A stretch of 64,000 nucleotides of DNA from Hemiscyllium ocellatum (Eukaryota). This document shows, one piece after another, positions 1-64,000 of this stretch. The translations under genes were made by a program, and so were the position numbers. The notes under the pieces are model-generated. The model saw only the letters and a program-made list of their open reading frames with translations, did not search any database and was not told the origin of the DNA. Numbering within the stretch: position 1 is the first letter of the stretch; every line of letters begins with the position of its first letter. The stretch is from assembly GCF_020745735.1 (NCBI RefSeq), contig NC_083435.1, positions 8,897,201 to 8,961,200 of the forward strand. The letters run 5' to 3'.

Positions 1-94
1 TTCCAGCATATCCAAGAATCTTCCATGCCCTTAACAATCAAATATCTGTCTAACTCTGTCTTAACTTTACCTGAATGCTCATTGAAAAAAGGTA

Positions 95-2465
95 GATGAG
101 TTAACGGCACAAATTGTTGGGAATGAATATGATTTAGTAGGCATTATTGAGACATGGTTACAGGATGATCATGACTGGGAGTTAAATATCATGGGGTACC
201 AGCCTATTCAGAAGGACATACAGAAAGGTAAGGAAGGTGGTGTAGCTCTGACATTCAAGGACGACATCAGGGTGGTGATGAGAGATGATATTGGTTCTCT
301 GGAGAATAAGGTTGAATCTATTTGGGCGAAAATGAGAAATTCTACAAAGGGAAAACCACTGAAAGGCATAGTCTATTGGCCACCAAATAATAATATCACA
401 CTGGGGCGGACAATAAGCAAAAATATAACGAATGCCAATAAAAATAGTACAACAATTATCATGGGGACTTTACCTACATGCCGATTGGTCAAACCAGCTC
501 AGTCAGGATAGCCTTGAGGAGGAGTTCGTTGAGTGTATCCGTGATAGTATCCTTGAAGAGTATGTAATGGGACTGACGAGGGAGCAAGCTATCCTAGATC
601 TGGTCCTGTGCAATGACACAGGAATAATTAATGATATCATAGTCAGGGATCCTCTTGGAAGGAGCGATCACAGTCTGGTTGAATTTAGAATACAGTATAA
701 AGTGTGAAGATAAAATCCAATACCTGGGTCCTGTGCTTAAACAAAGGAGACTACAAGAGGATGAGGGAGGAGTTGGCTAAGTAGACTGGAAGCAAACATT
801 TTATAGTGGGACAGTTGAAGGACAGTGGAGAACTTTCAAAGCAAATTTTCAAAGTGCTCAGCAAAAGTATATCCCAGTGAAAAAGAAGTTCTGTATGAAA
901 TGGGGTAATCTGCCATGGATGTCTAAGGAAATAAGGGAGGCTATCCAATTAAAAGAGAAGGCATACAAAGTGGCCAAAAACAGTGGGGAACGAGATCAGT
1001 CCTCACAGTGGGGGACACGAATAACATGCCAGTGATTGACAAGGAGATGAAGGTAGGTGAGGACCTGGAAACAATCATTATCACAGAAGAGGTAGTGTTA
1101 GGCAAGCTCATGGAGCTAATGGTAGACAAGTCTCCTGGCCCTGATGGAATGCATCCCAGGATAAAAAAGGAGGTGGCAGGGTAATGCACTTGTGATAATT
1201 TTCCAAAATTCACCTGACTCTGGAGCAGTTCCAGCAGATTGGAAAGCAGCAAATATAATGCCACTATTTTAAAAAGGAGGAAGACAGAAGATGGGGTATT
1301 ATAGACTGGTTAGTTTAACTTTTGTAGTGGGGCAGATGCTTGAATCTATTATCAAGGGAGAAATAGCAAGGCATCTCGTTAGAAATTGGCCCATTGGGTA
1401 AACACAACATGAGTCATGCTTAACTAATTTACTGCAATTCTATGGAGTCATTGCAAGTACGATGGACAATGGGGACCCAGTAGATGTGGTGTATCTAAAT
1501 TTCCAAAAGACATTTGACAAGGTGTCATACAAAAGGCTGCTGCATAAGATAATGATGCAAGGCACTACAGGCAATGGATTAGCATTATTAGAGGATTGGT
1601 TAACTAACAGGAAGCAAAGAGTGGGGATGATTAATGCTTTTCTGATTGGTGATCAGTGACTATTGGTGTGCCTCAGGGATCAGTGTTGAGACTGTAGTTA
1701 TTCACAATTTATCTAGATGATTTGGAGTTGGGGACCATGTGTAGTGTGTCAAAGTTTGTGGATGACACTAAGATGAGTGGCAGAGCAAACTGAGCAGAGA
1801 ACTGTGAAACTTTGCAAAGGGACATACATAGTTTAAATGAGTGAGCAAAGGTCTGGCAGATGGAGTGTAATGTTAATAAATGTGAAGTCATCCATTTTGT
1901 TAGGAGTAACAGTAAAATGATTATTACTTGAATGGTAAAGAATTGCAGCACGCTGCTGTGCAGAGGGACCTGGGTGTCCTTGTGCATGAATCACTGAAGG
2001 TTGGTCTGCAGGTATAAAAGGTAATTGAGAAGGCAAATGGAATTTTATTCTTCATTGCTAAAGGGATTGTGTTTAAAAGCAGAGAGGGAATGTTACAGCT
2101 GTACGAGGTGCTGGTGAGGCCACACCTGGAGTACTGTGTGCAGTTTTGGGCTCCTTACCTGGAGGGGGAGCAGAGGGGGTTCACTAGGTTGATTCCAGAG
2201 TTGAGGGGGTTGGCTTATGAGGAGAGACTGAGTAGACTTGGATTATGCGCATTGGAATTTAGAAGAATAAGTGGTGATCTTATAAAACATACAAAATTAT
2301 GAAGGGAATAGATAAGATAGAAGTAGAGAGGATGTTTCCACTGGCAGGGGAAGCTGGAATAAGAGGGCATAGCCTCAAAATTAGGAGGAGCAGATTTAGG
2401 ACTGAATTGAGAAGAGACTTTTTCACCAGAGAGTTATGAATCTGTGGAATTCCCTGCCCAGTGAA
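95..2465 (+). mobile_element. CR1-clade LINE, degenerate ORF2 (APE endonuclease, RT, 3' end)
   Basis: Fragmented ORFs carry CR1 motifs: EQAILDLVLCN, DPLGRSDH, SPGPDGMHPR, VDVVYLNFQKTFDKV, LVRPHLEYCVQFWAPY. There are many stops and frameshifts. Confidence 0.9.
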
Positions 2466-2479
2466 GTCATTGGGACTTC

Positions 2480-2760
2480 CTCAGTAAATCCTCATCTCTC
2501 TCTTAAATGGGTGATGCATTATTTATGAACTATGACCCCTCGTTCTAGATTCTTCCACAGGAGGAAATATCTATTCTACATCCACCTGGTTAAGTCCTCT
2601 CAGGATTCTATATATTTCAGTTACATCACTTTTAACCTTTTGAAACTCAGGAGGAAACATGCGTAGCCTATCTCGCCTTTTATCCTTATGAGACAATCTG
2701 TTCCTTCCATGAGTCTGATAAACTTCTCTGAATTGCTTCCGACACATAAGCACAATGTAG
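2480..2760 (-). mobile_element. CR1 3' fragment
   Basis: The minus frame reads KSDVTEIYRILRGLNQVDVE, matching the CR1 ORF2 C-terminal motif RGDLIEVYKI. Confidence 0.7.
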
Positions 2761-2829
2761 TATCGCCAATCTTTAAAAAATCTTTTTTTAAAAATTATCT
2801 CCACCATATCGGACATAAAAGTTCTTTAA

Positions 2830-3078
2830 AAAAATTTACATCTCCTTCCCACCAGTCTGCTCCACCCTCCTCTCCAACCTATCACTTTTCCCCTCACCTT
2901 CATCTACCTATCACATTCCCAACTACCTACCCCCCACCCCCACCTCCCTTCCATTTATCTCTCAGCCCCCGGCCCACCAGCCTCATTCCTGATAAGGGCT
3001 TATGCTTGAAACATCGATTCTTCTGCTCCTCAGATGCTGCCTGACCTGCTGTGCTTTTCTTGCACCACACTCTCAACA
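2830..3078 (+). mobile_element. Penelope-like element 3' terminal repeat (pLTR), decayed
   Basis: Sequence cattcctgataagggcttatgcttgaaacatcgattcttctgctcctcagatgctgcctgacctgctg; the same family recurs at 8475, 21140 and 41550. Confidence 0.75.
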
Positions 3079-4384
3079 GAATCACAAATGTCCTCCATAA
3101 TAGAAGCATAATCTCCTTACTCCTGCATTCAATTCTCTTCAAAATAAAACATAACATTCTGTTAGCTTTCTTGATTATTTGCTGTATCTGTCACTAACTT
3201 TCTGTGATACATTCACTAAGGCACCCAGATCTCTCTGCATCTAGAGCTCTGCAATCTTTCACCATGCTTTTTTTATTCTTTGTGCCAAATGGTCAGTTTC
3301 AATCTTTCCCTCATTATACTCCATTTGCTAGTTAAATTTATTCCCTCATGGGAATCAGAATTATCCTCCATGTTACTATCTCTTCTTTATCCTTTCTTCT
3401 AAAATTTCTCTGAACAAACCATATTGTCTGATTTCTTAGGCAGTTTGGCGTACAAGCTTTTTAAATTCCATTTCCTGTCCTACTGCTCTAGCTTTCTCCT
3501 GTTTTGCCAGTACAAGTTTTATTATTGCCCCAGTTCTGAGGAAGGGTCACTGACTCTGATTTCTCTTCACAGGTGCTGCTAGACCTGCTGAGTTTTTCCA
3601 GTGATTTCTGTTTTGGGTTCTGATTTTCAGCATCTGCAATTCTTTCAGTTTTGATTAGTGCCCCTTGTGTTTCCGGTTCTTTCTCCTCCCTTTCTATTGT
3701 TCTTTTCGTTCTTTATCTTTTCCATTTTTTTTTGTTTTTGTTTTTCCTCTCTTCTGATTTCTCTATCATTGTCTTTTACTTCCAATTCAAGATTTTTAAA
3801 ACTTTGTCATGGAAATAGAAGTAATTCTAGTATTAATGCATACATTTCTGATTTTTTTTTAACTTTACATGCTGGATAATCATTTTAAGTATCTCATCCT
3901 TACAAAATTCTATTTTTATCTCAATTTCAATTTACTTTAAATTTAAATGCTAGCTCTCAGATTAACCTCAGTCAAAGGTTTCTAATAATCCACTGTTATA
4001 GTTTCTGCTCGTAGACAAGTCTCAGCAACAGTCAAAACCATTTTGAATGACTAACCCATGTAATAGACCACTCAACAACTTTCTTGTTGTTATGTCCAGT
4101 GCATCTACATGTTTACTTCTTTAAAAATTCACAGCTCCTCTTAAATACAATGGTCTTCTCCCCCATCAAAAGCACCCACATTATTCTGATTCCAGTGTAT
4201 CACAGAGTCAAACTTGGAGTGATTGACCATACTTTGTATTTTTGCTGTAGATTACAATGGAGGTCAGTCACTGAGCATATTCAAAAAGAAGCTGTTTATG
4301 TATTTTTAATGAAAGAACATAAGGCTATTACACAAATAAGAAAAAAATGCTGTACATATACAATGATTTGGAAAGATCTTCTCA

Positions 4385-4765
4385 TAGAGTCAGAATCATA
4401 GAGTCAGAGAGTCATACAGTACTGAAACAGACCCTTCTTCCAACTATTCCATGGCAAACAAAATCCCAAACCAAATTAGTCCCACCTGCCTGCTTCTGGC
4501 CTATTTCCCTCCAAACCATTTCAATTCATCTATTTATCCACATGGTGTTGTAATTGCACCAATCAGAAAGTTCTTTCCACACACAAACACTCTGTGTAAA
4601 AAAATTACCCCTCATGTTTTCTTTAAATATCACTCCTCTCACCTTAAAATGTGCCCCCTAGTCTTGAAATCCCCCATCCTAGGGGAAGGACAACTACCAT
4701 TAACCTTATCTATACCTCTCACTATTTTACAAACTTCTATAAGGTCACCTCTGAACCTCGAGTGA
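4385..4765 (-). mobile_element. CR1 3' end fragment
   Basis: Typical CR1 3' UTR (catagagtcatacagtactgaaacagacccttc) followed by ORF2 C-terminal sequence on the minus strand. Confidence 0.75.
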
Positions 4766-5344
4766 AAGTAGTCCCATGAAAAGCAAAAAATAATTAGCTT
4801 TTTCCCATTCTTTGAAAATATTCTTTGAAAATAATGAATCCCAGTGAAGTACCATTTCTTATTTAATCTTTAATTGACAAATTGCAAAACAAATGTTCTT
4901 TGCAGTAAATTTCTAGGCATTCACCTGGTGTGATTTTCTTCCTCTCCCCCACCAAGACACAAACAAAAGATCATTCACAAACTTTTCTCATTGAACTGTA
5001 AAATCTGAACTTTTTTATACTTTGGCAAAGTGGGAACTTTGCCAGATTTCTTGGAGGGTTTCTCCCTCTGAGGTCAAGCGTGGTTTCTCACACCATCTTA
5101 TCAACTGGAGCCTTTCGCCCCCAAAATACAAACAAAATGCTTGTATGATGATCAACAACTTTATTACCGTTCAGGATTGTTTCCAGAATCTAGTTCTCAT
5201 CCTCTGGCATGGGTGTCTATCAAATCCCGTCTGGACTGGAGCAACTGATGTTGCTGAACTCTGACCCTCATAATATCCTGATCTTCCTCCTTGGACAACT
5301 GCTCTCATACATCCAGGTCCTCAGCGACTAGCACATTCCCTTAC

Positions 5345-6430
5345 TGCCTGCTTCAATTGTGCAGAGCACAGGACCCTAGGATGATGGTATTACTCTGTCT
5401 AGAGGATTTTGCAGCCCACCCACCACCCAGACTGTTCCAAGAAGCAGATCTGGAGGCCTTTTGTCTGCCCTGCCATGGCCCTGGTTGAAATATGGCCTGA
5501 CATTCTACATCTGTCCACCACAGTCAGGGGGTTGAGCAGTGGTGTCATCAGCCAGAACCACAGTGGGTAGGCCTTGTCCCCTAGGAACCAGCTTGTAGGG
5601 CACCTGGGCCCTCAGACACAGCAGGGACATGAGAGTGCTCCAGGGTGTAGAAACCATGGCAGCTCCCAGGGTACTGGGGACACACCTTCAGGAAGTGGGA
5701 CTGGTGATTCCAGACAATCTGTATATTAATTGATTGGAAGCACTTCCTATTGATGAACTCCACTGCATTGTCATATCGCCCTCTCAGTGGGACATGACTA
5801 CAGCTGATGGTGCCCTGTAGCAGGGGAAGACAGCGGTGTTCCTGAATCCTACTGCCTGGGCTGAAGGACTGACCTTGACATGGGGAAATGAGAGGAACTG
5901 CTGAGATCTTGTACAGATGGCACTGATCCATTTGTGGGTGGGTGACTGAGAGATCCCGCACAGATCCCCAGTGGCTCCCTGGAAGAAGCCAAACACATCG
6001 AGGTACCACACAGTTGTCCCCTTCTCAGACACCAGAAGAGGATGGGCCCATAACTCCTCAGCTCTCAGGGCCCGATCCAGCAGCTGGGACAATTCAGTCA
6101 CGAGGTCCCGGGGCAAACAGAGGCTGCACTGACATTGCGCCTTGCTCATCCTGAGGAAATAGAACTGAGGGTGAAAGACTCGGGCCTTAATGTCTCAGGA
6201 CCCTGCAATTGTAACCTCTGCCTGAACTGGAGGCCTTTCACCCTCTGAGGCAGCTGCTGTTCCCACGATTCCTGCTGTTCCCGGGACCACTGCTGTACCT
6301 GGGATTGCTGATGTTCTCAGGATCATTGTTATTCCCAGGATTGCTGCTGTTCCTGGGATCACTGTTATTTCCAGGATCACTGGTGTTCCTGGGATCACTG
6401 TTATTCCCTGGATCACTGCTGGTATTCCTG
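5345..6430 (-). mobile_element. PIF/Harbinger DDE transposase (HARBI1-like) pseudogene
   Basis: Minus-strand frames give GFFQGATGDLCGISQS, EFINRKCFQSINIQIV, YPGSCH and WFLGDKAYPLWFWLMTPL, the motif order of the Harbinger nuclease. The first catalytic Asp (IDCTH) reads ISCSH, and the frame is broken. Confidence 0.85.
6255..6425. repeat. 18-bp tandem repeat (about 9 copies) inside the Harbinger transposase N-terminal region
   Basis: Unit ctg(c/t)t(g/a)ttcctgggatca repeated with variants. Confidence 0.85.
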
Positions 6431-7149
6431 CTCCTCCTTCTGAGCAAAGTAACTGCTGTGAGCAGCATCCCACCTCTGTCTGGATCCGTCCGTCTGGCTG
6501 GAAATAATCCGTGTTGGGAATGTAAGGAACAGAACAGGTTCCCAGTTTGGAACAGAGTCAGTGCTGCCTTCCCCTGCAGACACCAACTGCACACACTCCC
6601 CAGACAATGAGACATGAGGCTCCCTGACAATGAGGGCCACAAATGGTGTTATGGAGTCACTTTGTGATCGGCACCTACTTGGTACAGACTCTCTGCTGGC
6701 TCAGTGACAAACACATTGCTGTATATCAGGAGGGCACCATGTGTTCTGAATCCTTCTCATCCCAGCACAGCATCATCCATGAAAGTCATCATTACACCCA
6801 GTGACATACAGTGCAATACCCTCAGTGAAGGGCAGATGGAGAGGGAACTGGTTCCAGGCCCCCAGAACCTTGGGAAGTGCTGTCTGTTCTGTATCGATTG
6901 TGGCTCATATCCACCTCTGGTAAAGTTGGTGGTGGTTAACTCTGCTTCATCGAGATGTCTATGTGTAGGTCCAATGACATGGTTGCCATGGCAAGTAACC
7001 ACTTGTGGACCTCAAAGTGTTTCCCACTGCACGTATCTCACATGCACAATGATAGGATTGCAAATGAGATGAAGCTGCATTCTGTAATGCCATGGTTGGT
7101 TCTTTTGCCTCTTCAATGTTCTCCTGTTGAGCAGAAGTGAAACCCGTGC

Positions 7150-7530
7150 TTTTGCCCATCAAAGTGGCACTGTCTCCAAACACCCCTGGCATTGACCCAG
7201 GCGCCTTCTATTTGTTGGTCACTTTGAGCAGATGGCAGGTGATGGCAGTGACTGCAGCTCGGGCTGTACCCCATAGCCCCCAGACCTGGCCTAATTGTAC
7301 AACCCCCCGTCCCCTCCCCGCGAGCCCAGACAGCCCTGTCCCACCCATCCCCATGTGGTCACTTGCCACATAGAACTCGGCCTTGGGTTTTCCTCCTTGC
7401 CCCCTGAGCCCCAACATTGATTCTCACCGTGATCCTGTACCATCACAGTGGTGGGCACTGTCAATAACTCCTGCCCTGTAACATTTCCATTCTGCACTAC
7501 CCCCTCCAGGACAGCTTTCCTCCCTGTCAC
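7150..7530 (-). pseudogene. Possible Myb/SANT-like second ORF remnant of the Harbinger element
   Basis: The minus frame contains EGAWVNARGVWRQC, weakly like the Myb/SANT W..V..xVNA....R...QC motif. It lies upstream of, and on the same strand as, the transposase. Confidence 0.3.
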
Positions 7531-8474
7531 TATCCTGTTCCCAATTCAGAACATGCTGCTGTCCACATCCCACATGTCAAGTACCCCACTCCCTATCAGT
7601 GCAGTGACGCCTTTCCACTCCAGCCTTCCTTCTGCCCCCTGCCAATGTACAGACCCCTAGGACTGACTGCTTTCCACCCACAATTGATTTTGATGGTGAT
7701 CCCCAGGTAAAGACTGACCAGAGCCCAGCCACTCTCCTTCCAGCTCCCTGACTGACACTGTGTGAGTCCCTTCACTGCTTACAGTGGCCCAATAGGACTG
7801 ACTGTGGCTCTCTCCCCAGTCTGACACTGACAGGAGACTCAATTGTGAGGGGTCAGACAGGAGATTCTGTGGCTACAGAAACAGGATATTGTGTTGCCTC
7901 CCTGGTGTCAGGGTCAAGGATGTCTCTGAGTAGTTGCAGAACATTCTGAAGGGGGAGGATGAACTGCCAGAGGTCATTGTGCCAAAGGGATGGTGTCCGG
8001 CAGAATGAGTATAGGGGAGTTAGGTAAGAAGTTAAAAAGCAGGACCTCAAGAGTCGTGAACTCCATGTTACTCCCAGTGCCATGTCTCAGTGAAGATCGA
8101 AATAGAACGATAGGCCAGCTGAGGAGCTGGTGCAGAGGGCAGGTTTTCAGTTCTTGGATCATTGCGATCTCTTTTGGGATAGAGGTGACTTGTACCAGAG
8201 GGACAGGTTACACTTGAACTAGAGGGGTCCAATATCCTTGTTGAGGAGGTTTGCTAATGTTACCCTGGAGGGTTTAAACTAGTTTGTCAGAGGTGTTGGG
8301 ACTCTGAATAAGAGAGGGGCCATTGAGAAGTCAGAGCAAAAGACATCAGCCATCAAGAGCAAGTTTACCATTCAGGATAGCCATGGGCACAGGAAAGGGA
8401 GGGAAAAGATATTTGATTTAAAGTGCATTTATTTCAACACACAAGGCCTGACTGGTAAGGCAGATGAGCTCAGA

Positions 8475-8580
8475 TTTCTGATTCCTGTATTCCTGATGAA
8501 GGGCTTTTGCCCAAAACGTCGATTTTCCTGCTCCTTGGATGCTGTCTGAACTGCTGTGCTTTTCCAGCACCACTCTAATC
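8475..8580 (+). mobile_element. Penelope-like pLTR-only insertion in CR1, with a 14-bp TSD
   Basis: Flanked by cagatgagctcaga at 8461-8474 and 8581-8594. Removing it restores the CR1 reading GKADELRARIG. Confidence 0.9.
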
Positions 8581-10618
8581 CAGATGAGCTCAGAGCAAGG
8601 ATTGGGAACTGGAATATTATAGCCATAACAGAAACATGGCTGAGAGAAGGGCAGAACTGGCAGCTCAGTGTTCCAGGATACAGAATTTATAAGTGTGACA
8701 GAAGACAAGTGAGTGAGGAAGGGGAGTTACCCTTTTGATAAGGGAGAACACAACAACAGTACTTCGAGAGGATATTCTTAAGGGGCCTTCAAATTAGGCC
8801 ATATTGTTAAAACTTAGAAACAATAGGGGTATGGTCACTCTATTGGAACTGTATTATAGACTCCAAATAGCCAGGAGGTAGTAGAGGAGCAGATGTGTAG
8901 TGAGATTGCAGGTACCTGTAGGGATATCAGAGTAGTATGATTTGGAGATGTTAATTTCCCCTGTATTGACTGGGCCACCCAAAGCATAAAAGGCCTGGAC
9001 ATGGTGGATCTTTTCAAATGTGTCCAATAAAGTTTCCGAAATCAACATGTAGAGAGCCCCACTCAGGAGGGTGCAACACTGGACCTCCTGTTAGGAAATG
9101 AGGGCGGGCAAATGGCTCAAGTATCTGACTGAAAGCACTTTGGGTTCAGTGACCATTACACTCTCAGTTTTAACATAATTATAGGGAAAGATGGGAGAAG
9201 TCCACAGGTTAAAGTGCTAATCTGAAGCAAGGCCAATTTTGAGGCCATTACGCAGGATCTAGCCGTGATTGATTGGGTGAGTCTGTTTGAAGGAAAAGGA
9301 ATGAGTGGTGAATGGGAGGCTTTTAAAAGTGTGATATCAAGAGTCCAGGGACAGTCTATCCTTGTTAGGGTGATGGGAAAAGCTGGCAGATTCAGGGATC
9401 CCTGGCTGACAAGGAATGTTGAGGCTCTGGCTAGGAAAAAGAAGAAGGCATACTTTGGGTTTAAGTTATTGGGCACAAGTGAATCCCGAAATGACTGTAA
9501 AATGTGTAAGAGCACAGTTAAGAGGGAAATCAGAACAAAAAGAGGATATGAGATGGATTTGGCAGATAAGGTTAAAGATAATCCCAAGAGTTTCCATAGC
9601 TATATTAAGAGTAAAAGGATAGCTAGGGAGAGAATAGGTCCCCTCAAATATCAGCATGAACATCTCTGTGTGGAGCCACAGGAGATGTGGGGAAATTTTA
9701 ATGAATATTTCTCCTCAGTGTTTATTGAGTAGAGATTCATGGATGCTAAGGAGATAAGGGAAACAAGAGGGAATGTTTTGGACCACATACATACTACCAG
9801 AGAGGAGGTGTTTGCAGCCTTCCAGCACATTCAGATGGATAAATCCCCTCGGACTGATCAAGTCCATCCTCAGATGTTGTGGGAGGCTAGGGAAGAAATT
9901 GCAGAGGCCTTTGCAGAGATTTTTGCTTCATCTTTACCCTCTGGTGTAGTTCTGGAAGACTAGAGGGTGGCTAACGGAGTTCCAATGTTTAAGAAAGGTA
10001 ACAAAGACAAGCCAGGGAACAACTGGCCAGTGAGCCTGACATCAGTGGTAGGCATGTTTTTGGGGAGGATACTGATGGACAAGATCAACCAACGTTTGGA
10101 TAGTCAAGGTCTGATTCGGGCTGGCCAGCATGGATTAGTGCACAGGAAGTCATGTCTGACAAATATTTGCAGAGATTTTTTGAAGAGGTAACCAAGAGGA
10201 TAAATGAGGATAGGGTAATGGATGTTGTCTATCTGGACTTCAGTAAGGCCTTTGGCACGATCCTGCACGGCAGGCTAATTATGAAGGTTAGGTCACATTG
10301 GATTCAAAATTGGCTTGATGATAGGAAGCAGCGGGTGATGGTTGAAGGTTGTTTCTCGGACTGGAGGCCTGTGGTATGTTCCAGAGGTTGGTGCTGGGCC
10401 CTTTGTTATTTGTTATTTACATAAATGATCCAGTTGTGAATATACAAGACATGAGTAGTAAGTGTGAATGATACAAAATTAGGAGGTATCATTGATAGTG
10501 AGGAAGATTATCAAAAATTATAGAGGGATTTTGGTCAGATTGGGAAGTGGGCTGAGGATTGGCAAATGGAATTCAATACCGAGAAATGTGAGGTGTTTCA
10601 CTTTCTAATGCCAACCTG

Positions 10619-10938
10619 AGATGGCTCAGTGGTGAGTACTGCTGCCTCACAGCACCAGGGACCCAGGTTCGATTCCCGCCTCGGGCAACTGTCTGTGTGG
10701 AGTTTGCACATTCTCCCCATGTCAGAGTGAGTTTCCTCTGGGTGCTCTGCTTTCCTCCCACGGTCCAAAGATGTGCAGGTCAGGTGAATTGGCCATAGTG
10801 CTCAAGGATAGGTTAAAAGTGCATTAGTCAGGGGTAAATGTAGAGTAATAGGGAATGGATCTGGGTGGGTGATTCTGCAGAGGATCGATGTGGACTTGCT
10901 GGGACGAAGGGCCTGTTTCCACATTGCAAGGATTCTAT
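10619..10938 (+). mobile_element. HE1-type (V-SINE) tRNA-derived SINE inserted in CR1
   Basis: A box (tggctcagtggt), B box (ggttcgattcc), central ctgtgtggagtttgcacattctcccc domain, and 3' ggcctgtttccac. Confidence 0.85.
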
Positions 10939-12240
10939 GAGGTAAATGATAAGGTCCTGCTGAGTGCTGTGGAACAGAGGGACCTAGGAGTACAAGTACA
11001 TAGTTCGTTGAAAGTGGCGTCAAATTTGACAGGGTGGTGAAGAAGGCATTTAGCTGCTGGCCTTCATTGGTTGAGGTATTGAGTATCAGAGTTGGAACAT
11101 TATGTTACAGTTCTAAAGGTCATTGGGAGGCTGCACTCGGAGTGTTGTGTACAGTTTTGGTCACCCTGTTGTAGGGACGACACAGTTAAACTGGAAAGAG
11201 AGCAAAGAAGATTTACAAGGATGTTGCCAGGACTAGGAGACAGGAGTTATAGGGAGAGGTTGGGCAAGATAGGATTTATTCCTTAGAACGTAATAGAATG
11301 AGAGGTGACCTTATTGAGGTGTACAAATTCATAGATGGGATGAATGTAGATAGTCTTTTTCCCAGGGATGGGGGATTGAAAACTAGAGGGCATGTGTTTA
11401 AGGGGAGAGGTGAAAGATTGAAGAAGGATCTGAGGGGCAACTTCTTCACAGAGAATGGTGCATTTGTGGAATGGGCTGCCAGAGAAAGTGGTTAAGGCAG
11501 GTAGAAAGCAATATTTAAAAAACAGCATTTGGATTGGTACATGGATGGGAAGGTTTTAGAGGGATATGGACGAAATGTGGGCAATTGGAACTAGCTGAGT
11601 GGACACCATGGTCAACATGGACCAGTTTGGGCCAAAGGGCAGGTTTCCATGCTGAATTACTCTCTGAGTCTTTGACTGTACTCAGACAGAGCCCCTGACT
11701 GTCACTGCCTCAAGGAGATGATTGACTGTGGCCTGGCCTCTGGATTGTGTGCAGACCCTGCCTGAACTGACAGTACTGAGGCTCACTGACTGAGACCAGC
11801 CCCCTCCCTACTCCCTGGATTCAATGGAGGTCTACCTGCCCCCATTCATCCCCACAGACATGGCCATTTGGGTGAAAAATGATGCATGTGTTTGACCTGC
11901 AGGCAGCTGGTACATTCCGTAGGTGAGAGATTGGTGTAGTGCCATGCCATACAGCAAGATGGCCATCATCCGGACTGATCCTGACTGACAGACATGACCC
12001 GCAGCCTGGCTGTGTCTGCACTAAACTGTAAATCAATACAGCAAGGCAGAGAGATTTTAGGGTCGGGATGATGCATCAATGCACTAAAAGGCAAGGCAAG
12101 GCAAGAATGCTGAGAGCATCCAGGTAGGTAGGTGTGATGTGAGGGAGCACTAAGAGGTTCAGCTCATTAATAGACAGAATCCTGTCTTGATCCCATGTTT
12201 GAACTCTGTTTGAAAATGCCGCAGGTTGCTCCTGACACTG

Positions 12241-12553
12241 ATTAGATTAGATTCTTTACAGAGTGGAAACACGCCCTTCGGCCCAACAAGTCTATCCTGC
12301 CCCTCCGAAGAGAAACCCACCCAAACCTATTCCCCTACCCTATATTTTTACCCCTGACTAACACACCTAACACTATGGGTAATTTAGCATGGCCAATTCA
12401 CCTGAGCTGCACATCTTTGGACTGTGGGAGGAAACCGGAGCACCCGGAGGAAACCCATACAGACGCGGGGAGAATGTGCAAACTCCACACAGACAGGCAG
12501 GAATCGAACCCAAGACCCTGGTGCTGTGAGGCAGCAGTGCTAACCACTGAGCC
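12241..12553 (-). mobile_element. HE1-type SINE
   Basis: Reverse complement of the same SINE, with an (aatct)n tail seen as attagattagatt. Confidence 0.9.
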
Positions 12554-12766
12554 TGGAGAAAGGCCTCACTGGATCTCTCCCAAGACTCTCGGAGATTTCT
12601 CACCACAGCCCACATGCTTCAGATCCCTGTAAGATTCCTGAGAGAAAAATTCAGGGTTTTTTCCAGTGAGTTTGATGACTTTGTGGCAACTAACAGCACG
12701 TCTGCTGGAATGGATCTTCTGATTTAAATCTTTCTCTAGCCTCTGGCCTCTCTCTCTCTGGGTCAG

Positions 12767-12808
12767 AAAAGCAGAACTTAATGACAACTACAGCAACTAA
12801 CTCACCAG
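12767..12808 (+). CDS. Candidate 42-bp phase 1-1 micro-exon of the plus-strand BTN-like gene (EKQNLMTTTATNSP)
   Basis: Pyrimidine tract ctctctctctctgggtcag, donor ccag|gtaact, open in phase 1. No homolog was seen in the minus gene, so it may be chance. Confidence 0.2.
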
Positions 12809-13360
12809 GTAACTTACCGAGTCAGTTAGCTTAAGTCACATGATTTCTTGCAAATGCTGTTAAACGAAATGAGTTTCAGGTATTTAATAAAAGCCACTCT
12901 TGAAAATTAAAAACCCAAAATTTAGAACCCAAATCTCCAACTAATTCCAACAAAAATATCCAAATCTTCATCACAGAAGTGAAAACTCTGTGGCTGCTGA
13001 TCCTGCAACGGGGTTTCCAATGAGACATGAGAACATCAATACAAGTTGAAGTAACAATGTCACAGACTTTCCCACTGCACTGACCCCATCCCCTAACTCC
13101 CAACACCCACACCCTGACCCACCACTGCCTTAACAGTTTGGGGCTCTTTTTACTGAAGTGAGTCCAGAAATGTTTGGAATGGAGATACCCACCCCAGCAG
13201 TGGTCATAAAACTTCAACTCTGAACTTCCAATTTGTAATGAGCAATGCCACTTAAAGACGACCTGTCATATTTTAAAATGTCAAGACATTTTTTTTTGTT
13301 GAATAATTTCTGTTCTTATCACAGCAAGTTGTTCATTGTATGTATTGTTTCTGTTTCCAG

Positions 13361-13387
13361 AGTGGAAGAGAATTCGTGACTGTGAAG
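13361..13387 (+). CDS. 27-bp penultimate exon of butyrophilin-like gene A (EWKRIRDCE)
   Basis: tgtttctgtttccag|AGTGGAAGAGAATTCGTGACTGTGAAG|gtaaga. Splicing to 15957 gives EWKRIRDCE-VSVNLD, which parallels the mammalian BTN EWKK.....A-VDVTLD junction. Confidence 0.8.
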
Positions 13388-13489
13388 GTAAGATTTTAAC
13401 TTATATTTTAACTGGCAAGAAGGAAAGAAACTCAAAAGCTGACAACTCAAAGCAATGTCCATGTGAAAATCCCATGTGAACATTGTACA

Positions 13490-13930
13490 TCAGGAACAGG
13501 AGCAGGAGTGACCCCGAGAGCTTGCCCTGTCATTCATAAAGATGGCGGCTGATCTGATTGTGACCTTAACTCCATTTTCCTGCCAGACACCCACAACCTT
13601 CGACTCCCTCATTGATCAAAACCCTATTTAATTCAACTTTGAATATATTCAATGAACTGGGCTCCACTGCTCTGGAAGGGGAGAGAATTCCAAAGATTAA
13701 TGATCCTGAGACCCAAAATCCCTCCCCATCTCCATGTTAATTGGCAGGGTCCCAACTTTGAAACTCTGTCCCTGGTTCCATATTCCCCCACGATGGGAAA
13801 CAGCCTCTCAATGTCTACTCTGTCAACACCTTCATCATCTCATACATTTCAATAAGAACCTCTTGTTCCTCTAAACTCCAATGAGTACAGCCCCAGCCTG
13901 AAACCTTTCATCACAAGGGAACTGCTTCAT
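13490..13930 (-). mobile_element. CR1 3' fragment
   Basis: caggaacaggagcagg-type 3' UTR followed by ORF2 C-terminal sequence on the minus strand. Confidence 0.6.
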
Positions 13931-14190
13931 TCCAGGCACTGGCCGAGTGAACATTCTCTGACCTGCCCCCACTGTTTCAATAAAGCTTTTTCCCAATGGC
14001 CCCTACTTCAGTCTAACCAGGGCCAGATAAATTCCTTTTGATGACATTGGAATTCAGGAAGTTTAATTGGTATTGCATTTCTGCTTCCAATTTTGTGAAA
14101 ACACATTTCACTCCCCCATGATATTGGAAAATAATGAATGACAGTGGGACTCCCACAAACAGGAGCTTGTTCTCACTGAGGCAGCTGGAG

Positions 14191-15312
14191 TTATTGTTGT
14201 GGTTCTGTTCGCTGAGCTGGGAATTTGTGTTGCAGATGTTTCGTCCCCTGTCTAGATGACATCCTCAGTGTTTGGGAGCCTCCTGTGAAGCGCTTCTGTG
14301 ACCTTTCCTCCGGCATTTATAGTGATTTGTACCTGCCGCTTCCGGTTGTCAGTTCCAGCTGTCTGCTGCAGTGGCCGGTATATTGGGTCCAGGTCAATGT
14401 GCTTATTGATTGAATCTGTGGATGAGTGCCATGCCTCTAGGAATTCCCTGGCTGTTCTCTGTTTGGCTTGTCCTATAATAGTAGTGTTGTCCCAGTCGAA
14501 CTCATGTTGCTTGTCATCTGCGTGTGTGGCTACTAAGGATAGCTGGTCATGTCATTTCGTGGCTAGTTGGTGTTCATGGATGCGGATCATTAGCTGTCTT
14601 CCTGTTTGTCATATGTAGTGTTTTGTGCAGTCCTTGCATGGGACTTTGTACATTGCGTTGGTTTTGCACATGCTGGGTATCGGGTCCTGGTGAGTTGTTG
14701 TCTGAGAGTGGCTGTTGGTTTGTGTGCTGTTATGAGTCCTAGTGGTCGCAGTAGTCTGGCTGTTATTTCAGAAATGTTTTTGATGTATGGTAACGTGGCT
14801 AGTCCTTTGGGTTGTGGCATGTCCTTGTTCTGTTGACTTTCCCTTAGGCGAATACATTGTATAGGTATTCTTCTTCTTCTTTTTGCAGTTCTGGTGTGCT
14901 GCAGTGTGTTGTGGCCCTTTTGAACAGTGTCTTGATGCAACTTCTTTTGTGTGTGTTGGGGTGGTTGCTTTCGTAGTTCAGGACTTGGTCTGTGTGTGTG
15001 GCTTTCCTGTATACCTTTGTGGTGAATTCTCCATTCGGTGTTCTCTGTACCATCACGTCTAGGAATGGGAGTTGGTTGTCCTTTTCTTCCTCTCTAGTGA
15101 ATCAGATTCCTGTGAGTGTGGCAACCGGAAGCGACAGATACAAATCATTATAAATGCCGGAGGAAAGATCACAGAAGCGCTTCACAGGAGGCTCCCAAGC
15201 ACTGAGGATGTCACCTAGACAGGGGACGAAACGTCTGCAACACAAATTCCCAACTCGGCGAACAGAACCACAACAACGAGCACCCGAGCTACAAATCTTC
15301 TCCCAAACTTTG
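14191..15312 (-). mobile_element. 5'-truncated Penelope-like element with inverted pLTR
   Basis: Minus ORFs KVYRKATHTDQVLNYESNHP...HKRSCIKTLFKRA and ATLPYIKNISE (RT thumb and GIY-YIG region). Inverted repeat 14198-14347 vs 15122-15276. Possible TSD agctggag at 14183-14190 and 15313-15320. Confidence 0.9.
15199..15238 (+). ncRNA. Minimal hammerhead ribozyme motif in the Penelope pLTR, core intact
   Basis: gca-CTGAGGA-t-gtc(acctagacaggg)gac-GAAAC-GTC-tgc. It shows the CUGANGA and GAAA core, stem II GUC/GAC, stem I GCA/UGC and a GUC cleavage triplet. Confidence 0.7.
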
Positions 15313-15479
15313 AGCTGGAGCTATATCCCACTGGGTGTAAACTGAGAGAAAGATTCTGAATAAGGCTGGAATAACATAAAAGCAGTGGATTTAGACATTT
15401 TATGGAGACATGAGTGAGATGAATTTGAATTATTTATTTTTCAATTCTTTTAAAATTACTTTTTTGCTTGTAGTATTCG

Positions 15480-15910
15480 GGTCACAATCGAGATCCACAT
15501 TCATTGCCCACCCAAAATCCATCCCTCCTCACATACATATCCACATGGGCACGCACACAAACATAACCTGTGCTCATAAAAACATCCTTAGCACAAGCAC
15601 ATAACTCCTGCACACACACCATACACACACAACACTCCCAACAAATGTACATCCTGCACCCCACAAACCCATACCTCATCTTCATTCCACACACATCCAA
15701 ACTCCAACATTCATCCCACATGTATATATAACCCCCAACACACATGCAAACATCCCCGAACAGCCCCCACAAATATACATGCCCCTACACTCACAAAACA
15801 CCCCAGCACAAGCATATAAGTGCCTCTGCACATATCCTTCCACGCACACCCACACAGCCACCACCTATAGACAGCATTCCCCCCCAACTCACACTCACTC
15901 ACTCACTGTC
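15480..15910. repeat. Degenerate CA-rich low-complexity tract
   Basis: cacacac/cacacat/cccaca-rich sequence directly upstream of the B30.2 acceptor. Confidence 0.8.
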
Positions 15911-15956
15911 TCTGACCCCCAGGGACTGTCTCTAATTCTCTGTGTTTCTCTCCCAG

Positions 15957-16522
15957 TTTCTGTGAACCTGGATGTGGAAACAACAAATCCCCGGCTCAAG
16001 GTTTCTAAGGATCTGAAAAGTTTGAGTTTGATCCGGGACCGGAGGAGTCTCCCTGACACCGGGAAGAGGTTTACATACAGTCATTCTGCCCTAGGATCAA
16101 AGGGATTCTCATCGGGGAGACATTACTGGGAGGTGGAGGTGGAGAGGAATCAGTATTGGAGACTGGGAGTAGCCTCAGAGTCTGTGGAGAGGAAGAGACA
16201 GGTCAGTCTGATCCCGGAGAATGGATTCTGGACCATTGGACTGTTTAAGGATCAGTTTTATATAAACTCCTCTCCTCAATCCCTTTTCCCGGTTGGTCAG
16301 ATCCCCAGGAAGGTGGGAGTTTATCTCAGTTATGAATCTGGGACAGTTTCATTTTACAACGCGGACACCAAGTCCCATCTTCACACCTTCCCTGGGAATA
16401 AATTCACTGGGAAACTTTATCCTTTCTTCAGGACTGGCTATGTAGACCAGTTTCTGAGGATCTGCTCCAGTTCGGATCTGAAGCAAAAAAGAGGTGTGCC
16501 TTCAGGGTTATATCATCCATGA
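15957..16522 (+). CDS. Terminal B30.2 (PRY-SPRY) exon of butyrophilin-like gene A
   Basis: Acceptor ctctgtgtttctctcccag|, phase 1, open frame VSVNLDVETTNPRL...GRHYWEVEV...WRLGV...VGVYLSYESGTVSFYN...KLYPFF to TGA 16520-16522. Confidence 0.92.
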
Positions 16523-16661
16523 CATCACAATGTCCTGACCCTGGGATTAAGGTCAGGGTCAGAGTTCAGAGTTTGTGGGTCTGAAATAGGTTGTCAATAA
16601 GTGTGTCATTGACTTTCCAGATTGGACTTCGTAATATCGCAGTTAGACTGTAAATATATCC

Positions 16662-16687
16662 AATAAATGCTAGAAATTTACAATAAA
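16662..16687 (+). promoter_or_regulatory. Polyadenylation signals of gene A
   Basis: AATAAA at 16662-16667 and 16682-16687, about 140-160 bp after the stop. Confidence 0.6.
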
Positions 16688-17363
16688 AAGTATTTCTCTT
16701 ATGTCTCTCCTTCCATTATTTACTCCCTGCCTCAGTCAAACATCATCCCCACCCCCCAGTCCCATCCTCCATCTCTTCATGTGTTTCCCAGTCCGGAGTT
16801 GGAATTTCTCTGTGCTTCCATTTCTCACTCTACGCCCAGAACATAAAATCCTGAGGGAAAACTCCAAACACTGAAGAGTGACAAAGCTGAATTTGCATAG
16901 CATCGATGGAGCATGACATACTGGGGTTTCTATTTGAAGAGAAACAATTCAATCCTGTCCAAAACAAGTTATGAGGAGCTCTATAAATTAACAGCAATTT
17001 TTTGTCACAGAAAGGCCTCAGACAGTCATTCGTATATTAGAATAAATGCATTTTCTGGTCATATCTGGTGAATATTGCAGTCTGAACTTGGAACCTCCAT
17101 TTTCACTGTGTAACCCTTTATTGTGAGGTGGTTCAAACTGTGAGTTGGAATCATCAGGTCATTTTCTCAGTAACAGCCAATGACTGGTGGGATACCATAG
17201 GGATCAGTGCTTGGAACCCAACCATTCACAATATTTATGAATGAGTCAGATGAGAAAACTAAATATCTCCATGATTTGGAGGTACCAGTGTTGGACTGGG
17301 GTGCACAAAGTTAAAAAAAATCATACTCCCACAATCCCACAGTCACACACGCGCCCTCTCACA

Positions 17364-17505
17364 NNNNNNNNNNNNNNNNNNNNNNNNNNNNNNNNNNNNN
17401 NNNNNNNNNNNNNNNNNNNNNNNNNNNNNNNNNNNNNNNNNNNNNNNNNNNNNNNNNNNNNNNNNNNNNNNNNNNNNNNNNNNNNNNNNNNNNNNNNNNN
17501 NNNNN
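17364..17505. other. Assembly gap (142 N) at a CA repeat inside a Penelope-like element
   Basis: Run of N flanked by cacacacgcgccctctcaca and acacgc. Confidence 0.98.
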
Positions 17506-17970
17506 ACACGCAGAAATGTGTGGGGTGAATTTGTACTTGCAGAATTAAATTTTATTTTACTCAAAAGCTGCATGAATCCATGTAAGATTCTGTAAATCCC
17601 CTTTTTAGATTAGAATCAGTCTGAACATTGGGGCACAAGCCTCACACAGAGCACCTCACACCTTCAATACATTATCTGGGCCAACATGGCACCTATTGTT
17701 AAACTTGAGAATGTAACTTTAAGAAAATTCTGGGATTTACATCTGAAAGAACTGAAACCAACATGGTCATTCTAAAAGATGAGAGAATTAACAAACAATC
17801 CAGGCCATTTTCAATATTTAATTTCAGTTACATCACACTGTGAACCTTTGCTATAAATTCTGTGTCCTATGATCTTATACTCCACAACCACCTGATGAAG
17901 GAGCAGTACTCTGAAAGCTTTTGCTTCCAAATAAACCTGTTGGACTCGACCCTGGTGTTGTGTGATTTTT
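17506..17970 (+). mobile_element. Penelope-like element 3' part (third family) with hammerhead-like pLTR
   Basis: Ends cacctgatgaaggagcagtactctgaaagc...aataaacctgttggact...cctggtgttgtgtgattttt. Confidence 0.6.
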
Positions 17971-18374
17971 ACCAAAATATCTCCAGGTTTTCAGATGAGA
18001 TAAAGCTGGGTGGGTGCGTAAACAGTGAAGAGGTTGCTTAGATATTTCAGTGTAATTTGGAAAAGTTGAGTGAGTGGGTAAATGCATGGCAGATAAAATA
18101 CAATGTGAACAAATGTGAGGTTATCCACTTTGATAGTGAAAACAGCTTATTAACTGAATAGCGATAGAATGGAAAAATGAGTGGAAAACCAGACCTGGGT
18201 GTCCTTGTCCACCAGCTGTTGAATCTAAGCTGGTAGGTGCATCAGAAAGTGAGGACGGTTTCGCAGACTGGGATGGCAGGACTGACAGCTGGAAAGAGAT
18301 TCAGTTTATGGGAAGGACATTCACTGGAGTTTGGAAGCACTGGTCATTCTCACTGGAATATATATTTTCCGTGA

Positions 18375-18612
18375 GCCACTCTCTGGAATGTCTGCCATTT
18401 ACTCAGAGAGTAGTAATGGTATGGAATGCTTTGCCTGCAACGAGAGTAGATTTGCCAAGTTTAAGGGCATTTAAGTTGTCATTGGACAGGCATATGGACG
18501 TACACGGAATAGTATAGGTGGGATGGGCTTCAGATTTGTATGACAGGGCGGCACAACATCGAGGGCCGAAGGGCCTGTACTGTACTGTAATGTTCTATGT
18601 TCTATGTTCTAT
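18375..18612 (+). mobile_element. CR1 3' end with (gttctat)n tail
   Basis: FTQRVVMVWNALP...LDRHMD, then the tail tgttctatgttctatgttctat. Confidence 0.85.
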
Positions 18613-18855
18613 ATCCTAAACCATGTTTGCTGCTAAATTTCTTTCTGAGACTATTCCAGCCAGCTCCGCTCTCATTCCTTTGTAATTGTCAACATTTAAG
18701 TTTCAGACAGTTTCAACCAAACTACCTCCCTCCGAACTGAATACTAAGTTTAACTGTGTCATGGTCAGTATTTCCTTGGAAATCTTTTTCTCAGACATCA
18801 TTTATTAACCCTGCCTTATTATACAACGTCAGGACCCTGGTTAGATTCACAACAT

Positions 18856-21224
18856 GGAGAAAGTGAGGACTGCAGATGCTGGGAATCAGAGCTTAAAAAT
18901 GTGTTGCTGAAAAAGCGCAGCAGGTCAGGCAGCATCAAAGGAGCAGGAGAATCAACGTTTCAGGCATAAGCCCTTCTTTAGGAATGAGGAGGGTGTGCCA
19001 AGCAGGCTAAGCTAAAAGGTAGGGAGGAGAGACTTGGGGAGAGGCTTTGGGAATGCAATAGGTGGAAGGAGGTTAAGGTGAGGGTGATAGGCCGGAGAGG
19101 AGGTGGGGGCGGAGAGGTCGGGAAGAAGATTGCAGGTCAAGAAGGCGGTGCTGAGCCTGAGGGCTGGGACTGAGCAAAGGTGGGGGGAGGGGAAATGAGG
19201 AAGCTAGAGAAATCCGTATTCATCCCCTGTGGCTGGAGGGTTCCTAGGCGGAAGATGAGCCGCTCTTCCTCCAGGGTGGTGTTGCCATAGTCTGGTGATG
19301 GAGCTGCATGTCCTTGGCGGAGTGGGATGGGGAGTTAAAGTGTTCAGCCACGGGGCAGTTGGTGCGGGTGTCCCAGAGGTGTTCTCTGAAACGTTCTGCA
19401 AGTAGGCGGCCTGTCTCCCTAATGTATAAGAGGCCACGTCAGGTGCAGCGGATGCAGTAAATGGTGTGTGTGGAGGTGCAGGTGACTTTCTGATGGATAA
19501 TGAAGGATCCCTTGGGGCCTTGGAGGGAAGTGAGGGTGGAGGTGTGGGTGCAAGTTTTGCATTTTTTGCGGTTGCAGGGGAAGGTGCTGAGAGTGGAGGT
19601 TGGGTTGGTGGGAGGGGATGAATCTGACAAGGGAGTCGCGGAGGAAATGGTCTTTCCGGAATGCTGATAGGGGAGGGGAGGGAAATATATCCCTGATGGT
19701 GGGGTCCGTTTGGAGGTGGCGGAAATAACGAGGGATGATCCGATGTATCTGGAGGTTGGTGGGTTGGTAGGTGAGGACCAGTGGGGTTCAGTCCTGGTGG
19801 CGATTGGAGTGGCAGGGTTCAAGGGTGAAGGAGCAGGAAGTGGAGGAGATGCGATGGAGAGCATCATCAACCACGTCTGAGGGGAAATTGCGATCTTTGA
19901 AGAAGGAGGCCATCTGGGTTGTTCGGTATTGGAACTGGTCCTCCTGGGAGCAGATGCGGCGAAGGCGAAGGAATTGGGAATATGGGATGGCTTTTTTACA
20001 GGGGGCAGGGTGGGAAGAGGTGTAATCTAGGTAGCTATGGGAGTCAGTCGGTTTATAGTATACGTCCGTGTTGAGTCGGTTGTCTGAGATAGAAATGGAA
20101 AGGTCTAGGAAGGAGAGGGAGGAGTCTGAGATGGTCTAGGTAAATTTGAGGTTGGGATGGAAGGTGTTAGTAAAGTGGATGAACTGTTCAACCTCCTCGT
20201 GGGAGCACGAGGTAGCGTCGATACAGTCATCAATGTAGCGGAGGAAAAGGTGGGGTGTGGTGCCAGTGTAGCTGCAGAAGATGGACTGTTCCACATATCC
20301 AACGAAGAGGCAGGCATAGCTGGGGCCCATACGGGTGTCCATGGCTACTCCTTTCATTTGGAGGAAGTGGGAGGATTGGAAAGAGAAGTTGTTCAGGGTG
20401 AGGACCAGTTCAGTCAGTTGAAGGAGAGTGTCAGTGGAAAGGTACTGGTTGGTTTGGCGGGAAAGGAAGAAGCAGAGGGCTTTGAGGCCTTCGTGATGGG
20501 GGATGGAGGTGTATAGGGACTGGACGTCCATGGTGAAGATAAGGCGTTGGGGGCCGGGGAAGCGAAAGTCATGGAAGAGGTGGAGGGCGTGGATGGTGTC
20601 CCAAACATAGGTGGGGAGTTCTTGGACTAAGCGGGACAGGACCGATGCAGAAATGAGATCAGTGGTGCAGGAGCAGGCTGAGACAATGGGTCGGCCGGGA
20701 CAGTCAGGTTTGTGGATTTTGGGCAGGAGGTAGAAATGGGCCGTGTGAGGTTGTGGGACTATGAGGTTGGAGGCGGTGGATGGGAGATCCCCTGAGGTGA
20801 TGAGGTTATGGATGGTCTGGGAGATGATGGTTTGGTGGTAGGAGGTGGGGTCATGGTCAAAGGGGCAGTAGGAAGAGGTGTCCGTGAGCTGGCGTTTATC
20901 CTCAGCAATATAAAGATCGGAATTCACCTGCATCTCCACACACATCATTTACTGCATCCGCTGCACCCAATGTGCCTCCTATACATTGGGGAGACAGGCC
21001 GCCTACTTGCTGAACGTTTCAGAGAATACCTCTGGGACACCCGCACCAACCAACCCAACCGCCCCATTCCCAACACCCCTCCCCCAAGTCCCTCCTCCCT
21101 ACCTTTAAACTTAGCCTGCTTGGCACACCCTCCTCATTCCTGAAGAAGGGTTTATGCCCAAAATGTCAATTCTCCTTCTCCTTTGATGCTGCCTGACCTG
21201 CTGCGCTTTTCCAGCAACACATTT
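18856..21224 (-). mobile_element. Penelope-like element with RT, GIY-YIG and 5' inverted pLTR; 15-bp TSD
   Basis: ORF 20136-20948 has LLPKIHKPDCPGRPIVS, FTMDVQSLYTSIP, GVAM.TRMGPSYACLF and RYIDD. GIY-YIG motif IYCIRC. Inverted segment 20925-21224. TSD ttagattcacaacat at 18841-18855 and 21225-21239. Confidence 0.93.
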
Positions 21225-21309
21225 TTAGATTCACAACATATTGTTCTGGGAAACTGACCTGAATACACTTTATGGATTCTTCCTCATCTTCCTCTGACAG
21301 CCTCACAAT

Positions 21310-23000
21310 CTCAATCGATATGAAGATTAAAGTCACTCATGACCTAAGCACTGCCTTTGTTATAGTCCCTCATTATCTCTTGATTTACTCCCTGTCCCAC
21401 CATATAGTGACTGTTCGGGGACCCATATGTCCCTCTATAACCTTAAACATCCTTCAGCACTTTCCACAACACTACCGACCTTCGTATCATCAGCAAATTT
21501 ACGAACCATCCAGGTCGTCCAGGTCATTTATGTAAATGATAAACAACAGGGGACCCAAAACAGATTCTTGTGGTACACTACCAGTAACTGAACTCCCGGA
21601 TGAACATTTCCGATCAATCACCACAATCACATTAAGTCACCCTCAATCCCATGCCTCTGTATTTTCTGCAATAGCCTACTGTGGGGAACCTTATCAAATG
21701 CCTTCCTGAAATCCATATACACCACATCAATCACTTTACCTCAGCCAACTGTTGGGTCACCTTCTCAAAGAACTCAATAACGTTTGTGAGACACAACCTA
21801 TGCTTCACAAAACTGTGTTGGCTATCCTGAATCATCTTCTTCCTTTCTAGATGATTATAAATCCTATCTTTTATAACCTTTTCCAACACTTTACCCACGA
21901 CCAAAATAAGTTCACAGGTCTATAATTCCCAGAGTCGTCTCTACTCCCCTTTTGAACAAGGGAACAACATTTGCTATCCTCCAGTCTTCTGGCACTATTC
22001 CTGTCGACAATGATGACATAAAGATTAAAGCCAAAGGCTCAGCAATCTCCTCCCTAGCTTCCTAGAAAATCCTAGGATAAATCCCATCTGTCCCAGGGGA
22101 CTTAGCTATTTTCACACTTTCCAGAATTACTAACAGCTGCTCCATGTGAACGTCAATCTCATCTAGTCTAGTAGTCTGTATCTCAGTATTCTCCTTGACA
22201 TGTGTGAATACTGACGAGAAATAACCATTTAGCACTTCCCCTTTCTCCTCAGACTCCATGCATAACTTCCCACTGCTATCCTTGATTGGCCCTAATCTTA
22301 CTCTCATTATTCTTTTATTCCCGATGTACCTTTGGGAAGCCTAGGGCTTTCCTTGATCCTATCTGCCAAAGACTTCTCATGTCCCCTCTTGCCTCTTCTT
22401 AGCTCTCTCTTTAGGTCTTTCCTGTCTAACCTGTAACCCTCAAGCACCCTAACTGCACCTTCCCGACTCATCCTAATATAAGCCTGCTTCTTCCTCTTGA
22501 CAAAAGCTTCAACTTCTTTAGTAAACCATGGCTCCCTCGCATGACCACTTTCCCTGTGCCTAACAGGTACATAATTATCAAGGACACAGTAGCTGTTCCG
22601 TGAATAAGCTTCACATTTCAATTGCACCCATTCCCTGCAGTTTCCTTCCCCATCCTATGCATCCTATATACTGCCTAGTTGCAACATAATTGCCTTTCCC
22701 CCAGCAATAACTCTTGCCCTGTGGTATATACCTATCCCTTTCCATCACTAAAGAAAACATAACCGAATTGTGGTCACTATCACTGAAGTGTTCACCTACC
22801 TCCAAATCTAACACTTGGCCTGGTTCATTACCCAGGACCAAATCCAATGTGACCTTATCCCTTGTTGGCTTGTCAACATACTGTGTCAGGAAACCATCCA
22901 ACACATTGGAAAAAAATTGACTGATCTAAAGTACTCAAGCTATAGTATTCCCAGTCAATATTTGGAAAGTTAAAGACCCCACAACAACTCTCGCTCCTAT
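21310..23000 (-). mobile_element. Decayed CR1 ORF2 (EN and RT)
   Basis: Minus frames give TLDLVLGNEPGQV, SDSDHNSV, EPWFTKEVE and KSPGTDGIYPRI. Confidence 0.88.
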
Positions 23001-23220
23001 CCTGTGTAAGGTCCTTCTGGCAAAGTACAGTAGGACTCCATTTCGTTATCAGGCCCTCCCGGTGCCTCAAGTACATGTAAATATATCCTTGTATCAGTAA
23101 GCAATGCCTTGGGTAAATTTGTTCTGCATATGTAAGGTCTGTGTATTAAACTGCTCTCGTGACCATGTGTGCATTTAAGGAATTTTTATGAATTAAGTAT
23201 ATTTTTGAAATAAAAGAAGC
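23000..23220 (+). mobile_element. Tx1-like LINE 3' tail fragment
   Basis: Ends ttatgaattaagtatatttttgaaataaaa, like the Tx1 tail at 61436-61468. Confidence 0.55.
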
Positions 23221-24039
23221 ATATATCCTGGGTGGGAGAGACAGAATCTGTGGTTGGAGGAGCAACTCTCTCCCTCCTGCAGTTGCTGCTCCTCTGATCA
23301 CAGCTCTTCACTCCATTCCTTCTCTGAACAACTGTCAGGTTCATTGACAGCTAGTGTTTGTTTCAATAAATGTTACTGAGTGTGGGAATGACTTTCAGGC
23401 AGCTTTAGGTCCAGTTTCCAGTGCAAATTGTGGCGTTTGCCTATTTTCCTGCACACCATTACTATCCAAACAATGTGGAGATGCCGGTGTTGGACTTTAT
23501 CTGAATGACGGCCTGATACCCTTCTGAATGCCTGAACTGAACCAGCTTCCCCCACTTTTCCAGGCAGTGGATTCCCCACCCTAATTACTCGCTCTGTGAA
23601 AAAGGTGTTTTCTCAGATCAGCCCTGTTTTGGAGGGACGTCACTATAAAACTGCTTTCCGAAACAAGAATAAACACGGCAGAGGATATGAAGTAAAATTA
23701 TTGACCTCAGTGTTGAGTCTGGAAGGCTGTAAAATGTCTCACTGAAAGATCAGATGCTGTTTGGCAAACTTTCATTCAGTTGCAATGGGACAATGCTGGA
23801 AGCAAGGACAGAGATCGGGGGGAGAACGTGGCAGCGAACTGTGTTTTATTTGGTTTATTTATACAATATCTGTAAGTACATTACAAAGCAATTCAGAGCA
23901 GACATTATGGAAAATATCATAAAATATCATGACTCATTTGAGAATTTAAACTCTCAGGTACCTCAATCTAAATGCAAATTTGGAAGATTTACTAAACACG
24001 ATAATAAACTATTCCCATTTCAACATCAGTGACAAGCAC

Positions 24040-26150
24040 CTGGAATACAGAGTCCTGCCTCATGGACCTCAATATAAACCACTGCATCTCTCTCAGACCT
24101 CTTTTGCAAAAGAATATTCTGGAAGATGATGTATGACAGTCTCTTCACTACCACAGTCATTTCAAGATCAATGTGTGGTCGCACAGGGACCAGGCATCAT
24201 GAAGGATCTCACAGGCAGTGCCCTTCTCACCACCAGCCCAGCTACATCTTGGTGCTTGTTGGAAAGTTCTGCTGATGAGACATTCTGCCAAATGACTTTA
24301 TCAGTTTGCTCAGGCAACCATCCAAGAAGATCGATTACCACATTTCCCACAGGGCTTTGGGGACATTATGTGCTGACCATGATGGAGTCACGGTCAAAGT
24401 GGTTTTCCCGAACAAGCTTTTCCATGACGGGCAGCTGGTGGAGTATGGTCCAACTATCTGGAGCGTTCTGCCGGCAGACCCATCCTTCCCAGCACGGGGA
24501 CAGATAGATCCTCAGCACATAGTGACACTCAGTGTTCACAGACAAGGGCCTATGTACAGCTTGATGCAGCTATACACACCTCAGACGTAATCCATCTTTA
24601 ACCTCTGGATGAAGTAGAGGATGGTTCAGGTGCCCACTGTGGTGCAGGTTCAGGCAATGGGCCAGATCTATGCCATGTACAGCAACATCAGACCACCTCA
24701 CACCTGATGACTAGGTTTATTTTACCTGCAATGGAGAAGGAGCAGCGCTCCCACATGCCCAGTCTCTGTCTCACTTTGACAATAGGCTGCTCCTAGTTTC
24801 TAGCACGCTCTTTAGCCCAGCACTTCAGGTAATGTGTCCTGACAGTGGGGGGGATAAAGAATCAATCAGCCCAGCTCCCAAAGGTCATGATCTCCCTCTT
24901 GCATTAATTTACTTTGGTTCCTGGGACCTGTTTGGCCTGTTCACAGATGCCCATGTGTCTGTGCATTGACAGTGGATCTGAGCAGAAAACAGTGCACCTC
25001 AGCTCTGAAGGAGAGTCATCTCGATTTGAAATATTAGTTTGCTCTGTCTCCACGGATGCTGTCTGACCCGCTGTGACCTCCAGCATTTTCTGTTTTCATA
25101 CACATTTCAGGGTCTGCAGTTATTTGCTCCTGCACCTTCCAGTTAGTTATTGTTGTTGTGTCACCATAGTCTTGCCAGACCAAAGGGGCTGCTCTCTCAT
25201 TAGAGAGAAGCGACTGGTGGTGATTTAACCTGAGGGCCACCAATTCTCAGGCGAGGGGAGAGGTTGAGAAGGAGAGTCCTTCACTTACAGATGGTAAACT
25301 TTGACCTCCAGGCCTCCGCTGCCTGGAATAGTCACCTCTTCAAACCCACATCCTTCCTGATGGACTCAGGCCATATACAATACACAAATTTGGCAGCAGA
25401 GAGAGGGTAACCCTGACTAATGCCAGGTTCAATTGGGAAACTTCCTGATTCTCACCAAATGAGTGAGACTGTGCGACTGATGTTTGTGTAGAACAGACGG
25501 ATCCAATTACAGATCCCCTCCTCAAAGCTCATTTTGGACAGCACATCCCTCATAAAGGTGTTTGATACTCTGTCAAAGGCTGGCTACATCTGTTCCTATG
25601 TCTTATGGTAAAGGGGGGAGAGTGAGGGGTTTGGATGGGGTACATGGTGTCTGTGCGAAACACTCAGGATGTAGGTTGGGCATTCTCGGTAATAGATTTG
25701 CATTTCCAGATCACATGTCTGAAAGTCTCAGGGGAGTAATCTTGTCTGAAGCCCATGAAGGCACTCATCAGTTGGGGCTCCTGACACAGTTAGGCAAGGG
25801 CAGCTCCCACACCAGTCAGAGGAATTGGGCACAGTGAGGGCGGAGTGTTTCCAGTCAGGGGGTCTATCCCACTGTAGTCCAGGGACTGGGCCATGGTCTT
25901 TCCATTAGATTCCTCAGGGAAGTCCAGGGACATGAGCAAATGCAGTCAATGAGATGCATTGGAACCAGTCAGGGGCCTGGACGTGATTTGCACTGGGCTG
26001 TCCCTTCATGACAGGTAAGGAGCTGAGCCACGATCAGTCTGTCAGATCTGTCTGCAGAAACTAAGGGAGATGGGGGCCTGTGAGGCACAGTGCCTTGTCA
26101 GGACGGCTGGCTGCAGGCTCTGAGATAGGGTACGGTGTAATTGTGAAGGG
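24040..26150 (-). mobile_element. Fragments of Tx1-like ORF2 (C-terminal and RT-upstream regions), interrupted
   Basis: The minus frame KVIWQNVSSAELSNKHQDVAGLVVRRALPVRSFM is typical of the Tx1 ORF2 C-terminus. 25560-26100 resembles the linker/RT region. Confidence 0.6.
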
Positions 26151-27596
26151 GGGGGGGGTCACAGCATTTTAAAGGGGGGTGAATATAGTAAAGCTTGGCT
26201 GGAAAGGGTGTAATGTCGGAGAGTGGGTTGTGGGATCGTCCTGGCTTCGGTGGGCAGGGATAGGGGAATCATAGTGAATAACCCACCAGGCTCCTATACC
26301 AGAATCTGAGTGGGAAGAGTAGGTAACTGTGGGGGAGCGTATACAGATTGGGTGGGACATTAGGAAGTGTGAATTCTAAGGAGTTGAAAGAGTGGGTGAC
26401 AGGGACAGAGACACGGGTAATTGGGGCTCACTGACATATTAAGGCAGAAGCTGCAAGCCTCCGGAAAAGGAAAGCTCAGTGTTACCTCCCATTGTGCTGG
26501 AAATCAAATGTGCCGATTGGGAAGAAAATGGCTTTGACCAGACTCAGAGTGAGGAAAGGCCACTGGCTAACACCTTTCTCACACAATAAACTGAGGGTGT
26601 GTTAACTTATAGAACACACTGTAGCTTGTACTGGAATGCAAATAATTTCTGGTCATACTTAGGAAACATTGTAATTTGACTGAAATGAGAAATGTAATAT
26701 TTTTATTGTATTTTCTGTAATGTCCAACTTGAACGCTTTTGCAAAGAAATTGTCAATAATCTATGAACTAAATATCTGATTGCATATGAAACAATTCTTT
26801 GTTCCCAGTGAGTTACGTGCTGACAGTGCCTGATGGATGTATCATGGGTTTGGTAGTTTTGACTGTTTCTGTCAGGAATCTGAGTGAAGTGCCCTTTTGG
26901 TTACCAACCCCTCCCGACCATCCAGCTATATCGATGGTGCCACGGAGTCACTGCCCAGACTGACTGATCTAGACGTTGCCAGCAACACGGAGCAGAGACT
27001 TGTTTTATTTCACAATAAATAATCATATTTCTCATCGTAGGTGCCTCCACTTTCAAAATATGAACATTTACTGAACATGACCAGAATTTTGTAAGGTTAG
27101 AGGAAAATGATTTAAAAGGGATCTGAGGGTCAATGTTTTCACATCCAGGTTCATATGTGGCATGAACTGCCAGAAGAAGTGATAGATGCAGGCACAGGAC
27201 AACATTTAAAAGACGTTTAGGTAGATACATGAATAGGAAAGATTTAGAGGGATGTGGGCCAAACACGGGCAAGTGGCTCTAATTTAGTTTGGGAAACGTG
27301 GTCCCTCTTTGATTCTCCAGGGTCTGAAAGGGAAGTGAACATCAAGAGATTCTTCATCCTCAGGAGCTTTCAGAAGGTGAGAAAGAGAGAGAGAATTATG
27401 AATGAAATTGCCCTGACTCCAAAAAAGCTGCAGAACCTGATCCTGCTTCAGACTATGGGGGGTTGATATCAAGGCAGATCTCCAAGAGGTGAGGAACCAG
27501 CAAACCTTGCTGTTGTCCCAGAGCCTCCAAGATAATCTGCTGGTCCAGGGTCCACTCAATGGAGCAGGATGAAACGGGGTCACATTCCTTCATTCA

Positions 27597-27823
27597 GAAG
27601 ATACACAGGGAGGGCTCTGTAACCAGCAGCCTGAAGGGAGAAGATACTCAGGGAGGGCTCTGTCACCAGCAGCCTGGAGGGAGAAGACACACAGGGAGGG
27701 CTCTGTAACCAGCAGCCTGATGGGAGAAGACACACAGGGAGGGCTGTGTAACCAGCAGCCTGAAGGGAGAAGATACACCAGGAGAGCTCTGTAACCAGCA
27801 GCCTGAAGGGAGAAGATACACAG
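27597..27823. repeat. 43-bp minisatellite, about 5.3 copies
   Basis: Unit gaagatacacagggagggctctgtaaccagcagcctgaaggga; period 43 measured between 27601 and 27644. Confidence 0.92.
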
Positions 27824-28260
27824 CTCCATGACAGATGGGGTCTCCAAAATGGGATTTGGGGAAGAGATCTACAACTGGATCCAACTGTTCCACACTGACA
27901 TCATTAGTGCAGTCTCATTCAGTGGGTGGGAATCAGGAAGATTCCTGATCAAAGCTGGACTCAGGCAGGGCTGCCCACTTTCTCCTGCCTTGTTTTTGTG
28001 TTGTGTACAGCTGTTTGCTGAGTCCATCAAGCAGAGTGTGGATTTGTCTTGGTGACTATCCCATGCAGCAGAGGCCTGAAGGTCAAGGCCTATCTGTATA
28101 TGGTGCCACTGTTTCATGTTCAAATCCACTGTCAGTTCACAGATTCACAAGCACTTGTGAACAGTTCAAATTGGCCCCAGGAACCAAAGTAAATCAAGAC
28201 AGAATATTACACACCTTCATGAGGGATGTGCTCTTACCAATGGGAACTGGTATTTGGGTC
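27824..28260 (+). mobile_element. Tx1/L1-clade RT fragment
   Basis: SKMGFGEEIYNWIQLF...GLRQGCPLSPALF (RT domain 3-4 motif). Confidence 0.8.
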
Positions 28261-28544
28261 AGTTTTACAAAACAATATGTCATGGATTAAAACAGTGATC
28301 AAGCTGTTTTGGTTCAGTGATATATAGTGAGGTAGGTTTAATAAATTATGTCAGAGAAAAAGATCTCGGAAGCAGTGACCACAACTTGGTTGAACTCAGC
28401 ATTCATTTTAGATAGAGGTAGCTAGGTTGGAAACAACTTGCTGAACCTAACTAAGGGTAAGCAGAAAAGATTGAGAGCAGAGCTGGCTGGACTCAGGAAG
28501 GAGTTTAACATTTAAGAAAATTGGGCATGGCTCACAGAAAATAC

Positions 28545-29040
28545 AGGAGAAAGTGAGGACTGCAGATGCTGGCGAGTCAGAGTCAAAACATGTGGTGCTG
28601 GAAAAGCACAGCAGGTCAGGCAGCATCCGAGGAGTCCTGAATATAGCCCAGTACATCACACAAGCCAGCCTTCCATCAATTGACTCTGTCTACACTCGCC
28701 TTAGGAAAGCAGCCAACATAATAAAAGACACCTCCCTCCCCGGTTATACTCTCTTCCAATCTCTTCCATCAGGTAGGAGATATAAAAGTTTGAAAACACT
28801 GACCAACAGACTCAAGAACAGCTTCATTCCCCACTGTTATTGGACATCTGAATGGACCACTCAGATATTAATGTTGATCTCTCTGTTTCTATGCATTTTG
28901 CCTGCAAGGGGAACACAGTATTCTTCACTCTGTTCTATTACTTTAATGCACTTAGTACAGTATGATCTGCCTGTGAAAGACATAAAACAAAACTTTTCAC
29001 TTTACCTCAGTACGTGACAATAAAACAAATCAAATCAAAC
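28545..29040 (+). mobile_element. Penelope pLTR piece (28545-28632) fused to a Rex1/Babar 3' end (28633-29040)
   Basis: LPSIDSVYTRLRKAANIIKD...LPSGRRYKSLKT.TNRLKNSF is the Rex1 C-terminal motif; tail aaatcaaatcaaa. Confidence 0.75.
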
Positions 29041-29114
29041 CGCCTCCACCTGGCAGGAGAGGGTACTGCAGCCCAATATCTTTCAGTAATGATCACATCC
29101 AACAGATGGCGCTG
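29041..29114. promoter_or_regulatory. Cluster of CTCF-like motifs
   Basis: CCAACAGATGGCGCTG at 29099-29114 is close to the CCASYAGRKGGCRS consensus. Weaker matches are gcaggagagggtactg (+) and ctgccaggtggaggcg (-) at 29041-29068. Confidence 0.45.
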
Positions 29115-29633
29115 TCACACAACCAAACACTCAGGATGGTGGAAATTAGAAATAAAATCAGAAAATGTTGCAGATTAGATAGCACCAATGGACAGAGGAC
29201 TGGATTTAATGGGGAGTTAAATACTGGGGATGCTGGAAATCCTGGGAGAGAGTAGATTTTCTGTAATTCCCCTCCTCAATGATGTATTGAGCTCAATACA
29301 GCAATACAGAAACAAAAACAGAAGCTGCGACAAAAGCTCAGACACTTCCCCGGACCCGAAATCCTCACTCTGACTTCTCTGCACAGATGTTTTTCCAGCA
29401 GCTTCTGTTTATGTAAGCATCCACAGTTCTTTCGGCTTCTATGTAAATGCAGCTTTGTCACCCTTCAGTGTTTGGATTCCTCCCTCAGGATTTCATGTTC
29501 CGGGTGCAGAGTGAGAAATGGAAACACAGAGAAATCCCAGCTCCAGACTGGGAAACAGGTGAAGAGATGGAGGATGGGACTGAAGCAGGGAGTAAATGAA
29601 GGAAAGAGAGGCACTAGATATTTAATTTACTTT

Positions 29634-29639
29634 TTTATT
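29634..29639 (-). promoter_or_regulatory. Polyadenylation signal of gene B
   Basis: AATAAA on the minus strand about 155 bp after the stop, at the position homologous to gene A's signal. Confidence 0.55.
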
Positions 29640-29794
29640 TTCACCATCTGGTTTTAATTTTGTATTGGTTTTATGTATAGTCTGACTGTCAGTTTGCAAA
29701 GTATAATTTAAAAATTGAAAAACACACTCAGTGACAAACTGGTCTCTAATCCCCAATCCCCCGTCTCTGACCCTGACCCACTCCCAGCGTCAAG

Positions 29795-30366
29795 TCACTT
29801 TGAGGTCAGGGAGATCCCGAGGTCCCACCACTTTCCAAAATTCAGGTCCAAACTGGAGCAGATTCTCAGAAACTGGTTTTCATAAAATAGTTGAAAGAAA
29901 GGAAAAAGTTTCCCAGTGAATTTATTCCCAGGGAAGGTGTGGAGTTGGGACTTGGTGTCCACGTTGTAAAATGAAACTGTCCCAGATTCATAACTGAGAT
30001 AAACTCCCACCTTCCTGGGGATCTGACTGACAGGGAGAGGGGATTGAGGAGAGGAGTTTATATAAAACCGATCCTCAAACCATTCAATGATCCAGAATCC
30101 ATCCTCTGGTATCACACTGACGCCGCTCTTCCTCTCCACAGACTCTGAGGCTACTCCCAGACTCCAGCACCGATTCCCTTCCACCTCCACCTCCCAGTAA
30201 TGTCTCCCCGATGTGAATCCCTGGGATCCCAGGACACAGAGATGGTCTGTAAACCTCTTTTTGGTGTCAGGGAGATACTTCCGGGTCCCAGTCAATTTCA
30301 AACTCTTTAGATCCTCAGAGACCTCGAGCCAGGGACTCGCTGTTTGCACATCCAGGGTCACAGAGA
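29795..30366 (-). CDS. Terminal B30.2 (PRY-SPRY) exon of butyrophilin-like gene B
   Basis: Acceptor ttctctgtttttttttctcccag|, phase 1, open frame VSVTLDVQTASPWLEVSEDLK...GRHYWEVEV...WSLGV...KLFPFF to TGA. Confidence 0.92.
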
Positions 30367-30520
30367 CTGGGAGAAAAAAAAACAGAGAATTAGTGTGTAT
30401 CAATATCAGAGGCTTGGGTTTTATTTGGGGACTAATGATTGTGAGGGGACTCACTGAAGCTTTCAGGAGGGCATTTGTCTCATGGGGGTCATCTGGTGGG
30501 GGGGGGGCAATGAGGTGATG

Positions 30521-30836
30521 GTGGCACAGTGGCACAGTGGTTAGCACTATTGCCTCACAGCGCCAGAGACCCGGGTTCAATTCCCACCTCAGACGGGAAC
30601 TCTGTGGGGAGTTTGCACATTCTCCCCGTGTCTGTGTGGGTTTCCTCAGGGTGCTCTGGTTTCCTCCCACAGTTCAAAAATGTTCAGGTTAGGTGAATTG
30701 GCCATGCTAAATTGCCCGTAGTGTTAGGTGCAGGGGTAAATGTAGGGGAATGGGTATGGGTGGGTGTGCTCCGGCAGGTCGGATGTGGACTTGTTGGGCC
30801 AAAGGGCCTGTTTCTACGCTGTGGGTAATCTAATTT
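30521..30836 (+). mobile_element. HE1-type SINE in the last intron of gene B
   Basis: gtggcacagtggttagcact...ggttcaattcc...gagtttgcacattctcccc...taatctaat. Confidence 0.9.
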
Positions 30837-30969
30837 AATGCTTGGGAATATGGGACGGATACTTATGTATCAGGAATGGGACTCACTGGGGGATCAGGGA
30901 TTTGTCAATGGGTCAGGGCAGGGGTAGAGGGTCACGTTTGAGATTGGTGAAAATGAATTAGGAGCAGTT

Positions 30970-32140
30970 TTGTTGTGGTATCCTTTAAACCCACTGACTC
31001 CCACAGTTACCTTGACTCTATATCCTTGCACCCTGCTTCCTGTAAGGATTCTATCCTATTCTCCCACTTTCTTCATCTCTGTCCCATATGTTCTGATGAT
31101 TCCACCTTCCACTGGTGTGTCTCCGAAATGACCGAGTTTTCTTTCGACAGAGAAATCCCCCACTTCAGCAATGTCCAACCCATCTCTCATTTTTCTGCCC
31201 TCACTCCGTCCCTCATTCCCAGAACAGCAATCGTTCTTGTCCTCACTTTCTATCACACCTTCCAAAGGCTCATCCTCTGCTTTTTCTGTCATTTCCAACC
31301 AGATGCCATCACCAAACCCACTGACAGCATTCCGCAGGGACCATTTGTCTGGGACACCTGGTCCACTCCTCCATCATCTCCTAATGGTTTCTCACTGCTC
31401 CATGTTGCCTTCCCATGCAATCATAAAAGGTGTAACATTAACCTCCTCCCTCTTCGCTGTCCAAGGCCCCAAATACAGCCTACTTTCCTCTCCCTATAAC
31501 TCAAGCCCTCCAGTCTTGGTAACATAATTGCAAATCTGTTTTGTACCCTTTCCAGTTTAATAACATCTTTCCTATAGCAGGACAATCCAGAATTGCATGT
31601 AGTACTCCAAATGTGACCTCACCAATGTCTTACACAGCTGTAACATGACATTCCAATTCCTGTACTCAATGCTCAGACCAATGAAAGCAAGCACGCCAAA
31701 CGCCTCCTTCACCACGCTCTCTACCTGTGGTGTCACTTTCAAAAAACTATGTACCTGAACCCCTGGGTCACTCTGTTTGACAATACTCCCCAGGGCCCTA
31801 CTATTAACCCAATAAGTTTTGCCCTGGTTTGTCTTATGAAAATGCAACACCTCACATTTATCTTCACTAAACTCCATCTGCTGTTCCTCAGCCCACTGGC
31901 CCAGTTGATCAAGATCTCATTGTACGCTCAGATAACTTTCTTCATTGTCCACTAAACCATCAATTTTGGTTTTATCATAAACTTACTAACTATGCCTCCT
32001 ATATTCTCATCCAAATTGTTTATTTAAATAATGAACAGCAGTGGACCCAGTATTGATCCTTGCCTTACACTGCTGGTCAAGTCTGAATGACAACCCTTCA
32101 TCATCACCCTCTGTCTCTTACCGTCAAACCAATTGGTCCT
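30970..32140. mobile_element. Decayed Penelope fragment (+, about 30970-31500) abutting a CR1 RT/3' fragment (-, 31500-32140)
   Basis: FKPTDSHSYLD...HPASCKDSI (PLE thumb); KCEVLHF...LVRSHLEY (CR1). Confidence 0.75.
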
Positions 32141-33197
32141 GAGTAGTTCTCCACCTGAGATCCCAAACTGGGCTCCTGTTGGTGTTTGAGCTCAGTTTGT
32201 ATTTTACACTGACCTCAAGGACAGTAACCAGTGGTTTTAATTATGGACGTGTCTGCAGTGTGGCTGTACTGAGATTTGAGTCACTAAAACTGACCCAGAG
32301 GAAACAGACACTGATCGAAAGCAAGATGTTACTGCTTGAAGAACCTGACAGTTATCCAGAGGAACATGACACTCCACAGCAAAACATCAAAAGGATGTAC
32401 TGGTTTGATTTCTTGCCCATGAACTGAACTGTGTGAACAGCAGGAGATCACTTGGAGCTGAACTGTTCCTGCAATTCCAGAGGATGCTGCTCAGCGCTGA
32501 CCCAGACTGTCCAATGAACAGCTGAACACAACTCTTGTTATTGACTGCAACTAATACATTCCCCTCTGTGAAATACAGACCCACCCTCCTACTCAGCAAA
32601 CCTGCAAGAACTGTATAATTCCTGAACTGGGGAAACTATCAAGCAGTCTTGGGTCTGATTTTACAGGACTGATCAGTACTGACACTCTGAGACATCAACC
32701 CACACAACTACCACAAATGACAATGATCCCAAAGACCATGAGCTGGTAAAACAGAACCTTCTTCCCCACTCTCACTCAGCTCATCGTCAGAAACCAAGAC
32801 CAACAAGGTGTCTCAGTTTCATGACCTCACCATGTCCAGAAACCTGGATGTATCAAGAAACGCATTCCATAAGTGTCACACAATTAAACATTCTTGCAAT
32901 ACAATGCCTTTATAAGTGTGAATAGATAGATAAATACTCAATGGATTTATGAAATATATAGGGAATATATATTTAATGTATAAAATATAGATATTGTGGC
33001 AACTTTTATGTTCATATGAAATAAAGTCTTTCAGCAAAAATGCCAAGTAAAATTAAATTCCTCAATTTAGAAAATGAAAGATTGTTCCAGTGAAATGAAC
33101 CTTTGCTTAATTTACACAAAATATTTAGGAAATATACTTCAATATTTCTGAACAATAGGGTCAGTTTAATTGAATTGTAACACGTTTCTGTACTTAC

Positions 33198-33224
33198 CAC
33201 AATCTAGTTCTGTGTTGTCGTATC
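33198..33224 (-). CDS. 27-bp cytoplasmic micro-exon of gene B (xYDNTELDC)
   Basis: ttttttcttgttccatgcag|GATACGACAACACAGAACTAGATTGTG|gtaagta. Strong splice sites, phase 1-1, open frame, with BTN-typical size and position. Confidence 0.7.
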
Positions 33225-33774
33225 CTGCATGGAACAAGAAAAATTTAATATCTCACATTTCTTACTGACTGCCTATCAAAGCTATCAGCTGTAAGCTCAC
33301 ACATTGGCAACTAGTAACGCCCTCCCTCAGACTGCACCATCACTGCTGGGCTCGAATCCACCCATAAACAACATGGAACTAATCGCCACAGGACATTTTA
33401 ACCCTTCACCATTCAATATTGCTGCTTAGTTTCAGGTCAAACCCTCTGCCACCATTATTTCTTGGACAGCAGCTGTTGGTGATGATTCGGTTACTTCCAT
33501 ATGTATCTCATTTCACAGAAGAACAGAAACGACTGAAGAAACTCAGCAAGTCTGGCAGCAACTGTGGAAAGAGGATCAAGTTAACCTTTCCAGTCTGATT
33601 TCACCCTTCTTTGGAGGACACACATTCCAAATAAAAATCACAATGAACATTGTTTCTCTTTCTCTACAGACTGATAGATCTGTTGGGTTTCTCCAGCATT
33701 TTCTGTTTTCATTTCAGATCTCCAACATCTGCAGTACTTTGCTTCTATTACGGCAGCTGTCAACCAACTTCAGA

Positions 33775-34420
33775 GTCATCGAGTCATACAGCATGGAAAC
33801 AGACCCTTCAGTCCAGCCAGTCCATGCTGAGCATAATCCCAAACTACCCTAGTCCCTGGTGGGACAGGAGATGTGTTGATGGTATTCTGGGGGCTGGCCC
33901 CTATCCCTCCAAACATTTCTTATTCATGTACCTATCTAAATCTCCTTTAAATGCTCTAACTATATCTGAGTCTACCATTTCTTCTGGAAGTTCATTCCAC
34001 ACACGGACCACTCTCTGTTAAAAACATTTGCTCTTCGTTTTTTTTAATCATTCCCCTCTCATCTTAAAAAAAATGCCCCCAGTCTGGAAATGCCCCCCCT
34101 TAGGGAAAAGACACCTGCCATTCGCCTTACCTAAAGCCCTCATTATCTTATGAACCTCTATAAGGTCACTCCTCAACCTCTGACCCTCCAGTGAAAAATG
34201 TCCCAACCTATCCAGCCTCTCCCCATAGCTCAAGCCCTCTATTACCTCTAGCAACATCCTGGTAAATCTCTTCTGCGCCCTCTCCAGGTGAATAATTCCC
34301 TTCCTATAGCAGGGTGACCAGAATGGAACACAGTACTCCAGAAGAGACCTCACTAATGTCCTGCACAACCTCAACATAATGTCCCAACTCCGATACACAA
34401 AGATCTGAGCAATGAAGGCA
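33775..34420 (-). mobile_element. CR1 3' end
   Basis: LVRSLLEYCVPFWSP...RSDLIEVHKI, plus the catagagtcatacagc 3' UTR. Confidence 0.85.
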
Positions 34421-34849
34421 AGCTTATTTTTTGTTTGTTTTTGTTTCTTCACTTCATAAAGATTGTTCTGAAATAACTCCACAGAGGCAGGTATCACCTC
34501 AGCAAGTTTCCCTCGATTTATACATGAACAGTCCTTGACTTTAATATTGTCTCATTCTGAGTCAGGTACCCAAGTGTCCATTTCTCTGACACTCACCCTT
34601 CAGGGCTCCCTGACTGAATCAAATCAACATCCCCAACTGATATTCTGAGGTCTACCTGGCTGACCTTCTGATAATCACCAAATGTTCCTTTTTATATTTG
34701 ACTGGATTATTAATTATGGACTGAAATGAAAAAAAAAATGCTTTAAAACCAGGGATTAGTGGAGGATTGCTGATTGTTTTTGAAAGCAAACGCAGACCCT
34801 CATTAGAAGTGCTGCCGTCCCTTATTACCTCAGTTCACCTCCGCCATCC

Positions 34850-36800
34850 TGTCAGCGGTCTGCATCCCAGCCCATGTAGAAGTGAAGAGTGCCCTGGATG
34901 AAATATACAACGCTACAAATTCACTTGAGACGGAATGTCACAAGGCCATATTCACTGTGACCAGTGACTATAACACAACCAACCTCAAGAATGTGCCTCC
35001 AGAATACCATCAACAATACCATCCTGTCCCACCAGGGGGCCAAGCATCCTTGACCACTGCTACACAACCATCAAAGACGCCTACATCTCCATACACAGTC
35101 CAAATTTTGAAAAATCAGATCACAATGCTATGCTCCTCCTCCCTGCTTACAAGCAGAAGTTGAAATGTGAGGACACAGTATAAAAGATAGCACCGATCTG
35201 GTCTGAGGCAACAGAACAGCTCCTGCAGGACTATCTGGAATCAGTGGGCTGGTCCGTATTGAAGAATTCAGTGGCTAACCAAGACAAGTATCCCACCACG
35301 GACACAGATGTCATGAGCAGGTGTGCAGAGAACTGCATGACAAAGAAGTCGATCCATATGTTCCCCAACCAGAAACCATGGGTGAACCGTGAAATCCATT
35401 GCCAACTGCAGAACATACATAAGGTGTTCAAGTCAGATGGTGCTGACCTTTACAGGAAATCCAGGTTTGACCTCGGTAAGGCCATTAGAAATGCCATTAG
35501 GCAATATCAGACCATGTTAGAGACCCAAACTAATCATGTTGACACCTGCCATCTGTGGCAAGGCCCACATGACATAAAGGGTTAAAAAATGAAACAGAAC
35601 AGATAAAAGCACATCCCTCCCTGATGCGCGAAACATTTTTCACAATCATTTTGAACGCAAAGTCGGTGAAAGGAACGCGATGTCTCCTGCCCTGACAGCC
35701 TCAGGTACCCACGCTCACTGCTGCAGAGATTAGATCGCCTTCCTGAGAGTGAACCTACAGAAAAGGACTGGCCCAGATGCAGGCCCTGGCCATGGACTCA
35801 ATTCCTGTGTGGACTAGCTGGTGGGAGTATTCACTGACATCTTTAACATCTCCTTACTATGACGTGAAGTCTCCGACTGCTTCAAGAAGCCCACTATCAT
35901 CCTGGGGGTGCCAAAGAAAAATCATGCAGCATGACTCAATGACTACAGCCATGGCTCTGGCCTGCAGAATCATGAAGTGCTTTGAGAGGTTAATCACAGA
36001 TCATATCAGCCCCAGCCTCCCAGCCTGCCATGATCCTTTGCAATTTGCCTTCTGGGGCAACAGGTCCACGGCAGATGACAACTTCCTAACCCTACACTCA
36101 TCCCTGGAACAGCTGGACAATAAGGATACCTAAGGCTTCTACTTATTCATTACAGCACCGCCTTCAATACTATAATTCCAAACAAACTAAGCTTCAAATT
36201 CCCAGACCTAGGTCTGTACTTCCCTCCTGTGTAACTGGATCTTCAGCTTTCTGATCCACAGACTGTAATCAGTGAAGATAGCTAACTGCACTTCCTCCAC
36301 GACAATTCTCAACACTGGTGATCTGCGTACTCAGTCCTCTACAGTACTCCCTGACTCGACGGCCAAATTTCATCTGAACTCTATCTAGAAGTTTGTTGAC
36401 GACACCACAGTTGTAGACTGGATATCAAATAATGACAAATCAGAATACGTGAAAGACATTTAGTGCTTGGTGATTTCATATGAATCATGGTGGTAGAAAG
36501 AGAACAATCTCTCCCTCAACGTCAGCAAAACTAAAGAGTTGATCATCGACTTCAGCAAGCTATAAGGAGGACATGGCCCAATCTACATCAATGGCACTGA
36601 AGTGGAGATTGTCGAGAATGTCAAGTTCCTTGGAATGGCGATAACCAACAATCTGTCTTGATCCACCCAGACTGATGTGAAGGTCAGGAAGGTACAACAA
36701 TGCCTCTTCTTCCTCAGGAGGCTAAGGAAATGTGACATGTCCATAAGGCTCCCATCAACTTTATGGATTCGATCTGGATGCATCACGACTTGGCATGGTA
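34850..36800 (+). mobile_element. Decayed Rex1/Babar LINE
   Basis: ALDEIYNA, FPNQKPWVN, YRKSRFDL, PLQFAF..NRSTAD and KVQQCLFFLRRLRK. Confidence 0.8.
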
Positions 36801-36804
36801 ACTA

Positions 36805-37020
36805 TTCTGTTGTGGTTCTGTTCGCCGAGCTGGGAGTTTTTGTTGCAAATATTTCGTCCCCTGTCTAGGTGACATCCTCAATGCTTGGGAGCCTCCTGTG
36901 AAGCGCTTCTGTGATGTTTCCTCCGGCATTTATTGTGGCTTGTCTCTGCCGCTTCCGGTTGTCAGTTGCTGTCCGCTGCAGTGGCCGGTATATTGGGTCC
37001 AGGTCGATGTGTTTGTTGAT
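36805..37020 (-). mobile_element. Penelope pLTR fragment (same family as 14191)
   Basis: gttgtggttctgttcgccgagctggga...tttcgtcccctgtctaggtgacatcctca. Confidence 0.85.
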
Positions 37021-37044
37021 ATCCCTCCCCACCCCCACCCCCCC

Positions 37045-37975
37045 CTCCGCAGGAATTCAGCTCTTTCGTCCATGTTTGAACTAAGGCTAGAATGAAGTCA
37101 GGAGCTGAGTGTCCCTGGCGAAACTCAAACTGGGCATCACTGAGCAGGGGTTGCTTGATAGCATTGTTGATGACCCCTTCCATCTCTTTACTGATGATGG
37201 AGCGTGGATAGATTGGGCGGTGATTGGCCGGGTTGGATTTGTCCTGTTTTTTATGTTCAGGATGTACCTGGGCAATTTTCCCCATTGTTGAGTAGATGCC
37301 AGTGTTGTAACTGTACTGGAAGAGTTTGGCTAGGGCAGTGGTACGTTCTGGAGCACATGTCTTCAGTTCTATTGCTGGGATGTTATCAGGGCCCATAGCC
37401 TTTGCCGTATCCAGCTGTTTCTGATATCACATGGAGTGAATCGAATTGACTGGATACTGGTATATGTGATGCTGGGGACCACTGGAGGAGCCCAAGATGG
37501 GTCATCTTCTTCTGACTGAAATTTGCTGTGAAAGCTTCAGCCTTGTCTTTTGCTCTGATGTGCTGGGCTCCTCCACCATTGAGGATGGGGATATTTGTGG
37601 AGCCTCCTCCAACGAGTTGGTTAATTGTCCACCACAATTCACAACTTGATGTGGAAGGACGGCTGAGCTTAGGTCGGATCTGTTGGTTGTGGGATCACTT
37701 AGCTCTGTCTATCACTTGCTGTTTATGCCATTTGCCACGCAAGTAGTCCTGTTTGGTAGCTTCACCAGGTTGACACCTCATCTTCAGATATTCTGGTGCT
37801 ACTCCTGGCATGCCCTCCTGCACTCCCCATCAAACCAGGGTTGATCCCCTGCCTTGATGGTAATGGTTGAGTGGGGGATATGCCAGGCCATGAGGTTACA
37901 GATTGTGCTGGAGTACAGTTCTGCTGCTGCTGATGGATGCCCAGTCTTGAGCTGCTAGATCGGTTTGAAGTCTGT
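37045..37975 (-). mobile_element. CR1-group LINE RT fragment (second family)
   Basis: GPDNIPA..LKTCAPE...LAKLFQYSY...KSNPANHRPI...QFEFRQGHS. Confidence 0.75.
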
Positions 37976-37984
37976 TCCATTTCG

Positions 37985-38328
37985 CACAATGAGGGGCATG
38001 GATAGAGTGAATAGCCAAGGCCTTTTTACATGGGTAGGGGATTCCAAAATCAGAGTATCTAGGTTTAATGTTAGAGGGGAAAGATTTAAAAGAGGCCTGA
38101 GGGGCATCTCTTTCATGCAGAAGGTGGTGTCTGCATGGTACAAGCTGCCAGAGGAAGTGGTGGAGGTTTGAACATACAACATTTAAAGGCATCTGGATGG
38201 GTACATGAATAGGAAAGGTTTAGATAACTCTGGTCGAAGTGCTGGCAAATGGAACTAGATTGGTTGGCATGGATGAGTTGGACTGAAAGGTCTGTTTCCA
38301 TGTTGTACACCTCTATGACTCTATGTCA
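37985..38328 (+). mobile_element. CR1 3' end with (ctctatga)n tail
   Basis: FMQKVVSAWYKLPEEVVE, then ctctatgactctatg. Confidence 0.8.
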
Positions 38329-39229
38329 TTTTCTTTAATTGTAGAGACCTGGTCGTTACTTTTTGTCAACTTAGATATAAAGGACAGGTAAATTAAGGAA
38401 CTTTGTGTACTTTAAAAACTTTTAATTTTTATGATGACTTCAGGAATAACAGGACTTGATTTTCAGTGTATCATCCCAATGAGACATAAAAACTTGCCCC
38501 ATTAACATCTCCTTTTCCCTTACACTGCTATCTATTTCATCACTGAAGCAGTTCTGCCTTCCACCCTCTCCTGAACCTTTCCCTTCACTCCTTTTGCACT
38601 TTCACCTGCTTTTCCTCCTCTCCCGCTCCTGCCCTCAGCACTTGCTCTAGACCTGATACATCTGTTTTGCCAGCTCTGACAAAGGTCATTAACCTGAACC
38701 AATAACTTGGATTCTCTCTCCAAACATTCTGCCCAGTCTATTGAGTATTTCCAGAACCTTTTGATTATCTATTGACTCAAACACTCTGTTCATCTCAAAA
38801 TAATTATCACATTCAATTGCATGTGAAGACAGAGGTACAGATTGGAAACTGGGACTGGAATATTGGAAAGTATTTACAGTATTTCCATCTCATGTGATCA
38901 GCCCCGTGATTGTTAAATTTCAACTCTGGCCCAATGACACACCTGGAACTGAAAACTCTGACATCTGAACCGAACCATAAAGTTACTGTTACTTCCATCT
39001 GTTCCATGCACATTTTGCAGGGATTCTTTTTGATAGCATGTCCCCTGGAGAAACAGTCAGATTCTGGATGTGATGTGGAGATTCTCTTTCTGTTTTTCAC
39101 TGGGTAATGGGGGAAGGAAGAGAAATCGAGTGGGAGGATCCCATTGTGCTGAGGCTGTTATCTCAGGCAGAGTGACCAATCAGCAAACTCATTCTCCAAT
39201 GAAGAATAAAAACATAGGAACATGGGAAT

Positions 39230-40030
39230 TTGCGAACCTAGGAATTAGGAGAGGGAGTAGGCAATGCAGCTCTTTGGGCCCACACCACCATTGAACATGA
39301 TTATGGCTGATCTTACCCTGGTCTCAACTCCACTTTTCTGCCTGTTCCCCATAGCCCTTTATCTCACTTTTCATCAGAAACGTATCTATTTCTTTCTTGA
39401 TTCGATTGATTGATTCTGCCTCCACTGCACTCTGGGACAGTGAGTTCCACAGATTCACAACTCTCTGAGAGGAGTAGTTTCTCCTCATCTCAGTTTTGTG
39501 AGTAACTTCTCTCACGGACTCCCACAAGGGGGATCATCTGATCAACATCCACTTTATTAATACCTTTCAGCATTTTATGTTCCTCCATCAGATTCTCCCT
39601 TCATTCATCTGAATTCCATTGAATACAAGCCCAAGATATTCAACTGCTCCTCATTCGACAGTCCTTTCATCCCAGGAATCAACTTGGAGAACGATGTCTG
39701 AACTGCCCCCAGTGCCACCACATCCACCACATCAAGTAAGGAGACCAAACCCCTGGACACAATATACCAGGTGTGGTCTCACCAATGCCTTACATAATTA
39801 TAACAACACTACTTTACTTTAATAATCCAGTCCTTTTGCAATAAATGCCAGGATTCCATTGGTCTTTCTTAGTGTGTAGGTGTAGCATACCTACATACCC
39901 TTGTGACTCATGCACAAAGATGCCCAGATCCCTCTGCACTGACAAACTTTCAATCTGTTTCCCATTTAAATAATAATTTGCCATTTTGTTGTTCCAGCCA
40001 AAATTGCATTTATCCAATTAAACTCCATCT
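39230..40030 (-). mobile_element. CR1 3' fragment
   Basis: SQRVVNLWNSL...KKEIDTFL; QRDLGIFVHES. Confidence 0.8.
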
Positions 40031-40488
40031 ACCAGGTTCAGGCCCATAAGTGAGGCTTAAAAGAACAAAGCAGACATGCAAATCAAATAAAAGACTACAA
40101 TGTATTGTTATTGATAGTATAATAATGAAATTAACCTCTAGTGTTCATTAATCCAAACATAATAATGTTTCACTCTGTCCTTTGCTCCCTCATGTGAAGC
40201 ATATTTTTGAAGAACAGGCAGAGATCAATTACATTATTATTGCTAAAGCCTTAATTAAGGAAGGACTGTATCCAACTAGCTGCATCAGAAATAGACACCT
40301 AATCCACTGGATATTCAAGAGTTAACAGTTAAACAGTTTCTCCACTGGAGAAAGAAAAATGAAGAAATGTGGACTGTTCTACGTTATGCGATTCCAATAT
40401 TTGTATCTTATGCATAAATTGTAAAAAGTCAGGATCCGAGCCACTGAACCACACAATCCAGAAGGTGAAGGATCAACATCTAACTCAC

Positions 40489-40509
40489 TGCACACCCTGT
40501 TGTAGTGAC
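40489..40509 (-). CDS. Candidate 21-bp heptad micro-exon of gene B (GHYNRVC)
   Basis: cccactgcag|GTCACTACAACAGGGTGTGCA|gtgagt. Consensus donor, BTN-typical 21-bp size and open in phase 1, but a weak pyrimidine tract. Confidence 0.35.
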
Positions 40510-40747
40510 CTGCAGTGGGATGTTGTTTAAACATAACGGGGTGAGAGGTTCACAGGAATGTGAAATAGTCAAGGTCACTGGTATAGACTCATCAGGAGAA
40601 ACAAGCAGGATTGTAGAACATTGGGCTGAATATTCTTTTTTGATTATCAGTCAATTGTATCAAGTTTCACTGATGTGACATCCAGCAGCTTTTCTCCCAT
40701 ATCTTACCGAACTCATCTCATTAATTATAGACTCTGTCACTGCAAGA

Positions 40748-40888
40748 GCTGAAAATGTGTTGCTGGAAAAGCGCAGCAGGTCAGGTAGCATCCAAGGAAC
40801 AGGAAATTCGACGTTTCGAGCATAAGCCCTTCATCAGGAGGGCACATTTTCAGCACTGATCTCCAGCATCTGCAGACCTCACTTTCTC
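40748..40888. mobile_element. Fold-back Penelope pLTR mini-insertion with about 16-bp TSD
   Basis: TSD ctctgtcact(g/a)caaga at 40732-40747 and 40889-40904; inverted gctgaaaatgtg / cacattttcagc. Confidence 0.85.
40808..40839 (-). ncRNA. Minimal hammerhead ribozyme motif, core intact
   Basis: The minus strand reads tc-CTGATGA-a-gggc(ttat)gctc-GAAAC-GTC-ga. Confidence 0.65.
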
Positions 40889-40899
40889 CTCTGTCACTA

Positions 40900-41682
40900 C
40901 AAGACTCATGTTCAGTTCTAGCTTCATCCTACCACACACCACAAACCTGCACCTACACCCCACCCCCCTCTCAACCGTCCAAAGCCCCAACGGATCCTTC
41001 CACATCCAACAGAGATTTTCCTGCACATTCAAACATCTCATCTACTGTGTCTGTTGCTCTTGATGTGATCTCCTCTACACTGGGGAGACAGGACGTCAAC
41101 TTGCGGAAAGTTTCAGGGAACATCTTTGGGACACGTGCACCAAACAACCCCATCAGCCTATGGCTGACCACTTCAACTCCCCCGCCCTCTCTGCCAAGAC
41201 ATGCAACTCCTGGGCCTACTCCATAGCCAAATCCAAGCCACCAGATGCCTGGAGGAATACATCTCATCTTCTGTCTTGGGACCCTCCAACCACATGGCAT
41301 CACATCAATTTCACCAGTTTCCTCATCCCTGCTACCCACTCTCTCATCCCAGAACCAACGCTTCAACTCTGCACCGCTCTCTTGAACTATCCTACCTGTC
41401 CATCTTCCTTCCCATCTATCCGGTCCACCTTCCCCTCCGACCTATCAGCATCATTCCCTCCTTCCATCCACCTATCACACTCTTAGCTACCTTTCCCCCA
41501 GCCCCACCCCCACCCTCCTATTTATCTCTCAGCCCCCTTTCCTGTCACCACATTCCTGATGAAGGGCTCATGCCTGAAATGTCGATCCTCCTGCTCCTCG
41601 GATGCTGCCTGACTTGCTGTGCTTTTCCAGCGCCATACGTTTCGACTCTGATATCCAGCATCTGCAGTCCTCACTTTCTCCT
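40900..41682 (+). mobile_element. Penelope-like 3' part (GIY-YIG plus pLTR)
   Basis: LIYCVCCS.CDLLYTGETGRQLAESFREHL-like region. The pLTR carries the hammerhead core ctgatga-agggctcatgcct-gaaatgtc at 41553-41587. Confidence 0.8.
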
Positions 41683-42389
41683 GCAGCGAGGTGTCAGGGA
41701 TTGATGTTGGTAATGGTCAGTGAGGTAAAATGTTCCAGGCAATAGTGAAAGTGGTAAGACAGCAATTGAACATCCCAGAGACACAGATTGGTCCAGTTCA
41801 TGAGCTGAGTGTGTATCTCTGAGTGCACAGTCTCCTAGCAGCAGCATTACAGTGATAGCTGCCATTGTACCCAAAGGTGCAGAGGCAAGTGGTTTGGAAA
41901 TGTGCCATGAAGGGTTTTAGAGGCTGGCATATGTTGGATGCCAATGTCTGTGGTCATGGGTCACGAGTGTGGTGCCAATAGATTGTGCCCTGAGGTGTTG
42001 GCCTCTGATGTCCAACACAGAGAACCCTTTGGAGTGAGCAGTGAGCTGAAGTCACCAGGTACACGTTCTCATCTCCATGTTGAGAATTCTCAGTATCCAA
42101 TTTGTCTGGCAGGTTGGGTGAGATAGAGAGCTGCATCTTAGTGAGGTGAGGTGTGCAGTTAATAAGGTCGTCATTAACAATAATCCTCTTTATCAGACTA
42201 CATGCTGCTGCCTCGTGAGACTCTCACCTCAATGTCAGGCAGCGACATTGAAATGGGTCTCAATGGACTTTCTCACCATAGACCACTTCATTCTGACCCA
42301 CATACTATTATAAAATTCCACCCTCTGTGATCAAATTCCTGGATCCCCAATGCAGTGAAACGGGAATTTTTAAATCAGAATCCTGAAAT

Positions 42390-42699
42390 TCAAAGTTTGT
42401 GAGAAGATTTGTAGCTCAGGTGCTCGTTGTTTTGGTTCTGTTCGCCGAGCTGGGAATTTGTGTTGCAGACGTTTCGTCCCCTGTTTAGGTGACATACTCA
42501 GTGCTTGGGAGCCTCCTGTGAAGCACTTCTGTGATCTTTCCGCTGGCATTTATAGTGGTTTGAATCTGCTGCTTCTGCTACCACTACAAATGGCGGAGGA
42601 AAGATCACAGAAGTGCTTCACAGGAGGCTCCCAAACACCTAGACAGGGGATGAAATGTCTGCAACACCAATTCCCAGCTTGGCGAACAGAACCACAACA
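42390..42699. mobile_element. Palindromic (fold-back) Penelope pLTR-only insertion with 13-bp TSD
   Basis: TSD agaatcctgaaat at 42377-42389 and 42700-42712. Arms at about 42426-42555 and 42580-42698 are reverse complements. Confidence 0.9.
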
Positions 42700-43116
42700 A
42701 GAATCCTGAAATGGTTCTGAAATAGCTTACCTTCCAAAGTGCAGAACCACTCCAGTTCTGAAAGACAGGAACACAGGAATGTGTTAGTGAGAGAGATCCT
42801 GCAGCTACTGCCACACTCTATAACAGCAACATCAGAGACACAAACAGAACACAGATCAGACTTGACCAGCAGAACCATCAGCTGGGATCAGAACAACATT
42901 TTAAAATTCTAAATCTCAACTTGACAATCTTGATAGAGTTTATAATTGACGTTTCTTTCTCCTCATATTCTTGTGATAATATTTTTGATGGATTTCAACA
43001 AAACTGGTCAGCTGAACAATAGCCAGAGAAACATGGCAAATGGTTCATGCCACCAGCAACAACAGCTCAAAACATTTTCCAATGGGAATGGATAGGCCAA
43101 TGTCCATCTTTGTTAC

Positions 43117-43814
43117 TGATATGACGATGTGGATGTACTGTACCTTTAAAAGAGTGATAAGCTAGCAGAAATACCTGGCAGCATCAAGTGTTCTGAACAA
43201 GATATAATGTAACATTTGGTCGAACAACTTGATTAGGTGGTTGCTTGGAAATGACAAAATAAATTCGAATTATGCCAAGCAGTTTCAATTATACTTCCAA
43301 AAATACCAAACTCCAATCAAATTTGAGTTTTGTATATTGATAATCTTAAAGGTCAATGACACAATCCGATGTGTTGGGGGTATAAGACCATGGAAAATTG
43401 AATAGTTGGGAGGAGAACTGCCAAGCCACCAGCACTTGCAGACAGTCCAGAGAATAACTCTCTTAAAGGTACCTTTATCAATCAGTAACCTGTGAAACAA
43501 AAATCCCTAAGAAGAAGAAAAGACAGAGGAAGACATAACGAGAAGATTCAACATCTGGCTGCATTTTGGTAAATCTTATTTGGAGGTTTTATCAGACTTG
43601 TATTATACAAGGGAAGGTAAAAGATAGGTTAGAAAAAACAGTTGTAAATAGTTGTTAGTTAATTATTCTCTGTTATACTTTAAGAAATAAAGTAGTTTTT
43701 TTTACTTTAAATAGTTCTTGGCCTCCCGAATTTTCACAGATTACTGCACGGGGTAAATCGTTTCTGTGTTGCTGGTTGTAAGTTAAGCAGGAAGGTTTAC
43801 CCCGTGTCATAACA
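43117..43814 (+). mobile_element. Solo LTR (698 bp), TG...CA, 5-bp TSD
   Basis: Termini TGATATGAC...GTCATAACA (8/9 inverted match). TSD GTTAC at 43112-43116 and 43815-43819. Internal tataag at about 43380 and aataaa at about 43686. Confidence 0.85.
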
Positions 43815-44419
43815 GTTACGAAGAAGGAAGCCCACTCCCAGCATTTGTTCTGCCAGTCCTCCTAGGGTTGAGCACATGAGGCTTTATTCACTCATTCACA
43901 GGATGAGGGCATCACTGGTCAGGCAGCATTGATTGCCCATTCCTAATTGCCCAGAGGGCAGTTACAAGTCAACCTCATTGTTGTGGGACTGGAGGCACAT
44001 GTAGGCCAGACCAGGTAAGGACAGCAGTTTCTTTCCCTAAAAGACATTAGTGAACCAGATGGGTTTTTCCAACAATTGACAATGGATTCATGGTCATCGT
44101 CAGACTCTTAATTCCAGATACTTTTATTGAATTCAAACTCCACCATCTGCCGTGGCATGATTCAAACCAGGATCTCCAGACATTTTCTAGGTCTACAGTT
44201 CAGTGATAACACAACAAGAACATCACCTCCCCATAAAATGCATGCACTTTATTTGTGGGTAGCTGCTTTAATTCTGTCTGCCTGTGATTCTCCTCTTCTC
44301 TCATTGAAACGTCAACATCAAAGTTCCAGCCATGATCGAGACTAATGCCTCAAATATTGATTTAGCAAACTTCTCTACTTTTATATTCCAATCTCCTGAA
44401 ATAAAGGCCAACATCCCAT

Positions 44420-47400
44420 TTGCCTTCCCTTTTATTGGCTGAACCTGGATGCAAGCTTTGTGTGACTTATAGTCATAGAGACATTCAGCACCATCCACTG
44501 CATGAAAAACTTGCCCCTCAGGTACTTTTTAAATCTTTCCTCTCCTACCTTAAACCTAAACCCTCTGATTTTGAACTCCCCACCCTAGGGAAAAAAACCT
44601 TGTCTATTTACCCTATTTATGCCCGTCATGATTTTCTAACCTCTATAAGGTCACCCCTCAACCTCCAACACACCAGAAAAATGGCCCAGCCTATTCAGAC
44701 TCTCCCTATAAAACATCAAACCCCGGGTCCAGGCAATGGCCTTGTAAACTATTTCTGCATCCTTTCAAGTTTAACAACATCCTTCTGATAGAGGAGGGAC
44801 TAGAATTGTAGCAGCATTCCTAAAGTGGCCTCACCAATGTCCTATACAACTGCAACATGACATTCCAACTCCTATAATCAATATTATGACCAACTTATTT
44901 ACCTCCGACTCCCCATTCAAGGAACTATGCACCTGCAATCCAAGGTCTCTTTGTTCAGCATCACTCCCCCACACCCTACCAATCACTGTACAGCCCTGCC
45001 CTAGTTTGTTCAGCATCACTCCCTCATGCCCTACCATTCACTGTACAGCCCTGCCCTAGTTTGTTCAGCAACACTCCCCCACGCCCTACCATTCACTGTA
45101 CAGCCCTGCCCTAGTTTGTACAGCATCACTCCCCCACGCCCTACCATTCACTGTACAGCCCTGCCCTAGTTTGTTCAGTATCACTCCCCGATGCCCTACC
45201 ATCCACTGTACAGCCATACCCTAGTTTGTTCAGCATCACTCTCCCACGCCCTACCATTCACTGTACAGCCCTGTCCTAGTTTGTTCAGCAACGCTCCCTC
45301 ATGTCCTACCATTCACTGTACATCCCTGTCCTAGTTTGTTCAGCCACACTCCCCCTCGCCCTACCATTCACTGTACAGCCCTGTCCTAGTTTGTTCAGCA
45401 TCACTCCCCCACGCCCTACCATTCACTGTACAGCCCTGTCCTAGTTTGTTCAGCATCACTCTCCCACGCCCTACCATTCACTGTATAGCCCTGCCCTAGT
45501 TTGTTCAGTAACACTCCCCCACGCCCGACTATTCACTGTACAGCCCTGCCCTAGTTTGTTCAGCATCACTCCCCGATGCCCTACCATTCACTGTACATCC
45601 CTGTCCTAGTTTGTTCAGCCACACTCCCCCACGCCCTACCATTCACTGTACAGCCCTGCCCTAGTTTGTTCAGCATCACTCCCCCACGCCCTACCATTCA
45701 CTGTACAGCCCTGCCCTAGTTTGTTCAGCATCACTCCCCGATGCCCTACCATTCACTGTACAGCCCTGCCCTAGTTTGTTCAGCCACACTCCCCACGCCC
45801 TACCATTCACTGTACAGCCCTGTCCTAGTTTGTTCAGCAACGCTCCCTCATGTCCTACCATTCACTGTACATCCCTGTCCTAGTTTGTTCAGCCACACTC
45901 CCCCTCGCCCTACCATTCACTGTACAACCCTGTCCTAGTTTGTTCAGCATCACTCCCCCACGCCCTACCATTCACTGTACAGCCCTGTCCTAGTTTGTTC
46001 AGCATCACTCTCCCACGCCCTACCATTCACTGTATAGCCCTGCCCTAGTTTGTTCAGTAACACTCCCCCACGCCCTACTATTCACTGTACAGCCCTGCCC
46101 TAGTTTGTTCAGCATCACTCCCCGATGCCCTACCATTCACTGTACAGCCATACCCTAGTTTGTTCAGCATCACTCCCCCACGCCCTACCATTCACTGTAC
46201 AGCCCTGCCCTAGTTTGTTCAGCATCACTCCCCCATGCCCTACCATTCACTGTATAGCCCTGCCCTAGTTTGTTCAGCATCACTCCCCGATGCCCTACCA
46301 TTCACTGTACAGCCCTGCCCTAGTTTGTTCAGCCACACTCCCCCAAGCCCTACCATTCACAGTACAGCCCTGTCCTAGTTTGTTCAGCAACGCTCCCTCA
46401 TGCCCTACCATTCACTGTACATCCCTGTCCTAGTTTGTTCAGCCACACTCCCCCACGCCCTACCATTCACTGTACAGCCCTGTCCTAGTTTGTTCAGCAT
46501 CACTCCCTCATGCCCTACCATTCACTGTACAGCCCTGTCCGAGTTTGTTCAGCATCACTCCCCCATGCCCTGCCATTCACTGTATAGCCCTGCCCTAGTT
46601 TGTTCAGTAACACTCCCCCACGCCCTACCATTCACTGTACAGCCCTGCCCTAGTTTGTTCAGCATCACTCCCCAACGCTCTACCATTCACTGTACAGCCA
46701 TACCCTAGTTTGTTCAGCATCACTCCCCCACGCCCTACCATTCACTGTACAGCCCTGCCCTAGTTTGTTCAGCATCACTCCCCGATGCCCTACCATTCAC
46801 TGTACAGCCCTGCCCTAGTTTGTTCAGCATCACTCCCCCAAGCCCTACCATTCACTGTACAGCCCTGCCCTAGTTTGTTCAGCATCACTCCCCGATGCCC
46901 TACCATTCACTGTACAGCCCTGCCCTAGTTTGTTCAGCCACACTCCCCCAAGCCCTACCATTCACTGTACAGCCCTGTCCTAGTTTGTTCAGCAACGCTC
47001 CCTCATGCTCTACCATTCACTGTACAGCCCTGTCCTAGTTTGTTCAGCCACACTCCCCCACGCCCTACCATTCACTGTACAGCCCTGTCCTAGTTTGTTC
47101 AGCATCACTCCCCCACGCCCTACCATTCACTGTACAGCCCTGCCCTATTTTGTACAGCATCACTCCCCCATGCCCTACCATTCACTGTACAGCCCTGCCC
47201 TAGTTTGTTCAGCCACACTCCCCCTCACCCTACCATTCACTGTACAGCCCTGTCCTAGTTTGTTCAGCATCACTCCCCCACGCCCTACCATTCACTGTAC
47301 AGCCCTGCCCTATTTTGTACAGCATCACTCCCCCATGCCCTACCATTCACTGTACAGCCCTGCCCTAGTTTGTTCAGCCACACTCCCCCTCACCCTACCA

Positions 47401-48560
47401 TTCACTGTACAGCCCTGTCCTAGTTTGTTCAGCATCACTCCCCCACGCCCTACCATTCACTGTACAGCCCTGCCCTAGTTTGTTCAGCATCACTCTCCCA
47501 CGCCCTACCATTCACTGTATAGCCCTGCCCTAGTTTGTTCAGTAACACTCCCCCACGCCCTACTATTCACTGTACAGCCCTGCCCTAGTTTGTTCAGCAT
47601 CACTCCCCGATGCCCTACCATTCACTGTACAGCCATACCCTAGTTTGTTCAGCATCACTCCCCCACGCCCTACCATTCACTGTACAGCCCTGCCCTAGTT
47701 TGTTCAGCATCACTCCCCCATGCCCTACCATTCACTGTATAGCCCTGCCCTAGTTTGTTCAGCATCACTCCCCGATGCCCTACCATTCACTGTACAGCCC
47801 TGCCCTAGTTTGTTCAGCCACACTCCCCCAAGCCCTACCATTCACAGTACAGCCCTGTCCTAGTTTGTTCAGCAATGCTCCCTCATGCCCTACCATTCAC
47901 TGTACATCCCTGTCCTAGTTTGTTCAGCCACACTCCCCCACGCCCTACCATTCACTGTACAGCCCTGTCCTAGTTTGTTCAGCATCACTCCCCCACGCCC
48001 TACTATTCACTGTACAGCCCTGCCCTAGTTTGTCTTCCCAAAATGCAACATGTCCTATTCCTCCAAATTAAACTCCACCTGCCACCCTTCAGCCCATTGA
48101 TCAACGTCCTGTTGACCTCAGAGATAACCTTCTTCACTGTTCTCGTCACAATCTATTTTGGTGTCATCCGCAAACTTACTAACCACGACCTCCTCTATTC
48201 ACATCCAAATCATTTATATAAATAATGAAAAACAGTGGACCCAGCACTGATCCTTGTGGCACACCACCAGTCACAAGTCTCCAGTCTGAAAAACATCCCT
48301 CCATCACCACTCTTTATCACCTACCTTCAAGTCAGTTTTCTATCCAATGGCTAGCTCTCCCTGGATTACATGTGACCTCATCTTACTCATGAGTCTGCCA
48401 TGCAGGACCTTGTCAAACATGTTGCTGAAGTTCATATCAACAATTCTCACTGCTCTTCTTCATCACTTCTTCAAAATCTCGATCAAGTTACTGAGAGATG
48501 ATTTCCCATGTACAAAGCCACGCTGACTATCCCTAATCAGTCCTTGTCCTTCCAAGTGCA
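44420..48560 (-). mobile_element. CR1 RT/3' fragment split by an internal tandem amplification
   Basis: CR1 sequence runs to 44950 (QRDLGLQVHSSL) and resumes at 48034 (caaaatgcaacatgtcc) in register. Confidence 0.85.
44950..48033. repeat. 55-bp minisatellite, about 56 copies (3.1 kb), CR1-derived
   Basis: Unit tttgttcagcatcactcccccacgccctaccattcactgtacagccctgccctag; period 55 (ctag at 45001 and 45056). Confidence 0.97.
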
Positions 48561-48896
48561 TGTAAATCCTAGAATCAAACCGAGGTCCCTGGTGCTGTGA
48601 GGCAGTACTACTAACCACTGAGTAGCAGTGCCCTGTGGCTATCCCCCTTTCTAACAAGCATAGTATTTTGGATACTGTTAGGTTAACCCCCCAATAGGGG
48701 GTGGTGAAAGTTGCAGTTTGGTCGTGGCATCCTGGAGGCCTTCTTGAAGCAATATCTCAATAGAGTCATAGAGTCAGACACCCTTTGGTCGAACCAGTCC
48801 ATGCTGAACAGAATCCCAAACTGTACTCGTCCAACCTGCCTGCTCCTGGCCCATAATCCCTTCAAGCTTTTTCTGTTCATGTCTCTATCCAAATTG

Positions 48897-49192
48897 GGCG
48901 GCACGGTGGCACAGTGGTTAGCACTGCTGCCTCACAGCGCCTGAGACCCAGGTTCAATTCCCGACTCAGGTGACAGACTGTGTGGAGTTTGCACATTCTC
49001 CCTGTGTCTGCGTGGGTGTGCTCCGGTTTCCTCCCACAGTCCAAAGATGTGCGGGTTAGGTGAATTGGCCATGCTAAATTGCCCGTAGTGTTAGGTATGG
49101 GGTAAATGTAGGGGTATGGGTGGGTTGCGCTTCAGCGGGTTGGTGTGGACTTGTTGGGCCGAAGGGCCTGTTTCCACACTGTAAGTAATCTA
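48897..49192 (+). mobile_element. HE1-type SINE, near consensus, inserted in a CR1 3' end
   Basis: gggcggcacggtggcacagtggttagcactgctgcctcacagcgcc...ccacactgtaagtaatctaa. Confidence 0.93.
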
Positions 49193-49399
49193 AAATGTCT
49201 TTTAAATGCTGTAAATATGCCTGCATCCACCACTTCCTCAGGATACTTATTCAACACACAAACCACTGTCTGTGTAAAATATTTTCCCCATAAGTCTTTT
49301 TTTTAATCTCTCTCCTCTCAACTCAAAAATGCGCCTCCTAGTCATGACAACTACCAATAACCCTCTCATTACTTTATAAACTCTATCAGATCATGTCTC

Positions 49400-50740
49400 A
49401 ACCTAATGTACCCTATTGCAGGGAAGGGGATGGTTTTGGGGAATGAGCGCTGCCAAGTAAGCGAAATGTCAGTCATGGAGCATTTTGGGAACAGTGACCA
49501 TGATTCTAGAAGTTTTAAGTGACTTACGGATAAGAATAAGATTACTCTTTGGGTGAAAGGACAAAACTGGCAAAAAGCTGACAATGACAATATCAGGCAG
49601 GAACCAGCGAATGTAGACTGGGGACAGCTTTTTGAAGATAAATCCACATCTGTCTTGTGGGAATCTTTCGAAGTTGGTTAGAGTTCAGAACCAGCATGTT
49701 TCTGTGAAAGTGAAGGATGGCAAGACTTAGAAATCTTGGACGACAAGAGAAATTGTGAGGTTAGTCACAAAGGAAAAGGAAGCATATGTAATGCTTTGGA
49801 AATAGATCCCTCAAGGAATATAAAGAAAGCAGGAAAGTACTTAAACAAGCAGTTCGGAGAGCTAAAAGGGGTCATGGAATGACCTTGTCAAATAGGACCA
49901 AGTAAAATCCAAAGGAAATTTATATGCATACATGGAATAAAAGGTTAGCTAAGGAAGGGGTAGGTCCATTCCAGGACAAAGGAAGAAATTTATACCTGGA
50001 GCCAGAGAATGTTGGTGAGGTCTTTTATGAATACTTTGTATTAGTATTCACAAAGGGCAAGGATATAGTACTTGGTCAGCCTAGGGAGGGGTATGTTGAT
50101 ACTCTGGGACATGTCGATATGAAAAAAAAGGGTTGTTGTTTGTTTTAAAAAGCATTAAGACAGACAAATCCCTAAGAGCTGATGGGATCTATCCCAGAAT
50201 ATTGAGGGAGACGAGGGATGAAATTGCTGGGGCCTTGTCTGAAATCGCTGTATCCTCTTTAAAAACAGGAGAGGTCCCAAATGACAGGAGAATAGCCAAT
50301 GTTGTTCCCTTCTTTAGAATGGACAATAGGGATAATTTGGGAAATTACAGGCTGGTGAGCCTTATGTCAGGTGGTAGGGAAATTATTGGAGAAGACTCTT
50401 AGAGATGGGGTTTAGTCACATTTGGAAAAAAAGGACTTATTAGTGACAGGCAGCATGGCTTTGTGTGGGGGTGATTGTGTCTCACAAATGTGATTGAGTG
50501 TTTTGATGAAGTGACAAAGATGATTGATGAGGGTAAAGTGGTGGGTGTTGTCTACATGGACTTTAGCAAAGCCTTTGACAAGGAACCTTGTGGCAGGATG
50601 ATAAAGTCAGATGGATCTGCAGTGAGCTGGTAAGATGGGTTGAGAATTGGCTTAGTCATAGAAGCCAGAGATTAGTGGTGGAAGAGTCTTTTTTCTGATT
50701 GGGGATTTGTTACTGGTGGTGTTCATCAGAGATCAATACT
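49400..50740 (+). mobile_element. Decayed CR1 ORF2
   Basis: KSLRADGIYPRILRE, VPNDRRIANVVP and VVYMDFSKAFDK. Confidence 0.85.
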
Positions 50741-50779
50741 GGGACCCTTTAGTGTGTAATATATATGGAGCATTTTGGA

Positions 50780-51720
50780 AGAAAGGCATGAAGATCCAAT
50801 CCTTGCAAAACTGAAACAACTGGTATTGATGGGGAATCCAAAATGCCATCAACAAAATTGAAAGTCTTTTGGACTCAGCGAGACTAGATCACAGGAGAGG
50901 ATAGCACGTTATTATGGAGAGCAAGGGTGATTATCCCGAGTGAAGGTCGCTGCCAGATATTGGCTGAACTCTACCAGGGCCATCCAGGGGTTTCCAAAAT
51001 GTAAACATTGGCGAGCAGTTACATCTCACAGCCAGGCTGGGATGCAGACATAGCTGTGTTGGTGGGCCAGTGCCCAGGGTGCCAAGAAGGGCAAACGTTG
51101 ATGCCAGCATGTTCCCCCACATTCATGGGAATGGTCGGGTAAAGCTTGGACTTGGCTGCACATCAACTATGCAGGTCCTTTCATGGGTTAACTTTCTTAG
51201 TAATTGTAGTCGCTCACTCAAAATGATTGGACGTGTGTAGGGTCCATTCATTAAACACAGGAGCAACAATAGAAAAACTGCCACGCATATTTTTCAACAC
51301 ACAGAGTCCCAGAAGATATGGTTACAGATAATGAGCCATCATTTACCAGCAAGGAATTTGGTTATTTCTTAACGTAAAATGGAATTCACCTTAGAAGGAC
51401 AGGTCTGTATCACCCATCATTCAATGGCCTGGAGGAAAGAACAGACCAAACTTTAAAGGCAGGCTTGTCGAAACAACCTGTAGCTTCACTAGATACCAAG
51501 CTGTCAATGTTCTTATTTGATTATAGGACTGCTGCACACGTAACTACAGTGATAGCTTTGCAGAGGAGCTAATGAGTAGAAGACTCCACACAAAGTTAAG
51601 CGTGATTTTCCTGGACTTGGGGAGAGAAGATGAAACAGCATCAGGAACGCTGAAGCCAGACACCAGACTCCACCAAGCAAGAGAGACAGTTTGATCCAGG
51701 GGGTAACATTCTGGACAGTT
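50780..51720 (+). mobile_element. Gypsy LTR-retrotransposon integrase remnant
   Basis: Frameshifted: LLWRARVIIP..GRCQILAEL.QGHPGVSKM, QCPGCQ (HHCC zinc finger), LHINYAGPFM, VTDNEPSFTSKEF and YHPSFNGLEER. Confidence 0.85.
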
Positions 51721-52341
51721 TGTCCCAAGGATGGTATCATTAGATGGGACATTTTTTAGCTGGGGAATTCAATGAATCTGGAATCATACAAAACGTTAAA
51801 TTTAGCTGATAATGATCATGAAGTTCTGATTGTTTTACTAATATCCTTCAGGAAAGGAAATCGATCAGACCCACAGTGACGCGATTGACTTTGACCTGCC
51901 TTCTGACATGGCCTCGGAAGCCACTCAGTTATATCAAACTGTGACAGAAAGAAAAAGCCTGTGGATGTACCCACACCACCCAGACCAGAGTGGATCAAGA
52001 AAGCATCTCACTACCACCTTCTCAATGACAGTTATGGATGTGCAATAAATTCTGGCCAAGCCAGTGATACACATGATGGAAAATACATTTTAGAAAGGTC
52101 TCATTCCTCCCCAGAGATTGATTAGATAATGTTTCATTCTTTATCAGAGAAGCCGTGGTTAAATAAGTGATTATTCCTAAGCAGACAAAAATGAACTATC
52201 ATTTTCACTCTACATTCTAATTCATATTAATTTTAGATGGTTAAAAATCTGCTACAGTTACAATTAATTTCAATTTATCTACTGTTTCTCCTCAATTTAC
52301 AAACATAAATCTCATCTTTCGATGGCCTGTTTTGCTCCTAC

Positions 52342-52470
52342 CTTTAATCATTTTGTCCTCTTTTCTGTGGATCATTACATCAATAGTAATTGCCATAATT
52401 ACAAGGCTGACAAACACCCAGAAAATTACCAGCCAGATATTGGTCGCATTGACTTTGGCGAAGAACTCAT
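52342..52470 (-). CDS. Transmembrane exon of butyrophilin-like gene B
   Basis: ttcttttttttaacctcag|ATGAG...ATTAAAG|gtagga; 129 bp, phase 1-1. Encodes DEFFAKVNATNIWLVIFWVFVSLVIMAITIDVMIHRKEDKMIK. Confidence 0.88.
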
Positions 52471-52953
52471 CTGAGGTTAAAAAAAAGAAAGGAATTAGTA
52501 TCTGATTTGTGATGTCCAAAGCAGTGAGTTTTCCTCCCAGATAACGTCAGTTAATCAATTCTTACCATAATCTCTGTTGCTGATACAGGTAAATAATACC
52601 AATAACAAGAAGGGTCTCTATTGATTGGATCACTTGGATTCCAGATGAAGTTCTGAATAAACATTTGTTTCTCAGAATAACACTCAGCCAAAACCACAAT
52701 ACTGACTGTCCTTGGTCCTATTCTCAACCCAGTGGCCACAGCTGGAATATGAAATGTGGACATTGGGTGAGGACACATCAGGCCCAGCTTTAGTGTTGTG
52801 GATGGTCAATTCACTTCAGGTTTAAATATGAAAAGCAGCCCATTGGGTGTGGTCCAGAGAAGAATCAATGCTCATGATCCACACCCAGTCTGAGTTATTG
52901 TCTTCAGGAGAGCAGAAATGTTACTCATCAAATTGTTACCGAACTCAACCTAC

Positions 52954-53238
52954 CTGATATCTGGAGATGAGCCACTTGTCCTTTGCTCAATAACTGGTTT
53001 TCCATGAAACATGAAAACCTGTTTACAGAATCACTTGTGACATCAATATGACTCTGGACGGTGATGAGGCCTGTGGAGTCCTGAATGAATTCTGTTTCAG
53101 ACTGTGCTGTCACATCTTCTCCTTTCCCATTTACCCAGTGAATCAGTGGCTCAGGATACCATCCGTCTGATTGACACACAACACAAAGTCCTCCTTTGCT
53201 ACTTTCCTCCACGTGAACCCAAGGCCGGTGTCCAAACT
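52954..53238 (-). CDS. IgC (B7/BTN C2-type) exon of gene B
   Basis: ctaattgcag|...TCAG|gtaggt; 285 bp, phase 1-1. FGHRPWVHV...VVCQSDGWYPEPLIHW...FSCFMEN...HLQIS carries the BTN motif C.S.GWYPEP. Confidence 0.92.
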
Positions 53239-53384
53239 CTGCAATTAGGGTTTAATCAGTCATTCAACTCATATTCAGTTTAAGTTGTCAAATGTTTAAT
53301 TTAACAGCACATAATCATTTCAGTCCAGAATGGCAGTGGCAGGAGGAGTTGGTAGTGGTGGTGTTGGGACTGGAAACCAGAGCA

Positions 53385-56255
53385 ATAGGTCGGCATGTGA
53401 AGTGATTGAGGAAAAGGTAGACGTTAAGTCAAGTCAGTCTAGTAGGAAGAACAGGCAGGACCTGGTTAATGAACACATCAAGACTGGTAATCTGATGTAT
53501 ATTTCATGTAAGGAGTATAACAGGTAAGGTAAATGAGCCTAGATCTGGATTAGTTCATGAAACAACAATTACAGAGAGCAGCCATTACAGAGACTTGATT
53601 GAGAGAAAGGTGGGACTGTCAGCTCAACATTCCAGGGTTTAGATATTTCAGGCATGATAAAGAGGGATGGAAAAGGGATGGGCAAGTTGCATGACTTATT
53701 AAGGAGAATGTCAAAGCTGCACTAAGAGAGGACATCATGGAGGGATCATCCAGTGAGGCCATATGAGTAGAAATCAGGAATAAGAAAGCTTCAATCACTA
53801 CCAAAGGCCTCCCAATAGTCAGTGGGAGATAAAGGAACAGGTATGTAAGCAGATCATGGAAAGGTATCAAAACAACAGAGTTGTTGGGGAGAGTAATTTT
53901 AACTTCTCCAATATTGATTGGGACTCCGTTAATGCCAGGGCAGAATTTGTTTGGAGGCTTTCTTGAAACAATATGTAGATAGTCCAATAAGGGGAGGGGT
54001 CAAATTAGACTTTGCACTGGGGAATGAGCCTGGCCAGGTGATTGAAGTTTCAGTGGGGTACAGTTTGGGAACAGTGATCATAATTTTCTAAGTTTTAAGA
54101 TAGTTACAGAAAAAATAGTATTGGTCCTTGGGGAAAACTGGCAAAGTGAAGGAACGTTAATTGCAACAGTATTAGGTAGGAACTAGACAAATTAGAATGG
54201 AGTGGCTGTTTGAGGGTAAATCTACTTCAAACATGTGGGAGTCTTTGAAAGGTCAGGTCTAGCATGTTTCTGTCAGGATGAAAGATAAGGTTGGCAAGAT
54301 TCAGGAACCCTGGATGACAAAAGAGATTGAAAGTTTAGTCAAACATAAAAAGGAAGCATACATAAGGTTTAGGAACCTGTAATTAGAGGATCCCTTGAGG
54401 AATATAACGGCAGAAGAAAAGAACTTTAACAGGGAATTATGAGGGCTAAAAGGGCCATGAAATGGCCTTGGCCAGTTGAATTAAGGAGAATCCCAAGGCA
54501 TTTTGTCTCCAAGGAGCAAGCGGGTTGCTAGGGGAACCCAAGGACAAAGGAGGGAACATATGCATGGAGCTCCAGAAAGTGGTCCTTAAAAAGTACCTTG
54601 TGTTATCACTTACCAAGGAGAAGGACACAAGATGATGGTAAAATTAGGATGCAGTCTGTTGCTATTCTTCCATTATTAAAAAGGTCGTGGTGTTGGAAAA
54701 TATTAAAACAGGTAAGTCCCCAGGGCCTGATGGGATCTATCAGAGGATACTATGAGAAACAAGGGAGGAGATTGCTGGGGCTTTGATAACAATCTTTATA
54801 TCCTCTTTAGCCATCGATGAAGCCCCAGAAGACCTGGAGAAAAGTCAATAATTATTCCTTTGTTTACAAAAGGTAACAGCGATAGACCCAGACATTATAG
54901 GTCAGTGAGCCTTACATCAGAGGTAGGGAAATTAGTGGAGAAGATTCTTAGAAACAGAATTTACTCGCATTAGGGATAGTCAGCATAGCTTTGTGCAGGG
55001 GAGGTCTTATCTCACAAAGTTGATTGAGTTTTCTGGGGGAGTGATGAAGATGATTGATGAAGATGGGGCAGTGGATGTTGTCTACATGGATTTTATGAAA
55101 ACATCTGACAAGGTCGCTCATGGTAAGCTGGTCCAGAAGATTAAGTCACATGGGATCTATGAGAGGTTGGTAAATTGGAGACAAAATTGGCTTGGTCATA
55201 GAAGATAGAGGGTAATTGTGGAGGGGTATACTTCTGACTGAAGACCTGTGACCAGTAGTATTCCACAAGAATCAGTGCTGGGACCTCTGTTGCTTGTAAT
55301 ACAGATAAATGACAATGATGAAAATGTAAATGTTCTGATTAGTAAGTTTATAGACAATGCAAAAATTGGTGGAGTTATGAATAGTGAGGAAGGTTGTCAA
55401 AGGATTCAGCAGGATATACAGGGAGATCAGTTGGAAAGTTGAGTGGAAAAATGGCAGGTGGAGCTTAATTCAGAAAATTGTGAGATGATGCATTTTGGAA
55501 TGCCAAATGCAAGAGGAAAGTATCCAATAAATGATGGAATCCATCGGAATATTGATATGTAGAGATCTTGGGTAGCAGTCCAAAGCTCCCTGAAAGGGCC
55601 AACACAAGTCAATAAGGTAGTAAAGAAGATGTACAGCATAATTGGGACTTTGAATATAAAAGTTGGCAAGTCATGTTACAGCTGTTTAAACTTTACTTAG
55701 GCCACATGTCGAGTATTGTATGCAGTTCTGGTCACTAGACCACAGAAAGGATGTGGAGACTTTGGACAGGATACAAAAGAAGCTCATCAGGATGTTGATT
55801 GGATTAGAGTGCATTAGCTAAAAGGAGGGGTTAGACAAATGTAGATTGTTGTTGCTAGAGCAGTGGAGGCTGAGAGGCAATCTGATCAAAATATATAAAA
55901 CCAAGTGAGGTGATGGATAGGGTGGAGAGTTGGATTCTTTTTCTGACGGGGGTGGAAATGTCAAAAACAAGGGAGCATAGGTTTAAGATGAGAGGGGGAA
56001 AAGTTTAAAGGAGATGTGCGAGGCGTTTTTTTAACACAGACCTGGGAGTAGATACCTGGAATGCAATGCCAGGGAGGTGGAAGGAGCAGGTATCACAGCG
56101 ATATTTAAGAGGCAGTTAGACAGATACGTGAACAGGTAGGGAATAAAGGGATAAGGATCAGGTGCAGATGGGATTAGTTTAGAATGGCATCATGGTCAGC
56201 ATAAACATGGTGGGCCGAAGGGCATGTTTCTGGGCAATACTGTTCTATGTTCTAC
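53385..56255 (+). mobile_element. Decayed near-complete CR1 ORF2 with 3' tail, in the IgV-IgC intron
   Basis: EN, RT (VDVVYMDF...DKVAH, PQESVLGPLL) and the tail gttctatgttcta. Confidence 0.88.
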
Positions 56256-56884
56256 GTTTTCATATGAAACCTACTGTTCCTTCCTTGACTACCTAAATAT
56301 TGAAATCAGAGGAGGGTAATTTTAACTGTTGGTGCTAATATTAAAACAGGCAATATCGGAATGGTGCATAATGCTTCAATCTCTCCAATCATAACCAGTT
56401 CTCTCCCTGGTTTCTCAGCCAGGAGGTGATCACTGAATATGAATCAGATCATTTACCCTATTCTGAATCATTCTGGACTCCTTCATCTCAACTTCTCTCA
56501 AACTCTTTTTCAATAACTGCTACCGTGATATACAACTTTCTGTTTCATTAAATTATTACTCTCTTGTAGCTCCCTGTTCCATTTCAGATCATATCAAACA
56601 CACCAACAAAGACAGCCCAAAGGTTGGATGGTGGAAGACTGTCTGCTTGACTGAGAGTGAAAACCCATTCATCTCGAAACCATGACCACATGACTAAAAA
56701 CCAAAAGGTCATTGCCAAGTGTTGCCAAACTCCTTCCAGAGACCCTCTTCACCACTCGCCATCTTTCCCCAGCTTCAGATCCAACGTTAGTGTAGTTTGT
56801 ACCCCCTACATCAGAGAGTGCTCAAACTGCTTCAATCTATTTTTGGTGACTTCAGATTTTCCACCAATTGAGAAACTGATCCTT

Positions 56885-57625
56885 GAACTGGAGTTCACTG
56901 AGAGCAGTCACTGCTCCCGGAGCTGGGGCGTACTGAAAGATTCCCAATTCCTGGAGCTGGGGTTTACTGAGAGATTAGGAGAATGTGAGGAGTGCAGATG
57001 CTGGAGATTAGAGTCAAGATTAGAGTGGTGCTGGAAAAGAACAGTAATTCAGGCAGCATCCGAGGAGCAGGAAAATTGACGTTCTGGGCAAAAGCCTGTC
57101 ATCAGGAATCCACTGAGTGATTCCCTGCTCCTAGAGCTGGGGTTCACTGTCTGAGTCCCTGCTTCATCAGCTGGGATTCACTGTGTGATTCACTGCTCCC
57201 AGAGCTGGGGATCACTGAAAGATTCCCAGTTCCTGGAGCTGGGTCCACTGAAAGAGTCATTGCTTCTGGAGCTGGGGTTCACTGAGAGATTCCATGCTCC
57301 TGGAGCTAGGTGCACTGAGAGATTCCCAGTTCCTGGTGCTGCGGTTCACTGAGAGATTCCCAGCTCCCAGAGCTGGGATTCACTGAGAGATTCCCAGATC
57401 CTGGAGCTGAAGGTCACTGAGAGATTCCCAGCTCCTGGAGCTGTGGTTCACTGAGAGATTCCCAGCTCCCGTAACCGAGCGCACTTAGAGATTCTCAGCT
57501 CCCGGAGCCGGGTCACTGAGAGATTCCCAGATCCCGGAGCTGGGTCACTGAGAGATTCCCAGCTCCCTAAGCCGGGTGTACTGAGAGTAATTATTCCTGG
57601 ACCTGGGGTTCACTGAGAGATTGTG
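56885..57625. repeat. 34-bp minisatellite (about 18 copies) with a Penelope pLTR inserted at about 56978-57110
   Basis: Unit gagattcccagctcctggagctggggttcactga; period 34 at 57317/57351/57385/57419. Confidence 0.9.
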
Positions 57626-58404
57626 AACACATACAGATTCCCTGCTGTCAGCCTCTTTGAGCCCTTGTATTTATATTCTCCTCCTTGTCTTTTGCCACCC
57701 ATGCAAAACTGAGGCAGTGTTTTAGGCTGGTCTTGTTCAGCTGGCCAACACACATGCTGCAGCAGTTAGTCCTCTTGTAGTTGTTTGACTGTTGACCTTC
57801 CAACCTGTGAGTCTTACACATCACACTGTAGGTGGCTGCAATATGGCCAGATTTACCCGCCCACAGACTCATCAACCTTTGAGCTGCCCAGTTGTGACAG
57901 AATAACCCCAGCAGCTCCTAATTTCCCTAACTGCAGGTCTGCAGGGAGGGTGAAGGATTGCTTCCTTATCATCCACCTTCAAAATCACCTTAACTCATCA
58001 TATTTCACTGTCTGCCAAGGTAGGATGCAAGCGCAGGCTCCCATGATTCTCCCTGGGTCGCAATCCAGTGATATTACCTTTCCTAAAAAGGAGCCAAACT
58101 GTATACTTTACTCCAGATGTAGCCTCACAATGCCCTGTACAATTATAGAAACCATCTCCACTTCATATTTCATTTTCCTTTGCAGTAAACAACATTCAGT
58201 TTGTCTTCCGAATCACCTGCTGTACCTGCATTCTATCATTTCCAGGTTGAACTATCGATACTAACATCTCGAATAGTCCAGCATATGGTTTGTTATTTTC
58301 ATTTTCCATTAGCATGCAGCTTATTATTTGTCATTTATGATTTTAAAAATGTTCTAATCCAAATATTCAGCGACAAGTAGCAGTTTACAATGAGAAAGAC
58401 CAAC

Positions 58405-58752
58405 CTTCAACTTTCAGATCTATCACTGCTTGATCAAGGTGTGTTTTGGAGTCAATGTAACACGTGTAACTCCCTTTGTCTGATCCTTTTATCTTCTTCA
58501 GTTTCAGAGAAGCATTTCCATGGGGAAACTCATCTTTAAACAGTTCTGTTCTCCCTTGATAATCTTTGTCCTGTACATCAGGCCGATCCTGTCCTCCAGT
58601 GTATAAATGAACTGGTGAAGCTGAATGTGTAGTAAACCATCGAACCTCTAAGGTGTTCAGAGATATAGCTGGGACCACTTGGCACTCTAGTACAACATCT
58701 TCACCCACAGAGACTGTGATGGGATCATCTGGTGTAAACACGTGGAATATCT
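58405..58752 (-). CDS. IgV exon of butyrophilin-like gene B
   Basis: tttgtattttgccag|...GTTGAAG|gttggt; 348 bp, phase 1-1. IFHVFTPDDPITVSVGEDVVLEC...EVRWF...VHLY..GQD...QDKDYQGRTELF...GNASLKL..IKGSDKGSYTC is a classic BTN/B7 IgV. Confidence 0.95.
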
Positions 58753-59155
58753 CTGGCAAAATACAAAATAGTAATCAAGTCTGTACTCTGATTGGAGGAA
58801 CAGATTTAAACTTCAGGAAGACATTTTAAAGGACACAGATAAAATTCTGTTTTTTGCCTGACTAATTCCTTCAAAGATTATGAGTTTGAAAGGCACGTAA
58901 TAAAAGAAACAACAGTTGTATAAAGCTTACTATATCTATACCCTTTTGGATTATTCTCACACTGATTGGTTCATTGAACAGCTTATATGAATAGATTGGG
59001 TGACAAAAGGGAAATTCTTTCCAGTAAGCTGAGATTTATAGTGTCACAATGGTTAATTATATTCTCTTTCAAAGGTTATTGTGGGTTTGGGAAAGCTGTG
59101 AAAAAAGTGAAAGATCATTTGTCTTTTTAATTTCAATGACAACTTTGTGAGTTAC

Positions 59156-59203
59156 CAAAGGAAATGAATCATGATGTACTATGATGAGCAACATTGTTTG
59201 CAT
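59156..59203 (-). CDS. Candidate leader (signal peptide) exon of gene B (MQTMLLIIVHHDSFPL)
   Basis: ATG, a short hydrophobic run and donor ttg|gtaact, 400 bp upstream of IgV. It ends in phase 0, whereas the IgV acceptor needs phase 1. Confidence 0.35.
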
Positions 59204-59299
59204 GTCCAATACAAGACTCCCCAAATAAGTTCTCCACTCCAAGTTCCAAATTTCTCAGTGATCACTAGAAGGGCTGAGGAATCCTACTCTAACACTGTG

Positions 59300-61468
59300 A
59301 AAGTCTCCCTAACCAAATGCAATAATCGCTACTGACATGTGAGAATTGCTTGCCCCAGAAAGCACAAACTTGAGGAGTATCTGCAAAGATACCAATCCCT
59401 TCAAGTACTATTGAATGGAGCACACTGAGGCCAAATACAAACAGCAGAAAGAGCATGCGGTATCTACACTGTCCAAGAAAGTGCTGTTGGGATGCTGTGG
59501 GTTCGCCGCAGTGGACATGTACTGCCTGCAGGCACTTGATCTTCTTATCAGGACAGGCGTCGAGTTGCGAGTCATCAGAGCTAGTGGAGATCATCGCTGG
59601 ATCGTGATTGGACGTTGGAGGATCATTTGGTAGTGCCGACCTGCTCTTAGTGGATCTTCATGCTGGCTTCGGCCTAATGCCAATTCAGGTACCAGCCAAC
59701 CTCAAGAGCTATGGCCTCAACAGCCCTGGACAGGGGGTTTGAAACACAGTCAGGGTGACTGTGAAGAAGGTCGAGGGTCATACACCAGTCGATCGCATCC
59801 TGTTTATTGTTGTTGGGATGCTGTGGGTTTGCCATAGCAGACTGTGAAGAAGGTGGAGGGTCGTAGACCGGTCAATTGCATGCTGTTCATTAAGAAAGTG
59901 CTGTTGGGATGCTGTGGGTTCGTCGCAGTGGACATGTACTGCCTGCAGGATTTCCCTGGGGCAGGGTGTTTCGACATGACCTTCAGGAGTGTGAAGCAGT
60001 GCGAGCAGCTCCTGAAGGTCTTCAAGGAGAAGGAAGGGGAGCCGCTATTCTCCATCTTGTCGGCAATCCCATTGTATGTGCATCCTGCACAGAGGAGTCG
60101 GGTTGGTACAATCCATATGTACAACCCCTATGTTGCAGTGGCTGATGTCCTGACCTTCCTGGGAAGGTACGTCCAAGTTGAGGGAGAACCACCGAAGTGA
60201 TCAACCCCTTTGGGATCTGGACCAGTAAGCGGCAGGTCAGGGTAACTCTGAGGGTCGATGATCATGGGATCATTCTCCACCCACCCTCAAGCTTCGCAAT
60301 TGGAGGGAGCAGAGGCTACCGGACATATGCAGGGCAGCCGAAAGTGTGCCGAACCTGCGGGAAGGTGGGACACGTGATGGCGGATTGCAAGGTGACGATC
60401 TGCAGGAATTGCAAATAGGAGGGTCACCTGACTAAGGACTGTCAGGAAGCAAAGAGCTGCAACCTGTGCGGAGAGGCGGGCCACATGTACAAGACCTGGC
60501 CAAGACTGGGGGGCCCCACTTACGCACAGATGGCTGGAGGTGGCAATGTGAGCCGTGGATCCCCAAAGACCAGCAAGTCTGGTGGCACCCAGAAAGAAGA
60601 ACAGGCTGGAGTGGAGGAGGCAGCAGCCAGCGGAGAGACACAGCAGCTGATCCTAGCCCTAGCTGGGCAGATGGAAGCAATGGAGGAGGAGGTAATCAAG
60701 AAGGCAGAGGAGTGGATACCGGTTAAAAACAGGAAGAGAAAATCCTGCCAGGCCCCCAAAGCCTCCCAGCAAAGAAGGAAAAGACAGCTGCACGAGGGAG
60801 AGAAGGCCAGCGCTTCGGATGGGGAAGATGGGCGCAAAGGTCATCACCACCAGAAGAAGAGACAGAGCGCCGTAGATAAAGAGGAAGGCATTTCCTCCCA
60901 ACCAGGAAACAACGGACTCCCCGAAGTCCACCCTCCACCCAGTGAGAACCAGGGGGTACCCACTGCCCAACAACTACAGGTAACTGAAAGCTGTGATCCT
61001 CTGACAGTCCCATTGTCAGACACAGAACTGGACGGTGCGGACCCTTGCCTGGGCTCAATGACACCAGAGCGGGTAAATGACCCCAGTGAGGAGCTGGATA
61101 GCTACCTTAGCCCAGCGAAGGTCCAGCAGTTCGAGCTCACCATGGGGATACAGACAGCTACCCCAGAGACAGAACAGTCAAATGGACAATGGTAACCCCA
61201 TAAATTGGGGATTAAAGAAGGTTACTTTGCTATCGTAAACAGGGCACCCACTCAGTCGGTGGGTTCCGCTGAAGCCACAGCTAAATAATAAGAGACTGGA
61301 TGGTTAATAAAGGGAATTGTAAATAGGATAACTGTAAATTCGATTAATTCAATCTGTTCTTTGTAATGTTAAGATATGCAATGTATATATCTATGAACGA
61401 CATGATAAATTGTACAGGTACCAAAGATTTATTCCTATGAATAAAGTATATTTTGAAATTTAAAAAAT
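59300..61468 (+). mobile_element. Tx1-like non-LTR element retaining only ORF1 (ZCCHC3-like, three CCHC knuckles) plus 3' tail
   Basis: KKVLLGCCGF.AVDMYCLQDFPG...HMYNPYV...YAGQPKVCRTCGKVGHVMADC..ICRNCK*EGHLTKDC..SCNLCGEAGHMYKTW. ORF1 stop at 61195, then about 270 bp to aataaagtatattttgaaatttaaaaaa. No ORF2. Confidence 0.85.
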
Positions 61469-62879
61469 CCACACTGTCCAATCCATCCATCCTAAATACC
61501 ACATGCCACATCTGTGGCAGAGTCTGTGGCTCCAGAACTATTCAAAAACCACAGAAGCCCAGCTGAGTGAAAGCATTCATCTTCAGCCCTGAGGGACTGC
61601 CAAGAAAGAAACAGAAAATGTAACATGTAATCTTCCCCGATAATAACACTGGCCGTGAAGCAGTTCTCAGGCACAAGAAGCTGTAAACTCAGCTCCTTTA
61701 TGGGTTTGACGTTTTGGATGAAAAATGAAGCAGAGATATTTCCAGATTAACAGGATTCCTGAAATGATGAAAGCAAAATACTGCAAATGCTGGAAATCTT
61801 AAAAAAAAACCATAAAATGCTGGAAAACCTCAGCATGTCTGAGAGTATCTGCAGAGAGAGAAATGGAGATAATGTTTCAACTCCAGGATGATTCTTCTTC
61901 AGAATTATGTTTATCAGTTTATTCTCTCCATAGATGCTGCCAGACTTGCTGAGTTTCTCCAGCATTCTCTGTTTGATTTCTCAGTTCATCCCTTTTTGCT
62001 CAACAACTGACCTCTTTGTACTTCATGGTTTTAAACAAAAAAAAGCATGTGTTTGTACAATCCAGCAGTGCCCCAGGCACTTCACAAGAATGTTACAAAT
62101 GTAAACTTGTCACTCACCCATATTAGATTAGGACAGACAGCCAAGAGCCTGGTTACAGAGGGAAATACTATAAAAACTTTTAAAGGAGAAAAACAAGGCT
62201 GTGAATCAGAAGTATTTAACAGGAATGATTGAGATTAAGATCTCAGTGGCTGAAGGTATGGCCTCCAATGATGGAGCAATTAACTTTGGAGATACCAACC
62301 AAAGTAGAATGAGATGAGTTTAGATCTTCCGGAAGGTTATGGGCAATATTCTCTTTAATTTGCACGGTAACTCAACATGTTCAAACAGCAAGGGCTGGCC
62401 CTTTAAATTCATACCAATGCATGGCCACACACTTTAAAAAATCACCTCTACACCTAAAAACAAGTTTTGAAGGAATGTTTGTTGGTTGTGAAGTTGGAGG
62501 AGATTACAAATATGGGAGGAATAAGGGCATGAAGGTTTTTCAAAACAAGGATGATCATTTGAATCTAAGGCATAACTTAACCTGGAACTACTGCATAAAC
62601 CTGATGGAAACTAATTTGTTTTTAACTACATGCGAGCCCCACTGTTGTACTTCAACATATGTGTATAACCTGGATCTTTAGTGAATGCTGAGAGAATGTT
62701 ATATTGATAAAAGTGATATTTTGATTGATTGACTTATTGACTTATTAACATGTCTCCTTCAGTACAGTGAAGCTTTGTTTACAAGCAGTACAGGCAGATC
62801 ATTGTGAGTGAGGAAGGTTGTAAACCTGATCAAAGGCTGCTAAAAAGCTGGACAGAGGCATACAGGTTACATTGCACAG

Positions 62880-63230
62880 GGCATGCACTAGGCAAGGTCA
62901 ATGTTAACGAGATCAACATTATTTGAGGCTAGAGAGTCCATTCAGCAGCCTAATAATGGGTGGGAAGNNNNNNNNNNNNNNNNNNNNNNNNNNNNNNNNN
63001 NNNNNNNNNNNNNNNNNNNNNNNNNNNNNNNNNNNNNNNNNNNNNNNNNNNNNNNNNNNNNNNNNNNNNNNNNNNNNNNNNNNNNNNNNNNNNNNNNNNN
63101 NGCCTAATGGAAGAGGTTGGAGGAGAACATTATTGAGATGTAATGGATCTTCGATGATGTTGGCAGTCTTTCTGCAGCAACAAGCCGTGTCAATGGAGGC
63201 CATGACTTCTGTGATGGTCTTTTTGATGAG
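62880..63230 (-). mobile_element. Rex1/Babar 3' fragment spanning an assembly gap
   Basis: ASIDTACCCRKTANIIEDP.H....LLQPLP.G resembles the Rex1 C-terminus. Confidence 0.6.
62968..63101. other. Assembly gap (134 N)
   Basis: Run of N. Confidence 0.98.
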
Positions 63231-64000
63231 CCATTAATCCAAAGCGTAGTGTGCCTGCTCCAGTGGGAGTGAAGCATCCCACAACACTATTTAAAGATGG
63301 TTAAATATAAATCTCCCAACATTGCAGCAACATTCTTTCCTCAACTATGAACAGATTATTTGGTTATTTATCTCATTTTCTGTTTGCATGAAATTATTTT
63401 CATTGCTAAATTTGCTTTATTACTTATAGAAAATTTGGCTATTCACTAGAATGTAACTTTGACAGAGAGTTACTTGAGTTAGATTAGGGCAGAAGGTTAA
63501 AAGTTTGATCAAGGAAACAAATTTGGAAAAAAGTCTCAAAGAAATAAAGAAGGTAGGAAATATTCGAACTGTTTGATCCTGATGAAGTACCCATTGTGTT
63601 CACAGGTTTAACTAAACTGGACAGAAATGTGGAATTCAGAGGACGAGAAAAGTCCATTTTTTTCAACTTTATCACTCCTGAACTGCAACAATAATGAGAA
63701 AAAAAACCTAAAATAATGGAAATCTGAAATGAGAAAATGCTGGAAAGACAAAGCAGGACCCTTTTCCATGGCCTTCTCTGGTAACTTGCTGCACAACGAG
63801 TTGTGCAAATTGATGCTGCTGAATGCAATGGGAGCATGTTAGCTGAAACCATCACGAGATACATCTGGAGGAAGAGCAGATTGAATAATGAATGGAAGAG
63901 GGTTCATGGGTTTCCCCATGTAAAACACCCTGATCTGAGGGTTTTAGAATTGTGAAAACCTTCATCATAAACTACCTCAGCTGGTGAGGAGACACTTGCT

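What the first reader, a model, noticed from the sequence alone, without database searches (positions are those of the whole stretch)
29795..59203. Complete shark butyrophilin-like receptor (IgV-IgC-TM-micro-exon-B30.2) reconstructed across about 29 kb of repeats
Seen in sequence: five minus-strand exons (348, 285, 129, 27 and 572 bp) have GT-AG ends and phase-1 junctions. They splice into one open frame with BTN-type IgV (GNASL, Y.C), IgC (C.SDGWYPEP), a TM helix and B30.2. Established: this is the architecture of mammalian BTN/BTNL proteins, which select and activate gamma-delta T cells via IgV and sense phosphoantigen via B30.2 (BTN3A1). Inference: this is an intact BTN-like gene in the oldest lineage with TCR-based immunity, and a candidate ligand for shark gamma-delta TCRs or NAR-TCR.
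Basis: partly seen in the sequence, partly recalled or inferred. Interest (0 to 1): 0.72.

Follow-up and report, generated by a model that had tools for sequence, protein, structure and literature searches.

The report
Ordinary shark butyrophilin-like gene, nearly complete
This is a real, intact-looking butyrophilin-family immune gene of the epaulette shark, one of dozens in a cluster on its MHC chromosome. It belongs to a family already annotated and published for this species, and no RNA evidence could be obtained that its B30.2 exon is spliced to the Ig exons.

Summary
The four large minus-strand exons exist exactly as described: 348, 285, 129 and 572 bp, with AG/GT ends, phase 1, and one open frame. 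Each domain is closest to butyrophilins: V-set, the BTN-type C2-set_3, and PRY/SPRY.

Three corrections:
- The gene is not complete in the window. Its signal-peptide exon lies 50-137 bases beyond the window end.
- There are two conserved 27-bp micro-exons (42757-42731 and 33224-33198), not one.
- A short alternative last exon (51777-51740) would give a 295-aa form without B30.2. That is the only form annotated for the bamboo-shark ortholog.

The full model has 7 coding exons, spans about 34.3 kb and encodes 491 aa.

The genome is Hemiscyllium ocellatum. The gene sits in a large BTN/TRIM cluster on the chromosome that carries all the strong MHC class I hits. An annotated paralog 115 kb away has the same layout, with an even longer interval (35 kb) between the TM and B30.2 exons. 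The window holds no TRIM exons.

Splicing of the B30.2 exon to the Ig exons is inferred only. A role as a gamma-delta or NAR-TCR ligand is untested speculation. Other windows of this scan noted the same cluster. Low novelty.

The parts
58405..58752 (-). IgV exon (348 bp, phase 1-1)
   Evidence: AG acceptor and GT donor. Pfam V-set 1.4e-12. Best solved-structure relatives are MOG, BTNL8 and BTN3A1 at about 1e-21 to 1e-22. 95% identical to C. plagiosum P0125.
52954..53238 (-). IgC exon (285 bp, phase 1-1)
   Evidence: Pfam C2-set_3 (BTN3A2-like Ig-C) 3e-21. BTN3A2, BTN3A1 and BTN1A1 are the top solved structures. 92% identical to P0125.
52342..52470 (-). Transmembrane exon (129 bp), ending in the conserved HRKEDKMIK
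   Evidence: A hydrophobic stretch (IWLVIFWVFVSLVIMAITIDVMI) can be read directly. 91% identical to P0125.
51740..51777 (-). Alternative short terminal exon (DSLNSPAKKCPI, then stop) that would give a 295-aa form without B30.2
   Evidence: Matches the tail of C. plagiosum P0125 (80% over 15 aa). AG acceptor in phase 1. No AATAAA or ATTAAA within 1.5 kb downstream.
42731..42757 (-). Micro-exon 1 (27 bp, ELEWFCTLE)
   Evidence: Acceptor ...TCTTTCAG, donor GTAAGC. 27/27 nt identical to the micro-exon of the annotated paralog P0115, within introns that are about 77% identical. The motif is conserved across elasmobranch BTNs.
33198..33224 (-). Micro-exon 2 (27 bp, GYDNTELDC)
   Evidence: Acceptor ...CCATGCAG, donor GTAAGT. 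9/9 aa identical to the residues just before the B30.2 in C. plagiosum P0001.
29795..30366 (-). B30.2 (PRY/SPRY) terminal exon, 572 bp including the stop
   Evidence: PRY 1.1e-16 and SPRY 1.5e-22. BTN2A2 and BTN3 are the top solved structures at 1e-44 to 1e-45. 93% identical to P0001, and this is P0001's best match in the whole genome.
29634..29658 (-). Polyadenylation-like signals (ATTAAA, AATAAA) 137-161 nt after the B30.2 stop
   Evidence: Motif scan.
44950..48033 (.). 55-bp x 56 minisatellite in the intron between the TM exon and micro-exon 1
   Evidence: Tandem Repeats Finder score 5048. Strong negative GC skew.

Best explanation
A butyrophilin-family gene of the epaulette shark (Hemiscyllium ocellatum), on the minus strand of G000:C113 at about 8,926,995-8,961,337. 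It has seven coding exons: leader (just outside the window), IgV, IgC, TM, two 27-bp juxtamembrane micro-exons, and B30.2. They span about 34.3 kb and encode a 491-aa type I membrane protein. The protein would carry an extracellular IgV-IgC pair, one TM helix, an 18-residue cysteine-containing juxtamembrane linker and a cytoplasmic PRY/SPRY domain. An alternative short exon 565 bp after the TM exon could instead yield a 295-aa form without B30.2. By analogy with mammalian BTN/BTNL proteins, it would act as a cell-surface immunoglobulin-superfamily ligand or regulator, with its B30.2 domain binding a cytoplasmic partner. Shown: the exons, their frames and splice signals, the domain identities, orthology to bamboo-shark models, the cluster and the MHC-chromosome context. 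Inferred: that all seven exons are joined in one mRNA, that the gene is expressed, and any function.
For: Exon boundaries, phases and the single open frame are. The leader exon 50 bases beyond the window end is 97% identical to P0125 residues 1-29. Both micro-exons have consensus splice sites and match the subfamily pattern HRKEDKxIK-ELQLFCTLE-GYDEVEIDY-VSVTLD, which is seen in sharks, skates and rays. TRIM proteins instead precede VSVTLD with ...PFPVWREMLDVINP. Micro-exon 1 is 27/27 identical to that of paralog P0115, against about 77% identity in the aligned introns. The annotated same-genome paralog P0115 has the same layout with a 35-kb interval between TM and B30.2, so 22 kb here is normal. 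The window holds no RING, B-box or coiled-coil exons and no other minus-strand B30.2. The B30.2 frame is open over 190 codons, shares 93% identity and the same unusual C-terminal tail with the C. plagiosum ortholog, and is followed by AATAAA/ATTAAA at +137 to +169.
Against: There is no RNA evidence. The putative RNA runs of this species hold only 6-12% of the sampled words, which is no more than runs of other species hold. No protein matching this locus appeared among proteins of 160-820 aa in the protein database, although paralogs from the same genome did. In C. plagiosum the ortholog is annotated as two models: P0125 (IgV-IgC-TM plus a short tail) and P0001 (the B30.2 joined to unrelated A2M-like exons). 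No full-length ortholog of this particular lineage is annotated in any species. dN/dS against the paralog is about 1 for the IgC and B30.2 exons, which does not demonstrate constraint.
Confidence: 0.62

Rival explanations
1. The gene makes only the short IgV-IgC-TM protein (295 aa, BTN3A2-like or MOG-like), ending at the alternative exon 51777-51740. The micro-exons and the B30.2 exon downstream would then be an unused remnant, or be used only rarely or by another transcript.
For: The C. plagiosum ortholog P0125 is annotated in exactly this form, and its 15-residue tail maps to 51787-51743. The orthologous B30.2 sits in a separate model, P0001. No full-length ortholog was found.
Against: There is no polyadenylation signal within 1.5 kb of the short exon's stop, whereas the B30.2 exon has three within 170 nt. 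Micro-exon 1 is perfectly conserved and all downstream splice sites are intact. The B30.2 frame is open in two species. P0001 is evidently chimeric, since its first 235 residues map 16.5 Mb away in this genome, so the split annotation may be an assembly or modelling artefact.
Confidence: 0.25
2. A silent or recently inactivated paralog: intact by sequence but not expressed, one of many in a fast-turnover cluster.
For: No matching protein was found in the database, although neighbouring paralogs of the same genome are annotated. RNA runs show only background word shares. The cluster contains paralogous exons with stops. dN/dS is about 1 for IgC and B30.2.
Against: All seven exons, all splice sites and the start codon are intact. 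Identity to the bamboo-shark ortholog is 91-97% across every exon. The available RNA runs are small, so absence of words there is not evidence of silence.
Confidence: 0.1
3. The B30.2 exon belongs to a separate TRIM gene.
For: The B30.2 sequence is as similar to shark TRIM (A33-like/NF7-like) B30.2 domains (78%) as to BTN ones (76-78%). In a tree of 146 B30.2 domains the two kinds are intermingled and poorly resolved, and the nearest neighbour is a TRIM.
Against: tblastn with two full-length TRIMs finds no RING, B-box or coiled-coil exon anywhere in the window. The exon directly upstream in the ortholog's model is the BTN-type micro-exon GYDNTELDC, not the TRIM-type ...WREMLDVINP.
Confidence: 0.02

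Closest known systems
Hemiscyllium ocellatum 'butyrophilin subfamily 1 member A1-like' (P0115, 469 aa), an annotated paralog 115 kb away on the same chromosome
   Same: Same exon plan: leader, IgV, IgC, TM, two 27-bp micro-exons, B30.2. Same juxtamembrane motif, with micro-exon 1 identical at 27/27 nt. The introns are collinear and partly alignable, and the last introns are very long.
   Different: IgV is 88-90%, IgC 86-87% and TM 75-80% identical, but B30.2 only 69-71%. The window gene also has a candidate alternative terminal exon that does not align with the paralog.
Chiloscyllium plagiosum P0125 ('BTN3A2-like', 295 aa) and P0001 (438 aa, 'uncharacterized')
   Same: These are orthologs of the two halves of the gene. 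For P0125: leader 97%, IgV 95%, IgC 92%, TM 91%. For P0001: micro-exon 2 9/9 and B30.2 93%. In both cases the best whole-genome match lies in this window.
   Different: They are annotated as two genes. P0001's N-terminal 235 residues (A2M bait-region-like) map 16.5 Mb away in this genome, so that model looks chimeric.
Human BTN3A1, BTN2A1, BTN1A1 and MOG
   Same: IgV-IgC-TM-short exons-B30.2 architecture. All three domains have BTN proteins (and MOG for IgV) as their best solved-structure relatives. The gene lies on the MHC chromosome (PMC12841164).
   Different: There is no one-to-one orthology to any mammalian subfamily, because the scores for BTN1, BTN2, BTN3 and BTNL are close together. 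The juxtamembrane region is only 18 residues. The phosphoantigen-pocket residues were not examined. Function is untested.
Shark TRIM proteins ('zinc-binding protein A33-like', 'nuclear factor 7-like')
   Same: Their B30.2 domains are 74-78% identical to this one and intermingle with BTN B30.2 domains in the tree. They lie in the same chromosomal cluster.
   Different: No RING, B-box or coiled-coil exons are present here, and the sequence preceding the B30.2 exon is different.

Membership tests
Butyrophilin (BTN/BTNL) family | N-terminal signal peptide followed by an IgV (V-set) domain of the BTN/MOG type | tested here: met
   V-set 1.4e-12. MOG, BTNL8 and BTN3A1 score 78-82 bits, against 57-63 bits for B7-H4, single-domain CD276 and Skint1, and about 38 bits for PD-L1. 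The leader exon lies just outside the window.
Butyrophilin (BTN/BTNL) family | Membrane-proximal IgC domain of the BTN C2-set type | tested here: met
   PF22705 C2-set_3 3e-21. BTN3A2, BTN3A1 and BTN1A1 are the best solved structures, and CD80 and ICOSL score about 1e-3 only.
Butyrophilin (BTN/BTNL) family | Single transmembrane helix followed by short in-phase juxtamembrane exons | tested here: met
   A hydrophobic stretch of about 23 residues can be read in the 129-bp exon (no TM predictor was run). There are two 27-bp phase-1 micro-exons with consensus splice sites, conserved in elasmobranch BTNs.
Butyrophilin (BTN/BTNL) family | C-terminal cytoplasmic B30.2 (PRY/SPRY) domain | tested here: met
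   PRY 1.1e-16 and SPRY 1.5e-22. BTN2A2 and BTN3 are the top solved structures.
Butyrophilin (BTN/BTNL) family | All domains encoded in one mRNA and protein | not testable with these tools
The RNA runs hold only background word shares. The claim is supported only indirectly, by the paralog's layout and micro-exon conservation.
Butyrophilin (BTN/BTNL) family | Location on the MHC chromosome or its paralogous region (typical, not strictly defining) | tested here: met
   All 64 PF00129 (MHC_I) matches at E<=1e-10 lie on C113, the window's chromosome, at 24-46 Mb. This agrees with PMC12841164.
BTN3A1-type phosphoantigen sensor | Basic phosphoantigen-binding pocket in the B30.2 domain, and activation of gamma-delta T cells | not tested
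Function needs experiments.
TRIM (RING-B-box-coiled-coil-B30.2) | RING, B-box and coiled-coil exons upstream of the B30.2 exon | tested here: not met
   tblastn with the TRIMs P0005 and P0056 hits only the two B30.2 exons of the window.
Classical B7 (CD80/CD86/PD-L/ICOSL) | IgV-IgC ectodomain closest to B7 members, and no B30.2 | tested here: not met
   B7 members score far below BTN and MOG for both Ig domains. A B30.2 exon with BTN-type micro-exons lies downstream.

The most novel reading that the evidence does not exclude
One shark gene makes both a B30.2-bearing and a B30.2-less butyrophilin by choosing between a nearby terminal exon and a distal block of micro-exons plus B30.2. In humans the separate genes BTN3A1 and BTN3A2 fill these two roles. 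The cysteine-containing juxtamembrane micro-exon pair (ELQLFCTLE / GYDEVEIDY), conserved from sharks to rays, would be an ancient signalling or dimerisation hinge that couples B30.2 to the ectodomain.
Probability: 0.25. Interest if true: 0.45.

Novelty: new member of a known kind. Interest (0 to 1): 0.25.

Why it matters
The result adds a corrected, coordinate-level model of one more butyrophilin paralog to a family already annotated in this shark and reported across jawed vertebrates. It could serve anyone cataloguing the elasmobranch BTN/TRIM cluster on the MHC chromosome, or choosing candidates for gamma-delta T-cell ligand studies. It does not open a new question by itself. Two by-products are mildly useful. 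The first is the strongly conserved juxtamembrane micro-exon pair that separates BTN-linked from TRIM-linked B30.2 exons when the B30.2 sequence itself cannot. The second is evidence that gene models in this cluster (for example C. plagiosum P0001) can be chimeric.

Tried and rejected
- **Read laying (window:29600-33400, runs X1, X11, X22, X9):** No read or contig evidence was obtained. The local dN/dS calculation masked the overlapping codons.
- **The look-up of sequencing runs:** the only candidate RNA runs of this species (X1, X11) hold 6-12% of the words. That is the same as runs of other organisms, so it says nothing about expression.
- **The look-up of encoding contigs for P0125, P0001 and P0124:** no DNA was returned, so no orthologous intron comparison or cross-species dN/dS was possible.
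- **Leader-exon candidates inside the window:** the ATG at 59203 gives a phase-0 donor. An ORF at 59456-59393 has a hydrophobic core and a phase-1 donor (GTATCT), but its similarity is at noise level. Both were dropped once the conserved leader was found just outside the window.
- **B30.2 phylogeny:** too poorly resolved (17 of 133 branches supported) to assign the exon to BTN or TRIM.
- **dN/dS against the paralog:** about 0.4 for IgV and about 1 for IgC and B30.2, which is not decisive for or against constraint.
- **Third protein-database search, structure prediction and complex prediction:** not run, because none could change the verdict.
Full report
**Observation**

- IgV, 58752-58405 (348 bp)
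- IgC, 53238-52954 (285 bp)
- TM, 52470-52342 (129 bp)
- B30.2, 30366-29795 (572 bp, ending in TGA)

Every acceptor ends in AG and every internal donor begins with GT. All junctions are phase 1, and the spliced sequence is one open frame. Pfam gives V-set 1.4e-12, C2-set_3 ('Butyrophilin subfamily 3 member A2-like Ig-C') 3e-21, PRY 1.1e-16 and SPRY 1.5e-22. This is not a chance pattern.

**Family placement**

Each domain was searched on its own against solved structures, and each is closest to butyrophilins.
- IgV: MOG, BTNL8 and BTN3A1 score 78-82 bits. B7-H4, single-domain CD276 and Skint1 score 57-63 bits, and PD-L1 about 38 bits. The higher CD276 total comes from two matched stretches in the four-Ig form.
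- IgC: BTN3A2, BTN3A1 and BTN1A1 are best, and CD80 and ICOSL are barely significant.
- B30.2: BTN2A2 and BTN3 score 1e-44 to 1e-45, just ahead of TRIM21 and pyrin.

**Which genome**

The window is G000:C113:8897201-8961200. C113 is 49,326,738 bases long. That is exactly the contig length recorded for Hemiscyllium ocellatum proteins in the protein database. The H. ocellatum protein P0115 maps at 100% identity to C113:8782359-8782871. The genome is therefore the epaulette shark.

**Corrections to the gene model**

1. The leader exon is missing from the finding. Neither homolog leaders nor an ORF and donor scan found a credible leader inside the window. A whole-genome search with the bamboo-shark ortholog P0125 found residues 1-29 at 97% identity at C113:8961251-8961337, minus strand. 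The DNA there reads ATG...CTG TCA G|GTAAGC: 88 bp, phase 1, encoding MRHFNQFLPTLQGRHFGLVLFLGFHTVLS.

2. There are two 27-bp micro-exons, not one.
   - 42757-42731 encodes ELEWFCTLE (acceptor ...TCTTTCAG, donor GTAAGC).
   - 33224-33198 encodes GYDNTELDC (acceptor ...CCATGCAG, donor GTAAGT).

   With all seven exons the CDS is 1476 nt, giving 491 aa with a single terminal stop.

3. A 38-nt exon at 51777-51740, 565 bp after the TM exon, has a phase-1 AG acceptor and encodes DSLNSPAKKCPI followed by a stop. It matches the tail of P0125 and would give a 295-aa protein without B30.2.

**Does the B30.2 exon belong to this gene?**

In favour:
- tblastn with two full-length shark TRIMs finds no RING, B-box or coiled-coil exon in the window. 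The only other B30.2 exon (15956-16519) is on the opposite strand.
- Across 50 or more elasmobranch BTN proteins of this subfamily, the sequence between the TM and B30.2 is a conserved HRKEDKxIK-ELQLFCTLE-GYDEVEIDY-VSVTLD. TRIM proteins reach VSVTLD through ...PFPVWREMLDVINP. The window has both BTN-type micro-exons, in order, between the TM and B30.2 exons.
- The annotated paralog P0115, 115 kb away, has the identical plan. Its IgV is at 8,737,692, its TM at about 8,747,300 and its B30.2 at 8,782,359, so the last interval is 35 kb. The 22 kb here is therefore normal.
- The introns of the two paralogs align collinearly at about 77-78% identity, whereas micro-exon 1 is 27/27 identical. Micro-exon 2 is 21/27 identical with both splice sites kept.
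- The B30.2 frame is open over 190 codons. It shares 93% identity and the same unusual tail (…SSLDLNFGKWWDLGISLTS) with C. plagiosum P0001, and this window is P0001's best match in the whole genome (next best 77%).
- Polyadenylation-like signals follow the B30.2 stop at +137, +156 and +169. None occurs within 1.5 kb of the short exon's stop.

Against:
- In C. plagiosum the ortholog is split into P0125 (IgV-IgC-TM plus short tail) and P0001 (micro-exon 2 plus B30.2, preceded by 235 residues with an A2M bait-region domain). Those 235 residues map to C113:25.47-25.49 Mb in this genome, 16.5 Mb away, and two of the exons there carry stops. P0001 therefore looks like a chimeric model rather than evidence of a different gene structure.
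- No protein matching this locus appeared among database proteins of 160-509 aa (B30.2 query) or 258-820 aa (Ig query), although paralogs from the same genome did.
- No full-length ortholog of this specific lineage is annotated in any species.
- A tree of 146 shark B30.2 domains is poorly resolved and mixes BTN-linked and TRIM-linked domains. The nearest neighbour of the ortholog's B30.2 is a TRIM.
- dN/dS against P0115 is 0.41 for IgV, 1.1 for IgC, 0.57 for TM and 1.0 for B30.2 (with codons overlapping 30178-30217 masked). That fits a fast-evolving immune family but does not prove constraint.

**RNA evidence**

None could be obtained. The two run searches found whole-genome runs of the species that hold the stretch (shares 0.54-0.91). 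The only putative RNA runs hold shares of 0.06-0.12, no higher than runs of other organisms. From then on I worked beside those places. No reference spanning them was sent to any search tool, and P0001 served as a proxy in the local tree.

**Context**

Whole-genome searches show dozens of related IgV, IgC and B30.2 exons on C113 between about 4.6 and 16 Mb, some with stops. All 64 strong MHC class I matches also lie on C113, at 24-46 Mb. This agrees with PMC12841164. That paper reports butyrophilins across all jawed vertebrates and names H. ocellatum among the cartilaginous fishes whose BTN genes share a chromosome with MHC class I. Other windows of this scan noted the same cluster.

**Mechanism and verdict**

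The most likely reading (about 0.6) is an expressed, full-length type I butyrophilin of 491 aa, possibly with a B30.2-less splice variant. By analogy with mammalian BTN/BTNL proteins it would act as a surface ligand or regulator with a cytoplasmic B30.2 sensor or adaptor domain.

The rivals are:
- a short-form-only gene (about 0.25)
- a silent paralog (about 0.1)
- a TRIM-owned B30.2 exon (about 0.02)

The proposed gamma-delta or NAR-TCR ligand role is untested. The kind of gene is already known in this species and in elasmobranchs generally. This locus is at most an additional, possibly unannotated, member of it. Interest is low.

Noticed in passing
window 15956-16519 (+), with a possible micro-exon at 13336-13386 (+): A second B30.2 exon lies on the opposite strand, tail-to-tail with the gene studied. 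It is 92% identical to C. plagiosum 'BTN3A1-like' P0067, a different BTN subfamily whose juxtamembrane motif is ELELHKTFIE-CEWKRICDCE. Its Ig exons are not in the window.
   Followed up: partly
G000:C113:25473026-25491642 (loci L001-L004): The first 235 residues of C. plagiosum P0001 (A2M bait-region-like) map here, 16.5 Mb from the window, at 71-85% identity. Two of the exons carry stops. P0001 is therefore probably a chimeric gene model or an assembly artefact.
   Followed up: partly
window 44950-48033: A 3.1-kb minisatellite (55-bp unit, 56 copies, 91% matches) with strong negative GC skew sits in the intron between the TM exon and micro-exon 1. It produces long spurious ORFs (PYHSLYSP...). 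A second array of 34-bp units lies at 57111-57622 in the IgV-IgC intron.
   Followed up: no
window exons versus G000:C113:8737692-8782871 (loci L006-L012): Between the window gene and paralog P0115, synonymous divergence in the Ig exons (dS 0.05-0.12) is well below the intron mismatch (about 22%). The B30.2 exons, by contrast, are only 69% identical in protein. This suggests exon-focused gene conversion of the Ig exons and independent shuffling or turnover of the B30.2 exons.
   Followed up: partly
shark proteins P0001-P0153 (tree of 146 B30.2 domains): B30.2 domains attached to BTN and to TRIM proteins are intermingled, with at least 6-7 switches forced by supported branches. The residues just upstream of VSVTLD separate the two kinds cleanly. 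This hints at repeated B30.2 exon exchange between BTN and TRIM genes in the elasmobranch cluster.
   Followed up: partly
G000:C113, 24-46 Mb: All 64 strong MHC class I (PF00129) matches of the genome lie on the window's chromosome, in blocks at about 24-28, 35-37 and 44-46 Mb. The BTN/TRIM cluster occupies about 4.6-16 Mb.
   Followed up: partly
window 5584-6009 (-), 20139-20948 (-): Weak, sub-threshold matches to DDE_Tnp_4 and RVT_1, which are decayed transposon and retroelement remnants. The other long ORFs of the window have no Pfam match.
   Followed up: yes
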